The notes beneath the pieces are model-generated. The model was not told the DNA's origin, searched no databases, and saw nothing but the letters and a program-made list of their open reading frames with translations. A stretch of DNA of 64,000 nucleotides. Origin: a virus (taxonomy: Duplodnaviria; Caudoviricetes). Where the stretch lies: IMG/VR virus record IMGVR_UViG_3300024331_000207, positions 1 through 64,000 of that record; one strand, 5' to 3'. The position numbers and the translations under genes are program-made. Below are positions 1-64,000 of this stretch, piece after piece. How positions within the stretch are numbered: the first letter of the stretch is position 1; every line of letters starts with the position of its first letter.

Positions 1-309
1 CGGGGAGGGCTTGGGTCGTCGGCCGGGGCGGGCTAGGTTCGGTGCGGTCGGGAAAGTCGGCGAGGCTAGGACTGGGATGGTCTGGCGAGTCGGCGGGGAA
101 CGGGTTGGCTCGGCATGGGACGTCGGCAGGGGCTGGGACGGAGTGGGGCGGCTTGGGTCGTCGGTGTGGGCCGGGCGGGTTCGGAATGGTGCGTCGGCAC
201 GGACAGGGTCGGGGCGGAGCGGGGAGGCTAGGCCAGGCCAGTCGGCAGGGGTTGGAAAGGAACGGGACGGGGTGGGGTGGCATGTCGTAGCCGTCTTGGT
301 ACCGGCGTC
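1..309 (-). repeat. GTC-delimited GGNNN pentamer array A (7 complete units plus a partial unit cut by the window edge) with terminal hairpin; putative C-rich ncRNA
   Basis: + strand parses without exception as (GGNNN)6-9 GTC: 21-55, 59-88, 92-121, 125-159, 163-192, 196-240, 244-283, then GTC GTA GCCG-loop-CGGC GTC. Strand inferred from TATAGT on - at 317-322. Confidence 0.9.
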
Positions 310-344
310 GGTGTCCACTATACGTCACCGGCGGAAGGTGAGAC

Positions 345-782
345 ATGGCTACTGATTACCTGGACTCCTGGACCTCGGACTGGGAATCCCGCAGCGACCC
401 GGAGCTGCTGCCGCAAGCCTGGCGGCTGCGCGAGCAGGGCTGGTCGCACACCGAAATCGCCGGTCAGCTCGGGATCACCGTTGCGCAGGCCTACCAGCTG
501 ACTGCGGTGCGGAAGAAGTACGAACGGACCCCCGACTCGGATGCCACCATCGGGCACCTGGCGACGACCGTGGTCTTCAACCTCTCCCACGCTGACTCGC
601 ACGTCGATAAAGCCATGGCGAGCCAGGGTGCCACGCGGCAGTTCAACTTGGAACATGCGCAGAAGCACCTCAAGGAGGCTGTTTCGCACATGGACCACTT
701 GTGTCAGGTCCTCGGGGACACCTACCCGAAGATCGGCAAGGAGTACGACGACATCGCGAACGACCTGGCACCTCTTGAGTGA
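345..782 (+). CDS. hypothetical protein with N-terminal helix-turn-helix
   Basis: AWRLREQGWSHTEIAGQLGITVAQAY is HTH-like; AAGGTG upstream; high GC3. Confidence 0.6.
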   Translation: MATDYLDSWTSDWESRSDPELLPQAWRLREQGWSHTEIAGQLGITVAQAYQLTAVRKKYERTPDSDATIGHLATTVVFNLSHADSHVDKAMASQGATRQFNLEHAQKHLKEAVSHMDHLCQVLGDTYPKIGKEYDDIANDLAPLE

Positions 783-1338
783 GCTGCCGCGGCCGGCGCG
801 CATCGCGGTCGCGGTCGACGCCACCAATGACCTGGCTGCCGCCTGCATCATCGTCAGCGGCATCCTGCCCGACGGCCGCATCCTGGTCGAGCGGGCCGTG
901 GACCCGAAGGGCCGGCAGGACCACCGGGCGGGGATCGCCTGGGTGGTGCCGCGGCTGAAGGAACTCAAGCTCCGCCAGCGGGTTGCCGCCGTCATCATCG
1001 ACCCGGCCTCCCCGGCGGGGTCGCTGCTGGTCGAGGCCGAGCGGGCCGGGCTGCCGCTGCAGCTGCCCGCCAGCCGCGAGATAGGCCAGGCCTTCGGGCA
1101 GTTCCTCGCGTGGGTGGCGGAGAAGAGGCTGCTGCATCTCGGCGAGGAGAACCCGGACCTGCGGCGGGCCGTGGCCATCGCGGTGTGCAGGGACATCGGG
1201 GACGGGCAGCGGGCCTGGAGCCGCCGCCACTCGCCGGGAGACATCACGCCGCTGTGCGCTGCGACGCTTGCCGCATGGGGGGCGCACAAGTTCGCGCGGC
1301 CGCTGGACCTGACCAAGACGGTTGTCGGCCCCACTTAA
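775..1338 (+). CDS. terL: terminase large subunit C-terminal (RNase H-like nuclease) domain as a separate ORF
   Basis: IAVAVD..., VIIDPASPAGSLL, LLHLG, AWSRR...DITPLCAATLAAWG resemble actinophage TerL C-termini; upstream of portal; TTG start overlaps the previous stop. Confidence 0.7.
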   Translation: MSELPRPARIAVAVDATNDLAAACIIVSGILPDGRILVERAVDPKGRQDHRAGIAWVVPRLKELKLRQRVAAVIIDPASPAGSLLVEAERAGLPLQLPASREIGQAFGQFLAWVAEKRLLHLGEENPDLRRAVAIAVCRDIGDGQRAWSRRHSPGDITPLCAATLAAWGAHKFARPLDLTKTVVGPT

Positions 1339-1352
1339 GGAGTGGAGGCCGC

Positions 1353-1745
1353 ATGCCACCTACGGACGCCAGGCGCGTAGGGGTTGACTTCGACGGGGTG
1401 CTCGTGCCCCGCAGCGGGCCCAACTCGAAGGGACCCGTCCGCGCCAAGCCGCTGCCGGGGGCCCTGGAGGCCGTGCGGATGCTGCTGGACGAGCGCGTCT
1501 CCGTGTTCATCCTCACCGCGCGGGACCCGGTGCTGCCGGTCTGCGACTGGCTGGAGGATCACGGGATGAAGACCGCCTACCGCGGCGGGCTCCCGGAGTA
1601 CTGGGCGCGGCGCGGGACGCTCCTTGTTACAAACATCAAGCTGCCGGCCGCCGCCTACATCGACGACCGCGCGATCCATTTCAGCTCCTGGCCGCAGGCG
1701 CTCGGCGACCTGGCGGCGAGGCTCAAGAGGACCGGCCCTACCTAA
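1353..1745 (+). CDS. HAD-superfamily phosphatase/nucleotidase-like protein
   Basis: VDFDGVL motif I, ILTAR motif II, K...YIDDRA motifs III/IV; GGAGG RBS. Confidence 0.75.
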   Translation: MPPTDARRVGVDFDGVLVPRSGPNSKGPVRAKPLPGALEAVRMLLDERVSVFILTARDPVLPVCDWLEDHGMKTAYRGGLPEYWARRGTLLVTNIKLPAAAYIDDRAIHFSSWPQALGDLAARLKRTGPT

Positions 1746-1763
1746 GCCGCATAGGAGGCAGCC

Positions 1764-2278
1764 ATGCCAGTCGGCGGAAGCACCTGGGCCCGCGGGCCCG
1801 AGGGCGACCCGGAGGAGACCGAGCTGCCGCAGAACGTGCAGTTCTCCATCTCCCAGATGCCGGTGCACTACACGCCGGTACCGCGCACCGAAGGACAGCA
1901 GAAGCTGAAGCGCGAAGTGCCCGGCCCGACGAAGGCGGAGCAGTGAGCACCCCGGCTGCCATGGCCAACCATGGCACCGTCACCCGGCTGCGCCTGTCGG
2001 ACGAGACGCTGGAGATCGTGCACGAGCAGGCCTCCAGGGTTACCTGGGGCCGGGTCATCCTCGGCACCATCGGCTTCGTGCTGTTCGGCACCGGCTGGCT
2101 GGTCGCCAAGACCCTGAAGCTGCTGCTGTACGCCGGCGCCTGGAGCTGGGCGGCCATGTCGGTCGGCTGGCGGCAGGCCCGCGGCGAGGCGGCCCGGCTG
2201 CCGAACACGGCTGAGCTACTCGCCGAGAATGACCGGCTCAGGAAAGAGCTGGCCCGCATCTCGCCAACCATGTCATGA
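1764..2278 (+). CDS. two small hypothetical proteins (1764-1946; 1943-2278 membrane protein)
   Basis: AGGAGG RBS, GTGA overlap, hydrophobic segment VILGTIGFVLFGTGWLV. Confidence 0.6.
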
Positions 2279-2382
2279 AGGGCTACGGATGCGACTGCGG
2301 GGACGCGCTGGCCGGCTGGCGGGTGAGGCTGCGCTACACCCTGTCCAGGCTGTGGCGGCGGGTTACCCGGAGGGGATAGCGG

Positions 2383-4209
2383 ATGGGCCTGGTTGACAGG
2401 ATTAACGCCGAGGTCCGCGCAATCGGCGGCGTGCCCTGGCAGCCCTGGGCAAATCCCTACTGGCGGTTTAATATCGGCGGCCCGGTTCACCCGTCAAGGC
2501 AGGTTCAGGGAATTGACGCCTGCCTCGGGCTGGCGGCGGTCTATTCCTGCATCCGCTTTATCGCCGATGCTGTGGCGTCGCTTCCGATAAACGTTTACCG
2601 GACGGGCAGGGACGGCAATCCGATCCTTGTCCCGCACAGCCAGTTCCTGGACCAGCCGTCCACGCAGATGAATCCGTATGAATGGATTTTCGCGGGCACG
2701 GCATCGGCGCTGGCTTACGGTAATTCCATTGGCCTGATCGTCTCGCGCACGGGCGTCACCAACCCTGACGGCCTCGGCTACCCGCAGGACGTGGACTGGC
2801 TGCCCATGGACCGGATCTCGATCCAGGACGATGAGCACCAGCCGTGGAACTCCCGGCGCGCCAAGGTCTACTTCGACGGGCAGCTGCTGAACCGCGAGGA
2901 CATGCTGCACCTGCGGGCGTTCGTCCTGCCCGGGCGGCTGGAGGCGATCAGCCCGATCCTGGCGTTCGCGACGCTGATCCAGCAGGGCCTGGACTCGCTG
3001 AGGTACTCGGCCACCTGGTTCGAGAACGGCGGCTTCCCGCTCGGCACGTTCACCAACTCTGAAGAAGAGGTGGACGTCCAGAGCGCCAAGGAGATCCGGC
3101 AGAACCTGACCGACACCCTCCGGCAGCACCAGCCGCTGGTCTACGGGCGGAACTGGGAGTACAAGGCCGTCACGGTCCCCCCGAACGAGGCCGCGTTCAT
3201 CCAGGCGATGCAGCTGAACGCAACCCAGGTGGCGGCGATCTACGGGATGCCCCCGTCCAAGGTCGGCGGCACCCGCGGGGACAGCCTGACCTACGCGACG
3301 CAGGAGCAGGAAACGCTGTCGATCATCACCGACACGCTGCGCCCGTGGCTGCGCCGCTGGGAGGTGCTGCTTAGCTCGTGCCTGCCGGCCACCCAGTACG
3401 TGAGATTCGATACCGACGCCTTGCTGAAGACAGACCTCAAGACCCGGTACGAGATCTTCCAGACCCAGCGGAACATGGGCATCCGGACCACCGACGAGCT
3501 GCGCGCCTCCGATGACCTGCCACCGCTGCCGCGCGGGGCCGGCAAGGGCGTGATCCCGCTGTCGATGCTGGAGCGGATGGCGACGACCACGCGGACACTG
3601 CCCAAGGCCTACATGAACGAGGTCGTGCTGGAGCAGGCGCTGATCGCCAACCTGATGGTGAAGCTGCAGAAGGAGGGATACGTCCCGCCGGACGACATCC
3701 CGGACAATCAGGCCGTCACCGCGCCGGGCAGCAGCCCCAAGGGCGCCAGCGCGGGCAGCGACCCGGTGCCGAGGAACAACGACGGGGCGGGCGGCGAGCC
3801 GGGCAGCTACCCGATCGCGCTGACGCCGCCGGAGTACCTGGGCCGGCAGATCACCGCGATCCGCTCGGCCCCCTCGGGGTTCACCCCGCCGCACGTCCGG
3901 TGCAGCAACGTCGAACGGGCGCGGGCATGCGACTGGATCGCGATGGCGCACCGCGTCGGCTGCCTGGACGAGGAAGAGATGATCCGGCGCACCGAGTCGG
4001 CGAAGGCGGCCCTCAAGCGCGGCATGCTCGGCGAGCTGACCGGCGACCTGCCCCCGGAGGCCGAGCTGCGCGCCGAGACTCTGCGGCTGGCCGAGCCGGA
4101 CGAGCAGGTGCACGAGGGCCCGCGGTCGTTCGCGCCGCTGTCGCTAGCCCAGCTGCGCGAGCGGGCGCGCAGGTGGGAATCCGAACCGTCACCGAACGGC
4201 AGCCATTAA
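2383..4209 (+). CDS. HK97-family portal protein with C-terminal extension containing a DUF1707-like domain
   Basis: AVYSCIRFIADAVASLP, YGNSI, QVAAIYGMPP, DTLRPWLRRWE, FDTDALLKTD portal motifs; gene position. Confidence 0.92.
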   Translation: MGLVDRINAEVRAIGGVPWQPWANPYWRFNIGGPVHPSRQVQGIDACLGLAAVYSCIRFIADAVASLPINVYRTGRDGNPILVPHSQFLDQPSTQMNPYEWIFAGTASALAYGNSIGLIVSRTGVTNPDGLGYPQDVDWLPMDRISIQDDEHQPWNSRRAKVYFDGQLLNREDMLHLRAFVLPGRLEAISPILAFATLIQQGLDSLRYSATWFENGGFPLGTFTNSEEEVDVQSAKEIRQNLTDTLRQHQPLVYGRNWEYKAVTVPPNEAAFIQAMQLNATQVAAIYGMPPSKVGGTRGDSLTYATQEQETLSIITDTLRPWLRRWEVLLSSCLPATQYVRFDTDALLKTDLKTRYEIFQTQRNMGIRTTDELRASDDLPPLPRGAGKGVIPLSMLERMATTTRTLPKAYMNEVVLEQALIANLMVKLQKEGYVPPDDIPDNQAVTAPGSSPKGASAGSDPVPRNNDGAGGEPGSYPIALTPPEYLGRQITAIRSAPSGFTPPHVRCSNVERARACDWIAMAHRVGCLDEEEMIRRTESAKAALKRGMLGELTGDLPPEAELRAETLRLAEPDEQVHEGPRSFAPLSLAQLRERARRWESEPSPNGSH

Positions 4210-4242
4210 CGCGCGCTGCGCTCATGACATCTGCAAGGAGAT

Positions 4243-5268
4243 GTGACAGTGACCGAAACGAGGGACGCCATGAGCGCCGCCGCCATCAACGACCTCCCTG
4301 ACTCCGCGTTCGCCTATATCGAGCCGGGCGGCAAGAAGGACGGCGACGGGAAGACCATCCCGCGGAGCCTGCGGCACTTCCCGGTCCACGACGCCGCGCA
4401 CACGCGCAACGCGCTGTCGCGGGCCAGTCAGTCCCCGTTCGGCGAGAAGGCGATGCCGAAGATCCTGGCCGCCGCGCGCAAGCAGGGCGTCGAGGTCTCG
4501 CAGAACCACGCGATGACGGCGGACGAGGAGATGCGCGAGCTGCGCGTCACCAGCTGCTACCGGGACCTGAACACCCCGCTGGAGATGCGGGACATGGGCG
4601 ACGGGACCCACTGGATCGGCGGCTATGCCAGCGTCTTCATGCCGCGGCAGAGCCGGAACCTGGGCGGCTTCATCGAGCAGGTGTCCCAGACGGCGTTCGA
4701 GGAGTCGCGGGCCGGCGACTGGCACGACGTCGTGTGCCGCTTCAATCACGACAGCAACTACATCCTGGGCACGACGGCGGCCAAGACGCTGCAGATCGGC
4801 GGCGACCGGCTCGGCCTGCGCTACGACGTGAAGCCGCCGGAGTCCCGCAAGGACGTGGTGGAGCTGGTCGAGCGCGGCGACATCCGCTACTCTTCGTTCG
4901 CGTTCCGGTGCAACCCCGGCGGCGACGAGTGGTCGATGACCGAGCAGGGCTTCCCGCTGCGCACCCTGCACAGCGTCGAGCTGCTGGACGTCTCCCCGGT
5001 GCTGTCGCCCGGCTACCCGGACGCATCGGTCGCGGTCCGCGCCACCAACGCCGCGCTCCGCAGCTTCGCCGGATTTTTCCAGGCTGAGGCCGATGAGGTG
5101 CGCGCCATGGCGGAGGCCGGCGAGCTGCGCAAGTTTTTCACTCGCACGGTCGCCGGGCAGCCAGTTCACCGGCCTGCGCCGCGCACCCTGTTCGGCCCGT
5201 CCGCCGCAGCGACCATCCTGGCCCGCCGCCGCGACCCGAGCGACATTCAGGACGACGACCTGGCCTGA
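4243..5268 (+). CDS. HK97-family prohead protease with extra N-terminal domain
   Basis: GYASVF, LGGFIEQV, FNHD, RGDIRYSSFAF, LLDVSPVLSPGYP. Confidence 0.9.
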   Translation: MTVTETRDAMSAAAINDLPDSAFAYIEPGGKKDGDGKTIPRSLRHFPVHDAAHTRNALSRASQSPFGEKAMPKILAAARKQGVEVSQNHAMTADEEMRELRVTSCYRDLNTPLEMRDMGDGTHWIGGYASVFMPRQSRNLGGFIEQVSQTAFEESRAGDWHDVVCRFNHDSNYILGTTAAKTLQIGGDRLGLRYDVKPPESRKDVVELVERGDIRYSSFAFRCNPGGDEWSMTEQGFPLRTLHSVELLDVSPVLSPGYPDASVAVRATNAALRSFAGFFQAEADEVRAMAEAGELRKFFTRTVAGQPVHRPAPRTLFGPSAAATILARRRDPSDIQDDDLA

Positions 5269-5293
5269 GAGGTCGTCCCAGGCCAGGTCGTCG
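5254..5293. terminator. 14-bp inverted repeat between the protease gene end and array B
   Basis: GACGACCTGGCCTG...CAGGCCAGGTCGTC. Confidence 0.5.
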
Positions 5294-5306
5294 CGACAGC
5301 TCATTA

Positions 5307-5375
5307 GGTGGGGCTGGGGCCGGGGCGGGACGGAGTGGCTTGGGGTGGGAAGTCATATCCGGAAGACCCGGAGTC
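5307..5375 (-). repeat. solo GGNNN pentamer unit B with terminal hairpin
   Basis: 9 pentamers (5307-5351), GTC ATA TCCGG-aagac-CCGGA GTC; TAAATT on - at 5382-5387. Confidence 0.8.
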
Positions 5376-5482
5376 ACCCTTAATTTACACCAACTACGTG
5401 GGACTGGAAGCCCCAGTCCCCGCCTCCCGCCCTGCGGGCCGAGGCAAAAGAAAACAGCACAGTCCGCAGGAAAGGAAAAGCA

Positions 5483-6781
5483 ATGGCTAGTGAGGTTACT
5501 AAGAGGCTGCGCGACCGCCGCCTTAACGTATGGGAAGAGTGCAAGGCCCTGGCCGACGCGGCCGCCTCGGAAAACCGCGCTTTCTCTGCCGAAGAGCAGG
5601 GCAAGTGGGAAGTAATGAACGAGGAAATGGACACTCTCGACAAGCGCATTAAGAGCGCGCTTGACGCGGAGAAGCGGTCCGCCGAGGCGGACAAGATGTT
5701 CGACGAGATCACCTCCCGCGAGGCCCGCAAGGAGGCCGCCGGCCGCCCCGCCCCGGCCCGCCAGCAGGACTCCGAGCTGCGCGCGTTCCTGCGCGGCGAC
5801 CCCGGCGCTCCCCGCCGGATCGACATCGGCAAGTCCGACCGCTCCCGGATCAACTTCAACAACGGCCCGGTCGAACTTCGTAACATCACCGGTCCCGGCC
5901 CGACGCCGACCGGCGGTACCTCGGCGGGCGCCGACATCATCCCGATCGACTTCTATGACCAGTTGATCGCCCACCTCATCGAGGTCAGCGGCCTGCTCCA
6001 GACGGGCCCGACGGTCCTGAACACGGCCGGCGGCGAGACCCTGATGATCCCCAAGACCGCGGCGGGAGGTCACACCACGGCCGCGTCGGCCTCCCAGGGC
6101 GGCACGATCAACGAGGCGGACCCGACCTTCGGTCTCGCCACGCTGGGCGCCTGGAAGTACGGCGACCTCATCCAGGTAGCACGCGAACTCCTGGACGACA
6201 CGGGCGTCGACCTGGTCGGCTACCTGGCCATGTCCTGCGGCCGCGCGCTGGGCAACAAGTTCGGCGCGGACCTGGTGACCGGCACCGGCACCGGCCAGCC
6301 GAACGGCGTCCTGACCGGCGCCTCGGCCGGCATCACCGGCACCACCGGCAAGGCGGGCGCTCCGCAGTACGCCGACCTGGTGAACCTGGAGTACAGCGTG
6401 ATCGCGCCGTACAGGCAGTCGCGCTCGTGCTACTGGATGGCCGCGGACAAGACGATCGGCGGCTTCAGGCTCATCGTGGACGGCAACAGCCGCCCCATCT
6501 GGGAGCCCTCGATGGTCCTCGGCTCGCCCGACCTGCTCCTGGGCAAGCCGCTCGTCGCCGACCCGTACATGCCGGCCGTCGCGCTCTCGGGCGTCAAGCC
6601 CGTCCTGTTCGGCGACTTCTCGCAGTTCTTCGTGAGGATCGTCGGGCCGGTCCGGTTCGAGAGGTCCGACGACTTCCTCTTCGGGTCTGACTTGGTGGCC
6701 TTCCGGGCCATCATCAGGGGCGACGGGGTGCTCGTGGACCAGACGGGTGCCATCAAGTACCTCACTACGCCTACAACCTAG
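5483..6781 (+). CDS. major capsid protein (HK97 fold, N-terminal delta/scaffold region)
   Basis: coiled-coil N-terminus, RELLDD, GTGTGQPNG, LLGKPL, VLFGDFS, VAFRAIIRGDG; GGAAAGGA RBS. Confidence 0.93.
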   Translation: MASEVTKRLRDRRLNVWEECKALADAAASENRAFSAEEQGKWEVMNEEMDTLDKRIKSALDAEKRSAEADKMFDEITSREARKEAAGRPAPARQQDSELRAFLRGDPGAPRRIDIGKSDRSRINFNNGPVELRNITGPGPTPTGGTSAGADIIPIDFYDQLIAHLIEVSGLLQTGPTVLNTAGGETLMIPKTAAGGHTTAASASQGGTINEADPTFGLATLGAWKYGDLIQVARELLDDTGVDLVGYLAMSCGRALGNKFGADLVTGTGTGQPNGVLTGASAGITGTTGKAGAPQYADLVNLEYSVIAPYRQSRSCYWMAADKTIGGFRLIVDGNSRPIWEPSMVLGSPDLLLGKPLVADPYMPAVALSGVKPVLFGDFSQFFVRIVGPVRFERSDDFLFGSDLVAFRAIIRGDGVLVDQTGAIKYLTTPTT

Positions 6782-6804
6782 CAGGTCACAGAGGTTTTTC
6801 GAAC

Positions 6805-6843
6805 GGAGCGGCGCGAAGCACCCCCCCTGTTTCGTGCCGCTCC
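6805..6843 (+). terminator. hairpin after capsid gene
   Basis: GGAGCGGCGCGAAGCA...TGTTTCGTGCCGCTCC. Confidence 0.5.
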
Positions 6844-6856
6844 CCCCGGAGGGCTC

Positions 6857-8567
6857 ATGGCATTCCAGAACAGCGTCTCCACCGTCGGCACCGGCACCCC
6901 CACCAAGATCGTGACGGTGGGCTCGCGCGGCGCGGTGGTGCAGAACGTCGGCCCCACCATCCTTTACCTCGGCGGTCCCGGCGTGACGGCGGACACCTCG
7001 GCGACCGGCGGCATTCAGCTGACCTCGGCGAACGGGCCGCTGCAGATGCTGGGCGGGTCGACTGAGTTCCTCATCGGCGGGGCCGTCTCGGACGCGGCGG
7101 TGCTGTACGCGGTCAGCAGCGGCTCCGGCGGCAAGCTCGCCTATATCTGTGAGACCAGTTCCTTCTAGGAGGGGCAGTGGCGGAGCCGTTTGCGCTGGAG
7201 CCAGGCCAGGCTCTTTACATTGCCCCGGACGGCACGGTCGTGCCGGTTACCGGGCCGGTCGTCTTCATGCAGGAAGACGGGCAGGAAATCCAGGTCAGTC
7301 TTCCCCTCGCCCGAAAGGACAGCGAGCATGGCTAACTACGACAGCAGCAGCGTCAACCAGCCGGGCCAGTACCCGGCGACGGCGTGGACGGCCTACGGCC
7401 TGCCGGCGCAGAACGAGGACAGCGGCGCAGCGGGCAGCGGCCAGTTCAGCGGCACGCAGGACACGGGGCCGGGCGGCGCGACGAACGAGCCGGGGCAGTA
7501 CCCCGCGCCCCGGATGCCGTTTGTCGGTACCCCGCTGGACGGCTCGGGCGCACCCGGCTCAGCCGGCATCCAGGGCGGCGCCGTTGCCTCCGGTTCTGAC
7601 TCGATCACGTTCGAGAAGGACGTGGCGTGGAAGAGCGAGTACCAGCCGGACGGCATGATTGAGGGCCAGGCGCCCCAGCACACCAGCGCCACCGTGGCCG
7701 GCAAGGGCGACTGGACGCAGGCGAACGCGGTCGGCTACCAGGCTCCCCCGCAGTACCAGATGCCGGGCACGGCGCAGATCTCGCTGGACGCCGGCGGCGA
7801 CGGCGCGTTCCAGCCGGGCCGCGGCTCGGTGCGCCGCGGCGGCTTCATGAACGGGCAGCGGTGAGCGCGGGCCTGCCGGAGCAGCCGACGGGAACTCCCG
7901 ACTGGGAGGCGGCGGTGAAGGCGGGGCAGGCGAAGCTGCCGGCGCTGGACACCGCCGCCACGCAGGACCGGGCGGCCCGGCAGGCCGCCATGGTGGCGAA
8001 GTTCACTGCAGCGAGCCAGCGCCCGGCACCCCAGGTGCCGCGGCTGCGGCCCAGGCCGGAGGAGTAGATGATCGACCTGACGTCTAAGTATGCCGCCAAG
8101 GCCGTCCTGGTGCCGTCCAGCATGAACCCGGGCAACACCACGTATGACGACCCGAGCCTGGCGATGACGGCCCCGGGGAGCCAGTCCATCTTGCCGTACG
8201 CCGAGAAGAAGCACACTGACGTGCTGCCGCTGCCGGTTGCCAGCGACGGGCAGATCCCGCTATCCAACTCGCCGGACAGCCCGCGGCCGAAGCCGTCGCC
8301 GCACCCCGGCGGCGGCAAGTTCGACCTGCCGGCCTGGACCGGCAGCTGGAAGCCCACGGAAGGGAACGTGTGATGGCTCAGCCGAACACCGGGGGTCCGA
8401 TTACCTCCACGCCGAGCGTCCCCGGCAACAACAACTACGACCCGACGGCCCCCAGGGTCGGCCAGTGGCCGCACCCGATGTACGCGAACCCGGCGTCGCC
8501 CGGCCACGGCTGGACCTGGGCCGACGACATCGCCGACGCCAATGCCGGGGGCTGGCACCAGGTCTGA
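6857..8567 (+). CDS. run of small hypothetical, probably head-associated genes (6857-7168, 7177-7335, 7328-7864, 7861-8067, 8068-8373, 8373-8567)
   Basis: RBSs, coupled starts and stops, high GC3; Gly/Pro/Gln-rich products. Confidence 0.6.
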
Positions 8568-8653
8568 CCTCCCCGGCCGCACGGGACCCGGCGGGCATGA
8601 GCCCAGGGCGCTTGCATGCGGCCCTGGGCTCATGAGTTGCGATTGGAGCGGCC

Positions 8654-9652
8654 GTGCCGAAGGTGTGGGGCATCCACGACTGCCAGTCTGACACCGACCT
8701 GCGCCCGGCAGGCTGCGGCATCTTCCGGGTGATCTTCCCCCTGGACGCGCTGCGCGACCAGGGGTGGGACGTCGGCTACGCGGCGGGCACCCCGCCGCCG
8801 GACGCCCTGTCCGCGGACATCATGGTGGGGCAGCGGTTCGACAAGCCGGAGGTGCTCGGCGCGTGGCGGCGGCTGCGGGCCCGGCACAAGCTGGTCTACG
8901 AGATCGACGACAACGTCTTCGACGTGGACCCGCTGAACTACAGCGCGTACCGCAACTTCCAGCTGGAGGGCAAGCGGGAGGCCGTCCGGCACTGCGCCCA
9001 GGTGGCTGACCTGGTTACGGTCACCACCGAGCCGCTGGCGCAGATCATGCGGGAGTTCAACCCGAACGTCCGGGTGCTGAACAACGCGGTGCCGGCCCGG
9101 CTGCTGGAGATGGAGCGGCCGCGTAAAGAAGCCTTGACAGTCGGCTGGACGGGAGGCTGCTCGCACGCCCGGGACATCGCCGAGGCGGCAGCGCCGCTGC
9201 GGCGGTTCATGGAGCGCGACCGCAAGGACGCGCACCTGCATTTCATCGGCACCGACTACCGGCGCACGGTGACCTACGCGCGGGCGCGGTATTCCTCCTG
9301 GGAGATCGACCCCTGGGACTACTGGGCGAAGATCGACTTCGACATCGGGCTGGCCCCGCTGGCCGGCACCGGGTTCAACGACTGCAAGTCGCACGTCAAG
9401 GCCCTGGAGTACGCCGCCCTCGGCATCCCGGTGATCGCCTCGGACGCGCCGCCGTACCGCGACTTCGTGATCGACGGCGTGACCGGGTTCCTGGTGCGCA
9501 ACTCCGCCCAGCTCCGCGACCGGCTGAACGTGCTGGCCTCCGACGAGAAGCTGCGCGAGTCGATGGGGGCCAAGGCGCGCGAGCAGGCGTCCCTGTGGAC
9601 GTCAGAGGCCAGGGCCCTGGAGTGGGACAAGGCGTACCGCAGCATCCTCTAG
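8654..9652 (+). CDS. GT-B (GT4-like) glycosyltransferase 1
   Basis: VYEIDD, VGWTG, FDIGLAPL...FNDCKSHVKALEYAALGIPVIAS, DGVTGFL. Confidence 0.88.
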   Translation: MPKVWGIHDCQSDTDLRPAGCGIFRVIFPLDALRDQGWDVGYAAGTPPPDALSADIMVGQRFDKPEVLGAWRRLRARHKLVYEIDDNVFDVDPLNYSAYRNFQLEGKREAVRHCAQVADLVTVTTEPLAQIMREFNPNVRVLNNAVPARLLEMERPRKEALTVGWTGGCSHARDIAEAAAPLRRFMERDRKDAHLHFIGTDYRRTVTYARARYSSWEIDPWDYWAKIDFDIGLAPLAGTGFNDCKSHVKALEYAALGIPVIASDAPPYRDFVIDGVTGFLVRNSAQLRDRLNVLASDEKLRESMGAKAREQASLWTSEARALEWDKAYRSIL

Positions 9653-9659
9653 GAGTGAC

Positions 9660-9980
9660 ATGAGCAAGTCCCTGCAGGACCGGATCGCGGACGCGGTCAG
9701 CGAGATCGGCGCGCACATCCTGCTGCACGGCCGTGACATGTACGGCGAGACCGCCGCGCTGGCCGATGCCCAGGACGTGCTGCGCGACTGCGCGGCGGCG
9801 CTGAAGAAGACGGCCGTCGTGCCGCAGAAGGCACCGGAGCCCGTCGCCTTCCCGCCGGCCGGCGGCGAGACGGTGGTCACGACGGTCACCGGCACCGGTG
9901 CGAGCACCTACACCGTGCCGTCCGGGACGGTCAAGGCCGCGGGTACGGCGGGCGCGAAGGGGCGCGCGGGAGGTGCCTGA
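9660..9980 (+). CDS. hypothetical protein carrying a segment duplicated from a tail gene
   Basis: AGGAG RBS; 9876-9929 matches 32775-32828 at 53/54 nt. Confidence 0.55.
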   Translation: MSKSLQDRIADAVSEIGAHILLHGRDMYGETAALADAQDVLRDCAAALKKTAVVPQKAPEPVAFPPAGGETVVTTVTGTGASTYTVPSGTVKAAGTAGAKGRAGGA

Positions 9981-10998
9981 CCCGAGCGTCTGGTGCTTCC
10001 ATGACAGCCGCGGGTACGGCAGTCCCAGGCCCTCGTTCTGCGGCCACATCCGGGTCGTGCTCCCCTTCGATCAGCTGAAGGCGCACGGCTGGCGGGCGGG
10101 CTACGCCTGCTCCCTTCCCGGGCCCGGGCAGGGGGACTACGACATCTTCGTCGGGCAGCGGTGCGACCAGCCGGGGTTCCGGCCCTTCTGGGATGCGCTG
10201 CGGGAGATCGGGCGCGACGAGGGGCTGAAGCTCGTCTACGAGATCGACGACGACCCGTTCAGCCTGGACCCGGTGAACTGGCTGGCCGCCCCGTCGTTCA
10301 CCAATGCGGAGGTGCTGGCCTCCATCGCCTACTTCGCCTCTACCGCGGACATGGTGACCGTCACCACCGAGGGGCTGGCGAACCGGATGCGCCGGTTCAA
10401 CGACAACGTGCACGTGCTGCCGAACTTCATCCCTTCCTCGATGCTCGCCGTGCCGCTGCGTCACCCGCAGGGGCAGCTGACGATCGGCTGGGCGGGCGGC
10501 TGCTCGCACTCGCGGGACGTGGCGCTGATCGCGCAGACCTGGCGGGACGTCACCGACGAGGCCGGCTGCCGCGGCCACTTCGTCGGGACCGATTTCCGCA
10601 CCATCACCCGCTTCGGCGGCTTCGACTACACCCCGTGGGAGCCGGAGCCGGCGCTGTACTACCGCAACATCGACTTCGACATCGGGCTGGCCCCGCTGGC
10701 GGACCACGAGTTCAACGGCGGGAAGTCGGCGCTCAAGGCCCTGGAGTACGCCGCCCTCGGCATCCCGGTGATCGCCTCGGACCACCCCGTGTACCGGGAT
10801 TTCGTGGCCGACGGGGTGACCGGGTTCCTGTGCTCTTCACAGGAGCAGTGGAAGGACCGGATGCTGCTGCTGGCCTCCGATGAGGGGCTGCGCACCTCGA
10901 TGGGGGCCAAGGCCCGCGAGCTGGCCGCGCAGCACACGATCGAGCGGAACTGGACCCGGTGGGCGGATGCCTACCGCACGCTGGCAGGAGGAGCCTGA
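9973..10998 (+). CDS. GT-B (GT4-like) glycosyltransferase 2, paralog of 8654-9652
   Basis: same motifs (VYEIDD, IDFDIGLAPL, KALEYAALGIPVIASD); GTG start after GGGAG. Confidence 0.88.
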   Translation: MPDPSVWCFHDSRGYGSPRPSFCGHIRVVLPFDQLKAHGWRAGYACSLPGPGQGDYDIFVGQRCDQPGFRPFWDALREIGRDEGLKLVYEIDDDPFSLDPVNWLAAPSFTNAEVLASIAYFASTADMVTVTTEGLANRMRRFNDNVHVLPNFIPSSMLAVPLRHPQGQLTIGWAGGCSHSRDVALIAQTWRDVTDEAGCRGHFVGTDFRTITRFGGFDYTPWEPEPALYYRNIDFDIGLAPLADHEFNGGKSALKALEYAALGIPVIASDHPVYRDFVADGVTGFLCSSQEQWKDRMLLLASDEGLRTSMGAKARELAAQHTIERNWTRWADAYRTLAGGA

Positions 10999-12366
10999 TG
11001 AGCGGGCAGCCCGTTGAGCACGTCGGCGGCGGCTACTGGCGCGAGGACGGGACCTTCCAGGCCCCCGACGGGTGGCCGGAGGGCGCCGGCTGGGTGGTGC
11101 GGAACGCCGACGGCAGCATCGACAGCTGGGGGCCGGCGACTGACCTGAAGCTGGTCGCCGGGATCGGCTTCGGCTCCCCGGCGGACCCGGGTGACTACCA
11201 CGTGGCGCTGAAGGGCGTCCCGCAGCCCGCGGAAGGGGACAGCACGGATGGCTAACATCGACTTTTACCGGGCCAACACGATCGTCGGCGCCATGCTCGG
11301 GGTGAACAACTTCCCGACGAACCTGGCGAACTGGATGTCGCTGCGGCTCATCACGGCGACGGGCGTCACCGCGTCCAGCTGGGCGACCGCGGCCGGCGTC
11401 AACGGCACGGCGGGCACCGGCGAGCTGGCCGGCACGGCCGGGTATGCCACCAGCGGCCTGACCCTGAACTTCGGCGCGACGGTCACCACGTCCATCCCGC
11501 CCACCTCGCAGGGCCCCACGGCCGCCGCGGGGCTGAGCTGGACGGCGGGCGCGAACTGGCTGATCCAGGGTTTCGAGATCTGGGACACCGCCACCACCCG
11601 CAACCGCTGGTGGTTCGGGACGTTCTCCGGCGGCACGGTGACGGTGAACAACACCCAGGTCCTGCAGATTGCCCAGAATGCGATTACGGTCACGCTGCAG
11701 TGACTGAGCGTGACTGAAACATCCGTAGCGTAACCAGGAGCGAATATGGCCAGTCAGTCGTGGGTCAGCCTGGTCAACGCGGGCACCCCCGGACCGGGCA
11801 CGGCGGTGAACAGCGCGACGACCGCGACCATCTCCCCGTGCCAGGCCGGCGCGCTGACCGCCGACGTCGCGGTCGTGAACGCGGCGGGCCAGCCGCTGGG
11901 CTGGTATCCCGGGATGATGCTGCGGGTCACCGCGAACGGCCTGCTCACCACGGTCTCCACGATCGGCACCGTGACGTTCTTCCTGACCGCCAACAAGGCC
12001 AACAACAACAGCTACACCACCCTGGCGACGGCAGCCGGCATCACCACCACCAGCACGGTCCTCACCGGGATCATGTGGCGGCTGGAGGCGGTCGTCCAGT
12101 GCACTGCCGTGGCCAGCTCCGGCAACACGGTCTCCACCCAGGGCGTGTTCACGATGGGCAACATCGGCAACGCGCTGCCGTCTAACCCGACCAGCCTGAG
12201 CGCCAACCCGCCGCCGGGCTTCTACCTGCCGCTGCCGAACTCCGCCGGGCCGACCACTGCGGCGGTGGACACTACCCAGCTGACCGGGATCGGGCTGCGC
12301 GTCACCCAGGCCACGTCCACCTGCACCATCCAGTGCACGCAGTGGCTGGTGGAGGCGCTCGACTAG
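10998..12366 (+). CDS. three hypothetical virion proteins (10998-11255, 11248-11703, 11746-12366)
   Basis: RBSs; Thr/Gly/Ala-rich beta-type composition; structural arm. Confidence 0.6.
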
Positions 12367-12410
12367 CCTCCCCGGACCCCTGGCGGCGGGAGGGGAGGTG
12401 AGGTAGCGCC

Positions 12411-15400
12411 GTGAGCTGGGCATCGGTCGGCTCCTTCTTCTTCTCGACGAGCACCTCGTTCACGCTCACTCCGTCTGGCGTCGGCAACCTCTACATGCTT
12501 GAGGTCAACCAGTTCGCCAACAGCACGGTATGGGCGTCGGGGGTATCGAGTTCAAACGTCACCTGGACGCAGGTCGGTACTCACATACTGGCCACCGGCC
12601 GGGCCGGGACCTCCACGCTGTGGATGGGGACGGTTACCGCGGCCAGCGGTGCCACCGTCACCATCAGCTGGAGCGGCACGACGCCGGGCAGCCTGGTAAT
12701 CGACGGCCACGAGTTCTCCTCGACCGCAGGCTCCTGGGCTGCTGACAACACGGCGCTGCTGAACGGGTCCGGGACGAACACCTGGCCGAGCATCGCCGCC
12801 GCTTCCGCGGGCGAGCTGTACTTCGGGGCCGCTGTCGACAACGGCACGTGCGTGGCCGGGTCCACCTCCGGCTTCACCTATAACGTCAACGCTGACAGCT
12901 GCGGCGCGGCGTACAACCTCAGCTGCTCAAGCGGCACTGTGGCCGGCCCGGTGTGGGGCGACTCCCAGCACATGTTCGGGGTCATGGCGCTGATCCAGGA
13001 GATCAGCCCCAGCCCCCCCGCCATGCCCGTGCAGGTACCGCCGGGCCGCCGGTCACCTCAGGCGTTCCGGTTCCGGCCTCCGCTGCCGCCGATGGTTCCC
13101 GCGCCGCAAACCTACTACGTTTCCCCCTCGGGCTCGGACTCCAACTCCGGCTTGTCGCCGGCTTCGGCGTGGCAGACCGTCGCCAAGGTGAACAGCGTCG
13201 CGCTGCGCCCCGGCGACACCGTGCTTTTCGAGTCGGGGCAGTCATGGACATCCTCGACGCTGTTCCTGACCTCGCAGGGCTCCACGGCCTCGCCGATCAC
13301 CATCGGCATCTACAACGGCTCCGCTAATGCCACCATCTCCAATGGCGCCAACAACGCCGTCTACATCCAGAACGCCGGCGGCTACCGGCTGCAGAACATC
13401 ACCGCAGGCGGGGTCAGCGGCTCGACCTCCTTCAACGGCATCCAGTTCTTCTGCTCCGGGACGGGGCAGCTGCCGGCGATCGAGCTGGACAGCTGCAGCG
13501 CAACGGGGTGGCAGTACGGCCTGTCGATCGGCGGTAGCTCCTCCGGTGACGGCTACAACGGCATCACCGTCAACGGCGGCACCTGGAACAGCAACCTGTA
13601 CCAGGGCATCCAGATCTTCGGGCCCACGTTCAGCTCTTCCAGCCCGGTCTGGTCCCACGCGAACCTGCTGATCACCGGGGTGGACGCCTCCGGCAACCTT
13701 GGCTCCGCCTCCGTCACCGGCTCTGTCACCGGCTTCGGCGCGTCGATCGGGTCAGTCAGCGGCGGCACCGTCCAGAACAGCACGTTCCACGGCAACGGCA
13801 CCAGCAACGGCGACACCGCCCAGGGGCCGGTCGGGTGCATGCTGTACGCCTGCTCGGGCGTCACGATCCAGAACTGCCTGGCTTACGCCAACGGGACCGG
13901 CACCACAGCCGACGGCGAGGGCTTCGACCTCGATATCGACTGCACTGGCTGCACGATCCAGTACTGCCTGTCCTACGGGAACCAGGGTGCCGGGATCATC
14001 TGCTACGGCGGCACCGGTGACAGTTACTGGGGCTCGACCGCGCCCAACACGGTCCGGTGGAACGTCACCTGGGGCAACGGCACTATCGGCGCGAGCAACA
14101 GCAACTACGGCGGCGAGCTGACCCTCGCGGGCAACCTGAGCGGCCTGCAGGCCTACAACAACACGTTCGTGGCCATCCAGAGCGGCTCCGCCGTGCCGCC
14201 CGCCCTGGCGGTCCACAGCGGCACCATGGCGGGCTGCAGCCTCCGCAACAACATCTTCTACATTGCCGGCTCGTCCTCGGCGGCCGCGGTCCATGCCGAC
14301 AGCAGCATGGCATCGACGGCCGTCCTGCTGCAGGGCAACAGCTACTGGAGCGAGAACAGCAACACGGCGCTGTTCTGGGGAATCAGCTACGCCACTCTCG
14401 CGGCGCTGCGCAGCGGCGTTACGGGCCAGGAAGTAAACGGCGCGTCGAACACGGGCATTCAGGTCGCCACGGGGCTGCAGAACCCGGACACCGGCCCCGC
14501 GGTCACCACCGTCGCCGCGATCCCGTCCTACGTCGGGATCGCCCTGGTGCCCGGCAGCCCGGCCATCGGCGCGGGCCTGGACCTGAACTCGCTGTTCAGC
14601 ATCAACCCCGGCACGCTGGACTTCTACGGCGCCACGATATCGGTCCCGCTGCCGATCGGCGCGGACTTCGCGACGATGGTCCTGGACGCCACGGCGGCCC
14701 TGGCCGGCGCGGGCTCGGCATCCCCGGTCCCCGTCATCAGCGTTGCCGCGAAGCTGGCGGGCTCAGGGTCCGCCGCCGGCCAGTCCGTCGTCCAGGTGGC
14801 CGCCGCACTGGCAGGCTCGGGCGCAGCCGCCTCCGGCGTGGCGATCGGCGTCAGCGACACGGCTGGCGGCTCGGGCGGCGCATCCTCGGGCTCCGGCCTC
14901 GGGGTCGCCTCGGGCCTGCAGGGGCTGGGCAGCGCATCCCCCGTGCCCGCGATCAGCGTCAAGGGGACCCTGGCCGGCTCCGGGGGCATCGCCTCCGGCG
15001 TCGCGATCGACGTCTTCTCGGGCCTGGCCGGCTCCGGCAGCGCCGGCGGCGGCACGACCGGCAGCAGCACCCAGAACGGCGGCCTGGCAGGCGCCGGCGC
15101 GGTGCGCGCCACGGTCATCATCGGCGCCACGGCGCTGCTGGCGGGGTCGGGCGGCGCGACACCGGGCGCCACCATCGGCGTCACGGACGCGCTCGGCGGC
15201 TCGGGCGGGGCATCGTCGGGGTCAGGGCTGGGCACGGCCTCAGGCCTGGCCGGCGCGGGCAGTGCCGTGGCGGTCCCGGCGCTGATCGTCGCCGGCTCGC
15301 TGGCCGGGGCGGGGTACGCCAGCACCCCTAACCCCAACATCGTCTTCGTCACCGCCGCGCTGGCGGGGGCCGCCTACATCACCGCCAGCGCGCCCTCCGC

Positions 15401-15953
15401 CCTGGCCGGCGCACTGGCCGGCGCAGGCTCGGCCGCTGCTGCCGCGACTGTCTCCGCCACCTCCGTCCTGGCGGGGTCGGGCGGCGCCGCGGCGTTCGCG
15501 CCCTCGCAGCTGGCAGGCGCGGCGGCCGGCTCCGGCATGGCCGGCTCGGCGGCCGGCAAGGTGATCATCAAGGTCACCGCCGTGCTGGCCGGCTCGGGGT
15601 ATGCCGTCCCGGTGCCGGAGCGCACGTTCTCCGTCACCGCCGCACTGGCCGGCGCGGCGGGCGTCGTGCTGGTCCCGGAGGTCTTCACCCCGGTCTACGT
15701 CGACATCAGCGTCTTCGTCGGCCCCACCGTGACCGTACTCACCGCGGGCGCCTCCGTGAGCCTGGGGCGGGCAGTCTCGGCGACCAGGAACGACGGCTGG
15801 GCGGCAGGCGCCTCCGCGGGCGACGGGAAGTCCGCCGCGGCGTCCAAGAGCGCCCGCGGCGTCACATCCGCAAGCAAGAGCGACGGCTGGGCGGCAGGCG
15901 CGACCGAAAGCGTGCTGACGGCTGGCGCCTCGATAGCCCAGCGCGGACGGTAA
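12411..15953 (+). CDS. large virion protein: right-handed parallel beta-helix (pectin lyase-like) domain plus C-terminal LAG(S/A)G repeats
   Basis: YYVSPSGSDSNSG...WQTVAKVN...PGDTVLF, DGEGFDLD, IQYCLSYGN, YNNTF, LRNNIF. Confidence 0.8.
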   Translation: MSWASVGSFFFSTSTSFTLTPSGVGNLYMLEVNQFANSTVWASGVSSSNVTWTQVGTHILATGRAGTSTLWMGTVTAASGATVTISWSGTTPGSLVIDGHEFSSTAGSWAADNTALLNGSGTNTWPSIAAASAGELYFGAAVDNGTCVAGSTSGFTYNVNADSCGAAYNLSCSSGTVAGPVWGDSQHMFGVMALIQEISPSPPAMPVQVPPGRRSPQAFRFRPPLPPMVPAPQTYYVSPSGSDSNSGLSPASAWQTVAKVNSVALRPGDTVLFESGQSWTSSTLFLTSQGSTASPITIGIYNGSANATISNGANNAVYIQNAGGYRLQNITAGGVSGSTSFNGIQFFCSGTGQLPAIELDSCSATGWQYGLSIGGSSSGDGYNGITVNGGTWNSNLYQGIQIFGPTFSSSSPVWSHANLLITGVDASGNLGSASVTGSVTGFGASIGSVSGGTVQNSTFHGNGTSNGDTAQGPVGCMLYACSGVTIQNCLAYANGTGTTADGEGFDLDIDCTGCTIQYCLSYGNQGAGIICYGGTGDSYWGSTAPNTVRWNVTWGNGTIGASNSNYGGELTLAGNLSGLQAYNNTFVAIQSGSAVPPALAVHSGTMAGCSLRNNIFYIAGSSSAAAVHADSSMASTAVLLQGNSYWSENSNTALFWGISYATLAALRSGVTGQEVNGASNTGIQVATGLQNPDTGPAVTTVAAIPSYVGIALVPGSPAIGAGLDLNSLFSINPGTLDFYGATISVPLPIGADFATMVLDATAALAGAGSASPVPVISVAAKLAGSGSAAGQSVVQVAAALAGSGAAASGVAIGVSDTAGGSGGASSGSGLGVASGLQGLGSASPVPAISVKGTLAGSGGIASGVAIDVFSGLAGSGSAGGGTTGSSTQNGGLAGAGAVRATVIIGATALLAGSGGATPGATIGVTDALGGSGGASSGSGLGTASGLAGAGSAVAVPALIVAGSLAGAGYASTPNPNIVFVTAALAGAAYITASAPSALAGALAGAGSAAAAATVSATSVLAGSGGAAAFAPSQLAGAAAGSGMAGSAAGKVIIKVTAVLAGSGYAVPVPERTFSVTAALAGAAGVVLVPEVFTPVYVDISVFVGPTVTVLTAGASVSLGRAVSATRNDGWAAGASAGDGKSAAASKSARGVTSASKSDGWAAGATESVLTAGASIAQRGR

Positions 15954-16027
15954 GGAGCGCTAATGTCCGGCTGCACGATGACCGGGCACATGAAAAACAA
16001 CGATGCTGATCTGAGGAAGGCTGAACG

Positions 16028-16630
16028 ATGCCCCAGACGTTGTGGTCGGCGCCGACTGCGGTAGGCAACAACCAGCCGTTCGTCCAGTCGACGATCACGG
16101 CGGCGGTGCTGGACATCACGCCATCAGGTGCAAGCAATGTCGGCGGCGTGTACGACATCCCGGCGGGGATGCTGAACCTGGGTACCCGGCTGCGGATCGT
16201 CGCGTGGGGTTCCTACATCGCGACGACGACCGCATCGACGATGGCGTTCGGGTTCTACATGAACAACCCGGGGACGACGATCCTGACGACGCCGGCGGTG
16301 CTCACGCTGGGCCCGGCGGTGACGGCGGTCGCGTCGACGATGCCGTGGGAACTGGAGTACTGGGGGATCATCTCCGCGGTGTCGACCGTGACCGGCACCA
16401 ACGGGCAGATCGTCGGCCGTGGCCGGTTCGCGTCCCCGGCGACGTCCTGGACGACGGCGCCGAGCTGGGTGATCGCGCCGCAGACGGTGGGCGCGCAGAC
16501 GGTCGCGCAGACCGCGACCGGGATGATCACCTACAACGCGCAGTGCATCCAGGTCGGCTGTACCGTCACCACCGCGACTGGCCTGACGTCGATCACCACC
16601 AATGAGCTGACCTGCGAGATCCTCGGGTGA
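16028..16630 (+). CDS. hypothetical virion protein resembling 11746-12366
   Basis: GTRLRIVAWG / GMMLRVTANG and WELE / WRLE segments; Thr-rich. Confidence 0.55.
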   Translation: MPQTLWSAPTAVGNNQPFVQSTITAAVLDITPSGASNVGGVYDIPAGMLNLGTRLRIVAWGSYIATTTASTMAFGFYMNNPGTTILTTPAVLTLGPAVTAVASTMPWELEYWGIISAVSTVTGTNGQIVGRGRFASPATSWTTAPSWVIAPQTVGAQTVAQTATGMITYNAQCIQVGCTVTTATGLTSITTNELTCEILG

Positions 16631-16666
16631 CCCTCCCGGCCTGACCGAGAGGGGGCGTGACCCCGC

Positions 16667-18945
16667 GTGCTGCTCACCAACTCCGCTGAGGGCGTCACCC
16701 CGTCCGGCACGGCGGCGACGACCGGGAACTCCGGCGGCGCGTCCGGGAATGCCTTCGACGCAGTGCAGGCTAACCCCGGGCTGGGAACCTCGACCCTGGT
16801 CTCCGACAGTGCCCATGCCGCGCACGGCAGCCTGTCGTACAAGCTGACCATCGGCGCGACTGCCGACCAGTGCTACGCGGCGTGGTCCACGTCGATCGGG
16901 ACGCTCGGCTCCACGGCCACCCTGTACACCCGGGCGTACCTGTACATGACGGCCAACCCGGGCGCGATATTCAAGCTGATCAGCACCGAGACCGGCACGA
17001 ATGTCAACTGCGGCAGCGTCATCGTCAACACCACCGGCACGCTCGGGGCGATCGACACCAACGGGACGTCGCAGGGTGCCACCACGAACAGCATCCCGCT
17101 GAATCAGTGGTGCCGGGTCGAGTTTGACTGCACGCCGAGCGCCTCCGCGGGCGTCTGCACGATACGGCTGTACTCCAACGGCGATGACATCACGCCGCTG
17201 GAGACGAAGACCGTTACCGGGATGACCCTGACCGCCGGGCCGATCGACCAGGTGCGGTTCGGGCCGCGCGGCACGGCGGTCGCTAACATCGGCCCGTTCT
17301 GGCTTGATGATCTCGGCTGCACTGACGCCGGGCCGATGGGCCCGTCGGTGTCTGCGCCCCCGGCGCCGGCGACGCTGCTGGCCCCGGGCTGGCATCCGGG
17401 CGCGGGCCTGCCGGGCATGCCGGGCGGCACGCCGTTCTACGTGCCACCGCCCGGGGCGCTTCCCCCCGGCCTCGGCATCGTCGCGGCGACCGCCACGCTG
17501 GCGGGCTCCGGCTCCGTTGCCGAGGCGGGCGAGATCATCAGCGTCTCCGCGGCACTGACAGGTGGCGATACGGCTACGGCCGTGCCGGAGATCGTCGTCG
17601 CGGGCAGCCTGGCGGGCACTGGCAGCGCAAGCGCCGGCGCCCTCAGCATCGTCACGGTGACCGCCGCACTGAACGGCTCCGGCAGCGCCTCATCCGGCGC
17701 GGGCATCGGGGCCTCCTCCCCGCTGGGAGGCTCCGGCGGGGCAGCCTCAGGCGCAGGCCTGAGCACCGGCTCGGGCCTGCAGGGCTACGGCGGCGCGTCC
17801 GGCGTCCCGGACATCGGCGTCTCATCGGGCCTGAACGGCGCGGGCACCGCCGGCTCGGGCGTCGCGATCGACGTCTTCTCGGGGCTGGCGGCTTCCGGCA
17901 GCGCCGGAGGCGGGGCCAGCGGCGGCACCCCGGGCGGTGCGCTGGCCGGCGCAGGCTCGGCCACTGCCGCTGCCGTCATCGGCGTCACGGCCGTCCTCGC
18001 CGGCGCGGGGCAGGCCGCCGCCACGGTCATCATCGGCGTCACGGCCACCCTGGCGGGCGCCGGCTCCGCCGCCTCAGTCGCCGCCGTCGGCGTCACGGCG
18101 ACCCTCGCCGGCTCCGGCGGCATCGCCTCCGGCATCGCGATCGACGTCAGCGACAGCCTGGCCGGCTCTGGCGGGGCCTCCTCCGGGTCGGGCATCGGCG
18201 CAGGCACCGGCCTGGCGGGCGCCGGCGGCGCTACCTCGGTCGCCGCCATCGGCGTCAAGGGGACGCTGTCCGGCGCGGGGGGCATCGCCTCCGGCGTCAT
18301 CATCGGCGTCACGGCCACCCTGGCCGGCTCCGGCGGCATCGCCTCCGGTGTCATCATCGACGTCTTCGCCGGCCTGCCGGCGCCGGCAGCGCGGGCGGCG
18401 GCACGAGCGGCGGCAGTGCCCAGAGCGCCGGCCTGGCGGGCGCCGGCGCGGCGAGCGCCACGGTCATCATCGGCGTCAGCGGCGCCCTGGCGGGCGCCGG
18501 CTCCGCCGGCCCGGGCGCCGCCGTCGCGGTCAGGGCGCTCCTCAGCGGCGGCGGGAGCGTTACCGCCGCAGGCTTCGCGATCTCGTTCGCGTCAGGCACC
18601 CTGGCGGGCTCCGGCGGCAGCTCGCAGGTCATCCCCGTTCTCCAGATTGCAGCCGCCCCCGCCGGCACAGGCGGGACGGCTGCGCAGCCCGGCCGGCGGA
18701 CCGCGGCGCTGCTGGCCGGCGCGGGCTCGGCGGGCGGCGCCATCAAGGCAGGCTTCCCGGACATCCCCGGCTCCGGCGCCGCCACGGTGGCCGACCCGAG
18801 AGACGGGCTGGCTGCCGTCGGCGACACCCGTGACGGCGCCGCCACGGTGGCCGACCCGGGGGACGGGCTGGCCGCCGCGGGAGATCCCCGTGACGGCGCC
18901 GCCGCGACGGGGGACCTGCGTGACGGGCTGGCCACGGTGAACTGA
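16667..18945 (+). CDS. large virion protein (lectin-like N-terminus plus LAG(S/A)G repeats), interrupted by a 1-nt frameshift at ~18376
   Basis: repeat pattern continues in another frame after CTG CCG GCG (paralog reads CTG GCC GGC at ~15024); restored frame ends DGLATVN* at 18945. Confidence 0.75.
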
Positions 18946-18954
18946 GGAGGACGC

Positions 18955-19561
18955 ATGGCGGTCAACCTGTACAGCACGGCCACCGAGTACATCGCCGTCC
19001 CCATCACGCTGGGCCGCGGCAAGGTCACCGACATCATCAGCGTCGGCATGTACGTGAACGTCAACGCCGCCACGATCCCCACGGTGGGCGCTTTCACCAC
19101 GGTGATCCTGGTGGACGGCACGGCCGCGCCGCCGCTCCCGGCACTGGCGGTAGCCGGGGAGATCGACATCCTGGCACTGGTGGGGCCGGGGGCCGGGTCG
19201 AACTTCCCCTCCCTGACCACTAACGCCTACCAGATCTGGGTGCTCATCACCACCGCGAACGAGCAGATCATCCGCAAGTGCGACACGCTGACAATCACCT
19301 GACGGAGCTGCCATGGAGCCGCATGTCACCGGCGGCTGGCTGACCGTCCCCTATGACGGTCCCGAGATCTGCGTGATCGAGATCGGCTTCGGGGGCACCT
19401 GGACGCCGGCCTACCTCGACCACGAGGACGGCCAGCGCACCGCCATAATCCGTCACGACGGCCGGGTGCCGGCGGGACTGATCCGGGTGCGCGCCGGCGG
19501 CAGCATCGTCGCCAGCTGGAACATCCCCGCCCAGCCGCGGGCCGCACGGCAGGAGGCGTGA
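18955..19561 (+). CDS. two hypothetical proteins (18955-19302, 19313-19561)
   Basis: GAGGAGG and GGAG RBSs; high GC3. Confidence 0.6.
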
Positions 19562-20490
19562 TGGCGACGGTGTTCTGGGGCAGCAGCGCGGACATCGCGA
19601 CGCTCACCAACATCTTCAGCGTCTCCGGCGTCGACACCGACCCCGCCACGGTGTCCTGCGTGATCACCGACCCCACCGGGACGGCGGTCACGCACACTTA
19701 CCTCGGCGCGGTCCCGGCCGACATATCGAAGGTAATGACCGGCGAGTACCAGCTGCTGGTGCCGTGCGCCACGCCGGGGCTGTGGAGCTACGTCTGGATC
19801 GGCACCGGGGCGGCCTCCGACATCCAGGCCGGCACGTTCACCGTCAACCCCACGTCGGTGGCGCAGTACTACACCTCGGTGGAGGAGCTGCAGGAGCGGA
19901 TCGGGCTGTCGTCCGCCAGCCAGCCGCTCAGCCAGCTGATGGCGGTCCAGGCGGCGGCCTCCTGGATCAACGGCTACTGCGGCCGGCATTTCTACCAGCT
20001 GACAGAGACGCGCACCTACGTGCCGTACAACATCTACGAGCTGCCGATCGACGACATCGTGTCGGTCAGCTCGTTCAGCCTGGACTACAACGGCGCCGGG
20101 GTCTACGACACGAGCTGGACGCAGAACGTGAACTACGAGCTGGCGCGCGGCGTGGACGAGTTCAACGCCCTGGCCTCCGGCGAGCAGCGGCCGTACACCA
20201 GGGCGCGGGTCACCAACGTGGCGGGGGCCGGCAACTGGTTCCCGTTCATCTTCCCGTTCTCGCGACTGGACCGGGTTCAGATCACCGGCACGTGGGGCTG
20301 GCCCGCGGTGCCGTTCGCGGTGAAGAACGCCAGCCTCCAGCTGGCCGTCGAGCTGTACAAATTGAAGGACGCCCCGTTCGGCACGGCCGGGTCGTCCGAC
20401 CTGGGGGCGATAACGATCGTGGGAACGAACCGGCTGATCGCCGCGCTGCTGGAGCCCTACCGCAGCTCCAAGCGGAAGGTGGGCGTCTAG
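19561..20490 (+). CDS. head-to-tail adaptor with extra N-terminal domain
   Basis: YTSVEEL, AASWINGYCGRHF, VQITGTWGWPAVP, LYKLKDAPFG. Confidence 0.8.
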   Translation: MATVFWGSSADIATLTNIFSVSGVDTDPATVSCVITDPTGTAVTHTYLGAVPADISKVMTGEYQLLVPCATPGLWSYVWIGTGAASDIQAGTFTVNPTSVAQYYTSVEELQERIGLSSASQPLSQLMAVQAAASWINGYCGRHFYQLTETRTYVPYNIYELPIDDIVSVSSFSLDYNGAGVYDTSWTQNVNYELARGVDEFNALASGEQRPYTRARVTNVAGAGNWFPFIFPFSRLDRVQITGTWGWPAVPFAVKNASLQLAVELYKLKDAPFGTAGSSDLGAITIVGTNRLIAALLEPYRSSKRKVGV

Positions 20491-20492
20491 GG

Positions 20493-20924
20493 ATGCGGCT
20501 GCCCCGGGTGCCCGCAGCCCCGGTGATCTTCGGCAGCGCCGACGGCCTGGTGGCCTTCCTGGGCGTGCTGGCCGGCCTGGTCGTCGCGCGCCAGCAGGCG
20601 GCCGCGGTCTGGCACGCGGCCCTCGGCGTCGGCCTGGCCGAGATGGTCGGCATGACGCTCGGCCAGTACTGGTCGGCGAAGGAAGACGGCCTGAAGGCGG
20701 CGCTGGCCTGCGGTCTCGCCTCGGCGGCGGCCTGCATCGCGCCCGCGGTGCCGTACTCCTTCGCCGCCGGCGCGGTTGCGCTGGCCGCCTCTCTTGTGCT
20801 CACTGCGGGCGTTGCCGCGGCAATCTGCTGGCTGCGGCCGGAAAGGGGGTGGGCTGCCGTGGTGCACACCTACGGGCTGCTCGTCCTGGCGGCCGTCTTG
20901 TGCGGCGCTAGCGGGCTGGCATGA
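20493..20924 (+). CDS. VIT1/CCC1-like membrane protein
   Basis: VIFGSADGL and AEMVGMTLGQYWS resemble VIT1 TM1/TM2 metal motifs; about 5 hydrophobic helices. Confidence 0.6.
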   Translation: MRLPRVPAAPVIFGSADGLVAFLGVLAGLVVARQQAAAVWHAALGVGLAEMVGMTLGQYWSAKEDGLKAALACGLASAAACIAPAVPYSFAAGAVALAASLVLTAGVAAAICWLRPERGWAAVVHTYGLLVLAAVLCGASGLA

Positions 20925-21490
20925 CGGCGAGCCTGGACGCCTGCCGCCAGGCGCTGGCGGCAAGGCTGGGCAGCGTGGCCGGCCTGAACGTGAGCGCGGA
21001 CTACGTGATGCAGGTCAACCCCCCGGCGGCCGTCATCTTCCCGCAGCCGGGGCATAACACGCAGTTCGTCGCGATGGGCGGCGTGGTGAACCGGCTGCTG
21101 TCGCTGGTCCTGCTGGTGTCCTGGGTGGCGGTGACCGACGCCCAGGTGGCGATGGACGCACTGCTGGACCAGGGGCCGGGCGCCGACCCGTCGAAGTCGG
21201 TGCTGGCCTCCCTCGCCGCCGACCCGTCCCTCGGCGGCGTGGTGAGCTACGCCGTGCCGACGCTGGTCAGCAGTTACTCGACGAGGAACTGGGGCGGCGA
21301 GGACTATCTCGGCTGCGAGATCCTGGTGGAAGTGGCGCCGTTACAGGGACTTGACGACCTGCGTCTCCTCTCCTGCCGTAGACCTGCAGGCTCTCCAAAT
21401 CTGCCATACCGGAATGGCAGGCCGCCGCATAAGGAGAAGTTCTTTGCGCATACTTGTCGTGCATCCAGGGCCACATTTTTCCGTACATGA
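20921..21490 (+). CDS. tail terminator-like protein; last ~49 codons after TTA look non-native
   Basis: NPPAAVIFP, DPSLGGVV, YLGCEILVEV. Confidence 0.7.
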   Translation: MTASLDACRQALAARLGSVAGLNVSADYVMQVNPPAAVIFPQPGHNTQFVAMGGVVNRLLSLVLLVSWVAVTDAQVAMDALLDQGPGADPSKSVLASLAADPSLGGVVSYAVPTLVSSYSTRNWGGEDYLGCEILVEVAPLQGLDDLRLLSCRRPAGSPNLPYRNGRPPHKEKFFAHTCRASRATFFRT

Positions 21491-22559
21491 CGTTTACATG
21501 GGCTGGATGGAAGCCCTCGCCGAGCTGGGCTGTGTTGTGCACCCTTATAACCTGGGCGACCGGCTGCTGTTCTACGACACCGCCCTGCAGGAGGCGTCCA
21601 TGTGGACGCCCGGCGAGAAGGAGCCCGAGGGCGGCCTGAAGCTGAAGCGGGCACTGCCGCGGGAAGCGGCGTTCTCTATGGCCGGCAACGGCATCCTGTC
21701 CACCTGCTTCCAGTTCTGGCCCGACGTCGTGCTCATGGTCAGCGCCTTCTACATGCCGCCCGGCTACATGGACATCATCCGCACCCGCCCCTCGACCAGG
21801 TCCGGGCAGAAGATGCGCGTCGTGCTGCTGCACACCGAATCGCCCTACCAGGACGACGAGCAGCTGGAGCGCGCCGCGCACGCGGACCTGAACCTGGTCA
21901 ACGACCCGATGAACCTGGACGCCTTCCGCGAACTGGGCATCCCCGCCTACTACATGCCGCACGCCTACCGGCCCGGCATCCACAACCCCGGCCCCGGGCT
22001 GGAGGAGTTCGAGACCGACCTGTCGTTCATCGGCACAGGCTTCCCGTCCCGCATCGACTTCTTCGAGCGGATGCTGGCCAGCGGGCACATCGACGACCTG
22101 GACATCACCCTCGGCGGGAACTGGCAGGGCATCGAGGAGGGCTCGGTCCTGCACCGGCACCTGGGCCACGAGCTGACCGAGTGCGTCCGCAACGACCTCA
22201 CCGCGATGATCTACCGCTCGTCGAAATGCGGCATCAACTTCTACCGCAAGGAAGGCGGCCACAAGCTGGTGACGGGCATGGTCACCCCGGGGCTGCACAG
22301 CGGCCTCGCGGTGGGCCCGCGGGAGATCGAGATGGCCGCCTGCGGGCTGTTCTTCCTGCGCGAGCCGCGGCCGGAATCCGACGAGCTGCTCCCCATGCTG
22401 CCCGTTTTCGGCGGCCCTGAGGACGCCGCGGAGCAGATCGCCTGGTGGGTGAAGCACGACGACGAGCGCTACGAGGCCGCCCTTAAGGCACGCGCCGCCG
22501 TCCGGGACCGCACCTTCCTGAACAGCGCGAAGCAGCTCATGGAGTACCTGGGGGAGTAA
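21444..22559 (+). CDS. CgeB/DUF3880-like glycosyltransferase 3
   Basis: RILVVHP, HTESPY, DLSFIGT, IYRSSKCGINF, PREIEMAACG; AAGGAG then TTG. Confidence 0.8.
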   Translation: MRILVVHPGPHFSVHDVYMGWMEALAELGCVVHPYNLGDRLLFYDTALQEASMWTPGEKEPEGGLKLKRALPREAAFSMAGNGILSTCFQFWPDVVLMVSAFYMPPGYMDIIRTRPSTRSGQKMRVVLLHTESPYQDDEQLERAAHADLNLVNDPMNLDAFRELGIPAYYMPHAYRPGIHNPGPGLEEFETDLSFIGTGFPSRIDFFERMLASGHIDDLDITLGGNWQGIEEGSVLHRHLGHELTECVRNDLTAMIYRSSKCGINFYRKEGGHKLVTGMVTPGLHSGLAVGPREIEMAACGLFFLREPRPESDELLPMLPVFGGPEDAAEQIAWWVKHDDERYEAALKARAAVRDRTFLNSAKQLMEYLGE

Positions 22560-22753
22560 TGGGCGAGTGGGGCTCCTTCGCCAGCTGCGAGAAGCTCGAC
22601 CAGTGCCGGCTAGACGAGAGCTGCGACCTGTACCTGATGTGCGCCGAGGTTGTCGAGACCGCCCTCGACCCGCCTGCGGAAACGCCGCCGGAAGGGTGGT
22701 AGCCGCCGCGCTTTTGGGGCGGTAATCTGGTGCTGGATCGCTATGCCCGGCCG

Positions 22754-23332
22754 CTAGGGTCTTCCCAGGCCCCGCCTCTTGCGCCGGTTGTTCTCGGCCC
22801 GCGTGACCGCTTCGAGATGCGCGCGCTTGACGCAGTCGCGGTGCCGGCACCCGGCCTCCCACACATGGTCGATTTCCAGGCCCTCGGGTATGGAGCGGCC
22901 TTCCGCCAGCTCCCAGGCAACCCGGTGAGCGGCCAGGGTCTTGTTGCCCACGGAGAAGTTCCCGTACCCGGTGCCGGAACCCTTACCGCCATCCCATCGC
23001 TCGCAGTCGCAGCCGCAAGGGCAGGGAGTCTTGCTCACCATTGCCGCGAAACGCTCTGCCAGCGATGCGGTGCGAGGGGGCTGCTCCAGGCCCCATTCGG
23101 TCTTCGTCAGCCGCTGGTAGTGCTTCGCGCACAGCCCTCGGCCGCCGTGGTCACCGACCAGCTCGGTGCAGCCACCTGGTGCACTGCACCGCTCATACCG
23201 CTTCCCGGTGTTCCGGACGCGGGGCGGCAGCGTGCCATGGCGACGGCGGCGCGCATAGCAAGTCGCGCACAGTCCGTTGCTTCGTACCGGCCGGCCGCAG
23301 CCGGGTTCACTGCAAGATCCGTCTGCTGTCAT
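22754..23332 (-). CDS. HNH homing endonuclease, leaderless
   Basis: GLCxxHY zinc repeats, AHRVAWEL, EIDHV...CV...HLEAVTRAENN; TATGCT-N6-ATG. Confidence 0.85.
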   Translation of the reverse strand: MTADGSCSEPGCGRPVRSNGLCATCYARRRRHGTLPPRVRNTGKRYERCSAPGGCTELVGDHGGRGLCAKHYQRLTKTEWGLEQPPRTASLAERFAAMVSKTPCPCGCDCERWDGGKGSGTGYGNFSVGNKTLAAHRVAWELAEGRSIPEGLEIDHVWEAGCRHRDCVKRAHLEAVTRAENNRRKRRGLGRP

Positions 23333-23364
23333 GAGAACAGCATACACTATTCCAGGAGGACCTG

Positions 23365-23763
23365 GTGGCACGCATCCACGGACGGAACGGAATTGTTTAC
23401 TTCGGTCAGGCCTGCGGTGCAGCCGCCTCTCCGGTGGCCTACCTCAGTGACTGGAACGTGAATTTTACCGTAGACACGGTTGACGTCACCAGCATGGGCG
23501 ACGCCAACAAGATCTACGTGGCGGGCCTGCCGGACGCCAGCGGCGACTTCGCCGGCTTCTACGACGACGCGTCGGTGCAGTTCTACACCGCCGCCACCGA
23601 CGGCGTGCCGCGCGCGTTCTACCTGTACCCGAACACGCTGAACGCCACCCAGTACTGGTACGGCAACATCCTCGCGGACTTCTCGATCTCCGGCGGCATC
23701 GCCGCCGCGGTGTCCATCAAGTCCACCTGGAAGGCTGCGACGAAGATAACCAAGTTTGGTTAA
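23365..23763 (+). CDS. major tail (tube) protein
   Basis: RIHGRNG, DTVDVTSMGD...YVAGLPDASGDF; AGGAGG RBS. Confidence 0.8.
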   Translation: MARIHGRNGIVYFGQACGAAASPVAYLSDWNVNFTVDTVDVTSMGDANKIYVAGLPDASGDFAGFYDDASVQFYTAATDGVPRAFYLYPNTLNATQYWYGNILADFSISGGIAAAVSIKSTWKAATKITKFG

Positions 23764-23775
23764 ACTCGGATAGTC

Positions 23776-23804
23776 TTGACATATAGCCCCTGGTCTACCA
23801 GACT
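23776..23804 (+). promoter_or_regulatory. sigma-A-type promoter for the leaderless HNH gene
   Basis: TTGACA-N17-CAGACT-N6-ATG. Confidence 0.65.
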
Positions 23805-23810
23805 GGGGCC

Positions 23811-24497
23811 ATGGAGAGACGATGCTCGGTCGAGAGCTGCGGCGAAACTCACTACGCGCAGGGGTACTGCAGTCGGCATTACCAGCGCTGGCGCAGGTAC
23901 GGTGATCCGCTAGGCGGCAGTCAGCTAGGACGAGGCGAGGCACGCCCGGCGCAATGCCTCGTGGAGGGGTGCGAGTCACCGTCGTTCATCCGCGGCTGGT
24001 GCAATTCGCACTATCATCGCTGGCAGCGGTACGGTGATCCGCTCGCCGGAGGGCCGTGGCGCCAGGCGCGCGCAGCGGAGTGCTCGATAGAGGGCTGCCA
24101 CCTTGCGGTCCAGGCAAAGGGCTGGTGCACTATGCACTACACCCGCTGGCGCGTCCACGGCGACCCCCTGTTCCGCAAGACGCGCAAGGACTCGGCGGGG
24201 TGGCGCGGCCTTAATAGTGACGGCTACGTCATTATTCGCAAGAAAGGGCAGACGGTTCTGGAGCACCGCAAGGTGATGGCCGAAAAGCTCGGCCGTGATC
24301 TGTATCCGTTCGAGAACGTGCACCACAAGAACGGTGTCAAGACAGACAACCGCCCGGAGAACCTGGAGATCTGGGCAAGGGCCCAGCCCTGCGGCCAGCG
24401 TCCCGAGGACATGGCCGCCTGGATGGCCGAGCACTACCCCGCCGAGACGCGCGCAGCCCTCGGCTGTACCTGCGAACCCCTGGAGCCGCAACCATGA
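23811..24497 (+). CDS. HNH homing endonuclease
   Basis: three CxxxGC...GxCxxHY-RW-R-GDP repeats; EHRKVM, VHHKNGVKTDNRPENL. Confidence 0.88.
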   Translation: MERRCSVESCGETHYAQGYCSRHYQRWRRYGDPLGGSQLGRGEARPAQCLVEGCESPSFIRGWCNSHYHRWQRYGDPLAGGPWRQARAAECSIEGCHLAVQAKGWCTMHYTRWRVHGDPLFRKTRKDSAGWRGLNSDGYVIIRKKGQTVLEHRKVMAEKLGRDLYPFENVHHKNGVKTDNRPENLEIWARAQPCGQRPEDMAAWMAEHYPAETRAALGCTCEPLEPQP

Positions 24498-25408
24498 GGG
24501 GCATCGACTATGCCTGGGCCAATCCGAAGCCGTCGCCGGCTCAGCTGAAGGCCGATGGCGTCGCGTTCGTGATGCGCTACATCTCCGCCGACCCGTCCAA
24601 GGACCTGACGCCCGCCGAGCGCGATGCGCTGCTGGCGGCGGGCATCAGCATCGGGCTGGTATGGGAGGTGGACGGGCACATGAACGGCGGCGCCGCGGCC
24701 GGGGAGGCCGCGGCGGTCGCCTCGGACGCGTTCTGCATCGCGATGGGGATGCCGGGCATCCCGGTGTACTTCGCGTGCGACATGGACCCGCGCGGATTCA
24801 GCGGCAGCGACTGGAACGCGATCGACGGGTACATGGGCGCCGTCGCGTCAGTGCTGGGCCTGCCCCGGACGGGCGGCTACGGCGCCCACGACTTCATCGG
24901 GCACTGCTTCAACGCCGGCCGGATGACCTACGGCTGGCAGACCTACGCCTGGTCCTCGGGGATGTGGGACAGCCGCGCCCAGCTCCGCCAGATCCTCAAC
25001 GGCGTGACACTGGTCGGCCTGCCGAATCTGTCCGCCGACCTCGACGAGAACATGGCCGCCGATTACGGCCAGTGGCCGCGGCCGTCCGGGCCGCAGCCTG
25101 TCCCCCCGTACCAGCCGCAATGGACGGAGTTCGACATGAGCAAGATCGCGGTGCTGAGCATCGGCGCTGCCGACACCCCTGGCGGCGGCTTCTGGTCGGT
25201 GCACCGGCTGCAGGTACTGCTGAACATGACCGGCGACCTGAACGGCGTCACTGCCGCGAGGTCGTCGGTGATGGGCGCGCCGGACGGCTCGTTCGGGCCG
25301 AAGACGCAGGCGGCGGTCCGGGGCGTGCAGCAGCACTACGGCATTGCCGCGGACGGCATCGCCGGCGCGCAGACCTGGTCGGTGCTGCTGACCGGCTCGG
25401 CTTCCTAA
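24494..25408 (+). CDS. endolysin: DUF1906/GH25-like hydrolase plus peptidoglycan-binding domain
   Basis: GIDY, FVMRY, PVYFACD, WQTYAWS; DGSFGPKTQAAVRGVQ...DGIAGAQTW. Confidence 0.85.
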   Translation: MRGIDYAWANPKPSPAQLKADGVAFVMRYISADPSKDLTPAERDALLAAGISIGLVWEVDGHMNGGAAAGEAAAVASDAFCIAMGMPGIPVYFACDMDPRGFSGSDWNAIDGYMGAVASVLGLPRTGGYGAHDFIGHCFNAGRMTYGWQTYAWSSGMWDSRAQLRQILNGVTLVGLPNLSADLDENMAADYGQWPRPSGPQPVPPYQPQWTEFDMSKIAVLSIGAADTPGGGFWSVHRLQVLLNMTGDLNGVTAARSSVMGAPDGSFGPKTQAAVRGVQQHYGIAADGIAGAQTWSVLLTGSAS

Positions 25409-25467
25409 GGCATGAGATAGCCCCGGGGGAGAGAGCCGGTTACGGCCGAGAGCCCGGGGCTGCACTC

Positions 25468-26121
25468 ATGGTACCCGAGGAAGCGCTGCGCCGCCTGCAG
25501 GCGGTCACCGAGGGCACGGACCCGGAGCCGTCGGCGGAGTTCCTGGGGCAGCCGTACCTGGTGCGGACCGACGGACGGCTGGCGGCGCTGCTGGCGTACG
25601 CCTCGACGGGGCAGCCGACGGCTTCCGAGCGCGTGCGGCTGGAGTCCCTGGGCGACCTGGGCAGCGGCGGCACGGTGAGCGAGCAGGCCATGCTGGCGGC
25701 CGCCTACGACCTGCTGGAGCAGTGCCTGGACGACTTCGCCGGCTTCGCCAGTGCGGCGTTCGACGGCAAGGCGAGCGCTGCGCAGGTCCGCGATGCGGTC
25801 ATGCGGGTGATCGAGGTCGTGACGGCCCGCCCGCCGATGGCGGCGCTGCGGCTGCTCGGCTACGTGACGGCCAACCTGGCGGAGTTCGACGGGGGGCTGC
25901 TGATGGCGGGCGGCCCGGGGCTGGCGGCGATGTCGGCCCGGGAGGCCTGCAACGCCGCCTTCGCCCGCGCCCTGGAAACCATCGAGCCCGACCGCCAGGC
26001 GGAGTGGAAAGAGGATCTTTACCTCGATTACTCCCCCGAGGACCAGGCGCTGGAGATGGTCCGGAAGATGCAGGCAGACCGGAAGGCGCGGGAGGAGGCC
26101 GGCGATGACAGTGCAGGTTGA
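25468..26121 (+). CDS. probable tail assembly chaperone-like protein
   Basis: position; helical acidic protein; C-terminal part of track ORF 24295-26121. Confidence 0.45.
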   Translation: MVPEEALRRLQAVTEGTDPEPSAEFLGQPYLVRTDGRLAALLAYASTGQPTASERVRLESLGDLGSGGTVSEQAMLAAAYDLLEQCLDDFAGFASAAFDGKASAAQVRDAVMRVIEVVTARPPMAALRLLGYVTANLAEFDGGLLMAGGPGLAAMSAREACNAAFARALETIEPDRQAEWKEDLYLDYSPEDQALEMVRKMQADRKAREEAGDDSAG

Positions 26122-26470
26122 CTGGGACATCCCGGTGACTGACGAGTACCTGCGCCAGGTCTCGCTCGCCGTGGTTTATGAGCTGGCCCCGCGGGTCGAC
26201 GCGGTGGCCACCGCGCTGGCGCCGGTGCTGACCCGGCACACCCCGGTGCCGAGGTACGTCAAGCGCCGGAGCCACGGGCACGGCGGCCACCTGAAGGCGT
26301 CAGTGCACTGGGCGTGGAGCGAGGACTCCGACGGCATTTACGCCGACATCCTCTCGTTGTGGTACGGCCGCTTCCTGGACCCGAAGGCCGAGCAATTGCA
26401 CTATAAACGTCCCTTCCTCCCGACAGCGTTGTACGCCGTTTGCCAGGGACGGGTCCTGTATTTGGGCTAG
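26105..26470 (+). CDS. HK97 gp10-like neck/tail protein
   Basis: GHLKASV, YGRFL, RPFLPTAL. Confidence 0.6.
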   Translation: MTVQVDWDIPVTDEYLRQVSLAVVYELAPRVDAVATALAPVLTRHTPVPRYVKRRSHGHGGHLKASVHWAWSEDSDGIYADILSLWYGRFLDPKAEQLHYKRPFLPTALYAVCQGRVLYLG

Positions 26471-26548
26471 GGCAGGCTCGTCGGCTTGGGCAGGGTGGGG
26501 AGGGCTGGGTTCGGAGCGGTTTGTCGTAGCCGTCCTATTACCGGCGTC
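26465..26548 (-). repeat. GGNNN pentamer array C (3+8 pentamers, GTC-delimited) with terminal hairpin
   Basis: pentamers 26465-26479 and 26483-26522, then GTC GTA GCCG-tcctattac-CGGC GTC; TACTGT on - at 26555-26560. Confidence 0.85.
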
Positions 26549-26588
26549 AGTTCAACAGTATCCATTCACCGCCATAGGAGCCGCAACC

Positions 26589-26966
26589 ATGGCTGACCGC
26601 GCGCCCGCACGCCGGGCCCCATCTCGTTCCGCGCGACCCCGCGCCGCCGCTAAGGCGAGTTCGGGGTCATTTTCGTATTTGGGTGAAACTTACAGGCTCG
26701 ACTCGAAATTGGGCATCTGGCCCATGATTCAGTTCGCCCGTGCCGCGGAGGCCGGGTGGCGCAGCAATGACCTGCGCGGGATGGCCGCGATCCACGCGTT
26801 CCTGCAGGACGTGATGCTGCCCGAGGACTGGCCGAAGTTCCAGGACGACATGATCAACAAGAAGATGCAGGACATCGGCGGCCTGCTGGAGGTCGTGCGC
26901 AAGGCGGTCGATGAGTCGCTCAGCGCGCTGGCTGAGGCGAGCGGGAACGGCGACTCGCCGGAGTAG
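26589..26966 (+). CDS. tail assembly chaperone
   Basis: directly before tape measure; AGGAG RBS. Confidence 0.55.
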   Translation: MADRAPARRAPSRSARPRAAAKASSGSFSYLGETYRLDSKLGIWPMIQFARAAEAGWRSNDLRGMAAIHAFLQDVMLPEDWPKFQDDMINKKMQDIGGLLEVVRKAVDESLSALAEASGNGDSPE

Positions 26967-26983
26967 CGGGACGGAGGTGGCTG

Positions 26984-29900
26984 GTGGCGATACCAGGGTC
27001 GGCGGGCAGCTTTGCCCTCGCCGAGGCCTTCGTGCGCATCAGACCCGACACTGACGGGTTCCGCCGCGACGCCGACGCCCAGCTGAAGCGGGAGATGGCC
27101 GGGGACAAGGTCACCGTCCCGGTGCACGCGGAGGTCGACATCAGCGACCTGCGCCGGCAGCTGGGCACGATCACCGTGACCGAGGCGGTCACCGCGCCGG
27201 ACCCGGGCAAGATCACCGCGGCGCTGCAGATCCTCAAGCAGAAAATGTCTGCGCTGGGCATCGCCGACATTGCCGACGTCAACGTCGACCCGGGGAAGAT
27301 CGCGCAGAGCCTGCAGCGGATGAAGATACTGCTCCAGCGCGTGCCCGGCGGCAGCCTCCCCGGCCTGGCCGACATGATGGACATCAACATCCCGGTGTCG
27401 ACCATCACCACGCAGCTGGAGCGGATTAAGAACATCCTGAACAAGGCCAGCGGCCAGAGCGCGGTCGCCGACCTGCTTGACGTCAACCTGAACACCGCCC
27501 AGGTGCAGGCGGGCATCAACAAGATCCAGAAGGCGTTCGCCGCCCTCGCCCCGGGCGAGACCATCCCGCTGGGGCTGAGCGACCCCGGGGTGCTGAACTC
27601 GATCAACGCGGTCCGCCAGGCGATCGGGTCGCTGGAGGGGTCGCAGGGCAACGTGGTCCTGCCCACGGCGGTCTTCCCGCCGGGCGAGCTGAACCAGCTG
27701 ACACTGTTCGGCGATGAGATCCAGAAGCTGAAGACAGAGAGCGGCACCGGCTGGAACTGGGCCGCGACGGTCACCGGCTTCCAGAACACCGGCCAGGCCG
27801 CCTCGAATGCCGCGACGATCCTGGAAGAGTGGCTGGCGGCCAACGAGAACGCCACTACGGGCCTGAAGGACCTGGACGCTGAGCTGAAGGAGAAGCCGGG
27901 CGACCTGGGGGCGGCCGGCGGGGCCGCCAAGGCCACCGGCGACAAGTTCCTCCTGCTCGGCAGGACGATCGTGGCGAATGTCGGCTGGTGGACGCTGCTC
28001 CACGCCGGGATCGACCTGGCCGCGGAGTCGCTGATCGCGGTGGTCGGCGCCGCCCTGGCGGCCGCTACCGGCATCGCCGCGCTGGTCCCGGTGATGACCG
28101 ACATCTATAACCACATCCATGCGGTCAACCAGGTGAACTCGGCGCTGGGTGACCAGATCCCGGTGCTGGGCGCCAATTTCCGCAATTTCGCCGAGTCGCT
28201 GGGCACCGCCTCGGCCGGGGCGGAGCTGTACGGCCAGGCCGTCACTGCCATTTCCGGCAAGACGGGCGTGCTGGCCCAGAGCGCCGCCGCGGTGATCACC
28301 GTGTTCGAGGACTGGGCCGCGAAGATAGCGATCTGGCTCCAGGCGCAGAATAACTTCGGCACCGTGCTGAACCAGGGCCGCGGCTACCTGGTGCAGTTCG
28401 GCCAGATCCTGGCCAACCTGTTCATCGCGATCGACAACCTGATCAAGGCCGACCCCGGCGTCGTGCACTTCTTCCTCGATTTCGTCAACGGGCTGGCGAC
28501 ACTGTTCCGGATTGCCACCTCGATCCCGCAGCCGGTGCTGCAGATCGCCCTCGGCCTGCACGCCGTCTACCTGTACGGCAAGCTGGCGGGCGGCGTGCTG
28601 AGCGCTATCGGCTTCGTCATGGGAGGGCCGCTCGGGAAGGCCATCGGCACGTTCGGAAACCTTCTCCGTGACCTCGCGAGGAACCCCGCGCTGCTGCTGA
28701 TCGGCGCCACGGCGCTGGGGATCGCGAACAACTGGAACACCGCCACCCCGCAGATCACCGGGGACATTAACAAGATCAACACGGCGCTGTCGCAGATGAC
28801 CGCCTCGCAGGCCATCGCCACCATCCCCCGGTTCATCGGGCAGCTGAGCGCGGCGCTGAACAACGTGAGCACGGCGCAGGCGGAGAAGGGGTTCGAGTCC
28901 TTCCGCGGCACCCTGCAGGCGGCCGGCGACAACATCCAGGTGATCGGCCACGACCTGTCGGACTCGGTCAACATTCACAAGACCTTCGAGCAGCAGGCGG
29001 TCGCTGCCTGGCATGCGGTCTACCAGGCCACCTTCGGCGGGCTGAACACCACCGCGCAGGCCACCCAGGAGGTCGGCAACACCACCGCGCGGGTGCACGC
29101 CGAGATCGCCAAGCTGCTCACTGACGAGGCCGGACTGCTGAAGGTGGTCGGCGACCTGAGCGCCGGCACCGTGACGGCCAGCCACGCCACCTATACCTAC
29201 GCGCAGTCGCTGGCGCTGATGGACCTGGCCGGGGTGAAGGCGGGCGACAGCCAGCAGCTGGCCGAGCAGAAGGTCCGCGGCCTGCTGCAGGGGTATGAGG
29301 CACTGAGCGTCCAGGGCCCGATCCTGGCCGCGTCGGTCAACGCGGTGACGCTCGCCACCGAGCAGCAGCAGAGCCAGATCACCGCCCTCAACCAGGGCTG
29401 GGACGCGTTCTTCAACCTGGTCTCCGGCGGCGTCTCCGACATGTACGCCTTCGAGGCCAACCTGAAGACCCTGGACACCCAGGCGGGGGTCTCGACGAAG
29501 AACCTGGGCCTGCTGAGCCAGGGCGCGCTCACCACCGGGCAGGACTTCATCCAGTCCGCGCAGGGCGCTAACCAGATGGCCGACCAGATCACGTCGATGG
29601 TCTCGGCGGCGGGGCTCGGCGCGCACGGCACGGACCTGATCACCGCGTCCGTCAAGGACTACGTGGCGCTGCTGCTGCCGGCCGCCAAGGGCAGCGCCGA
29701 CTTCACCAGCATCCTGTACTCGATGGCACAGCGCGGCGGCTACACCGGCGCGAACAGCTTCCAGGAGCTGAGCAAGTGGGTGGCGACCGCTTCCGGCACG
29801 GTGAAGGCGATGGGCGCGTCCGGCGGCCCGGCCCAGCAGCTGCAGGGCACCATGACCGCGCTGACCGGCGACGTGGGCAACCTGACCACCGACGTGCAGA

Positions 29901-32248
29901 ACCTGGCCACCGCGCTGCATGACAACCTGACCAACGCCATGGCGACGGCCGCGTTCGCCGCCTCCGGCGGGCAGAAGGCGTTCACTGATTTCGCCACCGC
30001 GATCGACACGACAGGCAAGAACTCCGTCGCGGACATCCAGACCGGCACGAAGCTGGTGCAGAGCCTGATCACGCAGACGGGCAGCGCGCAGCAGGCGCAC
30101 GACATGTTCATCCTGTTCGCCAAGCAGGCGCTGCACCTGACCACGACCGAGGCGAACACGCTGTGGACCGAGATCGACGCCCAGCTGATCCCCGCGGTCG
30201 CCAAGAGCGGCACCACTGCCGCGGCGTCCTCCCAGCAGATCAGCGACACCTTCCTGAAGACCCTGACCGCGATCCACGGCCTGTCCCCGCAGCTGGATTC
30301 CGACGTGAGCGCCTTCACCACGGCGGTGCAGAAGACCGGCGACACCTCAACCCGGACCCAGGGCGCGCGCGCCCAGCTGATCAAGGACCTGGAGAAGGCC
30401 GGCTACAGCGCGCAGGCGGCGGCGGGCCTGGTGGACGGCCTGCAGGCGCAGATCAACAACCTGCACGGCAAGAACGTCAACTTCGTGATGACCGGCCAGG
30501 GCGCGGGGCAGCTGTACTTCAACGCGACCACGGGCGTCGGCGGCAGCATCAGCGGCGGCCTGAAGTTCCTGGCCGGCGGCGGCCACGTCGCCGGGCCGGG
30601 CGGGCCGACGAGCGACGTCATCCCGATCATGGCGTCGTCGGGCGAGTACGTGATCAACGCGAAGTCCGCGAAGAAGCTCGGGCTGGCGCAGCTGGACGCG
30701 CTGAACAAGTACGCCGGCGGCGGCCTGGTGGGCGGGAACTTCGCCGCGTTCGAGGCGGGGGCCGGCGCGGGCCTGAACAGGGCGTCGAACTTCATCGCCG
30801 GCAACGAGCTTGCCTGGGGCGAGGACGTGGCCCGCAACTGGGCGGCCAAGGTGATCGCCGCCGTCAAGGCGAAGCTCGCCGCCGCGGCGGCCAAGGTGGC
30901 GGCCGGCACCCCGGTGGCCTGGAGCAAGGTCGCCGGGGTGACCCAGTGGGAGGGCGTCGCGCTGCAGGCGCTGTCACTGCTCGGGCTGCCCGCCAGCGAC
31001 CTGCCCACCGTAATGGCACAGATTCTCACAGAATCTGGCGGAAATCCGAACGCAATCAACCTGACGGACATCAACGCCCAGCAGGGCGATCCGTCACGCG
31101 GGTTGCTCCAGGTCATCGGTACCACTTTCGCCGCGTACAGGAACGCTGGCCTCAGTAGCAACATCTACGACCCGCTGGCCAACATCTACGCCGGCCTGAA
31201 CTACGCCATCCACCGCTACGGCAACCCCGGCTGGCTCGGCGTGCTCGGCCACGGACACGGCTACGGCTACGGCGGCCAGGTGATGGACTCCGGCGGCTGG
31301 CTGCCGCCGGGCCGCTCGCTGGTGTGGAACCGCACCGGCGGCTACGAGCACCTGTCCCGGGATGCCGGCAGCGAGGCCGCCGGCGGCTGGCACGCCAGCC
31401 TCGACGACGTGTGCACGAAGCTCGATGCGCTGATCGGCGTCACCGGCCAGCAGGGGCGCAGCTTCGCCGGCGCGCTGAACGGCACCGCCGCCTCGGCGGG
31501 CACCCGCGGCTCTTACAGCACCCGCCGTTTATTACTCACCAGTAACCGGGAGAAGGTGACATCCAGTGGCCACTTCTGCCTGGGACAGCCTCGTCATCGG
31601 CGAGGCCATCGAGCTGATGGGGCCCCCCGGCGGCATCCCCTCGGTCAACCCGATGTGCCCCGGCGCCGTCTTCCGCATCCAGCCGCCGTTCTCCCTCGAC
31701 GCCCCCCAGCCGACGACCGATTTCGTCGCCACCTTGATCCTCGACGGCGAGCGGCCGTTCGGCGACCGCGCGTCGGACCGCACGATCACCCTGAATGTGC
31801 TGATCCTCGCGCCGGACTACAAGACCCTGGCCGGCGCGCGCGAGCTGCTGCTGAAGACCATCGACGACCCGCACTGGCCGCTGACCTGGACCCGGGCATC
31901 GGGCGCGGACCCGCAGACGCTGCCGATGGTACTGGACTGCTTCCGCGCCCAGCCGTCGGTGCTGCCGCTGGGCGGCCCGGAAGATTACCGGGTGCAGGGC
32001 CGGGCTTCCTACGAGGCCCTGGTCACGGTCAAGTTCGAGGCGCTGCCCTACGGCCGCTCCAGCACCCAGCAGCAGATCGCGTTCGCCGCACCCATCGCGA
32101 CGATCAACGGCCCCGGCACGCCGCCCGCGCCCGTGGTGCTGGACGCCTTCAGCACCATCAACAGCCCGCAGTGCTCGCAGTCAGCCAAGTGTATCGTCGG
32201 CCCGAACACCTGCTACTGGGACCCTGCAGTCCCCCCGTTCAGCCGTGA
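26984..32248 (+). CDS. tape measure protein with C-terminal lytic transglycosylase; native-looking sequence ends ~31528
   Basis: LAEAFVRIRPDTDGF N-terminus, long Ala-rich helix, ESGGNPNAIN...RGLLQ...IYDPLANIYAGLNYA. Confidence 0.9.
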   Translation: MAIPGSAGSFALAEAFVRIRPDTDGFRRDADAQLKREMAGDKVTVPVHAEVDISDLRRQLGTITVTEAVTAPDPGKITAALQILKQKMSALGIADIADVNVDPGKIAQSLQRMKILLQRVPGGSLPGLADMMDINIPVSTITTQLERIKNILNKASGQSAVADLLDVNLNTAQVQAGINKIQKAFAALAPGETIPLGLSDPGVLNSINAVRQAIGSLEGSQGNVVLPTAVFPPGELNQLTLFGDEIQKLKTESGTGWNWAATVTGFQNTGQAASNAATILEEWLAANENATTGLKDLDAELKEKPGDLGAAGGAAKATGDKFLLLGRTIVANVGWWTLLHAGIDLAAESLIAVVGAALAAATGIAALVPVMTDIYNHIHAVNQVNSALGDQIPVLGANFRNFAESLGTASAGAELYGQAVTAISGKTGVLAQSAAAVITVFEDWAAKIAIWLQAQNNFGTVLNQGRGYLVQFGQILANLFIAIDNLIKADPGVVHFFLDFVNGLATLFRIATSIPQPVLQIALGLHAVYLYGKLAGGVLSAIGFVMGGPLGKAIGTFGNLLRDLARNPALLLIGATALGIANNWNTATPQITGDINKINTALSQMTASQAIATIPRFIGQLSAALNNVSTAQAEKGFESFRGTLQAAGDNIQVIGHDLSDSVNIHKTFEQQAVAAWHAVYQATFGGLNTTAQATQEVGNTTARVHAEIAKLLTDEAGLLKVVGDLSAGTVTASHATYTYAQSLALMDLAGVKAGDSQQLAEQKVRGLLQGYEALSVQGPILAASVNAVTLATEQQQSQITALNQGWDAFFNLVSGGVSDMYAFEANLKTLDTQAGVSTKNLGLLSQGALTTGQDFIQSAQGANQMADQITSMVSAAGLGAHGTDLITASVKDYVALLLPAAKGSADFTSILYSMAQRGGYTGANSFQELSKWVATASGTVKAMGASGGPAQQLQGTMTALTGDVGNLTTDVQNLATALHDNLTNAMATAAFAASGGQKAFTDFATAIDTTGKNSVADIQTGTKLVQSLITQTGSAQQAHDMFILFAKQALHLTTTEANTLWTEIDAQLIPAVAKSGTTAAASSQQISDTFLKTLTAIHGLSPQLDSDVSAFTTAVQKTGDTSTRTQGARAQLIKDLEKAGYSAQAAAGLVDGLQAQINNLHGKNVNFVMTGQGAGQLYFNATTGVGGSISGGLKFLAGGGHVAGPGGPTSDVIPIMASSGEYVINAKSAKKLGLAQLDALNKYAGGGLVGGNFAAFEAGAGAGLNRASNFIAGNELAWGEDVARNWAAKVIAAVKAKLAAAAAKVAAGTPVAWSKVAGVTQWEGVALQALSLLGLPASDLPTVMAQILTESGGNPNAINLTDINAQQGDPSRGLLQVIGTTFAAYRNAGLSSNIYDPLANIYAGLNYAIHRYGNPGWLGVLGHGHGYGYGGQVMDSGGWLPPGRSLVWNRTGGYEHLSRDAGSEAAGGWHASLDDVCTKLDALIGVTGQQGRSFAGALNGTAASAGTRGSYSTRRLLLTSNREKVTSSGHFCLGQPRHRRGHRADGAPRRHPLGQPDVPRRRLPHPAAVLPRRPPADDRFRRHLDPRRRAAVRRPRVGPHDHPECADPRAGLQDPGRRARAAAEDHRRPALAADLDPGIGRGPADAADGTGLLPRPAVGAAAGRPGRLPGAGPGFLRGPGHGQVRGAALRPLQHPAADRVRRTHRDDQRPRHAARARGAGRLQHHQQPAVLAVSQVYRRPEHLLLGPCSPPVQP

Positions 32249-34793
32249 CGACGGAGCCAACTGCCCGCTGACCTACAGCGCCTCGCTGGGGTCGGCGGTG
32301 AGCCTGGCCGGCATGACCGGGCTGTCGCTGTGGCTGGGCCTAGGCAGCCGCTATTACTTCAACATGCACCCGCGCGGCTGCGCCCGGGTGATCCTCTCCT
32401 ACAGCCTCACCGACAGCAGCAACCGGACGCTGTCCTGGTCGGAGAAAAGCATCTGGCTGCCGGTCTCCGATGACCCGACGAACCCGTCGTTCACCTACGT
32501 GACGGCCCGCATCCCGCAGACTAGCGCCACGTTCAACTACGCGGCGGTGACCGCCTACTCGCTGACCATCACCAACCGCGCCCCGCGCTATGACACCCCG
32601 GGCGGCGAGCTGCGCTACATCGTCGCCTACCTGGACGCGCTGACCGCGTACTCGTCCTCGACGGCCATCGCCGCCCCCTCCACGCGGGGCAGCGTGTACT
32701 ACCTCAACGGAGTCGTCGGCACGCACCGCGCCCCGGTGTCGCTGCAGTTCCAGGGTCCCCCGCAGCCGGGGACCGTCACGACGGTCACCGGCACCGGTGC
32801 GAGCACCTACACCGTGCCGGCCGGGACGCTCTACCTGAAGGTGGAGGCCACCGGCGGCGGCGGGGCGGGCGCGACCCAGACCGTCAGCGGGTTCGGCGGC
32901 GGCGGCGGCGGTGCCGAGTACGCATCCGAGCCGAAGTTCGCGGCTACCGCCGGCCAGGTCATCCCCTATCAGGTCGGCGCCGGGGACACGGCAGGCGCCT
33001 CGGCCAGCTTCGGCCGGCCCACCACGTTCGGGCCGGCCCCCGGCGGAACCGTGACGGTGATCGCGAACGGCGGCACCTCGGCAGCGCAGAACTCCACCGC
33101 AGGGGGCGCTGGCGGTACCGGGTCGGGCAACTCGGTGCACTTCAACGGCGGGGCCGGCCGGACAGCGTCAGGGTCGGTCGGCGGCGGCGGCGGCTCATCC
33201 GGCGGCAATTCCAGCGCAGGCCTCACCCCGACCGGCACCGCCGCCGTCGTGTTCACCAGCCCCGGGACGACCACCTGGACCTGCCCGGCGGGCGTTACCA
33301 CCGTATTCGCCGAGTGCTGGGGCAGCGGCGGGTCGGCGGGCACCGGCTACAGCGGCGGCAACGGCTGCGGCGGCTCCGGCGGCGAGTACGCGGCCCAGAA
33401 CGTCGCCGTCACGCCCGGGAACAACTACAGCTACACGGTCGCCGCGGGCGGCACCAGCGTGACCGGTACCCAGCTGTCCGGCCACAACGGGGCCAGCTCG
33501 ACCTTCACCGGGGACAGCGGGGTGACCGTCACCGCGCACGGCGGCCTGGCCGGCCCGGCGAACAACTCCCAGACCGGCCCCGCGGGCGGGTCTGGGAGCA
33601 CCAACGCGGTGCACTTCAACGGCGGCGCCGGCGGCGGCGGCGCGTACGCGGGCGCCGGCGGCGGCTCCTCGGCGGGCAGTGCCGCAGCCGGCAACCCGGG
33701 CAGCAATGGCGGCTCCGGCGGGACGGCGCCGACCGGCGGCGGCAACGGCGGCGCGGGAACCGGCCAGTCCGGCGGCAACGGCTCGGCCGGCATGGCTCCC
33801 GGCGGCGGCGGCGGCGGGACCTACTTCGGCTCCACGACTTCCGGCGCGGGCGCGAACGGCCAGGTCCGGCTGACCTACCCCGGCGGCGCGCCGACCAACA
33901 ACGGCGCCGCCGCGGTCGCCGGCGGCGGTGCCGGCGGCGCGGGCGGCGGCTCGTCCAACACTCCCGGCACGGCCGGCTCGCAGCCGGGCGGCGGCGGAGG
34001 AGGCGGCGACTCGGCCGGCTCCACCGAGGCGGGCGGCGCGGGCGGCGCGGGCAAGCTCATCGTCACCCCCTACACCAGTGCGGCGTTCAAGACGCTGATC
34101 GCGCACCGGCCGGGCCGGTGGTCGCCGGTCCAGCTCAACCCGTTCGTGCCGGTCGGGGCCGGCCTGGTCGCGCCGGGGTCCACCGAGTACACGGTGCCAT
34201 CGCTGGTGACCGGGGTCAATGCCGACTTCAACGGCACCTACACCGTGCTGCTGACCAACTTCTCGTTCAACAGCCCCAGCTCGTCGCGGACGGTAACGGT
34301 GACCGTCCGGCAGTACGAGGCCAGTGGCGGCGCGCACTACGACACTGCGGTCTCCGCCACGTTCATCCCGAACACGCAGGCCATCAACGGGCTGCTCGTC
34401 GTGGGCACGCTGACGCTGCCGCTGAAGGCGGTCGCCGCCGACAACACGGCCGGCTACTACACGGTGCTGGTCGGCGACACCAACTCAAGCGACAGGTGGT
34501 ACGACTGCCTGTTCCTGGACACCCAGGGGCAGACGATCATCCTCAACGAGCCGACGACGGGATACATCAACTACTACTTCGACGAGCCCGACCCCTGCCA
34601 CGACCTCGGCAATTACCTGGGCAGCCAGGTCGGCCGGCCGCAGGCCATCTCGGTCATGGACGCGCTGACGGTCAGCGGCGGCCCGCTCACCATCGAGCCG
34701 GGCCAGAACACCCTGATGGCGTACGCGCAGGAGGGCGCGCCGTCCATCGCCGTCACATACTGGCCTAGGTGGCATGCTGAGAGACTAGAGTAA
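31566..34793 (+). CDS. minor tail protein with glycine-rich insertions
   Basis: follows tape measure; two TxTxPAG...E..G.GG repeats, poly-Gly; IEPGQNTL C-terminus. Confidence 0.75.
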   Translation: MATSAWDSLVIGEAIELMGPPGGIPSVNPMCPGAVFRIQPPFSLDAPQPTTDFVATLILDGERPFGDRASDRTITLNVLILAPDYKTLAGARELLLKTIDDPHWPLTWTRASGADPQTLPMVLDCFRAQPSVLPLGGPEDYRVQGRASYEALVTVKFEALPYGRSSTQQQIAFAAPIATINGPGTPPAPVVLDAFSTINSPQCSQSAKCIVGPNTCYWDPAVPPFSRDDGANCPLTYSASLGSAVSLAGMTGLSLWLGLGSRYYFNMHPRGCARVILSYSLTDSSNRTLSWSEKSIWLPVSDDPTNPSFTYVTARIPQTSATFNYAAVTAYSLTITNRAPRYDTPGGELRYIVAYLDALTAYSSSTAIAAPSTRGSVYYLNGVVGTHRAPVSLQFQGPPQPGTVTTVTGTGASTYTVPAGTLYLKVEATGGGGAGATQTVSGFGGGGGGAEYASEPKFAATAGQVIPYQVGAGDTAGASASFGRPTTFGPAPGGTVTVIANGGTSAAQNSTAGGAGGTGSGNSVHFNGGAGRTASGSVGGGGGSSGGNSSAGLTPTGTAAVVFTSPGTTTWTCPAGVTTVFAECWGSGGSAGTGYSGGNGCGGSGGEYAAQNVAVTPGNNYSYTVAAGGTSVTGTQLSGHNGASSTFTGDSGVTVTAHGGLAGPANNSQTGPAGGSGSTNAVHFNGGAGGGGAYAGAGGGSSAGSAAAGNPGSNGGSGGTAPTGGGNGGAGTGQSGGNGSAGMAPGGGGGGTYFGSTTSGAGANGQVRLTYPGGAPTNNGAAAVAGGGAGGAGGGSSNTPGTAGSQPGGGGGGGDSAGSTEAGGAGGAGKLIVTPYTSAAFKTLIAHRPGRWSPVQLNPFVPVGAGLVAPGSTEYTVPSLVTGVNADFNGTYTVLLTNFSFNSPSSSRTVTVTVRQYEASGGAHYDTAVSATFIPNTQAINGLLVVGTLTLPLKAVAADNTAGYYTVLVGDTNSSDRWYDCLFLDTQGQTIILNEPTTGYINYYFDEPDPCHDLGNYLGSQVGRPQAISVMDALTVSGGPLTIEPGQNTLMAYAQEGAPSIAVTYWPRWHAERLE

Positions 34794-34858
34794 CCAGAGG
34801 CTCTTGTGATTCCTGTTACAGGGCTACATCCAGCTGCGTCCAGGGTAGGCGATCCCTG

Positions 34859-36013
34859 ATGGCCCTGCAGAGAACAGACGCGACACAAATAGTCACCTAT
34901 AGCACCGCCGGGCTGCCGAGCCTGACGCAGCCGCGGTGGCTCGGCCAGATCGGGCACGTCAACCAGCTGAAGTACTCCTGGACGCTGCCGGGCGGCCCGG
35001 ACCAGCTCAGCTGCACCCTGATGGTGCCGGCCAGCACCCGGACCGACGCGATGAACCCCGGCCGCATCGTGCAGGCCTACCGCGGCGGCGTCGTGATCTG
35101 GGAAGGCATCCTGAACGAGCCGGTCCCCACCTCCTCGGGGTGGAACATCTCCGCCGTCGGGGCCGGGAACTACGGCACCAACTACGTCGCCCTGTACAGC
35201 AGCACCTGGCCGGCGGGCGAGCCGGACCAGGCGGTTAACCAGGCCATCACCCGCGGGCTGCGCTGGGTCAACCCCGGCATCGGCACCCCGTCGGGAATCT
35301 GGCTCGGCCAGGCGGTCGACTCCGGCGCGCAGACTATCACCGACCTGCTCAACCTGTGCTGCACCCTCGGCGGGCTGACCTGGCAGGTGGACACGACGCA
35401 GGCCCAGGGCAACGTGCTGTCACTGTTCGCGCTGCCGACCGCGGTGAACCGGCTGCTGCTGGTCCGGCAGCCCGCGGCCCGCACCCTCGGCGGCGACATC
35501 AACGTCATCTGGATTCGCTACCAGACCGCGGCGGACAACACGACGACCGGCGCGAACGCCACCTTCGCCGTCACGTCGGCCTCCAACGCCGCCTCGGTGG
35601 CGCTGCACGGCACCCGCGAGGCCTACATGGACCTGTCCGACGCCGGCACCCTGTCCGCGGGAGCGGCCCAGGCGGTGGGCAGCTCGGTCCTGCAGCGCTA
35701 CCAGCGGGCCAGTTTCGCCGGGCCGTTCGCGGCCGGGCCGGGGGACATCATGACGACCGGCGGCGAGGGCATGGACCTGGGCATCAATCACGCCGGGACG
35801 GTGATGCAGCTGCTGCTCACCGACTACGGCTACGGCGGCGAGGTGAGCCTGGGCCCGGTCAGCTTCCTGGTCGGCGGCTACGCCTATGACGACGACACGC
35901 TGACTGGCACCGTGACCCCGTTCCAGTACCTCGACCTGTCCCTGAGCGGCCTGATGGCCGCGGCGGTCACCGGGCTGCCGCGGCCGGCGTCCGTCGCCGC
36001 CCCGCCCGCCTGA
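34859..36013 (+). CDS. minor tail protein (hub-like)
   Basis: position; YRGGVVIWEGIL. Confidence 0.65.
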   Translation: MALQRTDATQIVTYSTAGLPSLTQPRWLGQIGHVNQLKYSWTLPGGPDQLSCTLMVPASTRTDAMNPGRIVQAYRGGVVIWEGILNEPVPTSSGWNISAVGAGNYGTNYVALYSSTWPAGEPDQAVNQAITRGLRWVNPGIGTPSGIWLGQAVDSGAQTITDLLNLCCTLGGLTWQVDTTQAQGNVLSLFALPTAVNRLLLVRQPAARTLGGDINVIWIRYQTAADNTTTGANATFAVTSASNAASVALHGTREAYMDLSDAGTLSAGAAQAVGSSVLQRYQRASFAGPFAAGPGDIMTTGGEGMDLGINHAGTVMQLLLTDYGYGGEVSLGPVSFLVGGYAYDDDTLTGTVTPFQYLDLSLSGLMAAAVTGLPRPASVAAPPA

Positions 36014-36025
36014 GCAAGGAGAAGA

Positions 36026-36979
36026 ATGAAGCGCATCGCCGCACAGCTCGCCGCCGCCATCCCCCTGCTGGTGCTGCACGGCGCCCTCGGGTTCCTGGCC
36101 CTGATCGCGTACGTGACGGTCACCGCCGGCGTCAGCATTGCCGACACGTCCAAGACGCGCGCTACCGAGGCCCGGGTCAACGGGATCGTCACGCAGCTCG
36201 GCACCACCAACTCCAACGTGACCGCGGCGCAGACCACGGCGAACAACGCGCTGCCCAAGTCCGGCGGCACGATCTCCGGCAACCTGACCGTGACAGGCAG
36301 CGTCACAGTGGACACCAACCTGGGAGTGCAGGGCGGCACGACGCTGGTAGGCGACAGCAGCTGCTCCGGGAACTGGACCTCGGGCGGCAGCACCACCGTG
36401 GACACCAACCTGGGCGTGCATGGCAACGTCTCGATAACGAACGGCCAGACGCTCAGCGTGTCCGGCGGCATCATGCCCCAGAGCGAGCCGGGCGGCGTCA
36501 GCTCGCCGCCCAACGGCACCGGCGGCACCTCTCAGTACGCCGGCAACTTCTACACCGGCAGCGGGGCCAGCAGCTGGGCCATCGCGATCACGAACGCGCA
36601 CAACTCACTGCTCACCACGCTGGTTAACGCGGGCGTGCTCAACTAAAGGGAGACGGGCATGGCGGTCTTCAACGCCCAGAACGCCTCGGCGGCGCAGATT
36701 ATCACGCAGGTACAGGTGGCGCTGGCCCAGTTCCGGACCGCGCTCCAGGTGGCCGGGAGCCTGTACGGCTGGTCGGCCGGCGTCGCGCTGAACGACCTGA
36801 CCGCCGCCCCGCCGGACGGCCCCGGCATGGCCCAGGCCGACGCCCAGGACCTGCTGTCGGCTATCGCGGACGCGAACGGGCTGCTGGCCCTGTTCACCAC
36901 CGGCACCGACCCGCGCAACCCGGGCGCCGGATACAACTACGGCGCCAGCGTGCGCCGGGTCATCGGCCCCCGGGTGTAG
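36026..36979 (+). CDS. two hypothetical tail-associated proteins (36026-36646 fibre-like; 36659-36979)
   Basis: RBSs; GGTISGNLTVTG and duplicated TVDTNLGV segment. Confidence 0.6.
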
Positions 36980-37189
36980 GGCGAGATGGGCAGGCTCAGG
37001 CTCCGGCCCAGGCCCGCGAAAGCCGGGGCCGGGCACCGGCACCGCTTCACCGAAGAGGTCAGGAGGGTGCGTGCCAGGACCCGCGGCGAGTACGACGTCA
37101 CCCGGCGCTGCAGCGTCAGCGGGTGCACCGAGGAGAAGGTCTTCACCGAGACGGAGTGATCAGCTGACCAGCGAGAGGAGGTGAGGCAA

Positions 37190-37360
37190 ATGGGGAGCAT
37201 CGGAGCATACGCGAAGTCGCTCGTGGCACTCACCTCGGGTGTCCTGACGGCACTGGCCCCGTACTACGGCAGCGAGAAGTGGTTCGCCGCCCTCACGGCG
37301 GGGCTCGGCGTGATCCTTGTCTACGCCATCCCGAACCAGAAGCCGCCCGGCTCCGTGTGA
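37190..37360 (+). CDS. putative holin (56 aa, two TM helices; not in ORF track)
   Basis: MGSIGAYAKSLVALTSGVLTALAPYYGSEKWFAALTAGLGVILVYAIPNQKPPGSV; GAGGAGGTGA RBS. Confidence 0.65.
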   Translation: MGSIGAYAKSLVALTSGVLTALAPYYGSEKWFAALTAGLGVILVYAIPNQKPPGSV

Positions 37361-37375
37361 GAACGGGATGCAAGC

Positions 37376-37415
37376 GCCCCGCCTGCGAGTTGCGGCCTCG
37401 CGGGCGGGGCATTTT
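37376..37415 (+). terminator. intrinsic terminator ending the structural arm
   Basis: GCCCCGCCTGCGAG...CTCGCGGGCGGGGC ATTTT. Confidence 0.7.
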
Positions 37416-37750
37416 CGCGTCCCCGGGTACCGGGCCTTCCCGGGTCAGCCGGCCGCGCCCGCTGCGTTGATCCGCGCCTTCGGGGCTGCTCTCTGCACGT
37501 CCCCGGGGACAGGACGGAGCCTAGCACGCCGCGCATGCTTAGCGCACTGTAGCGCGTGTTGCCCCGAATGCAGGGCAGAGCGGGGCAACGGGGGGTATCG
37601 TGCGGCTAGTCCGGGGAGGGCGGCCGGCTGGCACTGGCCGCCCTCCCGCCACCGTCCCGTGAAGGGGACTGCCTTGATAAGTTCTACCGTGCCGCGGCGG
37701 CAGTATGCGCCGCCGGACCCGATTCGTGACGAAATCGTCAGGGCCTCGTC

Positions 37751-38521
37751 ATGACTGCCACCCGGACGCCCGGCAGGCACCGGGCTCAGCAGGTGCCCGG
37801 GCCGGTCACGGCGGCGATGGCGGTTATCGGGAAGCCGCGCGGCCGGGCGGCCGAGCTGGCGCTGCGCGCCTGGCCGGCGCTGCCGGCGCTGGCGCTGGCC
37901 CGCTGCGCGATGCACCGGGAGCTGGCGGGCTACGCCGATGCCGTGCTCGGCTACGACGCCCTGCTGTGCCTGCTGGCCTGCCTGGCGGTCACCCCGTTCC
38001 TGACAGCGGCGAAGCTGCGCATCGCAAAGCTCCGGTGGTGGTACGGCATCTGGGTTTTCGTGCTCGGGTTCGCCGGGCTCATGGTGCACCTGCTCGCCAT
38101 GCCGGGCGCGTACGCGGCCCGCGCGTCAGGCAATGCCGCCAGCTGGAGCGGCCTGCTGATCGTGGTGCTGCTGGCGCCGATGGCGGCGACCTCCACCGCG
38201 GTGGCGCAGAAGGCGCTGGGGACGGAGTGGAAGACCTGGCAGCGCGGGCTGATCTGGGCGGTTGCCGCCGTCACGCTGGCCCACCTGCTGACGATCCGCG
38301 ACTGGCTCACGGCGGCCGCCTACGCAGCGGCGATGGTGCCGCTGATCGTGATGCGCATCCCGCGAGTGCGGCGGTCGGTTAAGCAATGGCGGGGAAACCG
38401 GTACGACACGCGTGGCCTATGGGTTACTCTTGCGATACTTTGCACCGTCCTGGCCGCGGGCGTCACGGTCCTTCTCGCAAGGGAAGGAGCGTCGGTTGCC
38501 TCCGCAATCCGGCTCGCTTAG
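37751..38521 (+). CDS. MsrQ/YedZ-like (ferric reductase-type) membrane protein
   Basis: LAVTP, LRWWYG, LAPMAATS...ALGTEWKTWQR, LAH; 6-7 TM helices. Confidence 0.65.
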   Translation: MTATRTPGRHRAQQVPGPVTAAMAVIGKPRGRAAELALRAWPALPALALARCAMHRELAGYADAVLGYDALLCLLACLAVTPFLTAAKLRIAKLRWWYGIWVFVLGFAGLMVHLLAMPGAYAARASGNAASWSGLLIVVLLAPMAATSTAVAQKALGTEWKTWQRGLIWAVAAVTLAHLLTIRDWLTAAAYAAAMVPLIVMRIPRVRRSVKQWRGNRYDTRGLWVTLAILCTVLAAGVTVLLAREGASVASAIRLA

Positions 38522-38658
38522 CAAGCTCGGGCTGCGGTTTGCAGTCTCGGCGCTCCTGCTGCTGGCGGTCGCACTGTCCGTCGCGGGCACCGCAGCCCTC
38601 GGCGCGTACCAGGTCCGCGAGCAGGGCCGCACGTTCTGGGCCCTGCCGAAGGAGGGAA

Positions 38659-39915
38659 ATGAAGGGAAAGCACCGGCAGCCGGCAAGGCCCCGCGAGAGC
38701 GGGCGGCTGCGGATCGGTATCGCGTACGGAGCGGGAGTGGCACTGGTAGCCCTCGGGGGCATCGCAGTGTCGGCAGCAGTAAGCTCGCCCATCGCCAGCC
38801 AGGCGGCCTCAGCCTCCCGGCAGGCCTCTGAGCAGGCTCTGACGGTCGCCTTCCGCGGCGGCCCGGCGCTTCCGCCCGCCGCGGGGGGCACGGTGAGCCA
38901 GCTCACCGCCAGCCCGGACTGCACGCTGCAGGTCCCGCAGAACCCGCTGTCCGCGCAGGGGCTGATGACCCCGTACGTACTGGGCTCGGCCGGCCGGCAG
39001 TGCAGCGAGGCTAATGAGGGCCTGGCTGCGTTCGTCGAGGCCACCATCTTCGACCCGGCGACCGGCGCGCTGAGCGTCTACGACCCGGCCGTGCGGGACG
39101 CGGGCCAGCCGCTGCTGGGCAGCCCGCCGGACCCGGTGACGCTGCCGCCTGGCGCGGTGGTGACCGTCTGGACCGGCTTCAACGGCAACGTCCTGAAGCT
39201 GACAGGCCCGGGCCACGGCCAGTTCGCCAGCTTCGCGCAGCAGGGCTACGCCAACAGCCCGCAGTTCTACGCGGCCGTGAACGCCGCCGTGCACAGCGGG
39301 AAGACGATCGTGCCCGCGCTCGGCACCGGCAGCGACGGCATGACCTGCCCGTCCACCCGCGACTTCTCGGTGGTGGACCAGGACCAGTCCGACAACACCA
39401 CGGTCGGCTACCCCGCCTACGGGGTGACCAACGGCAGCGACGACGCGCTGCTGCAGCACATCCAGGCCGCGCTCGGCTGCTCCCGGTGGACTGTGGCCGG
39501 CGGCACGTCCGGCGCGCTGGAGGAGCTGCAGGCCGCCTACGCGCAGGCGCCCCCGCAGGCGCTGGTGCCGTCCCTGGACCCGTTCGTGCTGAGCAACGGC
39601 CAGCCCAGCGTGTTCCTGCAGAACCTGTACCGGCTGCAGCTGGACCAGCCGGCGGCCGGCGGGCATGACACGGCAGCGTACTGCCAGAACCTGCTGGCCA
39701 TCGGCGAGCCCCGGCTGAAGGCCGACCAGTCCGCGGACGCCGCCCAGCCGGCCCCGCAGTTCGCGCCGATCGGGACCGACCTGTCCCTGGTGCTGGCCGC
39801 CCGGTTCGAGGCGACATGGGGAAACCTGGACTGCCAGGCGCTGACCGGGCAGTCCTCGCCCATCACGGTGATGACAGACGGCAACGGGGTGGCCGTTTCT
39901 GCCGCCTACGCGTAA
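38659..39915 (+). CDS. secreted or membrane-anchored Cys-containing hypothetical protein
   Basis: N-terminal hydrophobic anchor; CTLQVP-NPLSAQGL, CPSTRDFSVVDQDQSDN; AAGGAGG RBS. Confidence 0.7.
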   Translation: MKGKHRQPARPRESGRLRIGIAYGAGVALVALGGIAVSAAVSSPIASQAASASRQASEQALTVAFRGGPALPPAAGGTVSQLTASPDCTLQVPQNPLSAQGLMTPYVLGSAGRQCSEANEGLAAFVEATIFDPATGALSVYDPAVRDAGQPLLGSPPDPVTLPPGAVVTVWTGFNGNVLKLTGPGHGQFASFAQQGYANSPQFYAAVNAAVHSGKTIVPALGTGSDGMTCPSTRDFSVVDQDQSDNTTVGYPAYGVTNGSDDALLQHIQAALGCSRWTVAGGTSGALEELQAAYAQAPPQALVPSLDPFVLSNGQPSVFLQNLYRLQLDQPAAGGHDTAAYCQNLLAIGEPRLKADQSADAAQPAPQFAPIGTDLSLVLAARFEATWGNLDCQALTGQSSPITVMTDGNGVAVSAAYA

Positions 39916-39923
39916 CCTTCATC

Positions 39924-39960
39924 GAGCATCCGCCCCGTCCTCTGTCCGGGGCGGATGCTC
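39924..39960 (+). terminator. 14-bp hairpin
   Basis: GAGCATCCGCCCCG...CGGGGCGGATGCTC. Confidence 0.6.
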
Positions 39961-39977
39961 CTCATTTAAGGAGACAG

Positions 39978-40520
39978 GTGAGCAACTGGTCATGGCCCGC
40001 GTTCCTGCGGGAGATCGAGGCCACCGAGAAATCCTGGATCATCAAGGGCACCAGCCCCGGGCCCGGCATGGTGGGCTGGATACCGCAGCCTCTCGGGCAG
40101 TTCGCGGCGATGCTGATGGATGCCATGGCGGCCTCCCAGGTCAGCCGTCCGGTCTTCCTGGACGCCGGCTCGGGGCCGGGCACCAAGGTGCTGCTGGCGG
40201 CGGCCCTGTTCGGCATCCGCGGCTACGGCATCGAGCTGTCGGCGGACATGGCGCACGCCGCCCAGGCCCGCGGGGCGGACACGCTGATCGCGGACTGCCT
40301 GACCTACGACGGCTACGGGATGGCCGACATCGTGCTGCTCAACCGGCCGGTGGCCGGCCGCCAGGCCGAATGCGAGCAGCGGGTGCGCGACCTGATGCAC
40401 CGCGGCGCCGTCCTGATCCACGTGAACGGGCGCAGCGACCCGGGCACGGACTGGGACTGGGAGCTGGTCAGCCAGGAGTACGGCGAGCCCGTCACCGGCG
40501 TCTGGAGGAAGCCGTCATGA
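39978..40520 (+). CDS. class I SAM-dependent methyltransferase
   Basis: FLDAGSGPG, YGIEL. Confidence 0.75.
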   Translation: MSNWSWPAFLREIEATEKSWIIKGTSPGPGMVGWIPQPLGQFAAMLMDAMAASQVSRPVFLDAGSGPGTKVLLAAALFGIRGYGIELSADMAHAAQARGADTLIADCLTYDGYGMADIVLLNRPVAGRQAECEQRVRDLMHRGAVLIHVNGRSDPGTDWDWELVSQEYGEPVTGVWRKPS

Positions 40521-40670
40521 CCCGCGAAACCGGCGTCTGCATCCTGTGCGGCCACTTCTACGAGGGCGCCGGTGGCGACGAGGCGGAGGCGGAGCACCTG
40601 GCCAGCGCGCACGGCCTGGCCAGGAACGCCGAGGGCCTGCTGTACCCGCTGCCGCCGGCCGGCTGAAGTA

Positions 40671-40880
40671 TCACCCCTGTCGACCGTGTTCCGCTTCCCA
40701 GTGATCGCGGGCATCTGCGGCGAACTCCCAGAGTTCGATTTCCCCGCACGATTCACCCCAGCGACAACCCTGATACCGGCAGGACACCATGACCCGATTG
40801 TCCTTCACGGAAAGATAGAACTCGGTGTCCTCGCCGCCGAGGGCGTCCACTGCCTGGTCAACGTAGTCGCTCGCGCTCAC
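40671..40880 (-). CDS. hypothetical protein
   Basis: ORF with good codon bias. Confidence 0.5.
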   Translation of the reverse strand: MSASDYVDQAVDALGGEDTEFYLSVKDNRVMVSCRYQGCRWGESCGEIELWEFAADARDHWEAEHGRQG

Positions 40881-40883
40881 TGC

Positions 40884-41138
40884 CTAGGCTGCCTGGTCCA
40901 GCAGCAGTTCGCCGGGCTCGCAGCCCAGCACGATGCACAGCCGGTCGAACGTCTTGACCAGCGGGGCGCGCTTGCCGTTCTCCAGGTGGCTGACCTCCGC
41001 GCGGGAGATCCCCACCTCTTCAGCCAGCTGCGCCTGGGTGAGCCGCACCTTGGTCGTGCGGAGCCTGCGGAGCTTCTCGCCGCTGACGCCGCCGACTGCG
41101 CGGGCTCGGCCGGCCGAGATCTTGGCCGTGTCGGTCAT
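40884..41138 (-). CDS. XRE-family HTH regulator
   Basis: LTQAQLAEEVGISRAEVSHLENGK. Confidence 0.85.
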   Translation of the reverse strand: MTDTAKISAGRARAVGGVSGEKLRRLRTTKVRLTQAQLAEEVGISRAEVSHLENGKRAPLVKTFDRLCIVLGCEPGELLLDQAA

Positions 41139-41340
41139 CTGCGCAGCCTCCTGAAACTATTTAATGTAACGCACGCTCAACGCGGCATGCAAGCACTGTA
41201 TCATAGCTGGCCAGCGGCCAGCTATGCCCCGTCGCCGTCGTCCGCGTACTGGGCAAAGTCGCCAAGGTCCACGACCTGGCCGCGCTCCACACGGGCGAGG
41301 GCCTCGCGGATCGCTGCTGCCAGCTCCTCCGGCATGTCCA

Positions 41341-41670
41341 TCACGCCTCCTGCGACCAGCCGCTGATGTCGAACATGCCGCCCGGCAGCAGCTTAACCGG
41401 CCCGGCCGGCCACAGCCAGTGCGGGACGGGGATGTCCGCGGGATCATCCCAGGAGGCTACCAGCCAGCCCTGCTCCAGCGCCTCGCCGGGATGCTGGTGC
41501 GCCCAGTCGTGGCAGGCGGAGCAGAGGGTCACCTGATTCTCCCACGAGTCGGTGCCGCCCTGGCTGCGCAGCCAGCGATGGTGCACGTGAAGGCAGTCCG
41601 CAGCCCCGCAGCGCGCGCAGTGGCCGTGATCGCGCTCGCGGATCTCTTCCCGCGTGACGGAGCGGCTCAG
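41341..41670 (-). CDS. HNH endonuclease (possible CTG start)
   Basis: ERDHGHCARC...VHHR...GGT...NQVTLCSACH. Confidence 0.7.
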   Translation of the reverse strand: MSRSVTREEIRERDHGHCARCGAADCLHVHHRWLRSQGGTDSWENQVTLCSACHDWAHQHPGEALEQGWLVASWDDPADIPVPHWLWPAGPVKLLPGGMFDISGWSQEA

Positions 41671-41930
41671 TTGCCGCCGCCGCCGTTGCCGTCGTCGGCC
41701 GGTGCCGGGGTGAATACCACTGAAACCTCCTCGCCGAGCCGGTTCACGAACCAGTCAGCTGCGCCCGGGTTCTTGATCGTCATCTGGACCTGGCCGGAAG
41801 GGGTGGCCCTCGCCCAGCCCTTGTTGTGCTCGCCGCGGGAGACCGCCTGCATCTTGACGGTGACGGACTCCGGGTCGTACGAGTTGCGCTCGTAGCCGCT
41901 GATGTAGAACCGGGCCTCGACTGCTGACAT
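41667..41930 (-). CDS. hypothetical phage protein
   Basis: GAAAGG RBS; WARATPSGQVQMTIKNP. Confidence 0.65.
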   Translation of the reverse strand: MSAVEARFYISGYERNSYDPESVTVKMQAVSRGEHNKGWARATPSGQVQMTIKNPGAADWFVNRLGEEVSVVFTPAPADDGNGGGGN

Positions 41931-42228
41931 GGCTGCGCCTTTCGCGATTCGCGATTCGTGAATCCTGCGGGCCTGCGACGGACCTTCAGAGTCAAGCCGA
42001 GCCAGCTTCAGTGTAGCGCCGCGCCTCTCGCTGCCCTGCTACACCCACGGCGTGTCCGCGCGATCGACAGGGCCGGCCGGCACGCGCCCCTGCGCCTGCG
42101 GGCAGGCCTCATCCCACTGGCGCTGCAGGTCCGCCATCCTGGCGTCCCATTCCGGGGTATGCGCGACTCCGGCGGCTACCTCGATCCGGTAGCGCGCGAG
42201 CGTGTAAATCTCTGCCGGATACATGCGG

Positions 42229-42522
42229 TCAGGCAGCCTGGCCGTCACGCTCGCGGCGCGCCTCGGCGGCCTGGCGCCGCGCAGTCTCCTGCTGGTTCTC
42301 GCGCTTGCGCACGGGAGCCTCGCCGCGCGTCCAGCCCATCTCGGCGCGGATGCGGTCCGCCCAGCGGCGGGCGTCGGCCTTCGGCGGCCCCGTGGGCCGC
42401 TTGTACTGCGGGGGATGGGGCGGCCAGGGGCCGGGCTCGGTGACCTCCTGGCGGTCGCAGTGGCGCGCGATATGGCCCAGCCCACCGCAGGCGAAGCAGC
42501 GAAACGGCTCGTCGTCATACAT
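42229..42522 (-). CDS. CCHC zinc-knuckle protein
   Basis: CFACGGLGHIARHC fits CX2CX4HX4C; GGAGG RBS. Confidence 0.7.
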   Translation of the reverse strand: MYDDEPFRCFACGGLGHIARHCDRQEVTEPGPWPPHPPQYKRPTGPPKADARRWADRIRAEMGWTRGEAPVRKRENQQETARRQAAEARRERDGQAA

Positions 42523-42614
42523 GGTGTGCGTCCTCCCGTCAGGCTCGCGTCAACTGTCTGATACCCACTATATCCGGGGAAATCCAGGAGCGAGCCGCAC
42601 AGGCGGAAAGTGCA

Positions 42615-42731
42615 GGTCAGGGGCGGTCGGGGAAGGCACGTCGGCGCGGGCAGGGTGGGGCCGGGAAGGCTCGGGCCGGGCAGGGGCGGGTAGTCGGGAC
42701 GGCGTGGTTTGGCTAGCCATCTACAGGCGTC
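42615..42731 (-). repeat. GGNNN pentamer array D (5+10+4 pentamers, GTC-delimited) with terminal hairpin
   Basis: 42615-42639, 42643-42692, 42696-42715, then GCC-atctaca-GGC GTC; TACACT on - at 42738-42743. Confidence 0.85.
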
Positions 42732-42769
42732 GCAGCCAGTGTAGCGCTGAGTGCACCAGGGGAATTAGG

Positions 42770-42802
42770 CGGGGGCCCGCCCCTATCCGTGGACGGGCCC
42801 CC
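42770..42802 (-). terminator. hairpin after the tRNA-like cluster
   Basis: GGGGGCCCG...CGGGCCCCC. Confidence 0.55.
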
Positions 42803-42873
42803 TGGTGTCAGCGGGAGTTGAACCCGCAACCTACGGCTTAACCGGCCGTCGCGCTGCCCAATTGCGCTATGAC
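42803..42873 (-). tRNA. degenerate tRNA-like gene (GTT anticodon, 4-bp acceptor stem, ACCA end)
   Basis: GTCA TA GCGC AATTGGGCA GCGC G ACGGC CGGTTAA GCCGT AGGTT GCGGG TTCAACT CCCGC TGAC ACCA. Confidence 0.6.
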
Positions 42874-42881
42874 GATTGGTT

Positions 42882-43104
42882 CCGCCTCTTCTGCATCGCC
42901 CGGCCGGCCCTGCGGGTCAGTCGCGGCAGCGGCGCTCTGCCTTTAAGCTAGCCCTCCGCGTGGAGGAGGGCCCCGGACTCGAACCGGGATCTCCTGTGCC
43001 TTGCCTGCGGCCCGGCGGGCGAAAAGCGGTGACCTGAAGTCTGCGAGCGACGAATCCGAACCTGTGGCTGAGTGCGGCTCTTCCGAGTCTGAGGTCTGTG
43101 CTCG
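42882..43104 (-). ncRNA. circularly permuted tRNA-mimic RNA (YrlA-like topology) with a repeat-rich leader
   Basis: T arm CCCGG-TTCGAGT-CCGGG, then GCCCTCC-TCCACGC-GGAGGGC closed acceptor, then D arm GCTT-AAAGGCA-GAGC, with long flanking stem; TAGTAT on - at 43111-43116. Confidence 0.7.
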
Positions 43105-43123
43105 TATCACATACTACACAGGC

Positions 43124-43160
43124 GAGCGGCCCCCCGCACCCAATAAACGGGGGGCCGCTC
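43124..43160 (-). terminator. hairpin after 43187-43954
   Basis: GAGCGGCCCCC...GGGGGCCGCTC. Confidence 0.6.
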
Positions 43161-43186
43161 TCATCCCGGGCACGTCTGCCCGAGGC

Positions 43187-43954
43187 TCAGGGGCGCAGCC
43201 ACCAGTCGAACAGCGTCCGGCCCTCGCTGTAATCCTCCACCACCGCCGTGTTGGCCTCCTCGCGGGCGTACTTTACCGCCTCGCGCAGCTGCGCCAGCCG
43301 GTCCAGCAGCTGCCGCTTGCGCCGGGCGGTGACCGCGCCGGAGTACTTCACCGTGGTCCAGTAGCCGACCACCTCCTGGCGCTGCCGCACCTCCACCCTC
43401 GGCTCCACGAGCAGGCCCTCGATCACCTGGGCCTTGACCAGCTCGTGATTGAACAGGACGGTGTCCTCGCTGGTCGTCTCGGTGCCCGGGGTGCGGTACT
43501 GGCCCTCCTCGGTGTCGGAGTCGCTCCAGCTCTCGGTCGCGTCGAGCACCGGCAGCCGCAGCGCGAAGGAGTACAGCTCCGCCAGCCGCCCCTCCAGGAA
43601 GATCAGGTGATCGGTCGGCACCTGCGTCAGCAGCGTCTCGCCGTCCACCGTCACGTCGCCGCGGGCGCTCATCTTCGCCTCATCCAGCGTCCGGGTCACG
43701 TCCAGCTGACGGGTGAGCAGCTGGCGGACGTCCTCCAGCACGCCGGCCACGGTCACCTGTACGGGCTTGTGCTGCGCGGGCCGCTGCAGCGGGGCCGGCT
43801 GGCCGGGCCGCGGCTCGGCGCGGGGCTGGTAGGTCTTGCTGATGCCCGTGGTCAGCTCGGGCGAGGAGACGGCCTGGCCGAGCACGTCCATCCGGGCGTT
43901 AACGTCCGCCTTGACGCCGCCGACGACGGCAAGAATCTGGGAGATGCGAGTCAT
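43187..43954 (-). CDS. conserved hypothetical coiled-coil protein, leaderless
   Basis: GISKTYQP, VP..HLIFLE, VGYWTTVKYSGA, AVKYAREEAN; GCGCTACATT-N6-ATG. Confidence 0.8.
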   Translation of the reverse strand: MTRISQILAVVGGVKADVNARMDVLGQAVSSPELTTGISKTYQPRAEPRPGQPAPLQRPAQHKPVQVTVAGVLEDVRQLLTRQLDVTRTLDEAKMSARGDVTVDGETLLTQVPTDHLIFLEGRLAELYSFALRLPVLDATESWSDSDTEEGQYRTPGTETTSEDTVLFNHELVKAQVIEGLLVEPRVEVRQRQEVVGYWTTVKYSGAVTARRKRQLLDRLAQLREAVKYAREEANTAVVEDYSEGRTLFDWWLRP

Positions 43955-44036
43955 TGTCACAATGTAGCGCCCATGTGTGGTGCAAGCGCAACCGGTTTTG
44001 CGTTATCCCGCGGGAGGGCGGGCTAGGCTCACAGCC

Positions 44037-44321
44037 ATGACTCAGATGCCGAGCGTGGGCCGCATCGTCCATTACGTCAGCTATAGCACGCCGGGCGGTG
44101 AGTACAAGAGCGAGTGCCGCGCAGCGATCATTACGGCTGTTGAGGCCGGCGGCGGCACGGTCATCCCTGAGACCGTCTCCCTCGCCGTCCTCAACCCGAC
44201 AGGGATGTTCTTCAATGAAGGCGTCCGCTACGACAAGGGTCCGGACGAGGGCATCGGCACCAATCTCTGCGGCGGCATCCTTTACCTGGGCGGCACCTGG
44301 CACTGGCCGGAGCGCGTGTGA
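44037..44321 (+). CDS. hypothetical phage protein (PSVGRIVHY family), leaderless
   Basis: TAGGCT-N7-ATG; PSVGRIVHYV, AAIITAV, GTWHWPER. Confidence 0.75.
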   Translation: MTQMPSVGRIVHYVSYSTPGGEYKSECRAAIITAVEAGGGTVIPETVSLAVLNPTGMFFNEGVRYDKGPDEGIGTNLCGGILYLGGTWHWPERV

Positions 44322-44424
44322 TGGCCGAGCATGCGTAACCGCCGGTACGACGGGGAGACCGCAGTCTGCGGCAAGTGCGGCACCGTCTACCTCAAGCGCA
44401 ACGGGCACAGCTGCTGAGGCCGCG

Positions 44425-44799
44425 TCAAGAGCCAGCCGTCCCGTTAAGCCCCGCGGTCCGCTCGCGCATCCTCGCGTCCAGCTTCGCCTTCGCCGCGAGG
44501 TACTCGGGCGTAGGAGGAGTCGTTGCCGCTCCCAGCTCCCGCCGCGACGACTCCGCGATGGCCTCCGCGGGCGTCCGCTCGTACGGCTTAGCGCGCGAGG
44601 CGGCACCCTCCCGGATGATGTCCGAGACATCGACGTAAGCCTGCCTGCGCTTGACTTTTTTGGCCGCACTACGGGCCGCCGCGTAGTCCAGGTCCCCCGC
44701 CACTTCGTACCAGGCAAGAGCGGTCGCCCGGTCAATCTTCTGCGACGGGCAGAGCACGGCGATGAACCGCGTCAGGTCGACCATTTCTTCCAGCGTCAT
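44425..44799 (-). CDS. helicase loader/inhibitor-like replication protein
   Basis: follows initiator-like gene; AWYEVAGDLDYAAARSA. Confidence 0.5.
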   Translation of the reverse strand: MTLEEMVDLTRFIAVLCPSQKIDRATALAWYEVAGDLDYAAARSAAKKVKRRQAYVDVSDIIREGAASRAKPYERTPAEAIAESSRRELGAATTPPTPEYLAAKAKLDARMRERTAGLNGTAGS

Positions 44800-45325
44800 C
44801 CTTGCCGTCCTTCCTGTTCCGGTCGAATTCCCGCGCGTACTGGCGCAGCTGATCCCACTCTTCGGGAGCAGGCTGGCTGCCCGGCCGCGCGGGCGTGCGC
44901 TGCGTGCCGCGCGAGAGGTCTTCGTCGGCCTTGCGCATCCAGTTGCGCCACGCTGCGGTCCAGTCACGCTTGACAGCCCTGGAGCCCGACGCGCTGCGCC
45001 AGTGGTCCCGGAACTTCTCCGTTTCCGTCAGCCCGCGGCCGGCGGCGACGAGGCCGGGGACGTGATCGCGGGCCCACTGCGCCATCGCCGGGGTGACGGC
45101 GAAGTCATCGGGGAGACGGCAGGCGCGGGCTGACGGCCTCGCCGGCGTGGCGCGGGCCGCCCGTTTCGCGGGCACGGTGCGAGCCGGCTGCGAGCACGCG
45201 GTTTCGAGTATGACCAGGATCTGCCCGTTCAGCGAACGGCGCTCCGTCGCGGCCAGTGACGCCAGGGCCTCGTGAAGCCCGGCGGGCAGACGCAGGTGCA
45301 GGCTTGCCCGGGCAGGTTCACTCAT
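44732..45325 (-). CDS. Arc-like ribbon-helix-helix fused to a replication-initiator C-terminal domain
   Basis: LHLRLPAGLHEAL...ERRSLNGQI; LPDDF, EKFRDHW, KRDWTAAWRNWMRKA. Confidence 0.7.
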   Translation of the reverse strand: MSEPARASLHLRLPAGLHEALASLAATERRSLNGQILVILETACSQPARTVPAKRAARATPARPSARACRLPDDFAVTPAMAQWARDHVPGLVAAGRGLTETEKFRDHWRSASGSRAVKRDWTAAWRNWMRKADEDLSRGTQRTPARPGSQPAPEEWDQLRQYAREFDRNRKDGKDDAGRNGRPDAVHRRALPVAED

Positions 45326-45334
45326 GGGGCCATG

Positions 45335-45475
45335 CTAGGCCCAAACTAGGCCCAAATCAATCCCAGATTGGTCTTTTAAAAAATGGGCCCTGAGCTGCGG
45401 AAACGTGCGGCTCTCGCGCGCGCGCAAGCTTCTGCAACCTACCCTCTTTGGTGATGCTTTTAAAAAAGCATCACC
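45335..45475. promoter_or_regulatory. AT-rich control region, candidate replication origin
   Basis: tandem CTAGGCCCAAA x2 (45335-45356), TTTTAAAAAA tracts, palindrome GGTGATGCTTTT-AA-AAAAGCATCACC. Confidence 0.45.
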
Positions 45476-46059
45476 CCGACAAAAAGGTGAAGTTACCGGA
45501 GGCTCTGCGGAGCAGAGCAGACCGGCTATCGCCGGTCCAGCAGGCAAGGCCGCTGCCAGCCCCGGGGACCGCCACGTCCTCCGCCGGGCAACCCTGATTG
45601 AACCCGGGGCCGATTTTCACCTAGCGGGCCCGGGGTGTTTCGGGTTACTATGACCTTGCGCAAGGTATGTGGCTTAGCGTATGGCGCGTTCTAGCGTCTC
45701 CGCAAGCCCCATCTCCCGGCTGGTTACCGGGGACATACGAAGGGCCGGGTCTTATTCAGACCCGGCCCTTCGTCTTCCGCCCGCGGGGGGGGCGCCGGTA
45801 CGCGGCTAGCTCCGGCAGGCCCGGGAAAGATCCGCCGGGCGGGCGACCCCGGGTGCCGCCCCCGGCAAGCGAACCGGCGGCATGCCACGGCACCCGGGCA
45901 GTCCGAGCCTATGTCATCCGTAGCGCACCGTCAACGCACAGTCGGCATGAATCGGGCAGTTTGCCAGCGCGGCTTGCGGTGATGGGGTAGCGTGTCGCCA
46001 AGTGACGGCCGGGATCGCGGGCAAGGCGATCCCGGCCTCGGCAACGAAAGGCACGTGAG

Positions 46060-46632
46060 ATGTTCGCAGCTCTGGCCCTCGCGGCTTACGTAACAGTATC
46101 TCCTGGCAATACCCTGTCCGGCATCGCCTCCCATCACGGAATTACCTGGGAGCAGCTCTGGTACGCCAACTACCGCGAGGTCCGCGACCCAAACCTCATC
46201 TTCCCCGGCGAGAAGCTGGTCATCCCCGCCAGGAACGCCCCGTCCGCCCCGCAGTCCGCGGTGAACAAGTGGGTCTACAGCAGCAACGAGGGCGCGACGG
46301 GACCGGCGGCGCTCCCCTACCACGGCACCGGGACTGTCGTCCACCAGGTCACCGCCGCGGCCCCCACTGCCGCAGCTCCCGTCACGGGCGGAATCCCGGG
46401 CTGGGCGACCTGCATTGTCGCGAGGGAAAGCGGCGGCAACGCGACTGTCGTGAACGCATCCTCTGGGGCGGCCGGGCTCTTTCAAGACCTCCCTAGTACC
46501 TGGGGGGGGTATGACGGGTATGCCACAGCGTCCGAAGCGCCCGTCTCCGTGCAGATCGCGTTCAACCAGATACTGTCGGACTACGGGACTAATCTCAGCC
46601 CGTGGGCCGCGGACGGCTGTCCGGGGACCTAG
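46060..46632 (+). CDS. LysM plus Rpf-like (resuscitation-promoting factor) transglycosylase
   Basis: VSPGNTLSGIA...DPNLIFPGEKL; CIVARESGGN...GLFQ...STW...SPW. Confidence 0.8.
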   Translation: MFAALALAAYVTVSPGNTLSGIASHHGITWEQLWYANYREVRDPNLIFPGEKLVIPARNAPSAPQSAVNKWVYSSNEGATGPAALPYHGTGTVVHQVTAAAPTAAAPVTGGIPGWATCIVARESGGNATVVNASSGAAGLFQDLPSTWGGYDGYATASEAPVSVQIAFNQILSDYGTNLSPWAADGCPGT

Positions 46633-46635
46633 CCG

Positions 46636-46926
46636 GTGAGCAGCAAGGCCGAATGCCCCGGCTGCTCGGCATACCTGTCAGCCATATGGGACGTGATGCA
46701 CGGCGAGAGGTACGACGGCGACTGCTGCCCGTCGTGCGGACTGCCCGGCGGCGTGATACGGGAGGTCGAGCGGGCGCGCAAGGCTCATGCTGACGCCGAA
46801 CTCACCCGCCAGCTTGAGGAGGCCCTTATCCGCGCCGGGAAGGCCGAGGCGGAACGCGACCAGCTGAGAGAATGGCGCACGAGGGTACGCAGCGTGGTCG
46901 CCGAACCTGGCTGCCCGGGGACCTAG
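46636..46926 (+). CDS. hypothetical zinc-finger protein flanked by 18-bp direct repeats
   Basis: CPGC...CPSCG. Confidence 0.55.
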   Translation: MSSKAECPGCSAYLSAIWDVMHGERYDGDCCPSCGLPGGVIREVERARKAHADAELTRQLEEALIRAGKAEAERDQLREWRTRVRSVVAEPGCPGT

Positions 46927-47297
46927 TCCGGCGGCCCTGACAGCTCCCTGATCTCCAGGCTGAACCCCGGCACCCTGCCGGCGCGCGGGTCCGGCCCGAC
47001 GACATGCTTCCTGGAGTCGTCGGGAAGCACGCGGGCGTCCACGATCCCGTCGACACCGCACTTGGCCGTCGGCATCCAGTTCCCGGGATCGAACCTGCGC
47101 GGCACCTGGATGTAGTACAGGATGTGCGCCCACTGCAGGGCCGGCACGTGCTCGGCGCGCGCCAGCCAGCCGAACGTGCGGCGCAGGTCCGCCTTCACCG
47201 CGGCCTTCGCCGCCCAGGAGCCGTGGCTGCCGTTCAGCGACAGCAGCTCCGTGCCCGGCGGCAGGGTCAGCGTCCAGCTGCGGCCGGTGTAGTTCAC
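46923..47297 (-). CDS. rusA: RusA-like Holliday junction resolvase
   Basis: LSLN, RRFDPGN...K..VDGIVDARVLPDDS. Confidence 0.7.
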   Translation of the reverse strand: MNYTGRSWTLTLPPGTELLSLNGSHGSWAAKAAVKADLRRTFGWLARAEHVPALQWAHILYYIQVPRRFDPGNWMPTAKCGVDGIVDARVLPDDSRKHVVGPDPRAGRVPGFSLEIRELSGPPD

Positions 47298-47782
47298 CGG
47301 AGCTGCCAGGAGGCGAGCAGCGCCCGGCCGGCCTCGGGAGTCAGGTGCGTGACGCACGTGGCGCTCCAGCCGCCGGCGCCTGAGTGCACGCTGACGGCCC
47401 GCCCGGCCCGCCATGCCTCCTCCGCGGCCTGCTTTCCGCGGACCGTCTCGGTCAGCTCCCAGTCCTCCAGGCCGGGAATCCAGGCCACTCCCGGCCCCGT
47501 GGTGGCGGGGCGGATCTCCTCCCCGCACAGCGGGCACTCGTACCGCAGCAGCGGCGCGTAGTCGCCGCCGCACTCCTCGCACCAGTGATCCTCGTCGCGG
47601 ACGGCCCGCAGCGTCGGGTAGTGCTCGGCGGCATCGTAGGCGCAGAAATGCGCGTGCCCGGCTTTGTCGGTGTAGCGCCAGTTCCGGTCAAGGTCGTCCA
47701 TGTAATTGACCTGGGTCATCTCCTGGCGGAACGTCAGCCGTGCGCCATCAGGGCCGGAATAGCTCGCGCTCAGCACGGCCAT
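47294..47782 (-). CDS. hypothetical zinc-binding protein
   Basis: CEEC...CPLC; coupled stop and start. Confidence 0.55.
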   Translation of the reverse strand: MAVLSASYSGPDGARLTFRQEMTQVNYMDDLDRNWRYTDKAGHAHFCAYDAAEHYPTLRAVRDEDHWCEECGGDYAPLLRYECPLCGEEIRPATTGPGVAWIPGLEDWELTETVRGKQAAEEAWRAGRAVSVHSGAGGWSATCVTHLTPEAGRALLASWQLR

Positions 47783-47924
47783 TCCAGGGAGGAGTCGCCG
47801 GCGATCCGGCGCAGCTGCGCAAGCAGCTCATCCATGGACTCGCACTCGGTGAACGCGATGCAGATGTCCGCCTCGCGGTTGTGCTCGCCGTCGGAGTAGC
47901 CCTGCTCGTAGTCCGGCAGCCTCC

Positions 47925-48659
47925 TCATGCCGCCACCCGGAACAGGGTCCCGACCCACTGCGTGAACTGCGGCGGGATCGCCTCCTTGACGTGCTCGCGG
48001 TCAGCCATCCAGTCGATCTGCATGGCCTCGTTGACCACGGCCCGCCGCTCGTGGCCGCTGACCGACACGTACTTGCCCGGCACCCAGTGACCCGCCCGCG
48101 CGGCCGTCACCGGGTGCGCCCAGCCGCAGTGCGGGTTGGGCCGCACCGACCGGGCACTGGCGCCTGGCGGCACGGCCCAGGCGGCCGGCTTCTCCGGCGC
48201 CGTCAGCTTCCAGCCGCCGGAGCGGAACAGCCGGTGCCGGTACAGCCGCAGGCCGAACATGGCGCCGCACAGCGTCACCGCGCCCGGCAGCAGGGCGCGC
48301 GTGCCGCGGGACACGATGTTCTCTATCACGTACGGCACCCCTGACGCCTCCAGCAGCGGCAGCGACGGGGTGATGAGGTCGGGGTACTCCTCGCTCAGCC
48401 CCGGCCTGCAGTTCGCCATCCGTGACCACCGCTGGCACGGCGGGCTGATGTGGATCAGGTCGAACTCCTGCAGGAAGCCGGGGTCCTGCAGCACCTCCAG
48501 CGCGTCCTCGTGCAGGAAGATGCCGCGGTCGCCGACCGCCCGGCTGAAGTCCCCCCGCATCCCGGCGTCGCTGTCCACCCCGACCACGATCCCCGCCCCG
48601 GCCCGCAGGTACCCGCGGGCGGCCCCGCCGCCGCCACAACAGATGTCTATGATGCGCAT
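47925..48659 (-). CDS. C5 DNA cytosine methyltransferase
   Basis: DICCGGGG motif I, SPPCQ motif IV, VIENI motif VI, R.R motif VIII. Confidence 0.85.
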   Translation of the reverse strand: MRIIDICCGGGGAARGYLRAGAGIVVGVDSDAGMRGDFSRAVGDRGIFLHEDALEVLQDPGFLQEFDLIHISPPCQRWSRMANCRPGLSEEYPDLITPSLPLLEASGVPYVIENIVSRGTRALLPGAVTLCGAMFGLRLYRHRLFRSGGWKLTAPEKPAAWAVPPGASARSVRPNPHCGWAHPVTAARAGHWVPGKYVSVSGHERRAVVNEAMQIDWMADREHVKEAIPPQFTQWVGTLFRVAA

Positions 48660-49120
48660 GGGCAGTACTCCCCGTAGTGCTGTAGCTCGGCCGCCCGCCT
48701 GGCTTCTATGGCCTCCTCCTTTGTGCGGAACAGGCCGAGATAGAGGTTGCGCCGGTCCACCGTAATCTGCGCAATCCAGCGGTTCTTCCTGCGCGCAACC
48801 CCCCGTACGCCTGAGGTGTTATTCCGGTTGAGCCTATGCCGGTTGACCTGATTGACGTGGCCTGTCACCACCCGCAGGTTGGCTGACCGGCGATTGTCTA
48901 GCTGGTCGCCGTTGATGTGATCTACCATCATCCCCGCTGGGATGGCGCTCTGGGCCTGCATCAGGTGGGTGTGCAGCCGGCGCACAACGTTGCGACCGTC
49001 GCCCCAGACGGAGAAAGTGGCATAGCCGAGCTGGTCCCGGTAGATCGTGAGACCGGCCACCAGAGGGGCATCCTCATCGTCGATGAGCGTGAAGCCGCCA
49101 TTGCTCAGCGGAATCCTCAT
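48647..49120 (-). CDS. HNH-AP2 homing endonuclease
   Basis: DHINGDQLDNR..NLR; NNTSGVRGV...WIAQI...YLGLF..KEEA. Confidence 0.88.
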   Translation of the reverse strand: MRIPLSNGGFTLIDDEDAPLVAGLTIYRDQLGYATFSVWGDGRNVVRRLHTHLMQAQSAIPAGMMVDHINGDQLDNRRSANLRVVTGHVNQVNRHRLNRNNTSGVRGVARRKNRWIAQITVDRRNLYLGLFRTKEEAIEARRAAELQHYGEYCPCAS

Positions 49121-49450
49121 GCCCCCTCCGGTGCGTGCTGCGGGCACCAGTCGGTCCCGAACGAGCGGCCGAGTGGGCTGGACACATGCGTCCACCCGCT
49201 GCGGGCCGCCTGCGCGCGTACCGCCGAGGGCGGGCAGGACGCGAGGGCGAACTCGCCGGGGAACCGGTTCCGGCAGGCTCCGTGGTTGCATATCAGGAAG
49301 TACCGGCGGTACGCGACGGCAGTCACGACCTGCTCCGCTCCTCGGCCGCCTCGCAGAACCGCTGCTCGAACTCCTGCAGGCTGTCGCATTCCTGCACCAT
49401 GTCCAGCACCTCCTGGGCGCTGAACGGCACCTTCCAGAACGAGAGCGTCG

Positions 49451-50440
49451 TCATGACAACAGGGTAATGGTGACGGACGGTTTACCGTACTTAATAGGCG
49501 GCTCCGCGCCGGCCCGCGCGTAATCCTCTTCCACCTGCTTGCGGTCCAGCGAGCTGCGCCCCCTGGTCATCGTGATCCGCGCGGTCATCACGCCGGCCGT
49601 GACCTCCTGGCTCTCGCCCGGCCTGGTGACGGTGCGCAGCGCGTCCAGCGCGCCCTTCGCCTCCTCCTCCAGCGCCTCCGCGGCGGCCTTCGCCTCGCGG
49701 GCCGCGGCGAGCTGCTTCAGCCACCGCTCCGCGTCGGGGTCCTCCAAGTACAACACCGTCCGCGGGTCGCGCTCGGGCACGCCCCGCCCCCAGCACTCGG
49801 AAAAGAAAGGGCAGTTGCGGCAGTACGCGGAGTCGGGGCTGTAGTCCCGCGGCAGCGACTGCAGCGGCCCGCGCTTGACAGCCTCGACCCAGGCCAGGGC
49901 ATCCCGGACGTGCTGGAGCTTGAAGTCGTCCTCCCAGACGACCTCCTCGCCGTTCGACCGATCCAGGTAATTCAGCCGGATTCGCCTGACCTGGTGACCG
50001 CGGACAGTGAGCGCGGCGGCGTACAGGGAGCATTGCCAGACGTGCCGCGCGGGCGGTCCCTCGCGGCGAACCTTGTCGAGCTGGACGGCATAAGCAGTGG
50101 TCTTGAGGTCGACCACCAGTCCATCGTGGAACAGGTCCGGGTGACCGAGGAGGCCGGCGAAGGAAACCGCATCTTCGATGATCGCACTGTCGCCCAGGAC
50201 GGCACGCGCTGCATCAGCGAACACCAGGTGGATGGCCGTACCCATGACTGCGGGCGTGCTGCTGAGCTGTGCCGCGGGGAAGCCGGCAAGGCGGTAGCCG
50301 GCCTGACGGCGGCAACCGCCGATTTCACTCATGCCGAGTTCGCGCTGCTGGCTCCTGGGACGCGATGCGTCCCAGGAGCCTAGCAATTGAGTAGCGGTAG
50401 GTGTATCCATGAAGCACATCATGGACCGGGGGTCTGACAT
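49451..50440 (-). CDS. Cas4/RecB-like PD-(D/E)XK exonuclease
   Basis: SEIGGCRR, GTAIH, GHPD...DLKT, QCSLY, CRNCPF...C (four Cys); start 50440 or 50410. Confidence 0.85.
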   Translation of the reverse strand: MSDPRSMMCFMDTPTATQLLGSWDASRPRSQQRELGMSEIGGCRRQAGYRLAGFPAAQLSSTPAVMGTAIHLVFADAARAVLGDSAIIEDAVSFAGLLGHPDLFHDGLVVDLKTTAYAVQLDKVRREGPPARHVWQCSLYAAALTVRGHQVRRIRLNYLDRSNGEEVVWEDDFKLQHVRDALAWVEAVKRGPLQSLPRDYSPDSAYCRNCPFFSECWGRGVPERDPRTVLYLEDPDAERWLKQLAAAREAKAAAEALEEEAKGALDALRTVTRPGESQEVTAGVMTARITMTRGRSSLDRKQVEEDYARAGAEPPIKYGKPSVTITLLS

Positions 50441-50870
50441 TCCAGTCCCGCCACACCGCGCCACGCCCTGCGGAGCCGCTGCCTTGCCCGCCAGGCCGAA
50501 CCTATCCTGCCGCCCCTGCCGATGCGCCCCTTCCCTTGCCGACGCCATGCGCGCCTGTCCGCTGCTGCCGATGCTGGCCTGTCCGAACGACCCCTGTGCC
50601 TGCCGCGCCGGACCTATCCGCCCCTGCCAAGCCACGCCGCGCCCAGCCATGCCGGGCCGGTCCCGTCCTCACCTGACCACGCCTGCCAGGCCTTGCCTTG
50701 CCGAACCCCGCCCCTGCAGGCCTTGCCGCGCCTGGCCTCACCTGACCTTGCCTGCCGATCCGCGCCTAGCCCGTCCCTGCCGTGCCAAGCCCTTCCCAGC
50801 CGAGCCGTGCCTAGCCAACCCTGCCATGCCGAGCCTTGCCTGGCCGGACCCTGCCTATCCGTGTCCATCC
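50441..50870 (-). ncRNA. GGNNN pentamer array, GGCA-delimited; putative guide-RNA array
   Basis: - strand units of 7, 13, 13, 11 and 4 pentamers each closed by GGCA, then a degenerate tail; co-oriented with the RAMP-like gene. Confidence 0.85.
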
Positions 50871-50887
50871 CTATTCGTGAGCCGGGC

Positions 50888-51367
50888 TCACTCGCCAGAT
50901 GCCGCTGCGTCCTGTTCACCCATCATGCTTCGCAGCGCGGCCCAGAATTCGGGCAGCGCCTGGTACCGTGCCCGGAGTGCGGCTATCTCTCTCGCCATCC
51001 GGCTGAGGAGGATGCGCCGCTCCAGGTCGGTTATCGATTCGGCCGCGACGTACGTGCCTGGCGGCACCGTCCGGCCGACGTTGCGGCCCGCCTGGTACTC
51101 GCGCAGCAGGTACTGGCGCACCTCGCCGTCGGCAGCCTCCTCCAGGACCTTGAGCCGGCAGCTGCGGATGAGCGCCGTCGCCTGCGCGAACCTGTACCGT
51201 TCGGCAGCCTCGGCGTCGTTCCAGGTGAACCGGTCATGCAACGGGCTCCCGTCCGGCCGGGCCGCCTCAAGAACCGCGAACGCTGACACATTACCGCCCT
51301 CGTCCGCAAGCTGCCGGATCTCCCGGCGGACGGGATCGTCAGGCTGGATGACCCTGATCACGGTCAC
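50888..51367 (-). CDS. partner protein of the RAMP-like gene
   Basis: GTGA overlap with upstream stop; VLEAAR..SPLHDRFTWND.EAAERYR..QA..LIR. Confidence 0.8.
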   Translation of the reverse strand: MTVIRVIQPDDPVRREIRQLADEGGNVSAFAVLEAARPDGSPLHDRFTWNDAEAAERYRFAQATALIRSCRLKVLEEAADGEVRQYLLREYQAGRNVGRTVPPGTYVAAESITDLERRILLSRMAREIAALRARYQALPEFWAALRSMMGEQDAAASGE

Positions 51368-52044
51368 AGCGTGACCTTGGTGATTTTGGCGTCCGCTGGC
51401 ACCGTGAAGGTGCCGTAGCTGCCAGTCTTGGATTCCTTGGAGCCGGGGCGCCACTCGCCGAGGCCGCTCAGTCCGGCCGCGTCGACCAGCGCGACGATGG
51501 TGTCGCTCTTATACAGGGCCGACGGGTAGGTGACGCTGAGGACCGCGCTCCACGGGGAATACTGCGGCCGGAAGCGGATGTCGGCTACGCCTGACTCGTT
51601 CCTGGCGTAATCCTGCCGCATCGTCGGCTCGGCGGGCTTGAGTGTCGCAGGGTCACCCGTCCACTCGCCGTAGATCGGCACCAGGAGATCGCCGTCCTCA
51701 CCGCCTTCGCCGTGCACGAAGATCGTCCGCTTGAGTGACTCCATGGTCAGCTTCTGTCCGGGGAAAAACCGCGCGGCGTCAACGACCGCGCCCTTGAATG
51801 CGACAGCCGGCATCCCGGAGCGACCGTCGGCGAAGAGGTGCATGGCTCCGCGGAACATCTCCTCGGGGTTCTTGTGCTCGCGCTGGACGACTTCGCCCAT
51901 CTGCTTTGCCAGCATCTGCGCCTGGGCCTTGGCGCTGAATTTGTTAACGATCAGGGGGGTGAGTCCCTGGATCGGAATGCTGAGCGTTGCACGCCCGATG
52001 CGCTGCAGGGTGATCTGCGGCGGCTGCTGGGCACGTGGTGGCAT
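51364..52044 (-). CDS. RAMP/Cas7-like RNA-binding protein (Vipr-like)
   Basis: IQGLTPLIV first strand, GMPAVAFKGAV (cf. IPGSSLKGA), C-terminal Gly loop AGLSGLGEWRP...GSYGTF; GGAGG RBS. Confidence 0.75.
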   Translation of the reverse strand: MPPRAQQPPQITLQRIGRATLSIPIQGLTPLIVNKFSAKAQAQMLAKQMGEVVQREHKNPEEMFRGAMHLFADGRSGMPAVAFKGAVVDAARFFPGQKLTMESLKRTIFVHGEGGEDGDLLVPIYGEWTGDPATLKPAEPTMRQDYARNESGVADIRFRPQYSPWSAVLSVTYPSALYKSDTIVALVDAAGLSGLGEWRPGSKESKTGSYGTFTVPADAKITKVTL

Positions 52045-52253
52045 GATGCCCTCCGTGATCGCTAGGCTGTCGCCGGTATTCCGACCGCTTGTCGGCCGGC
52101 CGCCTCGACGGCTACTGTAGCGCATGCGTTATGCTTCATGTACCCCGTTCAACAGAAGGGGTCTGACACTCCAGCGAGAGGAGACGGCATGCTGAACCGG
52201 CATCTCATGCCCAGAGGCTAAGGAGCCAGCATGAGAGGGGGTGAGATCACCCC

Positions 52254-52403
52254 ATGCCACCGCACAAGGGCGGGAAGAAAAACCGCAAGCACAACCGGAA
52301 CCGCAAGAAGTGCGCCAGGTACGCCGCCGAGCACCGGCGGACGAAGAACAACCCGGCGCGCACGCAGCGGAACCCGGAAAGGACGCCGCACAGTGGCAGG
52401 TAA
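52254..52403 (+). CDS. small highly basic peptide (49 aa; not in ORF track)
   Basis: MPPHKGGKKNRKHNRNRKKCARYAAEHRRTKNNPARTQRNPERTPHSGR; GGGGGTGA RBS. Confidence 0.45.
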   Translation: MPPHKGGKKNRKHNRNRKKCARYAAEHRRTKNNPARTQRNPERTPHSGR

Positions 52404-52753
52404 ACTGAGGGCGGATGCCCTTCGCACCCTGGGAGCAGCCCCGGCCAGGCGCCGGGGCTGCTCGCTTCCCGGGTCACCGCTCCTTCGCCCGCTGCATCTC
52501 AACCAGCCACTCCTGGTCCGCGAGCCCGCACATCTCCAGGAGGTCGTGCCGCTCCCCGCGGTCCGCCGCATGGTCGTCCAGGGTCAGCGCGGCAGCAAGC
52601 CGGCACGCCGGCGGCACATCGTAGGGGGCGAGCGCGTCGCCCGCCAGCTTGTCCCGGCCCATCAGTCGCCCTTCTGCTTCACGGCTCAAGTGTAGCGCAC
52701 TGTTTTCACGGCCACTCTTGCGCGGAGCGTAGCAGCGGCGTTACGATCCGCGC

Positions 52754-53278
52754 ATGACAACGATACGCAAACTCACGGTCACAGCAGCCGCCCTCGCCCT
52801 GGCAGCAGCCGGGTCCGCGGCCGCAGCCACCTCGGCGCCGGCTGCCCATGCGGCCATCACCGGCGAGATCCAGCTCGCTGAGGCGCCCACCTGGTGCATC
52901 ACCGCCCTCAACGGGCTCAAGGCCGGCAGCGAACTTGTGCTCGGCGGCTGCGCGCAGGCGCAGTCGCAGATCTTCGCGCTCAACGGCGCAGGGGAACTCG
53001 TCAACGAGCAGGGCGGCCTGTGCGTCACCTACAACGGCGCCAACCACGCCGGTGATGGCAACTTCGGCCTGCTCGGGAACTGCGTGAGCGCGCAGAGCCA
53101 GATCTTCAGCGAAGAGCAGGTCTCCGGCGGCGTGCACTGGGTCATGCCCTACCGCGTGGACTCCGCCGGCCATCACTGGACCGTGGACCTGAAGAACAAC
53201 TTCATCGGGTTCAACTCCCACATCGACGAGGCCGGGGACGGCAACTACCCCTCAGAGAGGTGGGCCGGCCTCGGCTAG
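52754..53278 (+). CDS. secreted ricin-B lectin-like protein, leaderless
   Basis: signal peptide ending AHA; repeated C...C..AQSQIF; TACGAT-N6-ATG. Confidence 0.7.
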   Translation: MTTIRKLTVTAAALALAAAGSAAAATSAPAAHAAITGEIQLAEAPTWCITALNGLKAGSELVLGGCAQAQSQIFALNGAGELVNEQGGLCVTYNGANHAGDGNFGLLGNCVSAQSQIFSEEQVSGGVHWVMPYRVDSAGHHWTVDLKNNFIGFNSHIDEAGDGNYPSERWAGLG

Positions 53279-53494
53279 CCCTGCGGGCGGGTCCCGGAAC
53301 TCCCTGACCCGCCCCTCGTTGTCGAGCGGCACGTCTCCCGCGATGTGCAGCACGTCCGGGTTATCCGGGTCGATGCCGAACACGTGCGTCTCGTCCACCA
53401 TGGAGACGTCGAGGATGACTGCCTCGTCGATGATCCGGATGCCGGCCCCGTCCAGGTGGCTGTTGATCACCAGCAGCCGCGTGCACAAGATCAC
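53252..53494 (-). CDS. hypothetical protein
   Basis: coupled ORF; good codon bias. Confidence 0.5.
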   Translation of the reverse strand: MILCTRLLVINSHLDGAGIRIIDEAVILDVSMVDETHVFGIDPDNPDVLHIAGDVPLDNEGRVREFRDPPAGLAEAGPPL

Positions 53495-53957
53495 GGCACC
53501 AGGCTGACTGACGGGGGCAATATCATCATGACCTGCCGCTGCTGTGCCTCGATCCTCGCCATGGCCTCGCTAAATCCGACGGCGGGGTGCACCGGGCACG
53601 GCCAGGCGCTTCGCCGCCTGCACAGGCACACGTGCGGATCGGGCTCGAAACCGGTCGGCGCCGGCATCATGGGCATGCCGACAGGCCGTACCTGCTGCGG
53701 CTCGTTCCAGTCAGGCGCGGGCAGCGTCAGGCCGAGCATCAGCCGCGCTATCAGGCGGCCTGGCCAGGCGGGGCCGATCTGAGCGCCGCTGCCTGAGCTA
53801 CTCACCAGCCCCCCGCCGCCGCTCGTAGATCCTCTTCTCCAGCCACCCGTAGGCCATTCGCCGGCCCGCGGGCGTGTCCAGCGGCAGGTCCGGGATGGGC
53901 AGGTCCAGCTCCCGGCACTCGGCGAACTGCCTCGCCAGCGCGTCGGCCAGCTCGGCA

Positions 53958-55055
53958 TCATCCACCGAACAGCACCCCCGCCAGCTCCGGGTCGGCCTCG
54001 CGAATCTTCTGCCGCCACACCTCCACCCGGTCGGCCAGCGCCACCGGCCCGGCCTCGGTGTCGGCGCCCTTGACGGTGGCCATGTCGGTGACCATCCGGC
54101 TCACCTCGTCCGAGGTAAGGTCGCTGGCCGCCAGGATCGGCCGGCCGCAGAACGCCGTGCACGCCTCCAGTACCGCGGTCTTGTGCTTGCGGGGCAGCCA
54201 GCCGAACCTGGCGAACTCCTCAGACAGGCGCTGCTGCTCCTCGCGGGAGGCGGGGCCGGGCAGGCGCATGTCCGCCAGGTCCTCCTCGATTGCGGCGACC
54301 GCGTCGCCGCGGGTCTCGGCCTGCTCCAGCGGACCGCGATAGGACTTGTCCAGCTCCTGCAGCTCGGCCACCAGTGCCGGGGAGGGCCCCGGCTCCGAAG
54401 CGGGGGGCGACGGAGCCGGGGCGGCACCCGCAGCGGCAGCAGGCGCCGGCCCGCCCGGGGAAGGCGGCGGGCCCTGCGGGGAAGGGTCCTGCGGCGGCGC
54501 AGCCTCCATCAGGTCGAAGCCCATCGCCACCTCGGGGGCGCTGCGGCCGACGGCGCGCGCCGCTGCGCGCCAGAACAGCATGTCCTTCTGCCACAGCTGC
54601 CACGGCATCGGCTTGCCCTCGTATGACAGCGCGACGATCTCCCCGTCCTGCTCGGCGACCAGGCCGGCCGTCAGCGCGTCGGCGATGGTGAACGTTGCGC
54701 TGTAGTTGCGCGGGTTGTCCCCGCGCTTGATGAAGAACGTGCAGCCCTCGGCGGTCTCCTCCCACCAGTAGTCGTGCCCGGCCTTGCGCAGCCGGGCCAG
54801 CAGGTACCGGCCGCGCAGCTGCGGCTGCCCCCCGGCCGGGAAGTAGATCTCCCGCGCCGCCTGCACCAGCGACATGCCCATCTCGCGGGCCATCAGGTGC
54901 AGGTGCAGCACGTTCGCGGGCTTGCCGCGCAGCGCGGCGGGCAGCAGCCCGGACTGCGAGATCACGTCGCAGAAGCGCAGCGCCTGGTCCAGGTCAGTGA
55001 TGTCATCGAGGCTCACGGGCTGCGCCTGCCGACGGGCGGGGAGGTTTTCGGTCAC
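53958..55055 (-). CDS. recT: RecT-like ssDNA annealing protein
   Basis: SGLLPAALRGKPANV, FTIADALTAGL, W....DMLFWRA...APEV. Confidence 0.75.
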   Translation of the reverse strand: MTENLPARRQAQPVSLDDITDLDQALRFCDVISQSGLLPAALRGKPANVLHLHLMAREMGMSLVQAAREIYFPAGGQPQLRGRYLLARLRKAGHDYWWEETAEGCTFFIKRGDNPRNYSATFTIADALTAGLVAEQDGEIVALSYEGKPMPWQLWQKDMLFWRAAARAVGRSAPEVAMGFDLMEAAPPQDPSPQGPPPSPGGPAPAAAAGAAPAPSPPASEPGPSPALVAELQELDKSYRGPLEQAETRGDAVAAIEEDLADMRLPGPASREEQQRLSEEFARFGWLPRKHKTAVLEACTAFCGRPILAASDLTSDEVSRMVTDMATVKGADTEAGPVALADRVEVWRQKIREADPELAGVLFGG

Positions 55056-55087
55056 CCGGCTATCCTATGCCCGGCATAAAGCGTGCG

Positions 55088-55531
55088 CTACCCGGTTCGC
55101 CCTCTCCGCCCGTTCCGGCTGCCGTTGCCGTCCGCGGCCAGCCGCGGGTCGGCGCGCATCACCCGCAGCGACGTGATGAGGTAGCGGCGCTCGGCGTCGG
55201 TGGCGGCGGGGGTCTTCCACAGGTGCGCCTCGGTCTCGCCGGCGATCCAGGGCGGCATCCGTTCGCGGCCGAGCAGGTCGTGCCGCATGCGCAGGGCTTT
55301 CGCGATATCGTCGCGGCCCAGCTCCCGGGCGGTCTCGGGACGGATCTCCAGGGCGTCCAGCATCCTGGCCACCGTGCCCGCCGGCGCCGGCTCGCCGTGC
55401 TCGATCTGCCGCCACCGGGACTTGGAGATACCCGATTCACGGCCGGCGTCTTCCTGGCTCCAGCCCAGCTCCTCGCGCTGGAGCCTGATAAGATTCGCCA
55501 GCCGTCCGTCCGATTGAGGGGTGCCCCGCAT
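55088..55531 (-). CDS. XRE-family repressor-like protein
   Basis: REELGWSQEDAGRESGISKSRWRQIEHG; at the divergence point. Confidence 0.75.
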   Translation of the reverse strand: MRGTPQSDGRLANLIRLQREELGWSQEDAGRESGISKSRWRQIEHGEPAPAGTVARMLDALEIRPETARELGRDDIAKALRMRHDLLGRERMPPWIAGETEAHLWKTPAATDAERRYLITSLRVMRADPRLAADGNGSRNGRRGRTG

Positions 55532-55559
55532 GGCTCTCTCCTGCCCTGTGACGGGTGCG

Positions 55560-55632
55560 CTACCCAAGCATATCGCACATTAAACGGTCCTTAACTAGTT
55601 CTTAGTAAAGATTAGTGGCGCAAATTAACCCG
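55560..55632. promoter_or_regulatory. AT-rich divergent promoter region
   Basis: TTAACTAGTTCTTAGTAAAGATTAGT...AAATTAA in a GC-rich genome, at the strand switch. Confidence 0.55.
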
Positions 55633-55758
55633 AAGTGCTTGTCCTGCCCGCTGCCAGGGGATAAAAAGGGCAGCAGCAGACCTTCCGGGAGCGTCCGAAG
55701 GACCGCCCGGGGGGCCTGCCGCCAACAGCGCGGGAGCAAGGGGGGCACGGTGGCGGTA

Positions 55759-58700
55759 ATGAGCCGGCCGGACGCGGTCCGGACAGCATGGAGCCTGATC
55801 ACCCTGAACGTCCGGGTGCTGGCGCAAGGGCCCGGATCGGTGCCCGACGAGGACTTCGCCGCCGCCGCCTCCGCCATGGAGAACCCCGCCGACTGGGGCG
55901 CGGTCGTCGCCGTGCTCGCCGAGCTGGCCGCCGAGGGCTGGGTCAATCACCACGGCACGGCGGACGAGGGCCTGGAGCACTGCGCTGAGGTCGCGCTGAT
56001 GCTGGCAGCCGACGGTGCCCGCTAAGCCCCCGCAGCGGGCCGCGCTGCCCGCCCCGCCCCCCGGCGCCGTCGTCACCGCCTGGGCCGCGCTGCTCGACCC
56101 CGCCAAGCAGCTGTCCCCGCAGGCCGCCATCGTCTGCCTGCTCAACGTCAGCTGGCTGCGCTGGCAGCTGTACGCCATGGAGCTGAACGCGCAGGTCGAA
56201 GCCGCCCGCGGCGACAGCCCCGACGAGTTCGCCGCCGCCGGCCTGGTCACCGAGAAATACCTGGCCTACAAGGACGAGACGCTGCCCCAGGGTGAAGAAG
56301 TCAGGGCACTGGTGCAACTGGAAGGCGCAGAACGAGACCGCTGCGCAAGGCTTGCCAAGGACGCCATGAGCATGGGGATAACAGGTGGGGACTGGTGAAC
56401 GACAGCGACCTGGCCAGGATCTGCGCCGACCTTGGCCACTGGATTGCCGTCGCGGAGACGCTCCTCGCGCAGGCCGACTGCGTGCCCACCGAGTCCACCG
56501 CGTTCACCCCCTTCTCTCGGCCGCCGTGGAACAGCGAGGTCGCCTGCGCGCTGTTCGACACCCACGCGATGATCCGCGACATCGAATCGGAGATGCGCCA
56601 GGAAGTCTCCGGCACCGTGGCGCGCCGCTCGCACCGCTCCGGCAACACCGGCCCGGTGCTGGCGGCCATCACCGCCATGGAAGTGGCCGTCACCCGCCCG
56701 ACGCTGCGCCGGGCGCAGCGCGAGCTGGGCAAGGTGGCGCTGCGCATCCGGCAGCTGCCCGCCGTCGATGAGGCGCTGCGCTGGGAGCGGCTGCGCAACG
56801 CGCCCGATGAGATGCCGCCGGCCTGCCCGTACTGCGAGTGCTATTCACTGAAGGTCGCGATCGTGGCGGGGCTCGTGGCCTGCTTCAACCCGTCCTGCGC
56901 CGATGATGACGGCGAGCGCCCGACGGCGCGGCTGGACATCTCCCGGCTGGACGGCAGCCCCGTGCTCGCCTGGGGGCACTGACATGAGCCTGCAATTGAC
57001 ATTGGCCCGCGCGGAGATGCGGGCCGCCGAGGAGAGCTGGCGCGACCACCGGCTGCACTGCCCGCTGTGCGACGCCGCCGTCCGGGAACGCAAGCTGGAA
57101 CGGCTCTGCGGCGCCGGCGGCCTGGCCCGCGAGCGCTATGCGGAGGCGCGGCACGCGGTGGAGCGCGAGCGCACCGCCGACCTGGCACCGCCGTCCGGAG
57201 CGGACCCGCTATGGTAGCCCGGCACCGGCGCGGCGACGGCGAGGTGCTGCTCACGCTGAAGGAGGCGGTCAGCGAGCTGTACCCGCCGATCACCGAGGAG
57301 CAGCTGGCCGGAATGGTGCACGTCACCCGGCTGCAGCCGCGGGGCTTCCGGCGCACCGGGGCGGCCGGGCGCCCGGCCCGCACCTACCCGATGGGCAAGC
57401 TGTACGAGCTGCACCGGGTGCTGGTGCCGCTGCTGACGGAGTTCGCGCGCGAAGGCGCGTAACAAGGAGAGACAGGAGAGCAGATGGGCAAGAGGGAGGA
57501 CCTGGCCCGCATCAAGGCAGCGGGCCGGATCTGCGAGGAGGCGGCCGAGTTCCCGACCGTCGGGCACCTGGACGCCATGCTGGACGAGCTGCGGCACATG
57601 CCGCGCACCGGGCGCGCAGCCGAACTCATCGACATGCTGCTGGATGAGCGATGGCAGCTGACAACAACCTGACGGCGTACCAGAAGGGCTACGCCGCCGG
57701 CCGGGCAGCCGAGCGCAAGCGGTGGGCGGCGCAGGCAGTGCGGCTGCGCCGCGGGCTGCCCGAGCAGCAGGTGCGCCCGCGCCGCGACGTCCTGCTGGAC
57801 CTGGACTCGGTCATCGACGTGCTCGCCAGGGCACTGGCCGAGGAGGACTGACGGGCACGGTCACCTGCCTGCCGTGGGCATGCATCTACGTCAGGCGGGA
57901 CGGCGAATGGGTGTGCCGCCGGTGCGGCCTATCCCGGGAAATAAGGAGGAAATTGTGGCAACCTGGGGCAACTGGTACTGGCCGGCGTTCCTCTCGATAT
58001 CGGGCTTCTGGGTCCTGACCGCGTTCGGAATCCCCGAGGGGATTGCGCTGGCGACGCACCCGGTGCAGCATGTCGACAACACCCTGTCCTGGTACGCGCG
58101 CCACGAGCTGCACGTGGGAATCGCCACCGCCGGGAACATCCACACGCTCGCCTGGTGGCTGTCCTTCCTGATGTGGATGATGTTCGTCATCTTCATCACC
58201 GGCCACATCTGGATGGACCAGTTCGGATGACAAGCCTCTGCCGCGGCTGCCTGAACCGCAGGGGCCGCACGGGAGCGTGCCCGCTGTGCATCGCCTGGCG
58301 CCTGGCGCAGGAAGGAGAGGCCGGTGTCCAACAGGATGAAGCTCAAGAGGCGGACCGAGCCGGTGCAGTGTGACACCTGCGGCCTGCGGTTCGCCACCGT
58401 GACCGACCGGGAGCAGCACTGGAAGGCCCTCCCGGACGGCCGCGGCTGCCTCAGCGTCAGGAGCATGACCGGGATCTTCGGGTTTTACCGGACCAGGGGC
58501 GCCTGGCGGCTGCCGGGGTGACGGCGCATGACTACTGGGAAGACCTGTGCGAGCAGGCCGGCCGCTGCCTGGAGTGGTTCACCTGCATGGACTGCGACCG
58601 CTGCTACTGCGACTGCCGCTGCCTGCGGTGGTTCTACCGGGACGAATACGGGCAGGGCCTCCGCGGCCACAAGGTGGACACCGTGCGGCTGAGATCGGGG

Positions 58701-59037
58701 TACCTCTGATGCGGCGAGACGGGCGCATTACACTCCAGGGTGAAAGCACTCTACCTGATACGGGACGGTTCAGATGGCTAAGACTATCGGCGACGGCGAC
58801 AAGACCGACTTCGACGAGACCCGGCGGCTGCTGTACATGGCGCTGCTGTCCGGCCGCACGAAGCGGTACAACCTAGCGGGCACCCTGGTCAATGCGCTGG
58901 TCCACCACCATGCGGTCGGCCTGTCCGCCGCCGAGGTGGCCGATCACGTCGTGAGCGTCGTCGAGGGCGGCGATGACGGCGGCCGAGCCTGGCTGCAGGA
59001 GCAGATCGACCGCATCACGGCCGAGCTGGGCGACTAG
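55759..59037 (+). CDS. run of small hypothetical genes (55759-56025, 56015-56398, 56395-56982, 56984-57217, 57211-57462, 57484-57672, 57651-57851, 57955-58230, 58324-58521, 58518-58709, 58774-59037)
   Basis: coupled starts and stops, high GC3; several Cys-rich; 57955-58230 is hydrophobic. Confidence 0.55.
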
Positions 59038-59042
59038 AGTGC

Positions 59043-59474
59043 GTGATGCCCCGGCCCCGTTACGGCTCCGCTCACCGGCGGGCGCGCGACGCGATCATCC
59101 CGTTGGTGCAGTGGGGCGTCACGCCCTGCTGCCGGTGCGGCCACCCGCTGGAGCATGGCGACAAGGTGGACCTCGACCACCGCGATGACGGCAGCCCCGG
59201 GTACCTCGGCCTGTCCCACAACTCGCCCTGCCGGGTCTGCAATCAGCGCTGCAACCAGGTGGCCGGCGGCCTCAAGGCAGCGGAGATGGCCGGCTACAAG
59301 CCCAGGGACCGCAAGTGCGTCATCTGCGGCAAGCCCTACCGCGCCTCGCGCGGCACCGACGGCGCGAGCACGGTAACCTGCGGAGCACGCGAGTGCGTCA
59401 CCGAGATACGCCGGATCAGGAAGGCCCGCCAGCCAGACCCGGAGCCGCCGCCCGTCACCGGAAGGACGTACTGA
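59043..59474 (+). CDS. HNH endonuclease, packaging-associated type
   Basis: YGSAHRRAR, CCRCG...DLDH...H...CN. Confidence 0.7.
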   Translation: MMPRPRYGSAHRRARDAIIPLVQWGVTPCCRCGHPLEHGDKVDLDHRDDGSPGYLGLSHNSPCRVCNQRCNQVAGGLKAAEMAGYKPRDRKCVICGKPYRASRGTDGASTVTCGARECVTEIRRIRKARQPDPEPPPVTGRTY

Positions 59475-59924
59475 TGGTCCGCATCCCCGGCTTCAGCCAG
59501 GGCAGGCCCGAGCCCCCGGACAAGACCCGGCACGCCTACGGCGGCATGGACACCATCCATCAGACCGGCACCATCGACATCCAGGTCAGCCCCGAGGGCG
59601 AGATAGTGCGCGTCTGGTTCCGCTGCCTGAGCCTCCCGTTCACCGTGGGCCGCGTGCACGACAGCAGCGGGTACAATCCGGTCGGCACCGTGGCGGTCGA
59701 GTCGGTCACGGTCGTGGACCGCACGTCCCCGTCACTGGACGAGGGAGACTGATGGACCGGAACGCAGGCGCAAGCATCCTGCACGGCAGGCAGGCCACGC
59801 TGATCATCACCCGCAGTGACGGCCAGGAGGAACTGGTCAACGTCGGCGACTGGACAGTTGAGTTCTCCGAAGGGCCGTTCAGCATCGGGACGCTTACGAC
59901 GATCCGCACGCGGGAGATATAGCC

Positions 59925-60530
59925 ATGGCCCTGCCCGACGCCGAGTTCGCGGCGCTCGCCACCCACAAGGCGGCCCCGTTCGCGCCCGGCTACCCCGCCT
60001 CGGCGCTCACCTTCTACTCCCCGGTCGACGAGGTGCACGCGGTACTCGCTGAGCTGGTCGCTTCAGCATCCAAGTCGCTGGTCGTGGCCATGTACGGCTT
60101 CGACGACGACGACCTGGCCACGGCGATCCACGGCAAGCTGGACGACCCCGGCATCTTCGTGCAGCTGTCCCTGGACTCCAGCCAGGCGGGCGGCGTGCAC
60201 GAGAAGGCGCTGCTCGCCAAGAACAACTACCCGGCCAACTCTCTCGCGATCGGGCGCAGCGAGAAGGGCGCCATCATGCATCAAAAGCTCGTCATCGTCG
60301 ACGGGCTGGACATCGTGACAGGCAGCACCAACTGGTCCGCGGGCGGCGAGTCGAAGCAGGACAACCAGCTGACGGTGATCCGCGACCCGTTCGTGGCTGC
60401 CGAGGCGCGCGCCCGCATCGACGTGATCCACACGAACATGCTCCAGCAGATGGCGGCGGCCGCGGCGAAGGCAGCCGGCCGGGCGGCGCCGCCGACCATG
60501 GCCCAGATCCACGCGGCGATGACCGCGTGA
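59925..60530 (+). CDS. phospholipase D-family (single HKD, Nuc-like) protein
   Basis: HQKLVIVD...TGSTN; VAMYGF. Confidence 0.85.
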
Positions 60531-61231
60531 AGCCCCCCGTCCACTACTACCACGCCTTCGCCGGCGGCCCCTGGCCACAGCCAGCGGGCGAGCACGCGGC
60601 TGCGCTGCGGGCGGCGAAGTTCCACGGCGACATCACCGTGGGGGTGGTCGGCGACCCGGCCGACCGCAGCGCCCTGCGCGGCGTGCTGAAGGAGACGATG
60701 GCCTGGCCCTGCCTGCCCGTCTTCCTGGAATGGGACGCAGGCTATGAGCAGCTGACACTCAGCGCGATGCGGCAGTGGGCGCGGGATGCTCCCGCGGACA
60801 CCCCCGTGCTGTACTGCCACACCAAGGGGACCTTCGACAACTCCGAGTGGAACGCGATGTGGCGGCGCTCCATGACCCACCACGTCGTCGGCCGCTGGAG
60901 GGAGTGCGTCCGCCTCCTGGAGGACGGCTATGACACGGTCGGCTGCCACTGGCTGACGCCCGAGCGGGACGCCGGACCGGCCCGGCCGGTCACCACCCCG
61001 ATGTACGGCGGCAACTTCTGGTGGGCCACTAGCCAGTACCTCGCCACCCTGCCGGAGCCAGGCACCGAATACAGGCACCAGGCCGAGGAGTGGGTCGGCC
61101 TGAACGGCCCGAAGGCGTACGACCTGCTGCCCGGCTGGCCGACGCCGGACCTGTGCGGCCCCTACGCCGAAGGGCCCGAGTCCTGTTCCTGCCCCCGCTG
61201 CCGCGCGGTGCGCAAGTCCGTCCGGTCCTAG
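60527..61231 (+). CDS. glycosyltransferase-like hypothetical protein
   Basis: [28 protein letters not shown]. Confidence 0.5.
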
Positions 61232-61668
61232 TCGCACGGGCGGTGGCCATGACTGAGGAACCACTTGTTCGCTTTGACGAACCTGCCGTCAGGCCAGAAG
61301 CCCCAGGGCCGGAAGATGCGCCCAGTCACCAGCAGCGTCCAGGCGCCGTCCCCGTCCGGCACCACGGCGTGCCGGTGCAGCGCCGGCCGGAACCGCACCA
61401 CGGGGGCGCACAGATGCTCGTCGCCTTCCGGGCTGGTATCGGTATAGCCGCCGCGGAGCACGAAAGTCAGGAACCACCAGGGATGGTCATGGGGGGCACG
61501 AGTGTCATCGGGACCGGTCCAGTGGTGGACGCGGACTGACGCCCAGGGAGTCTCGGCGATCCACCTGACGACGTACGGGCATTCGTCCAGCCCCAGGGGC
61601 TCGGCCCAGGCGAACCGGAACTTGCCCTTTCCCGAGCCTTTGGTACGGGAGGGTGCCTGCGGAATCAC
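61228..61668 (-). CDS. cupin-like protein
   Basis: PHDHPWWF..FVLRGGY, HAV, WGF. Confidence 0.7.
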   Translation of the reverse strand: MIPQAPSRTKGSGKGKFRFAWAEPLGLDECPYVVRWIAETPWASVRVHHWTGPDDTRAPHDHPWWFLTFVLRGGYTDTSPEGDEHLCAPVVRFRPALHRHAVVPDGDGAWTLLVTGRIFRPWGFWPDGRFVKANKWFLSHGHRPCD

Positions 61669-62042
61669 TCACCCACCTCCGTCGTATCAGGACGGCGCTC
61701 TTGACCGCTATGAGCTACTCCCGTTTGTTCAGTATACGCTACTGCGGCTGCGGGCGGGTTCTGCTCCATGTGGTCGGCCAGCAGGGCGGTCGTCAGGAAC
61801 GAGAAGGCGGACGTCAGCAGCGGGATCATCAGCACCATGCTGACCTCGCCCAGGATGAAATCCTCGGGGCTGGTCATCGGCAGGTCGCAGCCCGCCGTGG
61901 TGGCAAAACCGGTGGCGCAGTAGACCCCGTGCCAGGTGCTCACGTGGTGCGCGAACCCGGTCAGCACGCCCATGAACACGATCGCCAGCAGCGTCGCGAG
62001 GAGCACGTACAGCGCCCGGTGGTGGTGCTTGTTAAGTGCCAC
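61665..62042 (-). CDS. two-TM potassium-channel-like protein with altered filter
   Basis: TM1, then WHGVYCATGFATTAGCD pore-like segment, then TM2. Confidence 0.6.
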   Translation of the reverse strand: MALNKHHHRALYVLLATLLAIVFMGVLTGFAHHVSTWHGVYCATGFATTAGCDLPMTSPEDFILGEVSMVLMIPLLTSAFSFLTTALLADHMEQNPPAAAVAYTEQTGVAHSGQERRPDTTEVGE

Positions 62043-62705
62043 CCGCCTCGCCCTCCAGCTCCCGGACCGTCTCCGCCGCCACCTCCCGGGCGACCTCCGC
62101 CGCCACCTCCCGGGCGACCTCCGCCGCCACCTCCCGGGCATAGACAAACACGTGCAGCAGCCACGCCCCGGCCAGCACGTGCGCCAGCAGCGGGCGCCTG
62201 CGGCACACCTCCGTCAGCTTGGGCCGCCCCGTCAGGTACGCGGCAGCCTCGTAGCCGACGATCGCGGCCAGCAGGCTGCCCGTGGCGATGTCGGCGCGGC
62301 TGGTCACTGCCGGTCCAGCGCGTTCGAGATGTGCGCGAGGTGATCGCAGATCTCCTCAAGCAGGTCGTGATCGGTGCGCCCGAGCGCCCGGCTCGGCACC
62401 GACGCCGCGTGCTTGCTGCACCACGGCGTCCCGTCGACGCGGTGCTTGCCCAGGCGCCAGCAGCCCGGGGCATGGCAGTTGTGCAAATGCCAGAGGCCGA
62501 ACACCGAGCCGAACAGCGAGATCACCGTCAGCGCCGGGAGAATCCCCGACCACATCTGGTAGGTCCAGGGGGTCGACGAACTCTCCGGGTACGGGTGCAC
62601 GCCTAGCCCGTAAAGCCAGCCCCACGGGTGGGCGGCGATGCTCCAGATGACGGCTGCCAGCGCCAGCGCCGCGACGCCGTGCGGCAGTTTGCGGATTACC
62701 CCCAT
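62032..62705 (-). CDS. two membrane proteins (62032-62307 with REVAAEVA repeat; 62304-62705)
   Basis: hydrophobic helices; 24-bp tandem repeat at ~62071-62138. Confidence 0.55.
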
Positions 62706-62743
62706 GTAATTCAGTATGCATGTGCAGCGACAGCGACTGAGCG

Positions 62744-63373
62744 CTATTGCCCCGTGTCGTAGAGCCCCAGTTCCTCAGACAGCTGCACCAGGTCATCGGC
62801 CGCCTGACGCTCCTCGTCGCCCGCCCCGGCCGGCGGAACAAAACCCCAGCACAAGCACCCGGCGACGCCCGCCACGCCGAACTCGTCGGCGACCTCGGTC
62901 ACGCCGAAGCCGGGGTTGCCGGTGTGCGGCCCGCGGCCGTAATCATGGAACGCGATCCAGCCACCCGGCTTCACGATCCGCAGTGCGAGGGCCAGGTCCC
63001 GGCGCACCGAATCGGAATCGTGCTGGGCGTCGATGAACGCTCCGTCGGTGACGACGCCCTCGGCCGCCAGCCGGGGGAGCACGTCTTCGAACCTGCCGAC
63101 CTCGACGCGCACCCGGTCGGTCACGCCGTAGCGCCACAGGTTCGCCCTGAACTCCGGCTCTGAATTTGATTGCCCGGCGTGCACGTCGCCGGCGTGCCAG
63201 TCAACGCTAATCACGTGCTCCGCGACGCTGGCCAAGACTACTGTTGAGTAGCCAAAGTGGGCACCCATTTCCAAGACCACTTGGCCTTCCGCCAGCCTGG
63301 CCAGAGCCCGGGACTCTGCGGGCGTGACCGCTGACGTGATCGGCGGCATCTGCAGCTGCCTTGGCTCTGTCAC
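62744..63373 (-). CDS. class I SAM methyltransferase (Methyltransf_24-like)
   Basis: VLEMGAHFGYST, FIDAQH, KPGGWIAFHDY. Confidence 0.8.
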   Translation of the reverse strand: MTEPRQLQMPPITSAVTPAESRALARLAEGQVVLEMGAHFGYSTVVLASVAEHVISVDWHAGDVHAGQSNSEPEFRANLWRYGVTDRVRVEVGRFEDVLPRLAAEGVVTDGAFIDAQHDSDSVRRDLALALRIVKPGGWIAFHDYGRGPHTGNPGFGVTEVADEFGVAGVAGCLCWGFVPPAGAGDEERQAADDLVQLSEELGLYDTGQ

Positions 63374-63933
63374 TTCACGTGCCTCCAGGTCTCGCCGTGA
63401 ACCGCGTACCACATGCCCTGCTGGCTCACGCCGAACTCTTTCGCCAGCGACGCCGTATCGCCATCACCTGCAGCGTAGCGCACCCTGCACTCGCGCACGA
63501 TTTCCTCGGTCAGCTTCGCGCTAGCCACTTGGGTTCCGCGCTGCATGGTGCCATCGCGATACTTATCCATGATGTTCTCGATCCGGCTGCCGTAGCACAA
63601 ATTGACCAGCCGGTTGTCCCGCTGTCCGCCCGGCCCGTGGCGCCCCTCCTGCCCCGGCGGCCGCGGGCCGACAAAGGCCCCGAGCACGAGCACGTGGATG
63701 TGGCATGTCCGCCCTATCCGGCACTCGCCGTCATTTCGGCGGAGCGTCACTTGCAGGTACCCCGCCTTGCCTAGCACTGGAGACAAGAGCCGCCCGCGCT
63801 GCAGCCGGAGGTTTCCGTAGCTATGCCGAACCATGCGGTCCAGGCTGCGTACGCGGCCGAGGTCGCTGACTTGATAGACCTCGGCGAACTCGGGGACGGG
63901 CACCGGCAGCCAGCGTTCGATAGCATCGTTCAC
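63370..63933 (-). CDS. NUMOD4-HNH homing endonuclease
   Basis: YQVSDLGRVRS, HVLVLGAFVGPRP, DNRLVNL.Y...EN. Confidence 0.9.
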   Translation of the reverse strand: MNDAIERWLPVPVPEFAEVYQVSDLGRVRSLDRMVRHSYGNLRLQRGRLLSPVLGKAGYLQVTLRRNDGECRIGRTCHIHVLVLGAFVGPRPPGQEGRHGPGGQRDNRLVNLCYGSRIENIMDKYRDGTMQRGTQVASAKLTEEIVRECRVRYAAGDGDTASLAKEFGVSQQGMWYAVHGETWRHVK

Positions 63934-64000
63934 GTCGAGCCTGCTTCCTCAGGTCCGGCCGGCCCCGGGGTGCTCGCAGCACACGATCCTAGTTTCCCCA

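Follow-up and report, generated by a model that had tools for sequence, protein, structure and literature searches.

What does a stretch of phage DNA specify in which GG recurs every five nucleotides, the three bases after it are free, and only the triplet GTC punctuates the series? Such a tract occupies the left edge of the window, that is, the 64 kb of DNA analyzed here, which form the first part of a 97.6-kb IMG/VR contig from a soil metagenome (70% G+C; CheckV completeness 84%). We propose that this tract, array A, is very probably a multi-unit guide-RNA (vrRNA) array of the phage's second VIPR system, with the protein Vipr-B as its cognate partner. The assignment is based upon the shared grammar, the presence of two Vipr genes, a common end module and the co-occurrence of such arrays with Vipr-B.

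VIPR is a CRISPR-like, RNA-guided DNA silencer of phages, and its Vipr protein is a minimal stand-alone RAMP (bioRxiv 10.64898/2026.04.26.720920, 10.64898/2026.04.26.720927). According to the same two preprints, the vrRNA consists of 5-nt tandem repeats with a conserved GGY and a variable NN and has a conserved structured end; one protomer is bound per repeat, and the NN positions pair with double-stranded DNA, every third target base being skipped. Repeats of the form NNNGG, staggered arrays, ribozyme-interspersed arrays and several architectures are among the variants described there (10.64898/2026.04.26.720920, 10.64898/2026.04.26.720927). Dispersed solo vrRNAs in phage genomes are recognized through their common tail (10.64898/2026.10.15.759431). 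The published Vipr filament has six subunits per turn. VIPR is thought to be ancestral to CRISPR; in-depth characterization covers only the enterobacterial type II, types III and V having been approached only by small-RNA sequencing. The kind of system is thus already known from the 2026 preprints. Beyond what could be found described are the GTC-punctuated multi-unit architecture, an unrelated Vipr-B, the presence of two systems in one phage and a likely polarity in which the C-rich strand carries a 5' handle.

Structure of array A

The features at the left end of the window are as follows.

1..286, GG-rich on the + strand: part of array A within the window, from the GGNNN parse; continues leftwards in assembly L031
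284..309: end module of array A, GTCG-TAGCCG-loop-CGGCGTC, a small hairpin (handle or tail)
317..322, - strand: -10-like TATAGT, 7 nt ahead of GACGCC and placed to start a C-rich transcript via the hairpin into the array

A greedy parse of the + strand resolved positions 3-286 into GGNNN pentamers without exception; the units comprise 3 (truncated at the edge), 7, 6, 6, 7, 6, 9 and 8 of them, and each unit is closed by GTC (at 18, 56, 89, 122, 160, 193, 241 and 284). The seven complete units hold 49 pentamers and no two are alike; GG is fixed in 49/49 of these and in 91/91 parsed pentamers of the whole 14-unit array, while all four bases occur at positions 3-5. In the window GTC(GGNNN)6GTC was counted four times, the expectation from 100 dinucleotide-preserving shuffles being 0.00. 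On the - strand the same tract reads GAC followed by (NNNCC)n, and this C-rich strand is 57% C and 19% G. A pyrimidine stands at the third pentamer position in 47% of cases (43/91), G being the commonest base there, as against 77% (27/35) in the array near 50 kb (Fisher p = 0.003). The initial annotation had described seven complete, mutually different units of GGNNN pentamers (49 in all) punctuated by GTC, and had pointed to a delimiter and a free third position that set the tract apart from the 50-kb array; the parse, the shuffles and the pyrimidine counts bear out both statements.

That the tract is a slippage microsatellite, an assembly artefact or coding sequence is extremely improbable. 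In a microsatellite one would not expect every unit to differ while GG stays invariant in 49/49 pentamers. An artefact is at odds with the recovery of the identical sequence in independent assemblies from several samples, and with the same grammar, spelled with other letters, in dozens of contigs. Coding would be favored by the C-rich strand, which is without stop codons and offers open frames; a 5-nt period in units of 5k+3 nt could not maintain a reading frame. A CRISPR array was rejected as well, for there are no identical direct repeats of about 24-40 nt between spacers, the only constants being GG every 5 nt and GTC.

Extent of the array and the split terminase gene

Longer assemblies of the phage (L031, L044 and L066), including a 113-kb ENA contig, were retrieved through an identical 145-aa protein encoded at 345-782 of the window. 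They extend the phage 28.3 kb to the left of window position 1, and since this extension matches nothing in the 97.6-kb record, the genome must be at least 126 kb long. No close DNA relatives were found among GenBank phages; the portal protein has at most 30% identity, to that of cluster J mycobacteriophages.

The array had been said to run off the left edge of the window. In the longer assembly (L031:9443-9656; 113-kb assembly of the same phage) it indeed continues for about 200 nt, up to the stop codon of the upstream gene. The full array A (L031:9443-9942) comprises 14 units of 4, 8, 8, 7, 4, 4, 7, 7, 6, 6, 7, 6, 9 and 8 pentamers. It lies within the gene for the large terminase, the parts of which are given below.

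L031:8453-9454, directly left of array A: large terminase, N-terminal part, 333 aa (phrog_9 positions 56-470, E = 4e-49)
345..782, + strand: gene for a 145-aa HTH protein, which together with array A separates the terminase parts
775..1338, + strand: large terminase, C-terminal nuclease part, 187 aa (phrog_9 positions 481-667)

The two halves are about 1.3 kb apart, the gap being made up of array A and the HTH gene. In the relative L017 the terminase is a single 574-aa ORF and the array is placed after it.

Over array A the DNA contigs, from several samples and independent assemblies, are identical except for a deletion variant. In this variant window positions 35-268 (234 nt, about six units) are missing and a GGCT 4-mer is left at the joint; it is present in three independent assemblies made by different pipelines (L032, L036 and L037). 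Guide arrays can thus gain or lose units in natural populations.

Two Cas7-like Vipr proteins

The array near 50 kb belongs, with vipr-A, to the first VIPR system of this phage.

50460..50863, - strand: staggered-type array of the first VIPR system, built of GGY/NN pentamers in which GGCA shifts the register
50888..51367, - strand: 159-aa gene, translationally coupled to vipr-A (phrog_15946)
51364..52044, - strand: vipr-A, a 226-aa Cas7-like Vipr protein with the G-loop GVGEWRP

The Vipr-A family profile matches the SUSP1 Vipr chain of PDB 36pp (E = 3.4e-6) over a span that includes the thumb arginine and GVG(D/E)WRP, and a structural model of the protein (pLDDT 91.7) matches Csm3/Cas7 with a probability of 1.00. 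It is encoded once in the 97.6-kb record, and its array is G-rich on the strand of its own vipr gene. The coupled 159-aa gene is a candidate accessory (vap) gene of this system. Directly downstream of the array, at 49451-50440 on the - strand, lies a gene for a Cas4-like PD-(D/E)XK nuclease with a C-terminal cysteine cluster, which could be a nuclease-type accessory gene of the Vipr-A system or merely a recombination gene.

Vipr-B emerged from a search for a protein common to phage genomes with GTC-type arrays. Its gene and array in this phage are located in the left extension.

L066:16140-16865, about 23.3 kb left of window position 1: vipr-B (P0141), 241 aa
L066:16929-17468: main GTC-type array, 540 nt, starting 64 nt after vipr-B behind a terminator

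The 113-kb contig of this phage encodes P0141 without any difference at L066:16140-16865. A structural model of the protein (pLDDT 87.2) matches Cas7 of types VII and III (Cas7/Csm3) with E about 1e-6 (6e-7), and there is a weak RAMP motif match to Csm5. Comparison of the Vipr-A and Vipr-B profiles by hhalign gave a probability of 0.3% over 19 C-terminal columns, and revealed no detectable sequence kinship. The Vipr-B profile had no Vipr match in the PDB, and no VIPR structure was among the fold matches in a PDB library running up to 2026-04-08. The protein has neither the D/E-W-R motif of the G-loop nor sequence similarity to the SUSP1 Vipr, and it is by its modeled fold and by genomic association that we would count it among the Vipr proteins. 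A 213-aa gene (L066:15498-16139) abuts the start of vipr-B, a position that it keeps in the three closest relatives only; no known family was matched by its product, a candidate accessory protein of the second system.

These findings bear on the proposal that the tract represents a second subtype whose cognate gene may lie just left of position 1. Extension of the contig to the left did reveal a second RAMP-like gene, accompanied by an array of the GTC type with an end module that matches in 25/26 bases, which upholds the first part. The second does not stand: the direct neighbor of array A is the N-terminal part of the terminase, the 19 kb directly left of the window hold no Vipr gene, and vipr-B is reached only after 23 kb. 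A single soil phage has a pair of Vipr proteins that are unrelated to each other, and the array grammar differs between them.

Dispersed arrays and their common end module

Three further GTC-type arrays were located in the window.

5307..5387, GG on the + strand: solo array B, between the prohead protease and major capsid genes; 9 pentamers at 5307-5351
5355-5375: end module of array B, TATCCGG-loop-CCGGAGTC
5382-5387, - strand: -10-like TAAATT of array B
26465..26560, GG on the + strand: solo array C, upstream of the tail chaperone and tape-measure genes; 8 pentamers at 26483-26522
26523-26548: end module of array C
26555-26560, - strand: -10-like TACTGT of array C
42615..42743, GG on the + strand: solo array D; one unit of 5, one of 10 and another 4 pentamers, pentamer grammar at 42615-42692
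42714-42731: end module of array D, TAGCC-loop-GGCGTC
42738-42743, - strand: -10-like TACACT of array D

Each of the five GTC-type arrays in this phage has at one end the module TA(G/T)CC-loop-GG(C/A)GTC, which is also present in relatives. Those of the main array (GTCGCAGCCGTCTTGGTACCGGCGTC) and of window positions 284-309 (GTCGTAGCCGTCTTGGTACCGGCGTC) are identical in 25/26 bases. In 11 tails the outer pair of the hairpin covaries between G:C and T:A, with zero mismatched combinations. The arrays matched no Rfam family and contain no CRISPR-type repeat; the sole Rfam match is a tRNA-Asn. This tRNA gene (GTT anticodon; 42803-42876, - strand) adjoins array D.

In all likelihood arrays A-D are dispersed "solo" copies of the Vipr-B array type with a common end module. 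Guides of one system would then be scattered through the structural operon, one of them splitting the terminase gene. Arrays A-D might instead be orphans or decoys aimed at the Vipr-B of a rival phage or prophage, a protein that they would load onto, redirect or titrate. Solo vrRNAs that redirect the VIPR system of another element have been described (10.64898/2026.10.15.759431), the four arrays are distant from vipr-B, and the 234-nt deletion inside array A is tolerated in nature. However, the phage has its own Vipr-B with an adjoining array, the end module of which is nearly identical (25/26), so that use by the phage itself is the simpler explanation, and we regard a decoy function as quite improbable.

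The grammar in other genomes

The search pattern (GGNNN)6 GTC (GGNNN)6, which contains the grammar only, located 19 loci in IMG/VR and 11 in prokaryotic genomes. Among the latter several are actinobacterial, namely Streptosporangium, Micromonospora, Streptomyces and Kineosporiaceae. Some of the IMG/VR arrays exceed 1 kb, and one 90-kb contig has up to nine array regions. The commonest unit has six pentamers, a length that the search pattern itself favors. Across these loci the letters all differ, while the phase of GG and the GTC punctuation are kept. At least 14 records found through the grammar alone have a Vipr-B homolog beside the array, and in ten whole virus records with GTC arrays no homolog of Vipr-A was found (0/10).

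The association with a Cas7-like gene also bears on the idea that the tract specifies no guide RNA and is a periodic platform, either as a C-rich Rho sponge, a binding site for a TRAP-like ring protein or a set of small-terminase sites, or else a G-quadruplex tract. The composition of the C-rich strand (57% C, 19% G) does resemble the C>G bubble of a rut site, array A is located between terminase genes, and (GGNNN)n sequences are able to form two-tetrad quadruplexes. Against this, rut sites have no strict spacing, units of 6-9 pentamers are not multiples of four, arrays B-D are at sites unconnected with packaging, and the grammar occurs beside a Cas7-like gene in many unrelated contigs. Moreover, what defines VIPR RNAs is a period of 5 nt in which one dinucleotide never varies. 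A platform of this sort is very improbable. The Rho sponge was dropped because rut sites lack fixed spacing and the VIPR link accounts for the period. T7-type primase GTC sites, Chi- or KOPS-like motifs, cos or terminase sites, G-quadruplex arrays and pentapeptide coding were likewise set aside in view of the Cas7-like association.

Which strand is the guide

Published vrRNAs would lead one to read the G-rich strand. The orientation of arrays relative to their vipr genes was compared between the two families. With the Vipr-B profile 79 loci were collected from IMG/VR; a strict array detector saw arrays in 26 of these and none in 53. The C-rich strand runs with vipr-B in 23 of the 26 array-bearing loci, the array being either upstream or downstream of the gene, and the G-rich strand is co-oriented in the remaining 3/26, all in the subclade that includes this phage. 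As a control, 80 viral contigs with Vipr-A were examined, among which 60 have arrays within 4 kb (up to 1.6 kb). Here the G-rich strand is that of the gene in 60/60, as the published biology of VIPR predicts, and the Vipr-A loci therefore serve as an orientation control for the strand assignment. The difference in strand bias has a Fisher p = 5e-18, the loci being phylogenetically non-independent. Gene order over about 140 loci with Vipr homologs, 86 with a detectable array, thus offers a simple test of the guide strand, which for Vipr-B points to a CC-anchored RNA with a 5' handle.

The spacing of the neighboring genes leads in the same direction. In seven loci with the array upstream of vipr-B, the C-rich tract stops no more than tens of bases from the Shine-Dalgarno sequence; in six further loci it begins at the stop codon of the preceding gene or at most tens of bases past it. 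The hexamer TANNNT, taken as a possible -10 box, is missing on either strand from the last 45 nt before vipr-B in 4/7 loci (L012, L013, L014 and G004), with L013 and L014 having one each farther upstream, inside the array. Within the 200 nt scanned, L003, G005 and G006 each have one or more such hexamers, which lie about 30 nt or less from the vipr-B start codon. Where the gap before vipr-B is empty, the C-rich RNA must be transcribed at least as the leader of the vipr-B mRNA.

In the subclade of this phage TANNNT is located on the C-rich strand 5-7 nt ahead of GAC GCC in 11 tails, always with the same letters at the three key -10 positions and with varying letters between them. A scan for two-hexamer sigma-70 promoters of the E. 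coli consensus type found no promoter at the proposed -10 boxes. A bidirectional intrinsic terminator abuts the far end of the main array. In L017 the array between the terminase and portal genes is inverted relative to array A and antisense to the operon, an inversion that is to be expected if the array is a self-contained cassette.

From gene order we consider it likely that the strand transcribed in the Vipr-B family is the C-rich one. The RNA predicted on this basis is 5'-GAC-GCC..hairpin..GGC-UAC-[GAC-(NNNCC)n]x, which mirrors the GGY/NN vrRNA known from publications and its 3' tail. We further lean towards the view that a mirror-image grammar is general in the Vipr-B family, comprising a C-rich precursor with a 5' hairpin handle, guides of the form GAC-(NNNCC)4-9 and a CC anchor. 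If this grammar is true, the strand from which the published "NNNGG" class was read would be the wrong one, and VIPR proteins would have evolved at least two anchor specificities and two cap polarities (5' handle versus 3' tail).

The same array of the second system may also be read conventionally, with the G-rich strand as a vrRNA of (GGNNN)n units punctuated by GUC, the hairpin as its 3' tail, and arrays A-C processed from the transcript of the late operon. Published vrRNAs do consist of GG-anchored repeats followed by an invariant structured 3' tail, like the G-rich strand here; that strand is co-directional with vipr-B in this phage and its three closest relatives, and arrays A-C are in the sense orientation within the late operon. 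GUC is the classic cleavage triplet of hammerhead ribozymes, and arrays interspersed with ribozymes have been described. TANNNT would then belong to the 3' tail, and the orientation bias would amount to systematic antisense placement. Several observations make this reading unlikely. The G-rich strand is antisense to vipr-B in 23/26 loci, against 60/60 the opposite way in the Vipr-A control. Arrays are often found between co-directional genes with gaps of only tens of bases, from which TANNNT is absent in the last 45 nt in 4/7 loci. The main array begins 10 nt past the terminator, which leaves no space for a promoter on the G-rich strand, and the terminase-portal array of L017 is antisense to its operon. 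Finally, only 3 nt separate the units, so that there is no ribozyme between them, nor was one matched in Rfam.

Relation to described systems

The system shares with the type II VIPR of Escherichia phage SUSP1 and a Pseudomonas fulva prophage (10.64898/2026.04.26.720920; structures given in 10.64898/2026.04.26.720927) its location on a phage, a small stand-alone Cas7-like RAMP, and non-coding tracts of 5-nt repeats with an invariant dinucleotide and hypervariable bases, a structured cap at one end and several arrays per genome. It differs from type II in that the third position extends beyond pyrimidines (NNNGG type) and that units of 4-9 repeats are joined by a 3-nt GTC/GAC, whereas the characterized vrRNAs have 9-16 repeats. 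There is one cap per GTC array here and one tail per vrRNA there; gene order further suggests that here the C-rich complement is the RNA and the hairpin is 5'.

The staggered VIPR arrays (fig. S18 of 10.64898/2026.04.26.720920; 50460-50863 in this phage) also have guides arranged head-to-tail without tails of their own, and a register shift marks the unit boundary. In the staggered type the shift is -1 (a GGCA 4-mer with a 1-nt overlap) and GGY is kept, whereas in the GTC type 3 nt are inserted (+3) and the third base is free. The two types are paired with two unrelated Vipr families in this one phage. Arrays A-D fit the pattern of the solo (orphan) vrRNAs known from phages of the SUSP1 family and from F5 satellites (10.64898/2026.10.15.759431), which are far from any vipr gene and are assigned by their end module; here, by contrast, the cognate Vipr is in the same genome, and the hosts are of the actinobacterial type from high-GC soil rather than Enterobacteriaceae. 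Compared with the crRNA/Cas7 backbone of class 1 CRISPR systems, a RAMP polymer at a fixed nucleotide step, a hairpin handle as cap and a multi-unit precursor are common to both. VIPR differs in its step of 5 nt instead of 6 and in its non-contiguous code, and it has neither adaptation genes nor identical repeats between spacers.

Proposed mechanism and search for targets

If Vipr-B behaves like the Vipr of the solved type II complex, its protomers would polymerize along the repeats, one to each pentamer. Each protomer would grip the fixed dinucleotide and leave the variable bases accessible, so that these could pair in a gapped manner with double-stranded DNA, presumably that of a competing phage or mobile element, which would thereby be silenced. 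GTC on the G-rich strand, or GAC on the C-rich one, resets the register every 4-9 pentamers, from which would result either short guides processed one by one or short filaments apart from each other. Should this second system, with its likely CC-anchored RNA, be confirmed, the known recognition code would become wider and a second, orthogonal scaffold for programmable DNA binding would be at hand.

A gapped target search had been recommended in the initial annotation, and it produced no target. In the phage's own 107 kb no unit did better than shuffled units under nine reading rules, and in about 0.7 Mb of related contigs five rules gave no excess over shuffled units. IMG/VR was scanned with four exact gapped patterns, a procedure of little power given exact matching and 12-18 informative bases per unit. 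The 13-repeat unit of the 50-kb array had 0 matches. The 9-repeat unit of array A had two, in contigs of 51-56% GC, and the one whose frame was read is out of the wobble register. For the 10-repeat unit of array D there were 0 and 1 matches under two rules, the latter outside the likely coding frame. All these matches are compatible with chance.

The composition of the guides is of interest in this connection. The variable positions of the arrays are 55-57% G+C in a genome of 70% G+C. In their dinucleotide usage they agree with codon positions 1-2 much more closely than with positions 2-3 or 3-1. Guides directed against coding DNA with the wobble base skipped would be expected to show such a composition and such a fit to codon positions.

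Other features of the genome

The left extension (L044, L066) contains several genes for glycosyltransferases, and further genes for a radical SAM enzyme and an NAD-dependent epimerase. A GH18 chitinase-like gene, a ParB-like gene and two DUF397 genes are also present there. At the right end of the record, outside the window, G000:C1:96950-97652 is non-coding and contains three copies of GTTAGCCTTGCTAACGA, several ACATAACGGACA-like repeats and, in this genome of 70% G+C, the AT-rich palindrome TTTTCGAAAA. This region may be an origin or a packaging region.

Follow-up and report, generated by a model that had tools for sequence, protein, structure and literature searches.

Candidate self-promoted, orphan guide-RNA cassettes of a second VIPR-like system in an actinomycete phage

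The window analysed here (64,000 nt, positions 1 to 64,000 of IMGVR_UViG_3300024331_000207, the record of a tailed phage from soil) contains four GTC-punctuated arrays of pentamers, designated A to D, which raise the question of which of their strands is made into RNA and which protein such an RNA would serve. VIPR systems, first described in 2026 and put forward as ancestral to CRISPR backbones, consist of the RAMP protein Vipr, a vrRNA and vap, with Escherichia phage SUSP1 and a Pseudomonas fulva prophage as type II exemplars (bioRxiv 10.64898/2026.04.26.720920 = PMC13142463; 10.64898/2026.04.26.720927). Every VIPR tested in print uses G-rich guides, in which a fixed GG(Y) is held by the protein and a conserved tail lies 3' of the repeats (bioRxiv 10.64898/2026.04.26.720920; 10.64898/2026.04.26.720927). 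The phage has a VIPR locus of its own (Table 1), the vipr product of which matches the profile of SUSP1 Vipr (PDB 36pp; E = 2e-9) and yields a model (AF2 pLDDT 90) with Foldseek matches to Csm3/Cas7; apart from this RAMP, cas genes were not found. In A4-type vipr loci the G-rich arrays are co-directional with vipr and are accompanied by a G-sense promoter, a layout that agrees with published sRNA-seq (PMC13142463). The GTC-type arrays are a second class, distinct from the GGYNN array beside vipr, in which a covariance-model search of the 97.6-kb record found no GAC-hairpin module.

On the plus strand, each of the four arrays is a (GGNNN)n tract ending in TA-[G/T]CC-loop-GG[C/A]-GTC, followed after N6-7 by ANNNTA; on the minus strand, all four ends read TANNNT-N6-7-GAC-hairpin. 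The original prediction that one shared hairpin and an antisense -10 box end all four arrays held when the coordinates were rechecked base by base. Runs of at least six GGNNN pentamers occur only at arrays A to D and at the 50.4-50.9 kb array, while shuffled genomes reach runs of four only, and the perfect runs, confined to these sites, consist of 6-10 pentamers in tandem that share a fixed dinucleotide. Over 152 units, base composition at the free positions is almost even. The third pentamer letter on the G strand is G in 41%, C in 28%, A in 17% and T in 14%, and thus is not the pyrimidine of GGY, which, given the published NNNGG variants, is compatible with membership of a wider VIPR-like class. 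In the C sense, the array RNAs would be approximately 57% C, in a strict 5-nt register and with a mode of six pentamers per unit. Array A reads GGNNN with GTC punctuation on the plus strand and GAC(NNNCC)n on the minus strand, and extends in the whole genome over approximately 500 nt (L252 9440-9940). In the direction of the flanking late genes, arrays A to C read as G-rich, their C-rich strand being antisense inside the late operon, and arrays have been found in both orientations relative to neighbouring genes. Array letters evolve fast with the grammar retained, and cassette B (approximately 139 nt) is missing from the closest capsid-gene relative. The arrays are not of the CRISPR kind, as the only punctuation is the 3-nt GTC and neither tandem-repeat analysis nor direct inspection found identical repeats of 24-40 nt.

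Table 1. Positions of the arrays, modules and associated genes in the window
Feature	Position	Strand	Remarks
Array A	1..283	-	promoter-proximal 283 nt of an array of ~500 nt, clipped at contig edge; seven complete units of 6-9 pentamers
Module A	284..309	-	hairpin handle GAC-GCCG..CGGC-TAC-GAC; GTC 307-309
-10-like box A	317..322	-	TATAGT (+ strand ACTATA), N7 before GAC; predicted start near 309
Inverted repeat, far end of cassette B	5254..5293	.	14-bp; folds with flanks as 19-bp hairpin
Array B	5307..5351	-	one unit, 9 pentamers
Module B	5352..5387	-	TAAATT (5382-5387; + strand AATTTA), N6, GAC-TCCGG..CCGGA-TAT-GAC; GTC 5373-5375
Array C	26465..26522	-	3 + 8 pentamers; starts at stop codon of upstream + gene
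Module C	26523..26560	-	TACTGT (26555-26560; + strand ACAGTA), N6, GAC-GCCG..CGGC-TAC-GAC; GTC 26546-26548
CCHC zinc-knuckle gene	42229..42522	-	downstream of D; own TATAGT box at 42567-42572
Array D	42615..42715	-	5 + 10 + 4 pentamers
Module D	42714..42743	-	gcgcTACACT (box 42738-42743; + strand AGTGTA), N6, GAC-GCC..GGC-TAG; GTC 42729-42731
Canonical G-sense GGYNN array	50448..50874	-	beside vipr; one-base-overlap (GGCAG|G) punctuation
Accessory gene, vap-like (phrog_15946)	50888..51454	-	overlaps vipr; same gene pair in relatives
vipr gene (Cas7-like RAMP)	51364..52125	-	protein of 226 aa from inner start codon

The covariance model of the module (R1) recovered exactly four copies in the 97.6-kb record, those of A to D. 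Extended across phages, as had been suggested with the original prediction, the search recovered at least 25 copies outside this record, with 17 in other viral contigs and eight in a related 90.8-kb phage. The stems (GCCG/CGGC in A and C, TCCGG/CCGGA in B, GCC/GGC in D) do covary, as was claimed, with compensatory changes at three pairs: G-C to U-A at pair 1 in three sequences, C-G to U-A at pair 3 in L063 and L117, and G-C to A-U at pair 4 in two sequences. A conserved structured element flanks the repeat tract; read on the G strand it would be a 3' tail, and on the C strand a 5' handle. The hairpin itself is weak (3-5 bp) and is sometimes missing from the minimum-energy fold, and the C-sense array RNAs have no more structure than shuffles (z 0 to +1.1). 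The whole RNA of cassette B has z = -4.8, owing to the 19-bp hairpin at its far end, which is likely to be the terminator of a C-rich RNA of approximately 125 nt. In the relative G001, one array closes at its C-sense 3' end with a canonical terminator of hairpin and U-tract (T5), and hairpins occur at other arrays. The module and array RNAs have no match in Rfam and no 6C fold.

At all four sites in this phage, the TANNNT hexamer lies 6-7 nt ahead of a purine, as in a -10 box of the sigma-A type. Across 19 modules, TANNNT starts 12-15 nt ahead of the A of GAC in 14, against a background of 0.0015 per position, and this offset is constant despite unrelated flanks. The box accompanies 15/17 solo modules but none of the seven (0/7) that directly follow a second RAMP gene, family X (Fisher p = 1e-4); the solo modules bearing it represent only some six contigs. 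On the G-rich strand, no conserved -10 box was found beyond the far end of the arrays (4/14, at scattered positions). Box types gcgcTACACT and TATAGTgg also precede minus-strand protein genes of this phage, that of module D recurring before the genes at 42015 and 52694, and in relatives TATACT is found ahead of the zinc-knuckle gene. A two-hexamer sigma-70 scan called none of the four sites, with no -35 hexamer at 16-18 nt. Many actinobacterial promoters are without a -35.

Family X is a Cas7-like RAMP of other phages and prophages of Streptosporangiales, with a predicted Csm3/Cas7 fold and no detectable sequence similarity to Vipr (hhalign probability 0.1). It adjoins the same module in ten loci. 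In nine of these, the module and C-rich array lie on the strand of X, 16-80 nt downstream, and reach the ribosome-binding site of the next gene, so that transcription of the C-rich strand is required at these loci. The guess of a 'CC-type subtype' gained real support from this arrangement of hairpin and array directly downstream of a second Cas7-like RAMP. In two of the loci (L279 and L281) X and the module are separated by a strong hairpin that no -10 box follows. Lysogens are available in culture, among them Nonomuraea wenchangensis CGMCC 4.5598, Streptosporangium sp. NPDC023963 and Microbispora sp. ATCC PTA-5024. Family X was not found in the whole 113-kb genome of this phage, and the GTC-type arrays are therefore orphans here.

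Taken together, the four GTC-type arrays are, with a little more confidence than an even chance would give, self-promoted orphan guide-RNA cassettes of a second VIPR-like system, made as C-rich RNA. The protein partner would be the family X RAMP, encoded by other phages or prophages and without sequence kinship to the phage's own Vipr. Each cassette would be its own transcription unit under a sigma-A-type -10 box (TANNNT), with the RNA starting at or beside GAC, six to seven bases past the box. Its 5' end would form the short conserved hairpin handle GAC-GCC..GGC-TA, followed by unstructured C-rich units of GAC(NNNCC)6-9, and some copies may close with a terminator hairpin. Judging from gene order and the boxes, we infer that the C-rich strand is the RNA that is made and loaded. 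Each pentamer would read three target bases, the first two variable letters pairing with codon letters 1-2, and the protein would hold the constant CC, which is GG on the opposite strand. This code has been applied to the 10-pentamer unit of array D (42643-42692), which decodes to YACGEFGHCA and matches the zinc-knuckle motif in frame at 17/20 code letters in two rival homologues (L282, L283), against 15/20 in the phage's own zinc-knuckle gene; 0/300 shuffles reached 17. The threshold for calling VIPR guide matches in published work is 80%. Homologues of the zinc-knuckle gene in rival phages are thus the putative target of the D unit. For the remaining units, no target above shuffles was found in 2.2 Mb, and an exact scan of viral contigs gave no matches. 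Solo vrRNAs of SUSP1-family phages and satellites commandeer the RAMP of another element (bioRxiv 10.64898/2026.10.15.759431) and, by analogy, the cassettes may let the phage turn against its rivals a RAMP supplied by a resident prophage or by a co-infecting phage.

The claim in the original prediction that these are separately promoted C-rich RNAs has comparative support in the constant box offset, the restriction of the box to modules with no same-strand RAMP gene upstream, the lack of a far-end box and the G001 terminator, although the published rule of G-rich guides offers a plain rival for the same hairpin. Under that rival, the arrays are ordinary G-strand VIPR guides, (GGNNN)n, in which GTC is the unit boundary, the hairpin is the 3' tail, and ANNNTA either belongs to that tail or serves as an antisense promoter in some subsidiary function, for example to lower guide output or stop read-through. 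This main rival is considered unlikely. On the G-rich strand the arrays fit exactly the published rule, under which Vipr sequesters GGY and the repeats lead into an invariant, structured 3' tail; published VIPR work also mentions NNNGG variants, and it is positions 4-5 of GGNNN that carry the informative letters, just as in GGY-NN. Arrays in the late-gene sense begin at the upstream stop codon, and read-through would therefore give the G-rich RNA that arrays A to C encode in that sense. In G001 the order of X, array and hairpin is canonical on the G-rich strand, the hairpins just past the module in L279 and L281 would suit a G-sense RNA ending there, and the missing -35 at all four sites and the weak module hairpin count against the C-strand reading. 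Nevertheless, G-strand guides leave unexplained why the three conserved letters form TANNNT at promoter distance from a purine and why this box is restricted to solo cassettes. The far end shows no G-sense promoter, and the G001 hairpin and T5 terminator stands directly ahead of the G-sense start of one array. Furthermore, in nine of the ten X loci such a guide would be made head-on within the operon, with no space for its own promoter or terminator.

It is improbable that C-rich RNAs are made but are not guides, acting instead as cis-antisense RNAs of late mRNA, in duplex with its G-rich spacers, or as a sponge for a host factor with a preference for unstructured C-rich RNA, such as Rho or RNase E. 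The cytosine content, the shuffle-like lack of structure, the antisense position of A to C within the late operon and the fast array evolution under constant grammar are all consistent with such roles. Against them stand the tight link to a Cas7-like RAMP, the in-frame match of the D unit, and the strict register and modal unit length, neither of which Rho needs; moreover, many arrays are co-directional with their neighbours and therefore have no sense partner for antisense action. The earlier idea of decoy or antisense RNAs against GG-type guides is not borne out: the variable letters show no complementarity to those guides, and the target decoded from one unit is a protein gene. Least probable of all is a DNA-level element (iterons, quadruplex DNA, GTC primase sites or a REP-like mobile palindrome, with TANNNT as part of a recognition site), which would account for the two orientations of the arrays, the insertion of cassette B, the likeness of GTC to the T7 primase recognition site and that of TAGCC plus hairpin to the GTAG plus hairpin of REP elements, but no transposase, RAYT or recognisable primase is linked, the letters ahead of GTC are unlike primase sites, and the RAMP linkage and codon-register match favour an RNA guide.

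If the reading as C-rich guides is extended to its full form, which is proposed only tentatively, the (pro)phages of actinomycetes would harbour a mirror-imaged VIPR-like branch, in which a distinct Cas7-like RAMP holds CC in place of GG and the guide is 5'-GAC-hairpin-(NNNCC)n with GAC punctuation. This phage, with a GG-type VIPR of its own, would plant promoter-equipped orphan CC-type arrays in its late operon, to take over a prophage RAMP and silence rival genes such as the zinc-knuckle gene. VIPR as a kind is already in print; the X-type layout suggests the opposite polarity to the published systems, namely C-rich guides that carry their handle at the 5' end. Were a C-rich branch true, the fixed anchor of the gapped code would not be bound to GG, the polarity of guide loading could flip towards a crRNA-like order of 5' handle then guide, and a single phage could carry a system of its own together with orphan guides suited to a different type. 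If instead the G-strand reading were true, a conserved antisense promoter at guide genes would still want explanation. The two readings make opposite predictions from the same DNA as to the RNA strand and the RNA bound by the RAMP.

The GTC-type cassettes resemble VIPR in being phage-carried, in having a lone Cas7-like RAMP as putative partner, in being built of pentamers that combine a fixed dinucleotide with free letters, and in bearing a conserved structured element next to one end of the repeats. A code of three target bases per pentamer, free letters on codon letters 1-2 and targets in rival phages would also be shared. They differ from VIPR in that the third position is not a pyrimidine, and the units are shorter (mode 6) and split by an extra GTC/GAC, whereas VIPR uses tails, ribozymes or one-base overlap. 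The structured element is a hairpin of 3-5 bp rather than a pseudoknot tail of 40-60 nt, the candidate cognate RAMP is family X, with no detectable similarity to Vipr, and gene order and -10 boxes point to a C-rich RNA with a 5' hairpin. As with the solo vrRNAs of SUSP1-family phages and F5 satellites (bioRxiv 10.64898/2026.10.15.759431), guide genes without a cognate RAMP gene in the genome are scattered in non-coding regions, the self-match is below the match to rivals, and a conserved handle is kept, so that both would be loadable into the protein of another element. The carrier here is not VIPR-null, unlike those of solo vrRNAs, but combines a working-looking VIPR of another type with X-type orphans, which are multi-unit (approximately 500 nt at most here, with lengths of 1.2 kb or more reached in relatives) and inserted inside the late operon of a phage whose host clade is actinomycetes. 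Class 1 CRISPR arrays likewise have a promoter-bearing leader at one end, a Cas7-fold backbone and a short conserved 5' tag per guide (GAC here). They differ in their long identical repeats, their cas1/cas2 and other cas genes and their contiguous recognition and, unlike CRISPR spacers, guides with a 5-nt grammar cannot be captured protospacers. Finally, actinobacterial 6C sRNA and Rho rut sites would share a C-rich, G-poor and largely unstructured RNA from a -10-only promoter, from which the cassettes are set apart by their strict pentamer register and RAMP linkage.

Runs of at least six perfect GGNNN pentamers occur in five places only, while shuffled genomes reach runs of four only; the five arrays and their surroundings are collected in the table. 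The IMG/VR record, of which the window is the first 64 kb, has 97,652 bp (70% G+C), and a second assembly of the same phage exists as an ENA contig of 113,335 bp (ERZ27256707 k141_79530; L252 / L277). The phage genome is thus at least 113 kb, and breaks in the assemblies tend to fall within array A. Genes for ParB, a radical SAM enzyme, an epimerase, glycosyltransferases and DUF397 proteins lie on the 15.7 kb that the IMG/VR record lacks. Late genes on the + strand (HTH protein, portal, S78 protease, capsid, tape measure) extend from 345 to ~40.5 kb and are followed by minus-strand genes. Beyond the window, the record carries a Ku homologue (PF02735) and an AAA_25 helicase-like gene (76442-77269, 89019-90407), and its non-coding right end (96911-97652) holds the inverted repeat CGTTAGCCTTGCTAACG three times together with many GGACAT motifs, giving it an operator- or origin-like look. 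Megablast of the phage DNA returned no match, and no cultured relative is close (capsid identity ≤31%).

Pentamer arrays and neighbouring features, in window positions
Feature	Position	Strand	Remarks
Array A	1-283	G-rich on +	GTC-broken
Cassette B	5269-5407		~139 nt
Array B	5307-5351	G-rich on +	GTC-broken
Array C	26465-26522	G-rich on +	GTC-broken
Zinc-knuckle gene	42229-42522	-	97 aa; just downstream of D
Array D	42615-42715	G-rich on +	GTC-broken
D unit	42643-42692		10 pentamers
DUF7873 gene	43187-43960		region with tRNA-Asn, 42803-43960
C-5 cytosine methylase-like gene	47925-48659	-	short
Cas4-like PD-(D/E)XK exonuclease gene	49451-50332		
Hairpin	50345-50376		
VIPR locus	50448-52125	-	complete
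Fifth array	50448-50874	G-rich on -	430 nt; no GTC
Hairpin	50878-50893		
vipr gene	51364-52125	-	226 aa

Arrays A to D end alike. On the + strand all four ends read TA-[G/T]CC-loop-GG[C/A]-GTC, then 6-7 bases and ANNNTA, which on the minus strand becomes TANNNT-N6-7-GAC-hairpin-TA; the original prediction had described this shared hairpin with an antisense -10 box, and on re-reading it holds base for base. A covariance model built from 15 copies of the module, a search that had been proposed with the prediction, recovered exactly the four copies in the phage's own record, 17 in other contigs and eight in G001, a related 90.8-kb phage (capsid identity 61%). The GAC and TA do not vary among copies, and the stem covaries at pair 1 (G-C to U-A), pair 4 (G-C to A-U) and, in two contigs (L063, L117), pair 3 (C-G to U-A). 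In 14 of 19 modules, with flanks that cannot be aligned, a TANNNT starts 12-15 nt ahead of the A of GAC, against a background of 0.0015 per position. The variants seen (TATAGT, TACTGT, TACACT, TAAATT, TATACT, TAGTCT, TACTTT, TATAAT, TAGACT) show just the degeneracy of the actinobacterial -10 box, and in the + strand reading the final T never occurs. Scans for two-hexamer promoters and U-tract terminators called none of the four array sites, and Rfam at gathering threshold called tRNA only. Placement of ANNNTA inside a second hairpin or pseudoknot was rejected, since comparison of the modules by eye gave no consistent pairing. In an IMG/VR scan, six-pentamer units flanked by two GTCs were found in 37 stretches, and the same module closes many of those arrays; among genome contigs, matches were mostly single chance or low-complexity ones, and real arrays were confined to a small number of actinomycete and MAG records. 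Searches of the literature gave no result for phage repeats of the GGNNN or pentanucleotide type, nor for decoy RNAs rich in C.

VIPR systems have been described in three 2026 preprints (bioRxiv 10.64898/2026.04.26.720920, PMC13142463; 10.64898/2026.04.26.720927; 10.64898/2026.10.15.759431). According to these, a lone RAMP encoded by a phage polymerises along a vrRNA of GGY/NN pentamers with a conserved 3' tail and reads DNA at three bases per pentamer, the NN letters pairing. Satellites and phages employ solo vrRNAs, which come without a vipr gene, to redirect the protein of a rival, and 'staggered' arrays (one-base overlap) and NNNGG variants are also mentioned. The published Vipr tree distinguishes seven types. 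The RAMP gene assumed by the original prediction is a real Vipr: a profile of its homologues matches PDB 36pp, 'SUSP1 Vipr protein' (E = 2e-9), and its AlphaFold model (pLDDT 90) matches Csm3/Cas7 RAMPs, while no Pfam family was matched. The fifth array is G-rich and lies, in the same direction, downstream of vipr and of the accessory gene that overlaps it (phrog_15946); with its GGC-NN pentamers and its one-base-overlap punctuation (GGCAG|G register shifts) it matches the published description. The same layout is found in three relatives, one of which has a G-sense TTGACG-17-TATATA promoter. The array is bracketed by two hairpins, and the Cas4-like exonuclease gene comes next.

The GTC-type arrays differ from this canonical array in that the third letter is not a pyrimidine, the units are short (mode six pentamers, range 3-12), an extra GTC stands between units and a short hairpin lies at the array end. 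Such arrays are also present in G001 and in three further genomes (G002, G003 and G005), none of which has a relative of the phage's Vipr. Comparison of five genomes all against all yielded one family, present in four of the five and always adjoined by the module, which a profile search confirmed. This family X comprises proteins of ~240 aa, widespread in Streptosporangiales genomes. By sequence it matched nothing in Pfam or the PDB, and by profile it shows no similarity to Vipr. The family X model (pLDDT 89) matches Csm3/Cas7 (E = 1e-7), and its secondary-structure elements follow one another in an order parallel to Vipr's. The earlier guess at a CC-type subtype has thus gained a concrete partner, a RAMP. 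In nine of ten X loci, one strand carries in order a ~140-aa gene, X, 16-80 nt, GAC-hairpin-TA, a C-rich (NNNCC)n array with CCGAC punctuation and the ribosome-binding site of the next gene. The exception is G001, where X converges on the array unit across a bidirectional terminator. By profile search, family X is absent from the window's phage, including the 15.7 kb missing from the record. Cultured strains with an X-type locus include Nonomuraea wenchangensis CGMCC 4.5598, Streptosporangium sp. NPDC023963, Microbispora sp. ATCC PTA-5024 and Sphaerisporangium siamense.

Several neighbours of these loci were recorded. A gene of ~135-150 aa always precedes RAMP X with a 4-nt overlap (L278-L281 and L172, all X loci), and may be an accessory (vap-like) partner of the X type; the same loci lie in prophage early/replication regions near WhiB, DnaC-like loader, DnaB and DUF932 genes. 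The phage's methylase-like gene has a homologue in G001 (13858-14466), located directly upstream of a module and array and running in the sense of the C-rich strand. A 333-aa gene to the left of array A was rejected as a diverged RAMP (hhalign probability 0.3). The two genes flanking a Streptosporangium array were dropped as relatives of Vipr (A4); one of them is RAMP X by fold.

Five points speak for the C-rich strand as the RNA. The first is the distribution of the -10 box, which was found in none of the seven modules directly after X and in 15 of 17 solo modules, which lack RAMP X directly upstream (Fisher p = 1e-4), a count from which a filter excluded the window's B and C and two contigs (L279, L280), all four of which agree with the pattern. 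The promoter-like box is therefore found just at those modules that could not be transcribed from an upstream gene. On the G-rich strand nothing comparable was seen past the far end of the arrays (TANNNT in 4 of 14, at scattered positions). In X loci the space from X to the ribosome-binding site of the following gene is taken up by the array, so that the C-rich strand must be transcribed for operon expression; a 1.8-kb array in L108 occupies a position of this type. In the C sense, one G001 array closes in a canonical hairpin and U-tract terminator and others in hairpins, and cassette B ends in a 19-bp hairpin, for a predicted RNA of ~125 nt. Applied to A4-type vipr loci, the phage's own type, the same layout logic predicts a G-rich sense, which is the sense verified in print (PMC13142463). 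On these sequence grounds we lean towards the C-rich strand as the guide RNA, and the self-promoted C-rich RNAs of the original prediction are the best-supported reading, short of proof.

Counting against the C-rich strand are the missing -35 at array modules and the weakness of the module hairpin. That the G-rich strand is the guide is a less likely alternative, which fits three more points against the C-rich strand. Every tested VIPR has G-rich guides with a 3' tail, and the arrays fit on the G strand with informative letters at positions 4-5; in two X loci (L279, L281) X is separated from the module by a strong hairpin, and no -10 follows that hairpin; and late-operon read-through would make A to C as G-rich RNA anyway. 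In G001, however, a hairpin and T5 terminator stand directly ahead of the G-sense start of one array. Judged by free-triplet composition, the C strand gives the best fit to codon positions 1-2-3 (KL 0.21 versus 0.31-0.66), but this was not used to decide, because the sample is small and targets are possible on either strand. The further proposal of decoy RNAs against GG guides found no support, and a Rho or RNase sponge, T7-type primase sites at GTC, REP/RAYT-like mobile palindromes, an R-loop or quadruplex origin and a ribosome standby site were considered and dropped.

The fifth point for the C-rich strand is that the phage has the same boxes ahead of minus-strand protein genes (gcgcTACACT at 42015 and 52694, TATAGTgg at 42572). 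Boxes of the form gcgc-TACACT or TACAGT, also TATAGTg, recur beyond these at 52119, 37551 and 26405 (all minus) and at 58729 (+), mostly ahead of minus-strand genes; the copies at 37551 and 26405 lie antisense within the late region.

Evidence on guide function comes from the D unit, whose C-rich strand triplets (TAC GCC TGC GGC GAG TTC GGC CAC TGC GCG) translate as YACGEFGHCA. The neighbouring minus-strand gene encodes a protein with a retrovirus-type CCHC zinc knuckle, CFACGGLGHIARHC (PF00098 at threshold). Its only two homologues in a collection of 5.8 billion proteins read YTCGEYGHYA and YSCGELGHYA; a back-translation search of viral contigs found no relatives. The D unit matches the DNA of both homologues (L282, L283) in frame at 17 of 20 first-two-codon letters and its own gene at 15 of 20. 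In the two homologue loci, all of 300 pentamer-order shuffles stayed below 17. At 85%, the match passes the 80% threshold of the VIPR paper, and a lower self-match has been reported for orphan guides (bioRxiv 10.64898/2026.10.15.759431). Array D is absent from both homologue loci, where a TATACT box precedes the gene. This sequence match supports guide function with a code of three bases per pentamer, and is silent on strand given that either strand may be targeted. An exact gapped-pattern scan of IMG/VR viral contigs with the D unit gave no match, and in a local target search of 2.2 Mb, run under five skip rules with every long unit, those of the canonical array among them, no result exceeded pentamer-order shuffles. 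Nearby, a minus-strand tRNA-Asn (GTT) adjoins the DUF7873 gene, a pair also found upstream of the zinc-knuckle gene in L283, and a DUF7873 homologue lies beside an array in another contig (L102); Rfam at gathering threshold called nothing at 42882-43031, where a permuted tRNA had been proposed.

Cassette B consists of half a terminator, the array, the hairpin and the box. It is missing in L003, the closest relative by capsid gene (83% identical), which has 21 nt in its place. There is no array synteny between the phage and G001, ~6 kb of which consists of arrays in both orientations, and array sequence turns over fast while the hairpin is kept. The cassettes therefore behave as autonomous units that are gained and lost. 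In other relatives, the spot of cassette B holds different inserts, including inverted repeats of GCCAGCACGCC (L004, L033) and + strand -10 boxes (TAGCAT, TAACAT, TATAGT) ahead of the capsid gene.

Since the vipr gene and the fifth array match published VIPR, this kind of system is already in print. What appears to be new in comparison is a GAC-punctuated, hairpin-handled class of arrays, a RAMP family belonging to it, layout and promoter evidence for the opposite, C-rich strand, and the occurrence of X-type orphan arrays in a phage whose own VIPR is of another type.

Follow-up and report, generated by a model that had tools for sequence, protein, structure and literature searches.

The stretch 26465-26560 of a soil phage genome is probably a self-contained guide-RNA cassette of the VIPR type, which would silence the gene directly upstream of it in related competing phages during co-infection; this reading is built on sequence, and from it we infer the expression of the cassette, its RNA strand, its effector and its rival target. 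Mechanistically, the cassette, composed of a short stub, an 8-pentamer guide and a hairpin handle, would have been inserted between two tail-module genes that abut in relatives. A Vipr-type RAMP protein would assemble into a polymer on the constant GG of the pentamers and expose the outer two variable bases for pairing with DNA, in which every third base of the target would be passed over. Read in this manner, the guide spells the first two positions of eight codons that belong to a conserved motif of the upstream gene. The outcome would be a silencing of that gene in closely related phages that compete within the same cell. The phage's own copy differs from the guide at two code positions (Leu TTG for CTN, Tyr TAT for TGN), and the placement beside the gene would keep the guide and the less-matched allele linked.

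VIPR systems are CRISPR-like, RNA-guided DNA silencers of phages (10.64898/2026.04.26.720920, 10.64898/2026.04.26.720927). Their vrRNAs consist of GG-phased pentamers that are followed by an invariant structured 3' tail (10.64898/2026.04.26.720920), with 9-16 pentamers that each contain a fixed GGY and two variable bases, and one Vipr protomer is bound per repeat. The variable bases read the DNA by base pairing while every third target base is skipped, which corresponds to codon positions 1 and 2, and the pocket of the SUSP1 Vipr protein excludes purines at repeat position 3. The RNAs are about 100 nt long, G-rich, and co-purify with Vipr (10.64898/2026.04.26.720920, 10.64898/2026.04.26.720927). 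As natural targets, the authors of the VIPR studies accept matches of 80% or more, and the published guide sets are devoid of self-targets at this level (10.64898/2026.04.26.720920, 10.64898/2026.10.15.759431). Solo guides far from vipr genes have been published for SUSP1-like phages and F5 satellites (10.64898/2026.10.15.759431). Passages on non-canonical repeats name the classes NNNGG, YNNNG and NNNNG (10.64898/2026.04.26.720920), and a passage of a further study gives 21 clusters of VIPR repeat classes (10.64898/2026.10.21.760802).

Genomic setting of the cassette

The window, i.e. the whole stretch of DNA analysed here, comprises the first 64 kb (64,000 nucleotides) of a linear soil virus record of IMG/VR that has 97,652 bases, is about 84% complete and has a GC content of about 69%. 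Head and tail genes occupy the + strand of the first 42 kb (Table 1). The cassette is situated in the tail module, inside a gap of 118 bases between a 121-aa gene, for which Pfam and PHROG searches gave no match, and a 125-aa gene. The latter is followed by a 1754-aa ORF that, judged by its size and position, is taken as the putative tape-measure gene.

Table 1. Coordinates of the cassette, its near-target, the sister arrays and the genes referred to in the text (positions within the window).
Feature	Position	Strand	Remarks
Array A	1-322	+	at least 7 GTC-separated units, handle 284-309, TANNNT box 317-322 (opposite strand)
Best match of the handle-proximal unit of array A (1-282)	561-584		14/16, HTH-domain gene
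Portal gene	2383-4209	+
Prohead protease gene	4243-5268	+
Best match of unit 5307-5351	5137-5163		16/18, protease gene
Solo 9-pentamer unit, variant handle with 5-bp stem	5307-5387	+	between protease and capsid genes
Major capsid gene	5483-6781	+
Major tail gene	23365-23763	+
Endolysin gene	24494-25408	+	Rv2525c-like glycoside hydrolase and peptidoglycan-binding domain
121-aa tail-module gene	26105-26470	+	carries the near-target; family with conserved WYGRF-DPK motif
Near-cognate site	26384-26407	-	codons 94-101 of the 121-aa gene, 99 nt upstream of the array
Cassette: 3-pentamer unit (GGNNN x3)	26465-26479	+	overlaps the stop codon 26468-26470 of the upstream gene
Cassette: GTC punctuation between units	26480-26482	+
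Cassette: main guide unit	26483-26522	+	8 GGNNN pentamers, 16 code bases by the N4N5 rule
Cassette: conserved handle	26523-26548	+	GTC-GTA, 4-bp stem 26529-26532/26542-26545, 9-nt loop, closing GTC
Cassette: TANNNT box	26555-26560	-	candidate -10 element of a leftward C-rich transcript, 6 nt before the handle-ending GAC
125-aa gene	26589-26966	+	3' of the cassette
1754-aa ORF	26984-32248	+	after the 125-aa gene
Best match of unit 42643-42692	42466-42495		15/20, zinc-knuckle gene
Array of 5+10+4 pentamers, shortened handle	42615-42743	+
Cas4-like PD-(D/E)XK nuclease gene	49451-50440	-	adjoins the canonical array
Canonical GGY/NN array	50441-50871	-	430 bases, downstream of vipr and the 188-aa ORF
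188-aa partner ORF	50888-51454	-	downstream of vipr
Vipr-family RAMP protein, 253 aa	51364-52125	-	by profile and fold

Pentamer grammar and handle

The preliminary description had claimed 3+8 pentamers, and the stretch 26465-26522 indeed parses as three GGNNN pentamers, a GTC and eight further GGNNN pentamers. The spacing of the GG runs in the cassette is 5,5,8,5,5,4,5,5,6,5, and the lag-5 autocorrelation of the G-rich tract (0.54 versus 0.37 expected) demonstrates a true 5-base period. In-phase runs of eight GG pentamers are found at six places only in the 97.6-kb contig, four of which are on the + strand (1-282, 5307-5351, 26483-26522 and 42643-42692), and the other two are parts of one long - strand array at 50.6-50.9 kb. 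The cassette hence shows the tandem 5-nt repeats with fixed GG, in at least four units, by which a vrRNA is recognised. It does not follow the GGY rule, as position 3 of its pentamers is taken by 6 pyrimidines and 5 purines (n=11), and over 508 pentamers of the same type G is the commonest base at this position. The main unit has 8 pentamers, or 11 if the stub across the GTC is included, at a published range of 9-16. Inspection of the sequence revealed no collinear match of the stub beside the target of the main unit.

The same grammar recurs elsewhere in the genome. Units of this GTC type contain 6-10 pentamers, are separated by GTC and are unconstrained at position 3, and the GTC separator is also present in the arrays 1-282 and 42615-42710 as well as in a second soil phage of 90.8 kb (IMGVR_UViG_3300037258_000549, here G011), which uses the same grammar. 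The structural proteins of G011 are 47-76% identical to those of the present phage, and its arrays occupy other places in the genome.

The pentamers end in a 27-base pattern, of which 23 bases are specified. The window has exactly two copies of it, both on the + strand (283-309 and 26522-26548), and there was no further copy in the whole 97.6-kb contig and none in 100 shuffles. As had been claimed, the motif is thus common to two places that are 26 kb apart: all 23 specified bases (23/23) are identical, and the two copies differ solely in the 4-base gap. In terms of vrRNA architecture, the 26-base handle of the cassette is the same as the copy 284-309 and constitutes an invariant structured extension 3' of the repeats. 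The pentamers were said to be unrelated, which agrees with a hand comparison in which the 8-pentamer unit and the final unit of array A had about 5 of 24 variable bases in common.

The hairpin postulated for this motif held up in part. Its sequence is shared and its stem covaries, but there is just a 4-bp stem with a 9-nt loop, and the folding energy is no better than that of shuffles (z 0.13 and -0.10), so that the hairpin is supported by compensatory changes in other copies and not by folding energy. The handle forms no pseudoknot. Degenerate handles end the arrays at 5352-5387 and 42711-42743, and the handle therefore exists in more than two places; nine handles are known, namely five full-pattern copies across two phages and four weaker ones. 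Among these nine, Watson-Crick compensation is seen at two stem positions (outer G-C to T-A, inner G-C to A-T), and there are no G-U pairs in the stems, which therefore give no clue to the strand. A covariance model made from four handles gives matches at E 7e-11, and four weaker handles were found with it in G011. The ends of the four + strand arrays have a common layout, consisting of GTC, RTA, a 3-5-bp stem-loop, GTC, 6-7 bases and ANNNTA. The opposite strand reads TANNNT in 9/9 handles, 6-7 nt before the GAC at which conservation stops, with the four weaker G011 handles being a biased sample for ANNNTA because the covariance model included the ANNNTA columns. TANNNT is what we take to be the actinobacterial -10 consensus. 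A consensus scan detected no -35 element for this box, a scan of 26000-27000 for sigma-70 and terminator consensus sequences returned nothing, and an Rfam search returned tRNA only. The exact handle had no match in IMG/VR. A looser pattern of handle plus pentamers gave 10 viral and 116 genomic matches, and the 90 matches that were inspected were all due to chance with the exception of one phage, which is G011.

The putative guide nearly matches the adjacent gene

For the target search, the 8-pentamer unit was turned into patterns for 12 combinations of register and skip length, which were compared with the contig and with the loci of 20 relatives. Such a gapped search had been proposed in the preliminary description, and under the published rule (N4N5, 1-nt skip) its best match in the contig and the relatives' loci together was one of 14/16 (87.5%) at 26384-26407, in the adjacent gene. 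The site is antisense and in frame, and the skipped bases are wobble positions. The published rule is the sole combination that places the best contig-wide match in the adjacent gene; all other codes (0, 2 or 3 skips, other registers, all three variable bases) have their best match outside the neighbour and were discarded. No order-shuffled guide scored 14 contig-wide (0/100), and 3/5000 did so within 600 nt of the array in a local permutation. As the best contig match under the published rule is a wobble-aligned site in the adjacent gene, the payload is guide-like. At 87.5%, the site exceeds the at least 80% of NN positions that natural targets share with their guides under a 1-nt skip with wobble positions skipped, but it is situated in the phage's own genome, and by the published 80% threshold this amounts to self-targeting. 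The former assumption of a guide RNA thus agrees with what the sequence offers, i.e. a handle with an unrelated payload as in VIPR architecture, an encoded Vipr gene, and a payload that nearly matches the gene next to it.

The other three arrays with this grammar behave similarly (Table 1). All four handle-proximal matches are in the adjacent gene, antisense and wobble-aligned, and if the best match fell randomly, the chance of such an adjacency would be roughly estimated at about 1% per array. When full triplets are considered, 28/35 amino acids are the same in the four guides and in the genes beside them, and the purine/pyrimidine class of the wobble base is retained in 27/35 codons. The guide of the cassette spells KAEQLHCK, where the gene reads KAEQLHYK. 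This codon imprint is limited to the handle-proximal units. Whole arrays as codon copies were considered and rejected, since stop codons are not depleted in the 508 pentamers (12 seen versus 12.6 expected), and units distant from the handle in array A and G011 have no above-chance matches. In G011, the neighbour rule could not be replicated with the handle-proximal units, which are too short or degenerate, and in comparisons of the guides of the present phage with G011, and in the reverse comparisons, the short units remained at chance level. The target pattern has 14 exact matches in IMG/VR, all of them out of context and thus attributable to chance. The 10-pentamer unit 42643-42692 spells a more canonical zinc-knuckle (C-G-E-F-G-H-C) than the adjacent gene has at 42466-42495 (C-G-G-L-G-H-I), as if the unit had been copied from another allele.

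Own allele, rival alleles and relatives

No other motif of the gene family is as conserved as the one that contains the near-target. Its Leu mismatch is synonymous, and all relatives with Leu at this site (11/11) use CTN. At the position of the mismatching Tyr, Cys or Trp was found in no homologue. The best score among relatives at this site is 11/16, which was obtained with distant relatives, and no better-matching allele was found. The neighbour proteins of the closest relatives are 61-89% identical, and a P0166/P0167-type relative, whose protein is like that of the present phage at the site, would reach 15/16 if its Leu codon were CTN. A strain of about 95% similarity keeps both TTG and TAT, and in contigs from four variant DNA runs the array stretch is without coverage. 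The mismatching Leu and Tyr codons, the CTN of the relatives and the position of the site in a conserved motif lead us to favour a targeting of close rivals with partial self-protection. In the segment 26390-26407, the codons CAA, TTG, TAT and AAA are A/T-ending or rare, at a third-position GC of 88% in this gene; such a codon choice is consistent with a recoding away from the guide.

The insert is absent in 20/20 relatives, whose 125-aa proteins are at most 56% identical and which have neither array nor handle at this locus. In 13/20 of them, a homologue of the 121-aa gene is directly 5' of the 125-aa gene, at most about 25 nt away, and in the present phage the ribosome-binding region of the 125-aa gene is still recognisable 3' of the cassette. 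As relatives are without the insert and the arrays of G011 are elsewhere, the cassettes turn over.

Vipr protein and candidate effectors

The genome encodes a protein, here termed Vipr1 (51364-52125), that belongs to a family of 2398 cluster representatives. A profile of 63 homologues has a single match in the PDB, the SUSP1 Vipr protein (36pp, E 1.1e-11), and the AlphaFold model (pLDDT 89.4) has Csm3/Cas7 chains as top Foldseek matches (probability 1.00). By profile and modelled fold, the protein is thus related to SUSP1 Vipr and to Cas7-type RAMPs and counts as a member of the Vipr family. The canonical array downstream of it has GGY in 46/56 units, is G-rich in the sense of vipr, and differs from the GTC-type arrays in punctuation and end. 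Seven relatives of this Vipr from IMG/VR were inspected; six of them have G-rich pentamer arrays 3' of the gene and in its orientation, and in L044 no such array was detected. As Vipr1 has a canonical array of its own, with GGY, another punctuation and another end, it may not be the effector of the cassette. A second Vipr was not found, as a comparison of the Vipr profile with all ORFs of the contig returned only Vipr1, and none was found in five relatives that share the 125-aa gene. A 187-aa ORF (contig 74883-75446) was considered as effector and dismissed, with a poor model (pLDDT 49) and no lead to RAMPs.

In G011 (L176:1463-2980), two ORFs of 236 and 240 aa are located between GTC-type arrays at 35-1300 and 3000-3900, and both flanking arrays are G-rich when read in the direction of the ORFs. 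For the 240-aa protein, the only relatives are viral hypothetical proteins, and its C-terminal motif resembles the glycine loop of Vipr. Its profile comparison with Vipr was not significant, and a protein-atlas lead to RAMPs was weak (0.75). The two ORFs are a candidate effector pair for GTC-type arrays. Homologues of them were not found on the present contig; by analogy to G011, effector genes might be situated just upstream of array A, beyond the contig start.

Which strand serves as guide?

For the G-rich strand speaks that the canonical array is G-rich in the vipr sense and that the G011 arrays are G-rich on the ORF strand, and the experimentally characterised vrRNAs are all G-rich with a 3' tail (10.64898/2026.04.26.720920, 10.64898/2026.04.26.720927, 10.64898/2026.10.15.759431). 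For the C-rich strand speaks that the TANNNT box is on the opposite strand in all handles, and that - strand genes lie on either side of the cassette at 42.7 kb. The position of the box suggests a leftward C-rich RNA with a 5' handle. In a more far-reaching form of this idea, which we regard as rather unlikely, the GTC-type cassettes would be a second, mirror-image VIPR-like class with their own -10 box, a C-rich RNA and a 5' hairpin handle. They would be selfish modules of a linked guide and resistant allele, each beside a structural gene whose rival alleles are silenced, or cut with the help of the Cas4-like nuclease (49451-50440), and they would spread by recombination like free-standing homing endonucleases. 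If so, the full-codon imprint in the handle-proximal unit would reflect how guides are made.

Alternative explanations

What else could account for a near-cognate site right beside its guide? The guide complex could bind this site in the phage's own DNA, and the cassette would then be self-regulatory, throttling or timing the downstream tail genes, i.e. the 125-aa gene and the putative tape-measure gene. The best and only near-match is indeed in cis and with 14/16 is above the 80% threshold of the VIPR authors, the other three cassettes match their own neighbours too, and the strain of about 95% similarity has preserved both mismatching codons. However, the Leu codon has changed synonymously away from the guide where 11/11 Leu relatives keep CTN, so that the mismatches look like escape and not like a maintained pairing. 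In addition, published guides avoid self-matches (10.64898/2026.04.26.720920, 10.64898/2026.10.15.759431), and a silencing of protease, tail and HTH genes within the late operon would be costly to the phage. We therefore consider self-regulation unlikely, and a silencing of rival alleles remains the preferred reading.

Two further explanations would do without any guide function. The cassette could be a decayed remnant, in which a fragment of a larger array recombined into the tail operon, and its just 8+3 pentamers, the matchless stub and a contig on which no cognate effector was identified would fit to this. A remnant is nevertheless improbable, as the handle agrees in 23/23 positions with a copy at a distance of 26 kb that has an unrelated payload, the phasing of the eight pentamers is perfect, and a random remnant would not match the adjacent gene so specifically (3/5000). 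Slightly less probable still is a promoter or operator function, in which a protein would bind the 27-base motif to serve the downstream + strand genes and the G-rich tract would be a structural element such as a G-quadruplex or bent DNA. It is true that an ATG with a ribosome-binding site follows the exact copies after 35 and 40 nt, and that the tract holds canonical G-quadruplex motifs, but the copy 42711-42743 points towards a tRNA gene of the other strand, the copy 5352-5387 is about 100 nt away from the capsid start, no sigma-70-type site was found on the + strand, and the conserved box reads TANNNT on the opposite strand only. The wobble-aligned matches to neighbours and the covariation of the stem would also be left unexplained by such an element.

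Comparison with known systems

Type II VIPR systems, as known from Escherichia phage SUSP1 and a Pseudomonas fulva prophage, share with the cassette the five-base GG repeats, a structured cap at the 3' end (of the G-rich strand), the encoding by a phage, a Vipr homologue in the genome and a wobble-aligned coding match with a 1-nt skip. In contrast to these systems, position 3 is not restricted to pyrimidines in the cassette, GTC stands between the units, a 4-bp hairpin takes the place of the pseudoknot tail, there are 8 pentamers instead of 9-16, a -10-like box on the opposite strand suggests that the C-rich strand may be the RNA, and the nearest match is in the own genome. The host range probably comprises high-GC soil bacteria, in contrast to the Enterobacteria and Pseudomonas from which the studied systems come.

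The published solo vrRNAs have in common with the cassette that they stand alone far from vipr, which in our case is 24.8 kb away, and that they have a wobble-aligned coding target; the self-match may also be below the presumed match to a rival (10.64898/2026.10.15.759431). They are, however, found on satellites or where VIPR-null phages once had their VIPR locus, have the canonical GGY and a pseudoknot tail, and are directed against vipr genes, satellites, REP decoys or further vrRNAs (10.64898/2026.10.15.759431), whereas the cassette resides in the structural operon of a VIPR-positive phage, uses a second grammar and matches the adjoining structural gene. As to the non-canonical VIPR classes, period-5 arrays and a relaxed fixed trinucleotide are shared, and among the classes named in the passages on them, NNNGG would fit the cassette. 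In these passages, the classes are described beside a Vipr-like gene of their own, unlike the cassette, and GTC punctuation, the handle and the adjacency of a near-target do not appear there (10.64898/2026.04.26.720920, 10.64898/2026.10.21.760802). The cassette is thus best filed within VIPR, as a solo guide with non-canonical grammar, and the near-match to the gene alongside is its unreported feature.

Archaeal viruses carry mini-CRISPR arrays with one or two guides against genes of close relatives, which have been read as a means of interviral exclusion. The cassette is likewise a virus-carried mini-array with one or two guides. The mini-CRISPR arrays have CRISPR repeats and contiguous spacers and use host Cas proteins, whereas the code of the cassette is non-contiguous and pentameric, and the system is phage-encoded.

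VIPR was first described in 2026, and nearly all experiments were done with enterobacterial and Pseudomonas phages and the canonical GGY (10.64898/2026.04.26.720920, 10.64898/2026.04.26.720927). The cassette would show that one phage can have, besides a canonical VIPR locus, arrays with another repeat grammar and handle, and that single-guide cassettes can be scattered across a structural operon. The near-matched gene beside each cassette suggests a linkage rule for a guide and its less-matched allele; if this rule holds, targets of phage-phage exclusion would be predictable from sequence alone, and there might be a hint at the origin of guides. The -10 box on the opposite strand turns the question of which strand guides into a concrete one.

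Further features of the contig

The contig starts inside array A, and that of G011 likewise starts inside a long pentamer array; both assemblies may have broken within a pentamer array. About 16% of the genome is absent from the contig, including any large terminase gene upstream of the portal gene. The tail module also includes the endolysin gene, which comes after the major tail gene and before the 1754-aa ORF. A strong nested hairpin (42753-42876) is beside a - strand tRNA-Asn gene, and this region is adjoined by a gene for a DUF7873 protein (43187-43960). The early region contains a HNH/NUMOD4 homing-endonuclease-like gene and a Ku-like gene (63370-63933; contig 76443-77270). At the right end of the contig, beyond the window, a short repeat of about 20 bases is present in several copies (contig 97250-97652), which may mark an origin or packaging region.
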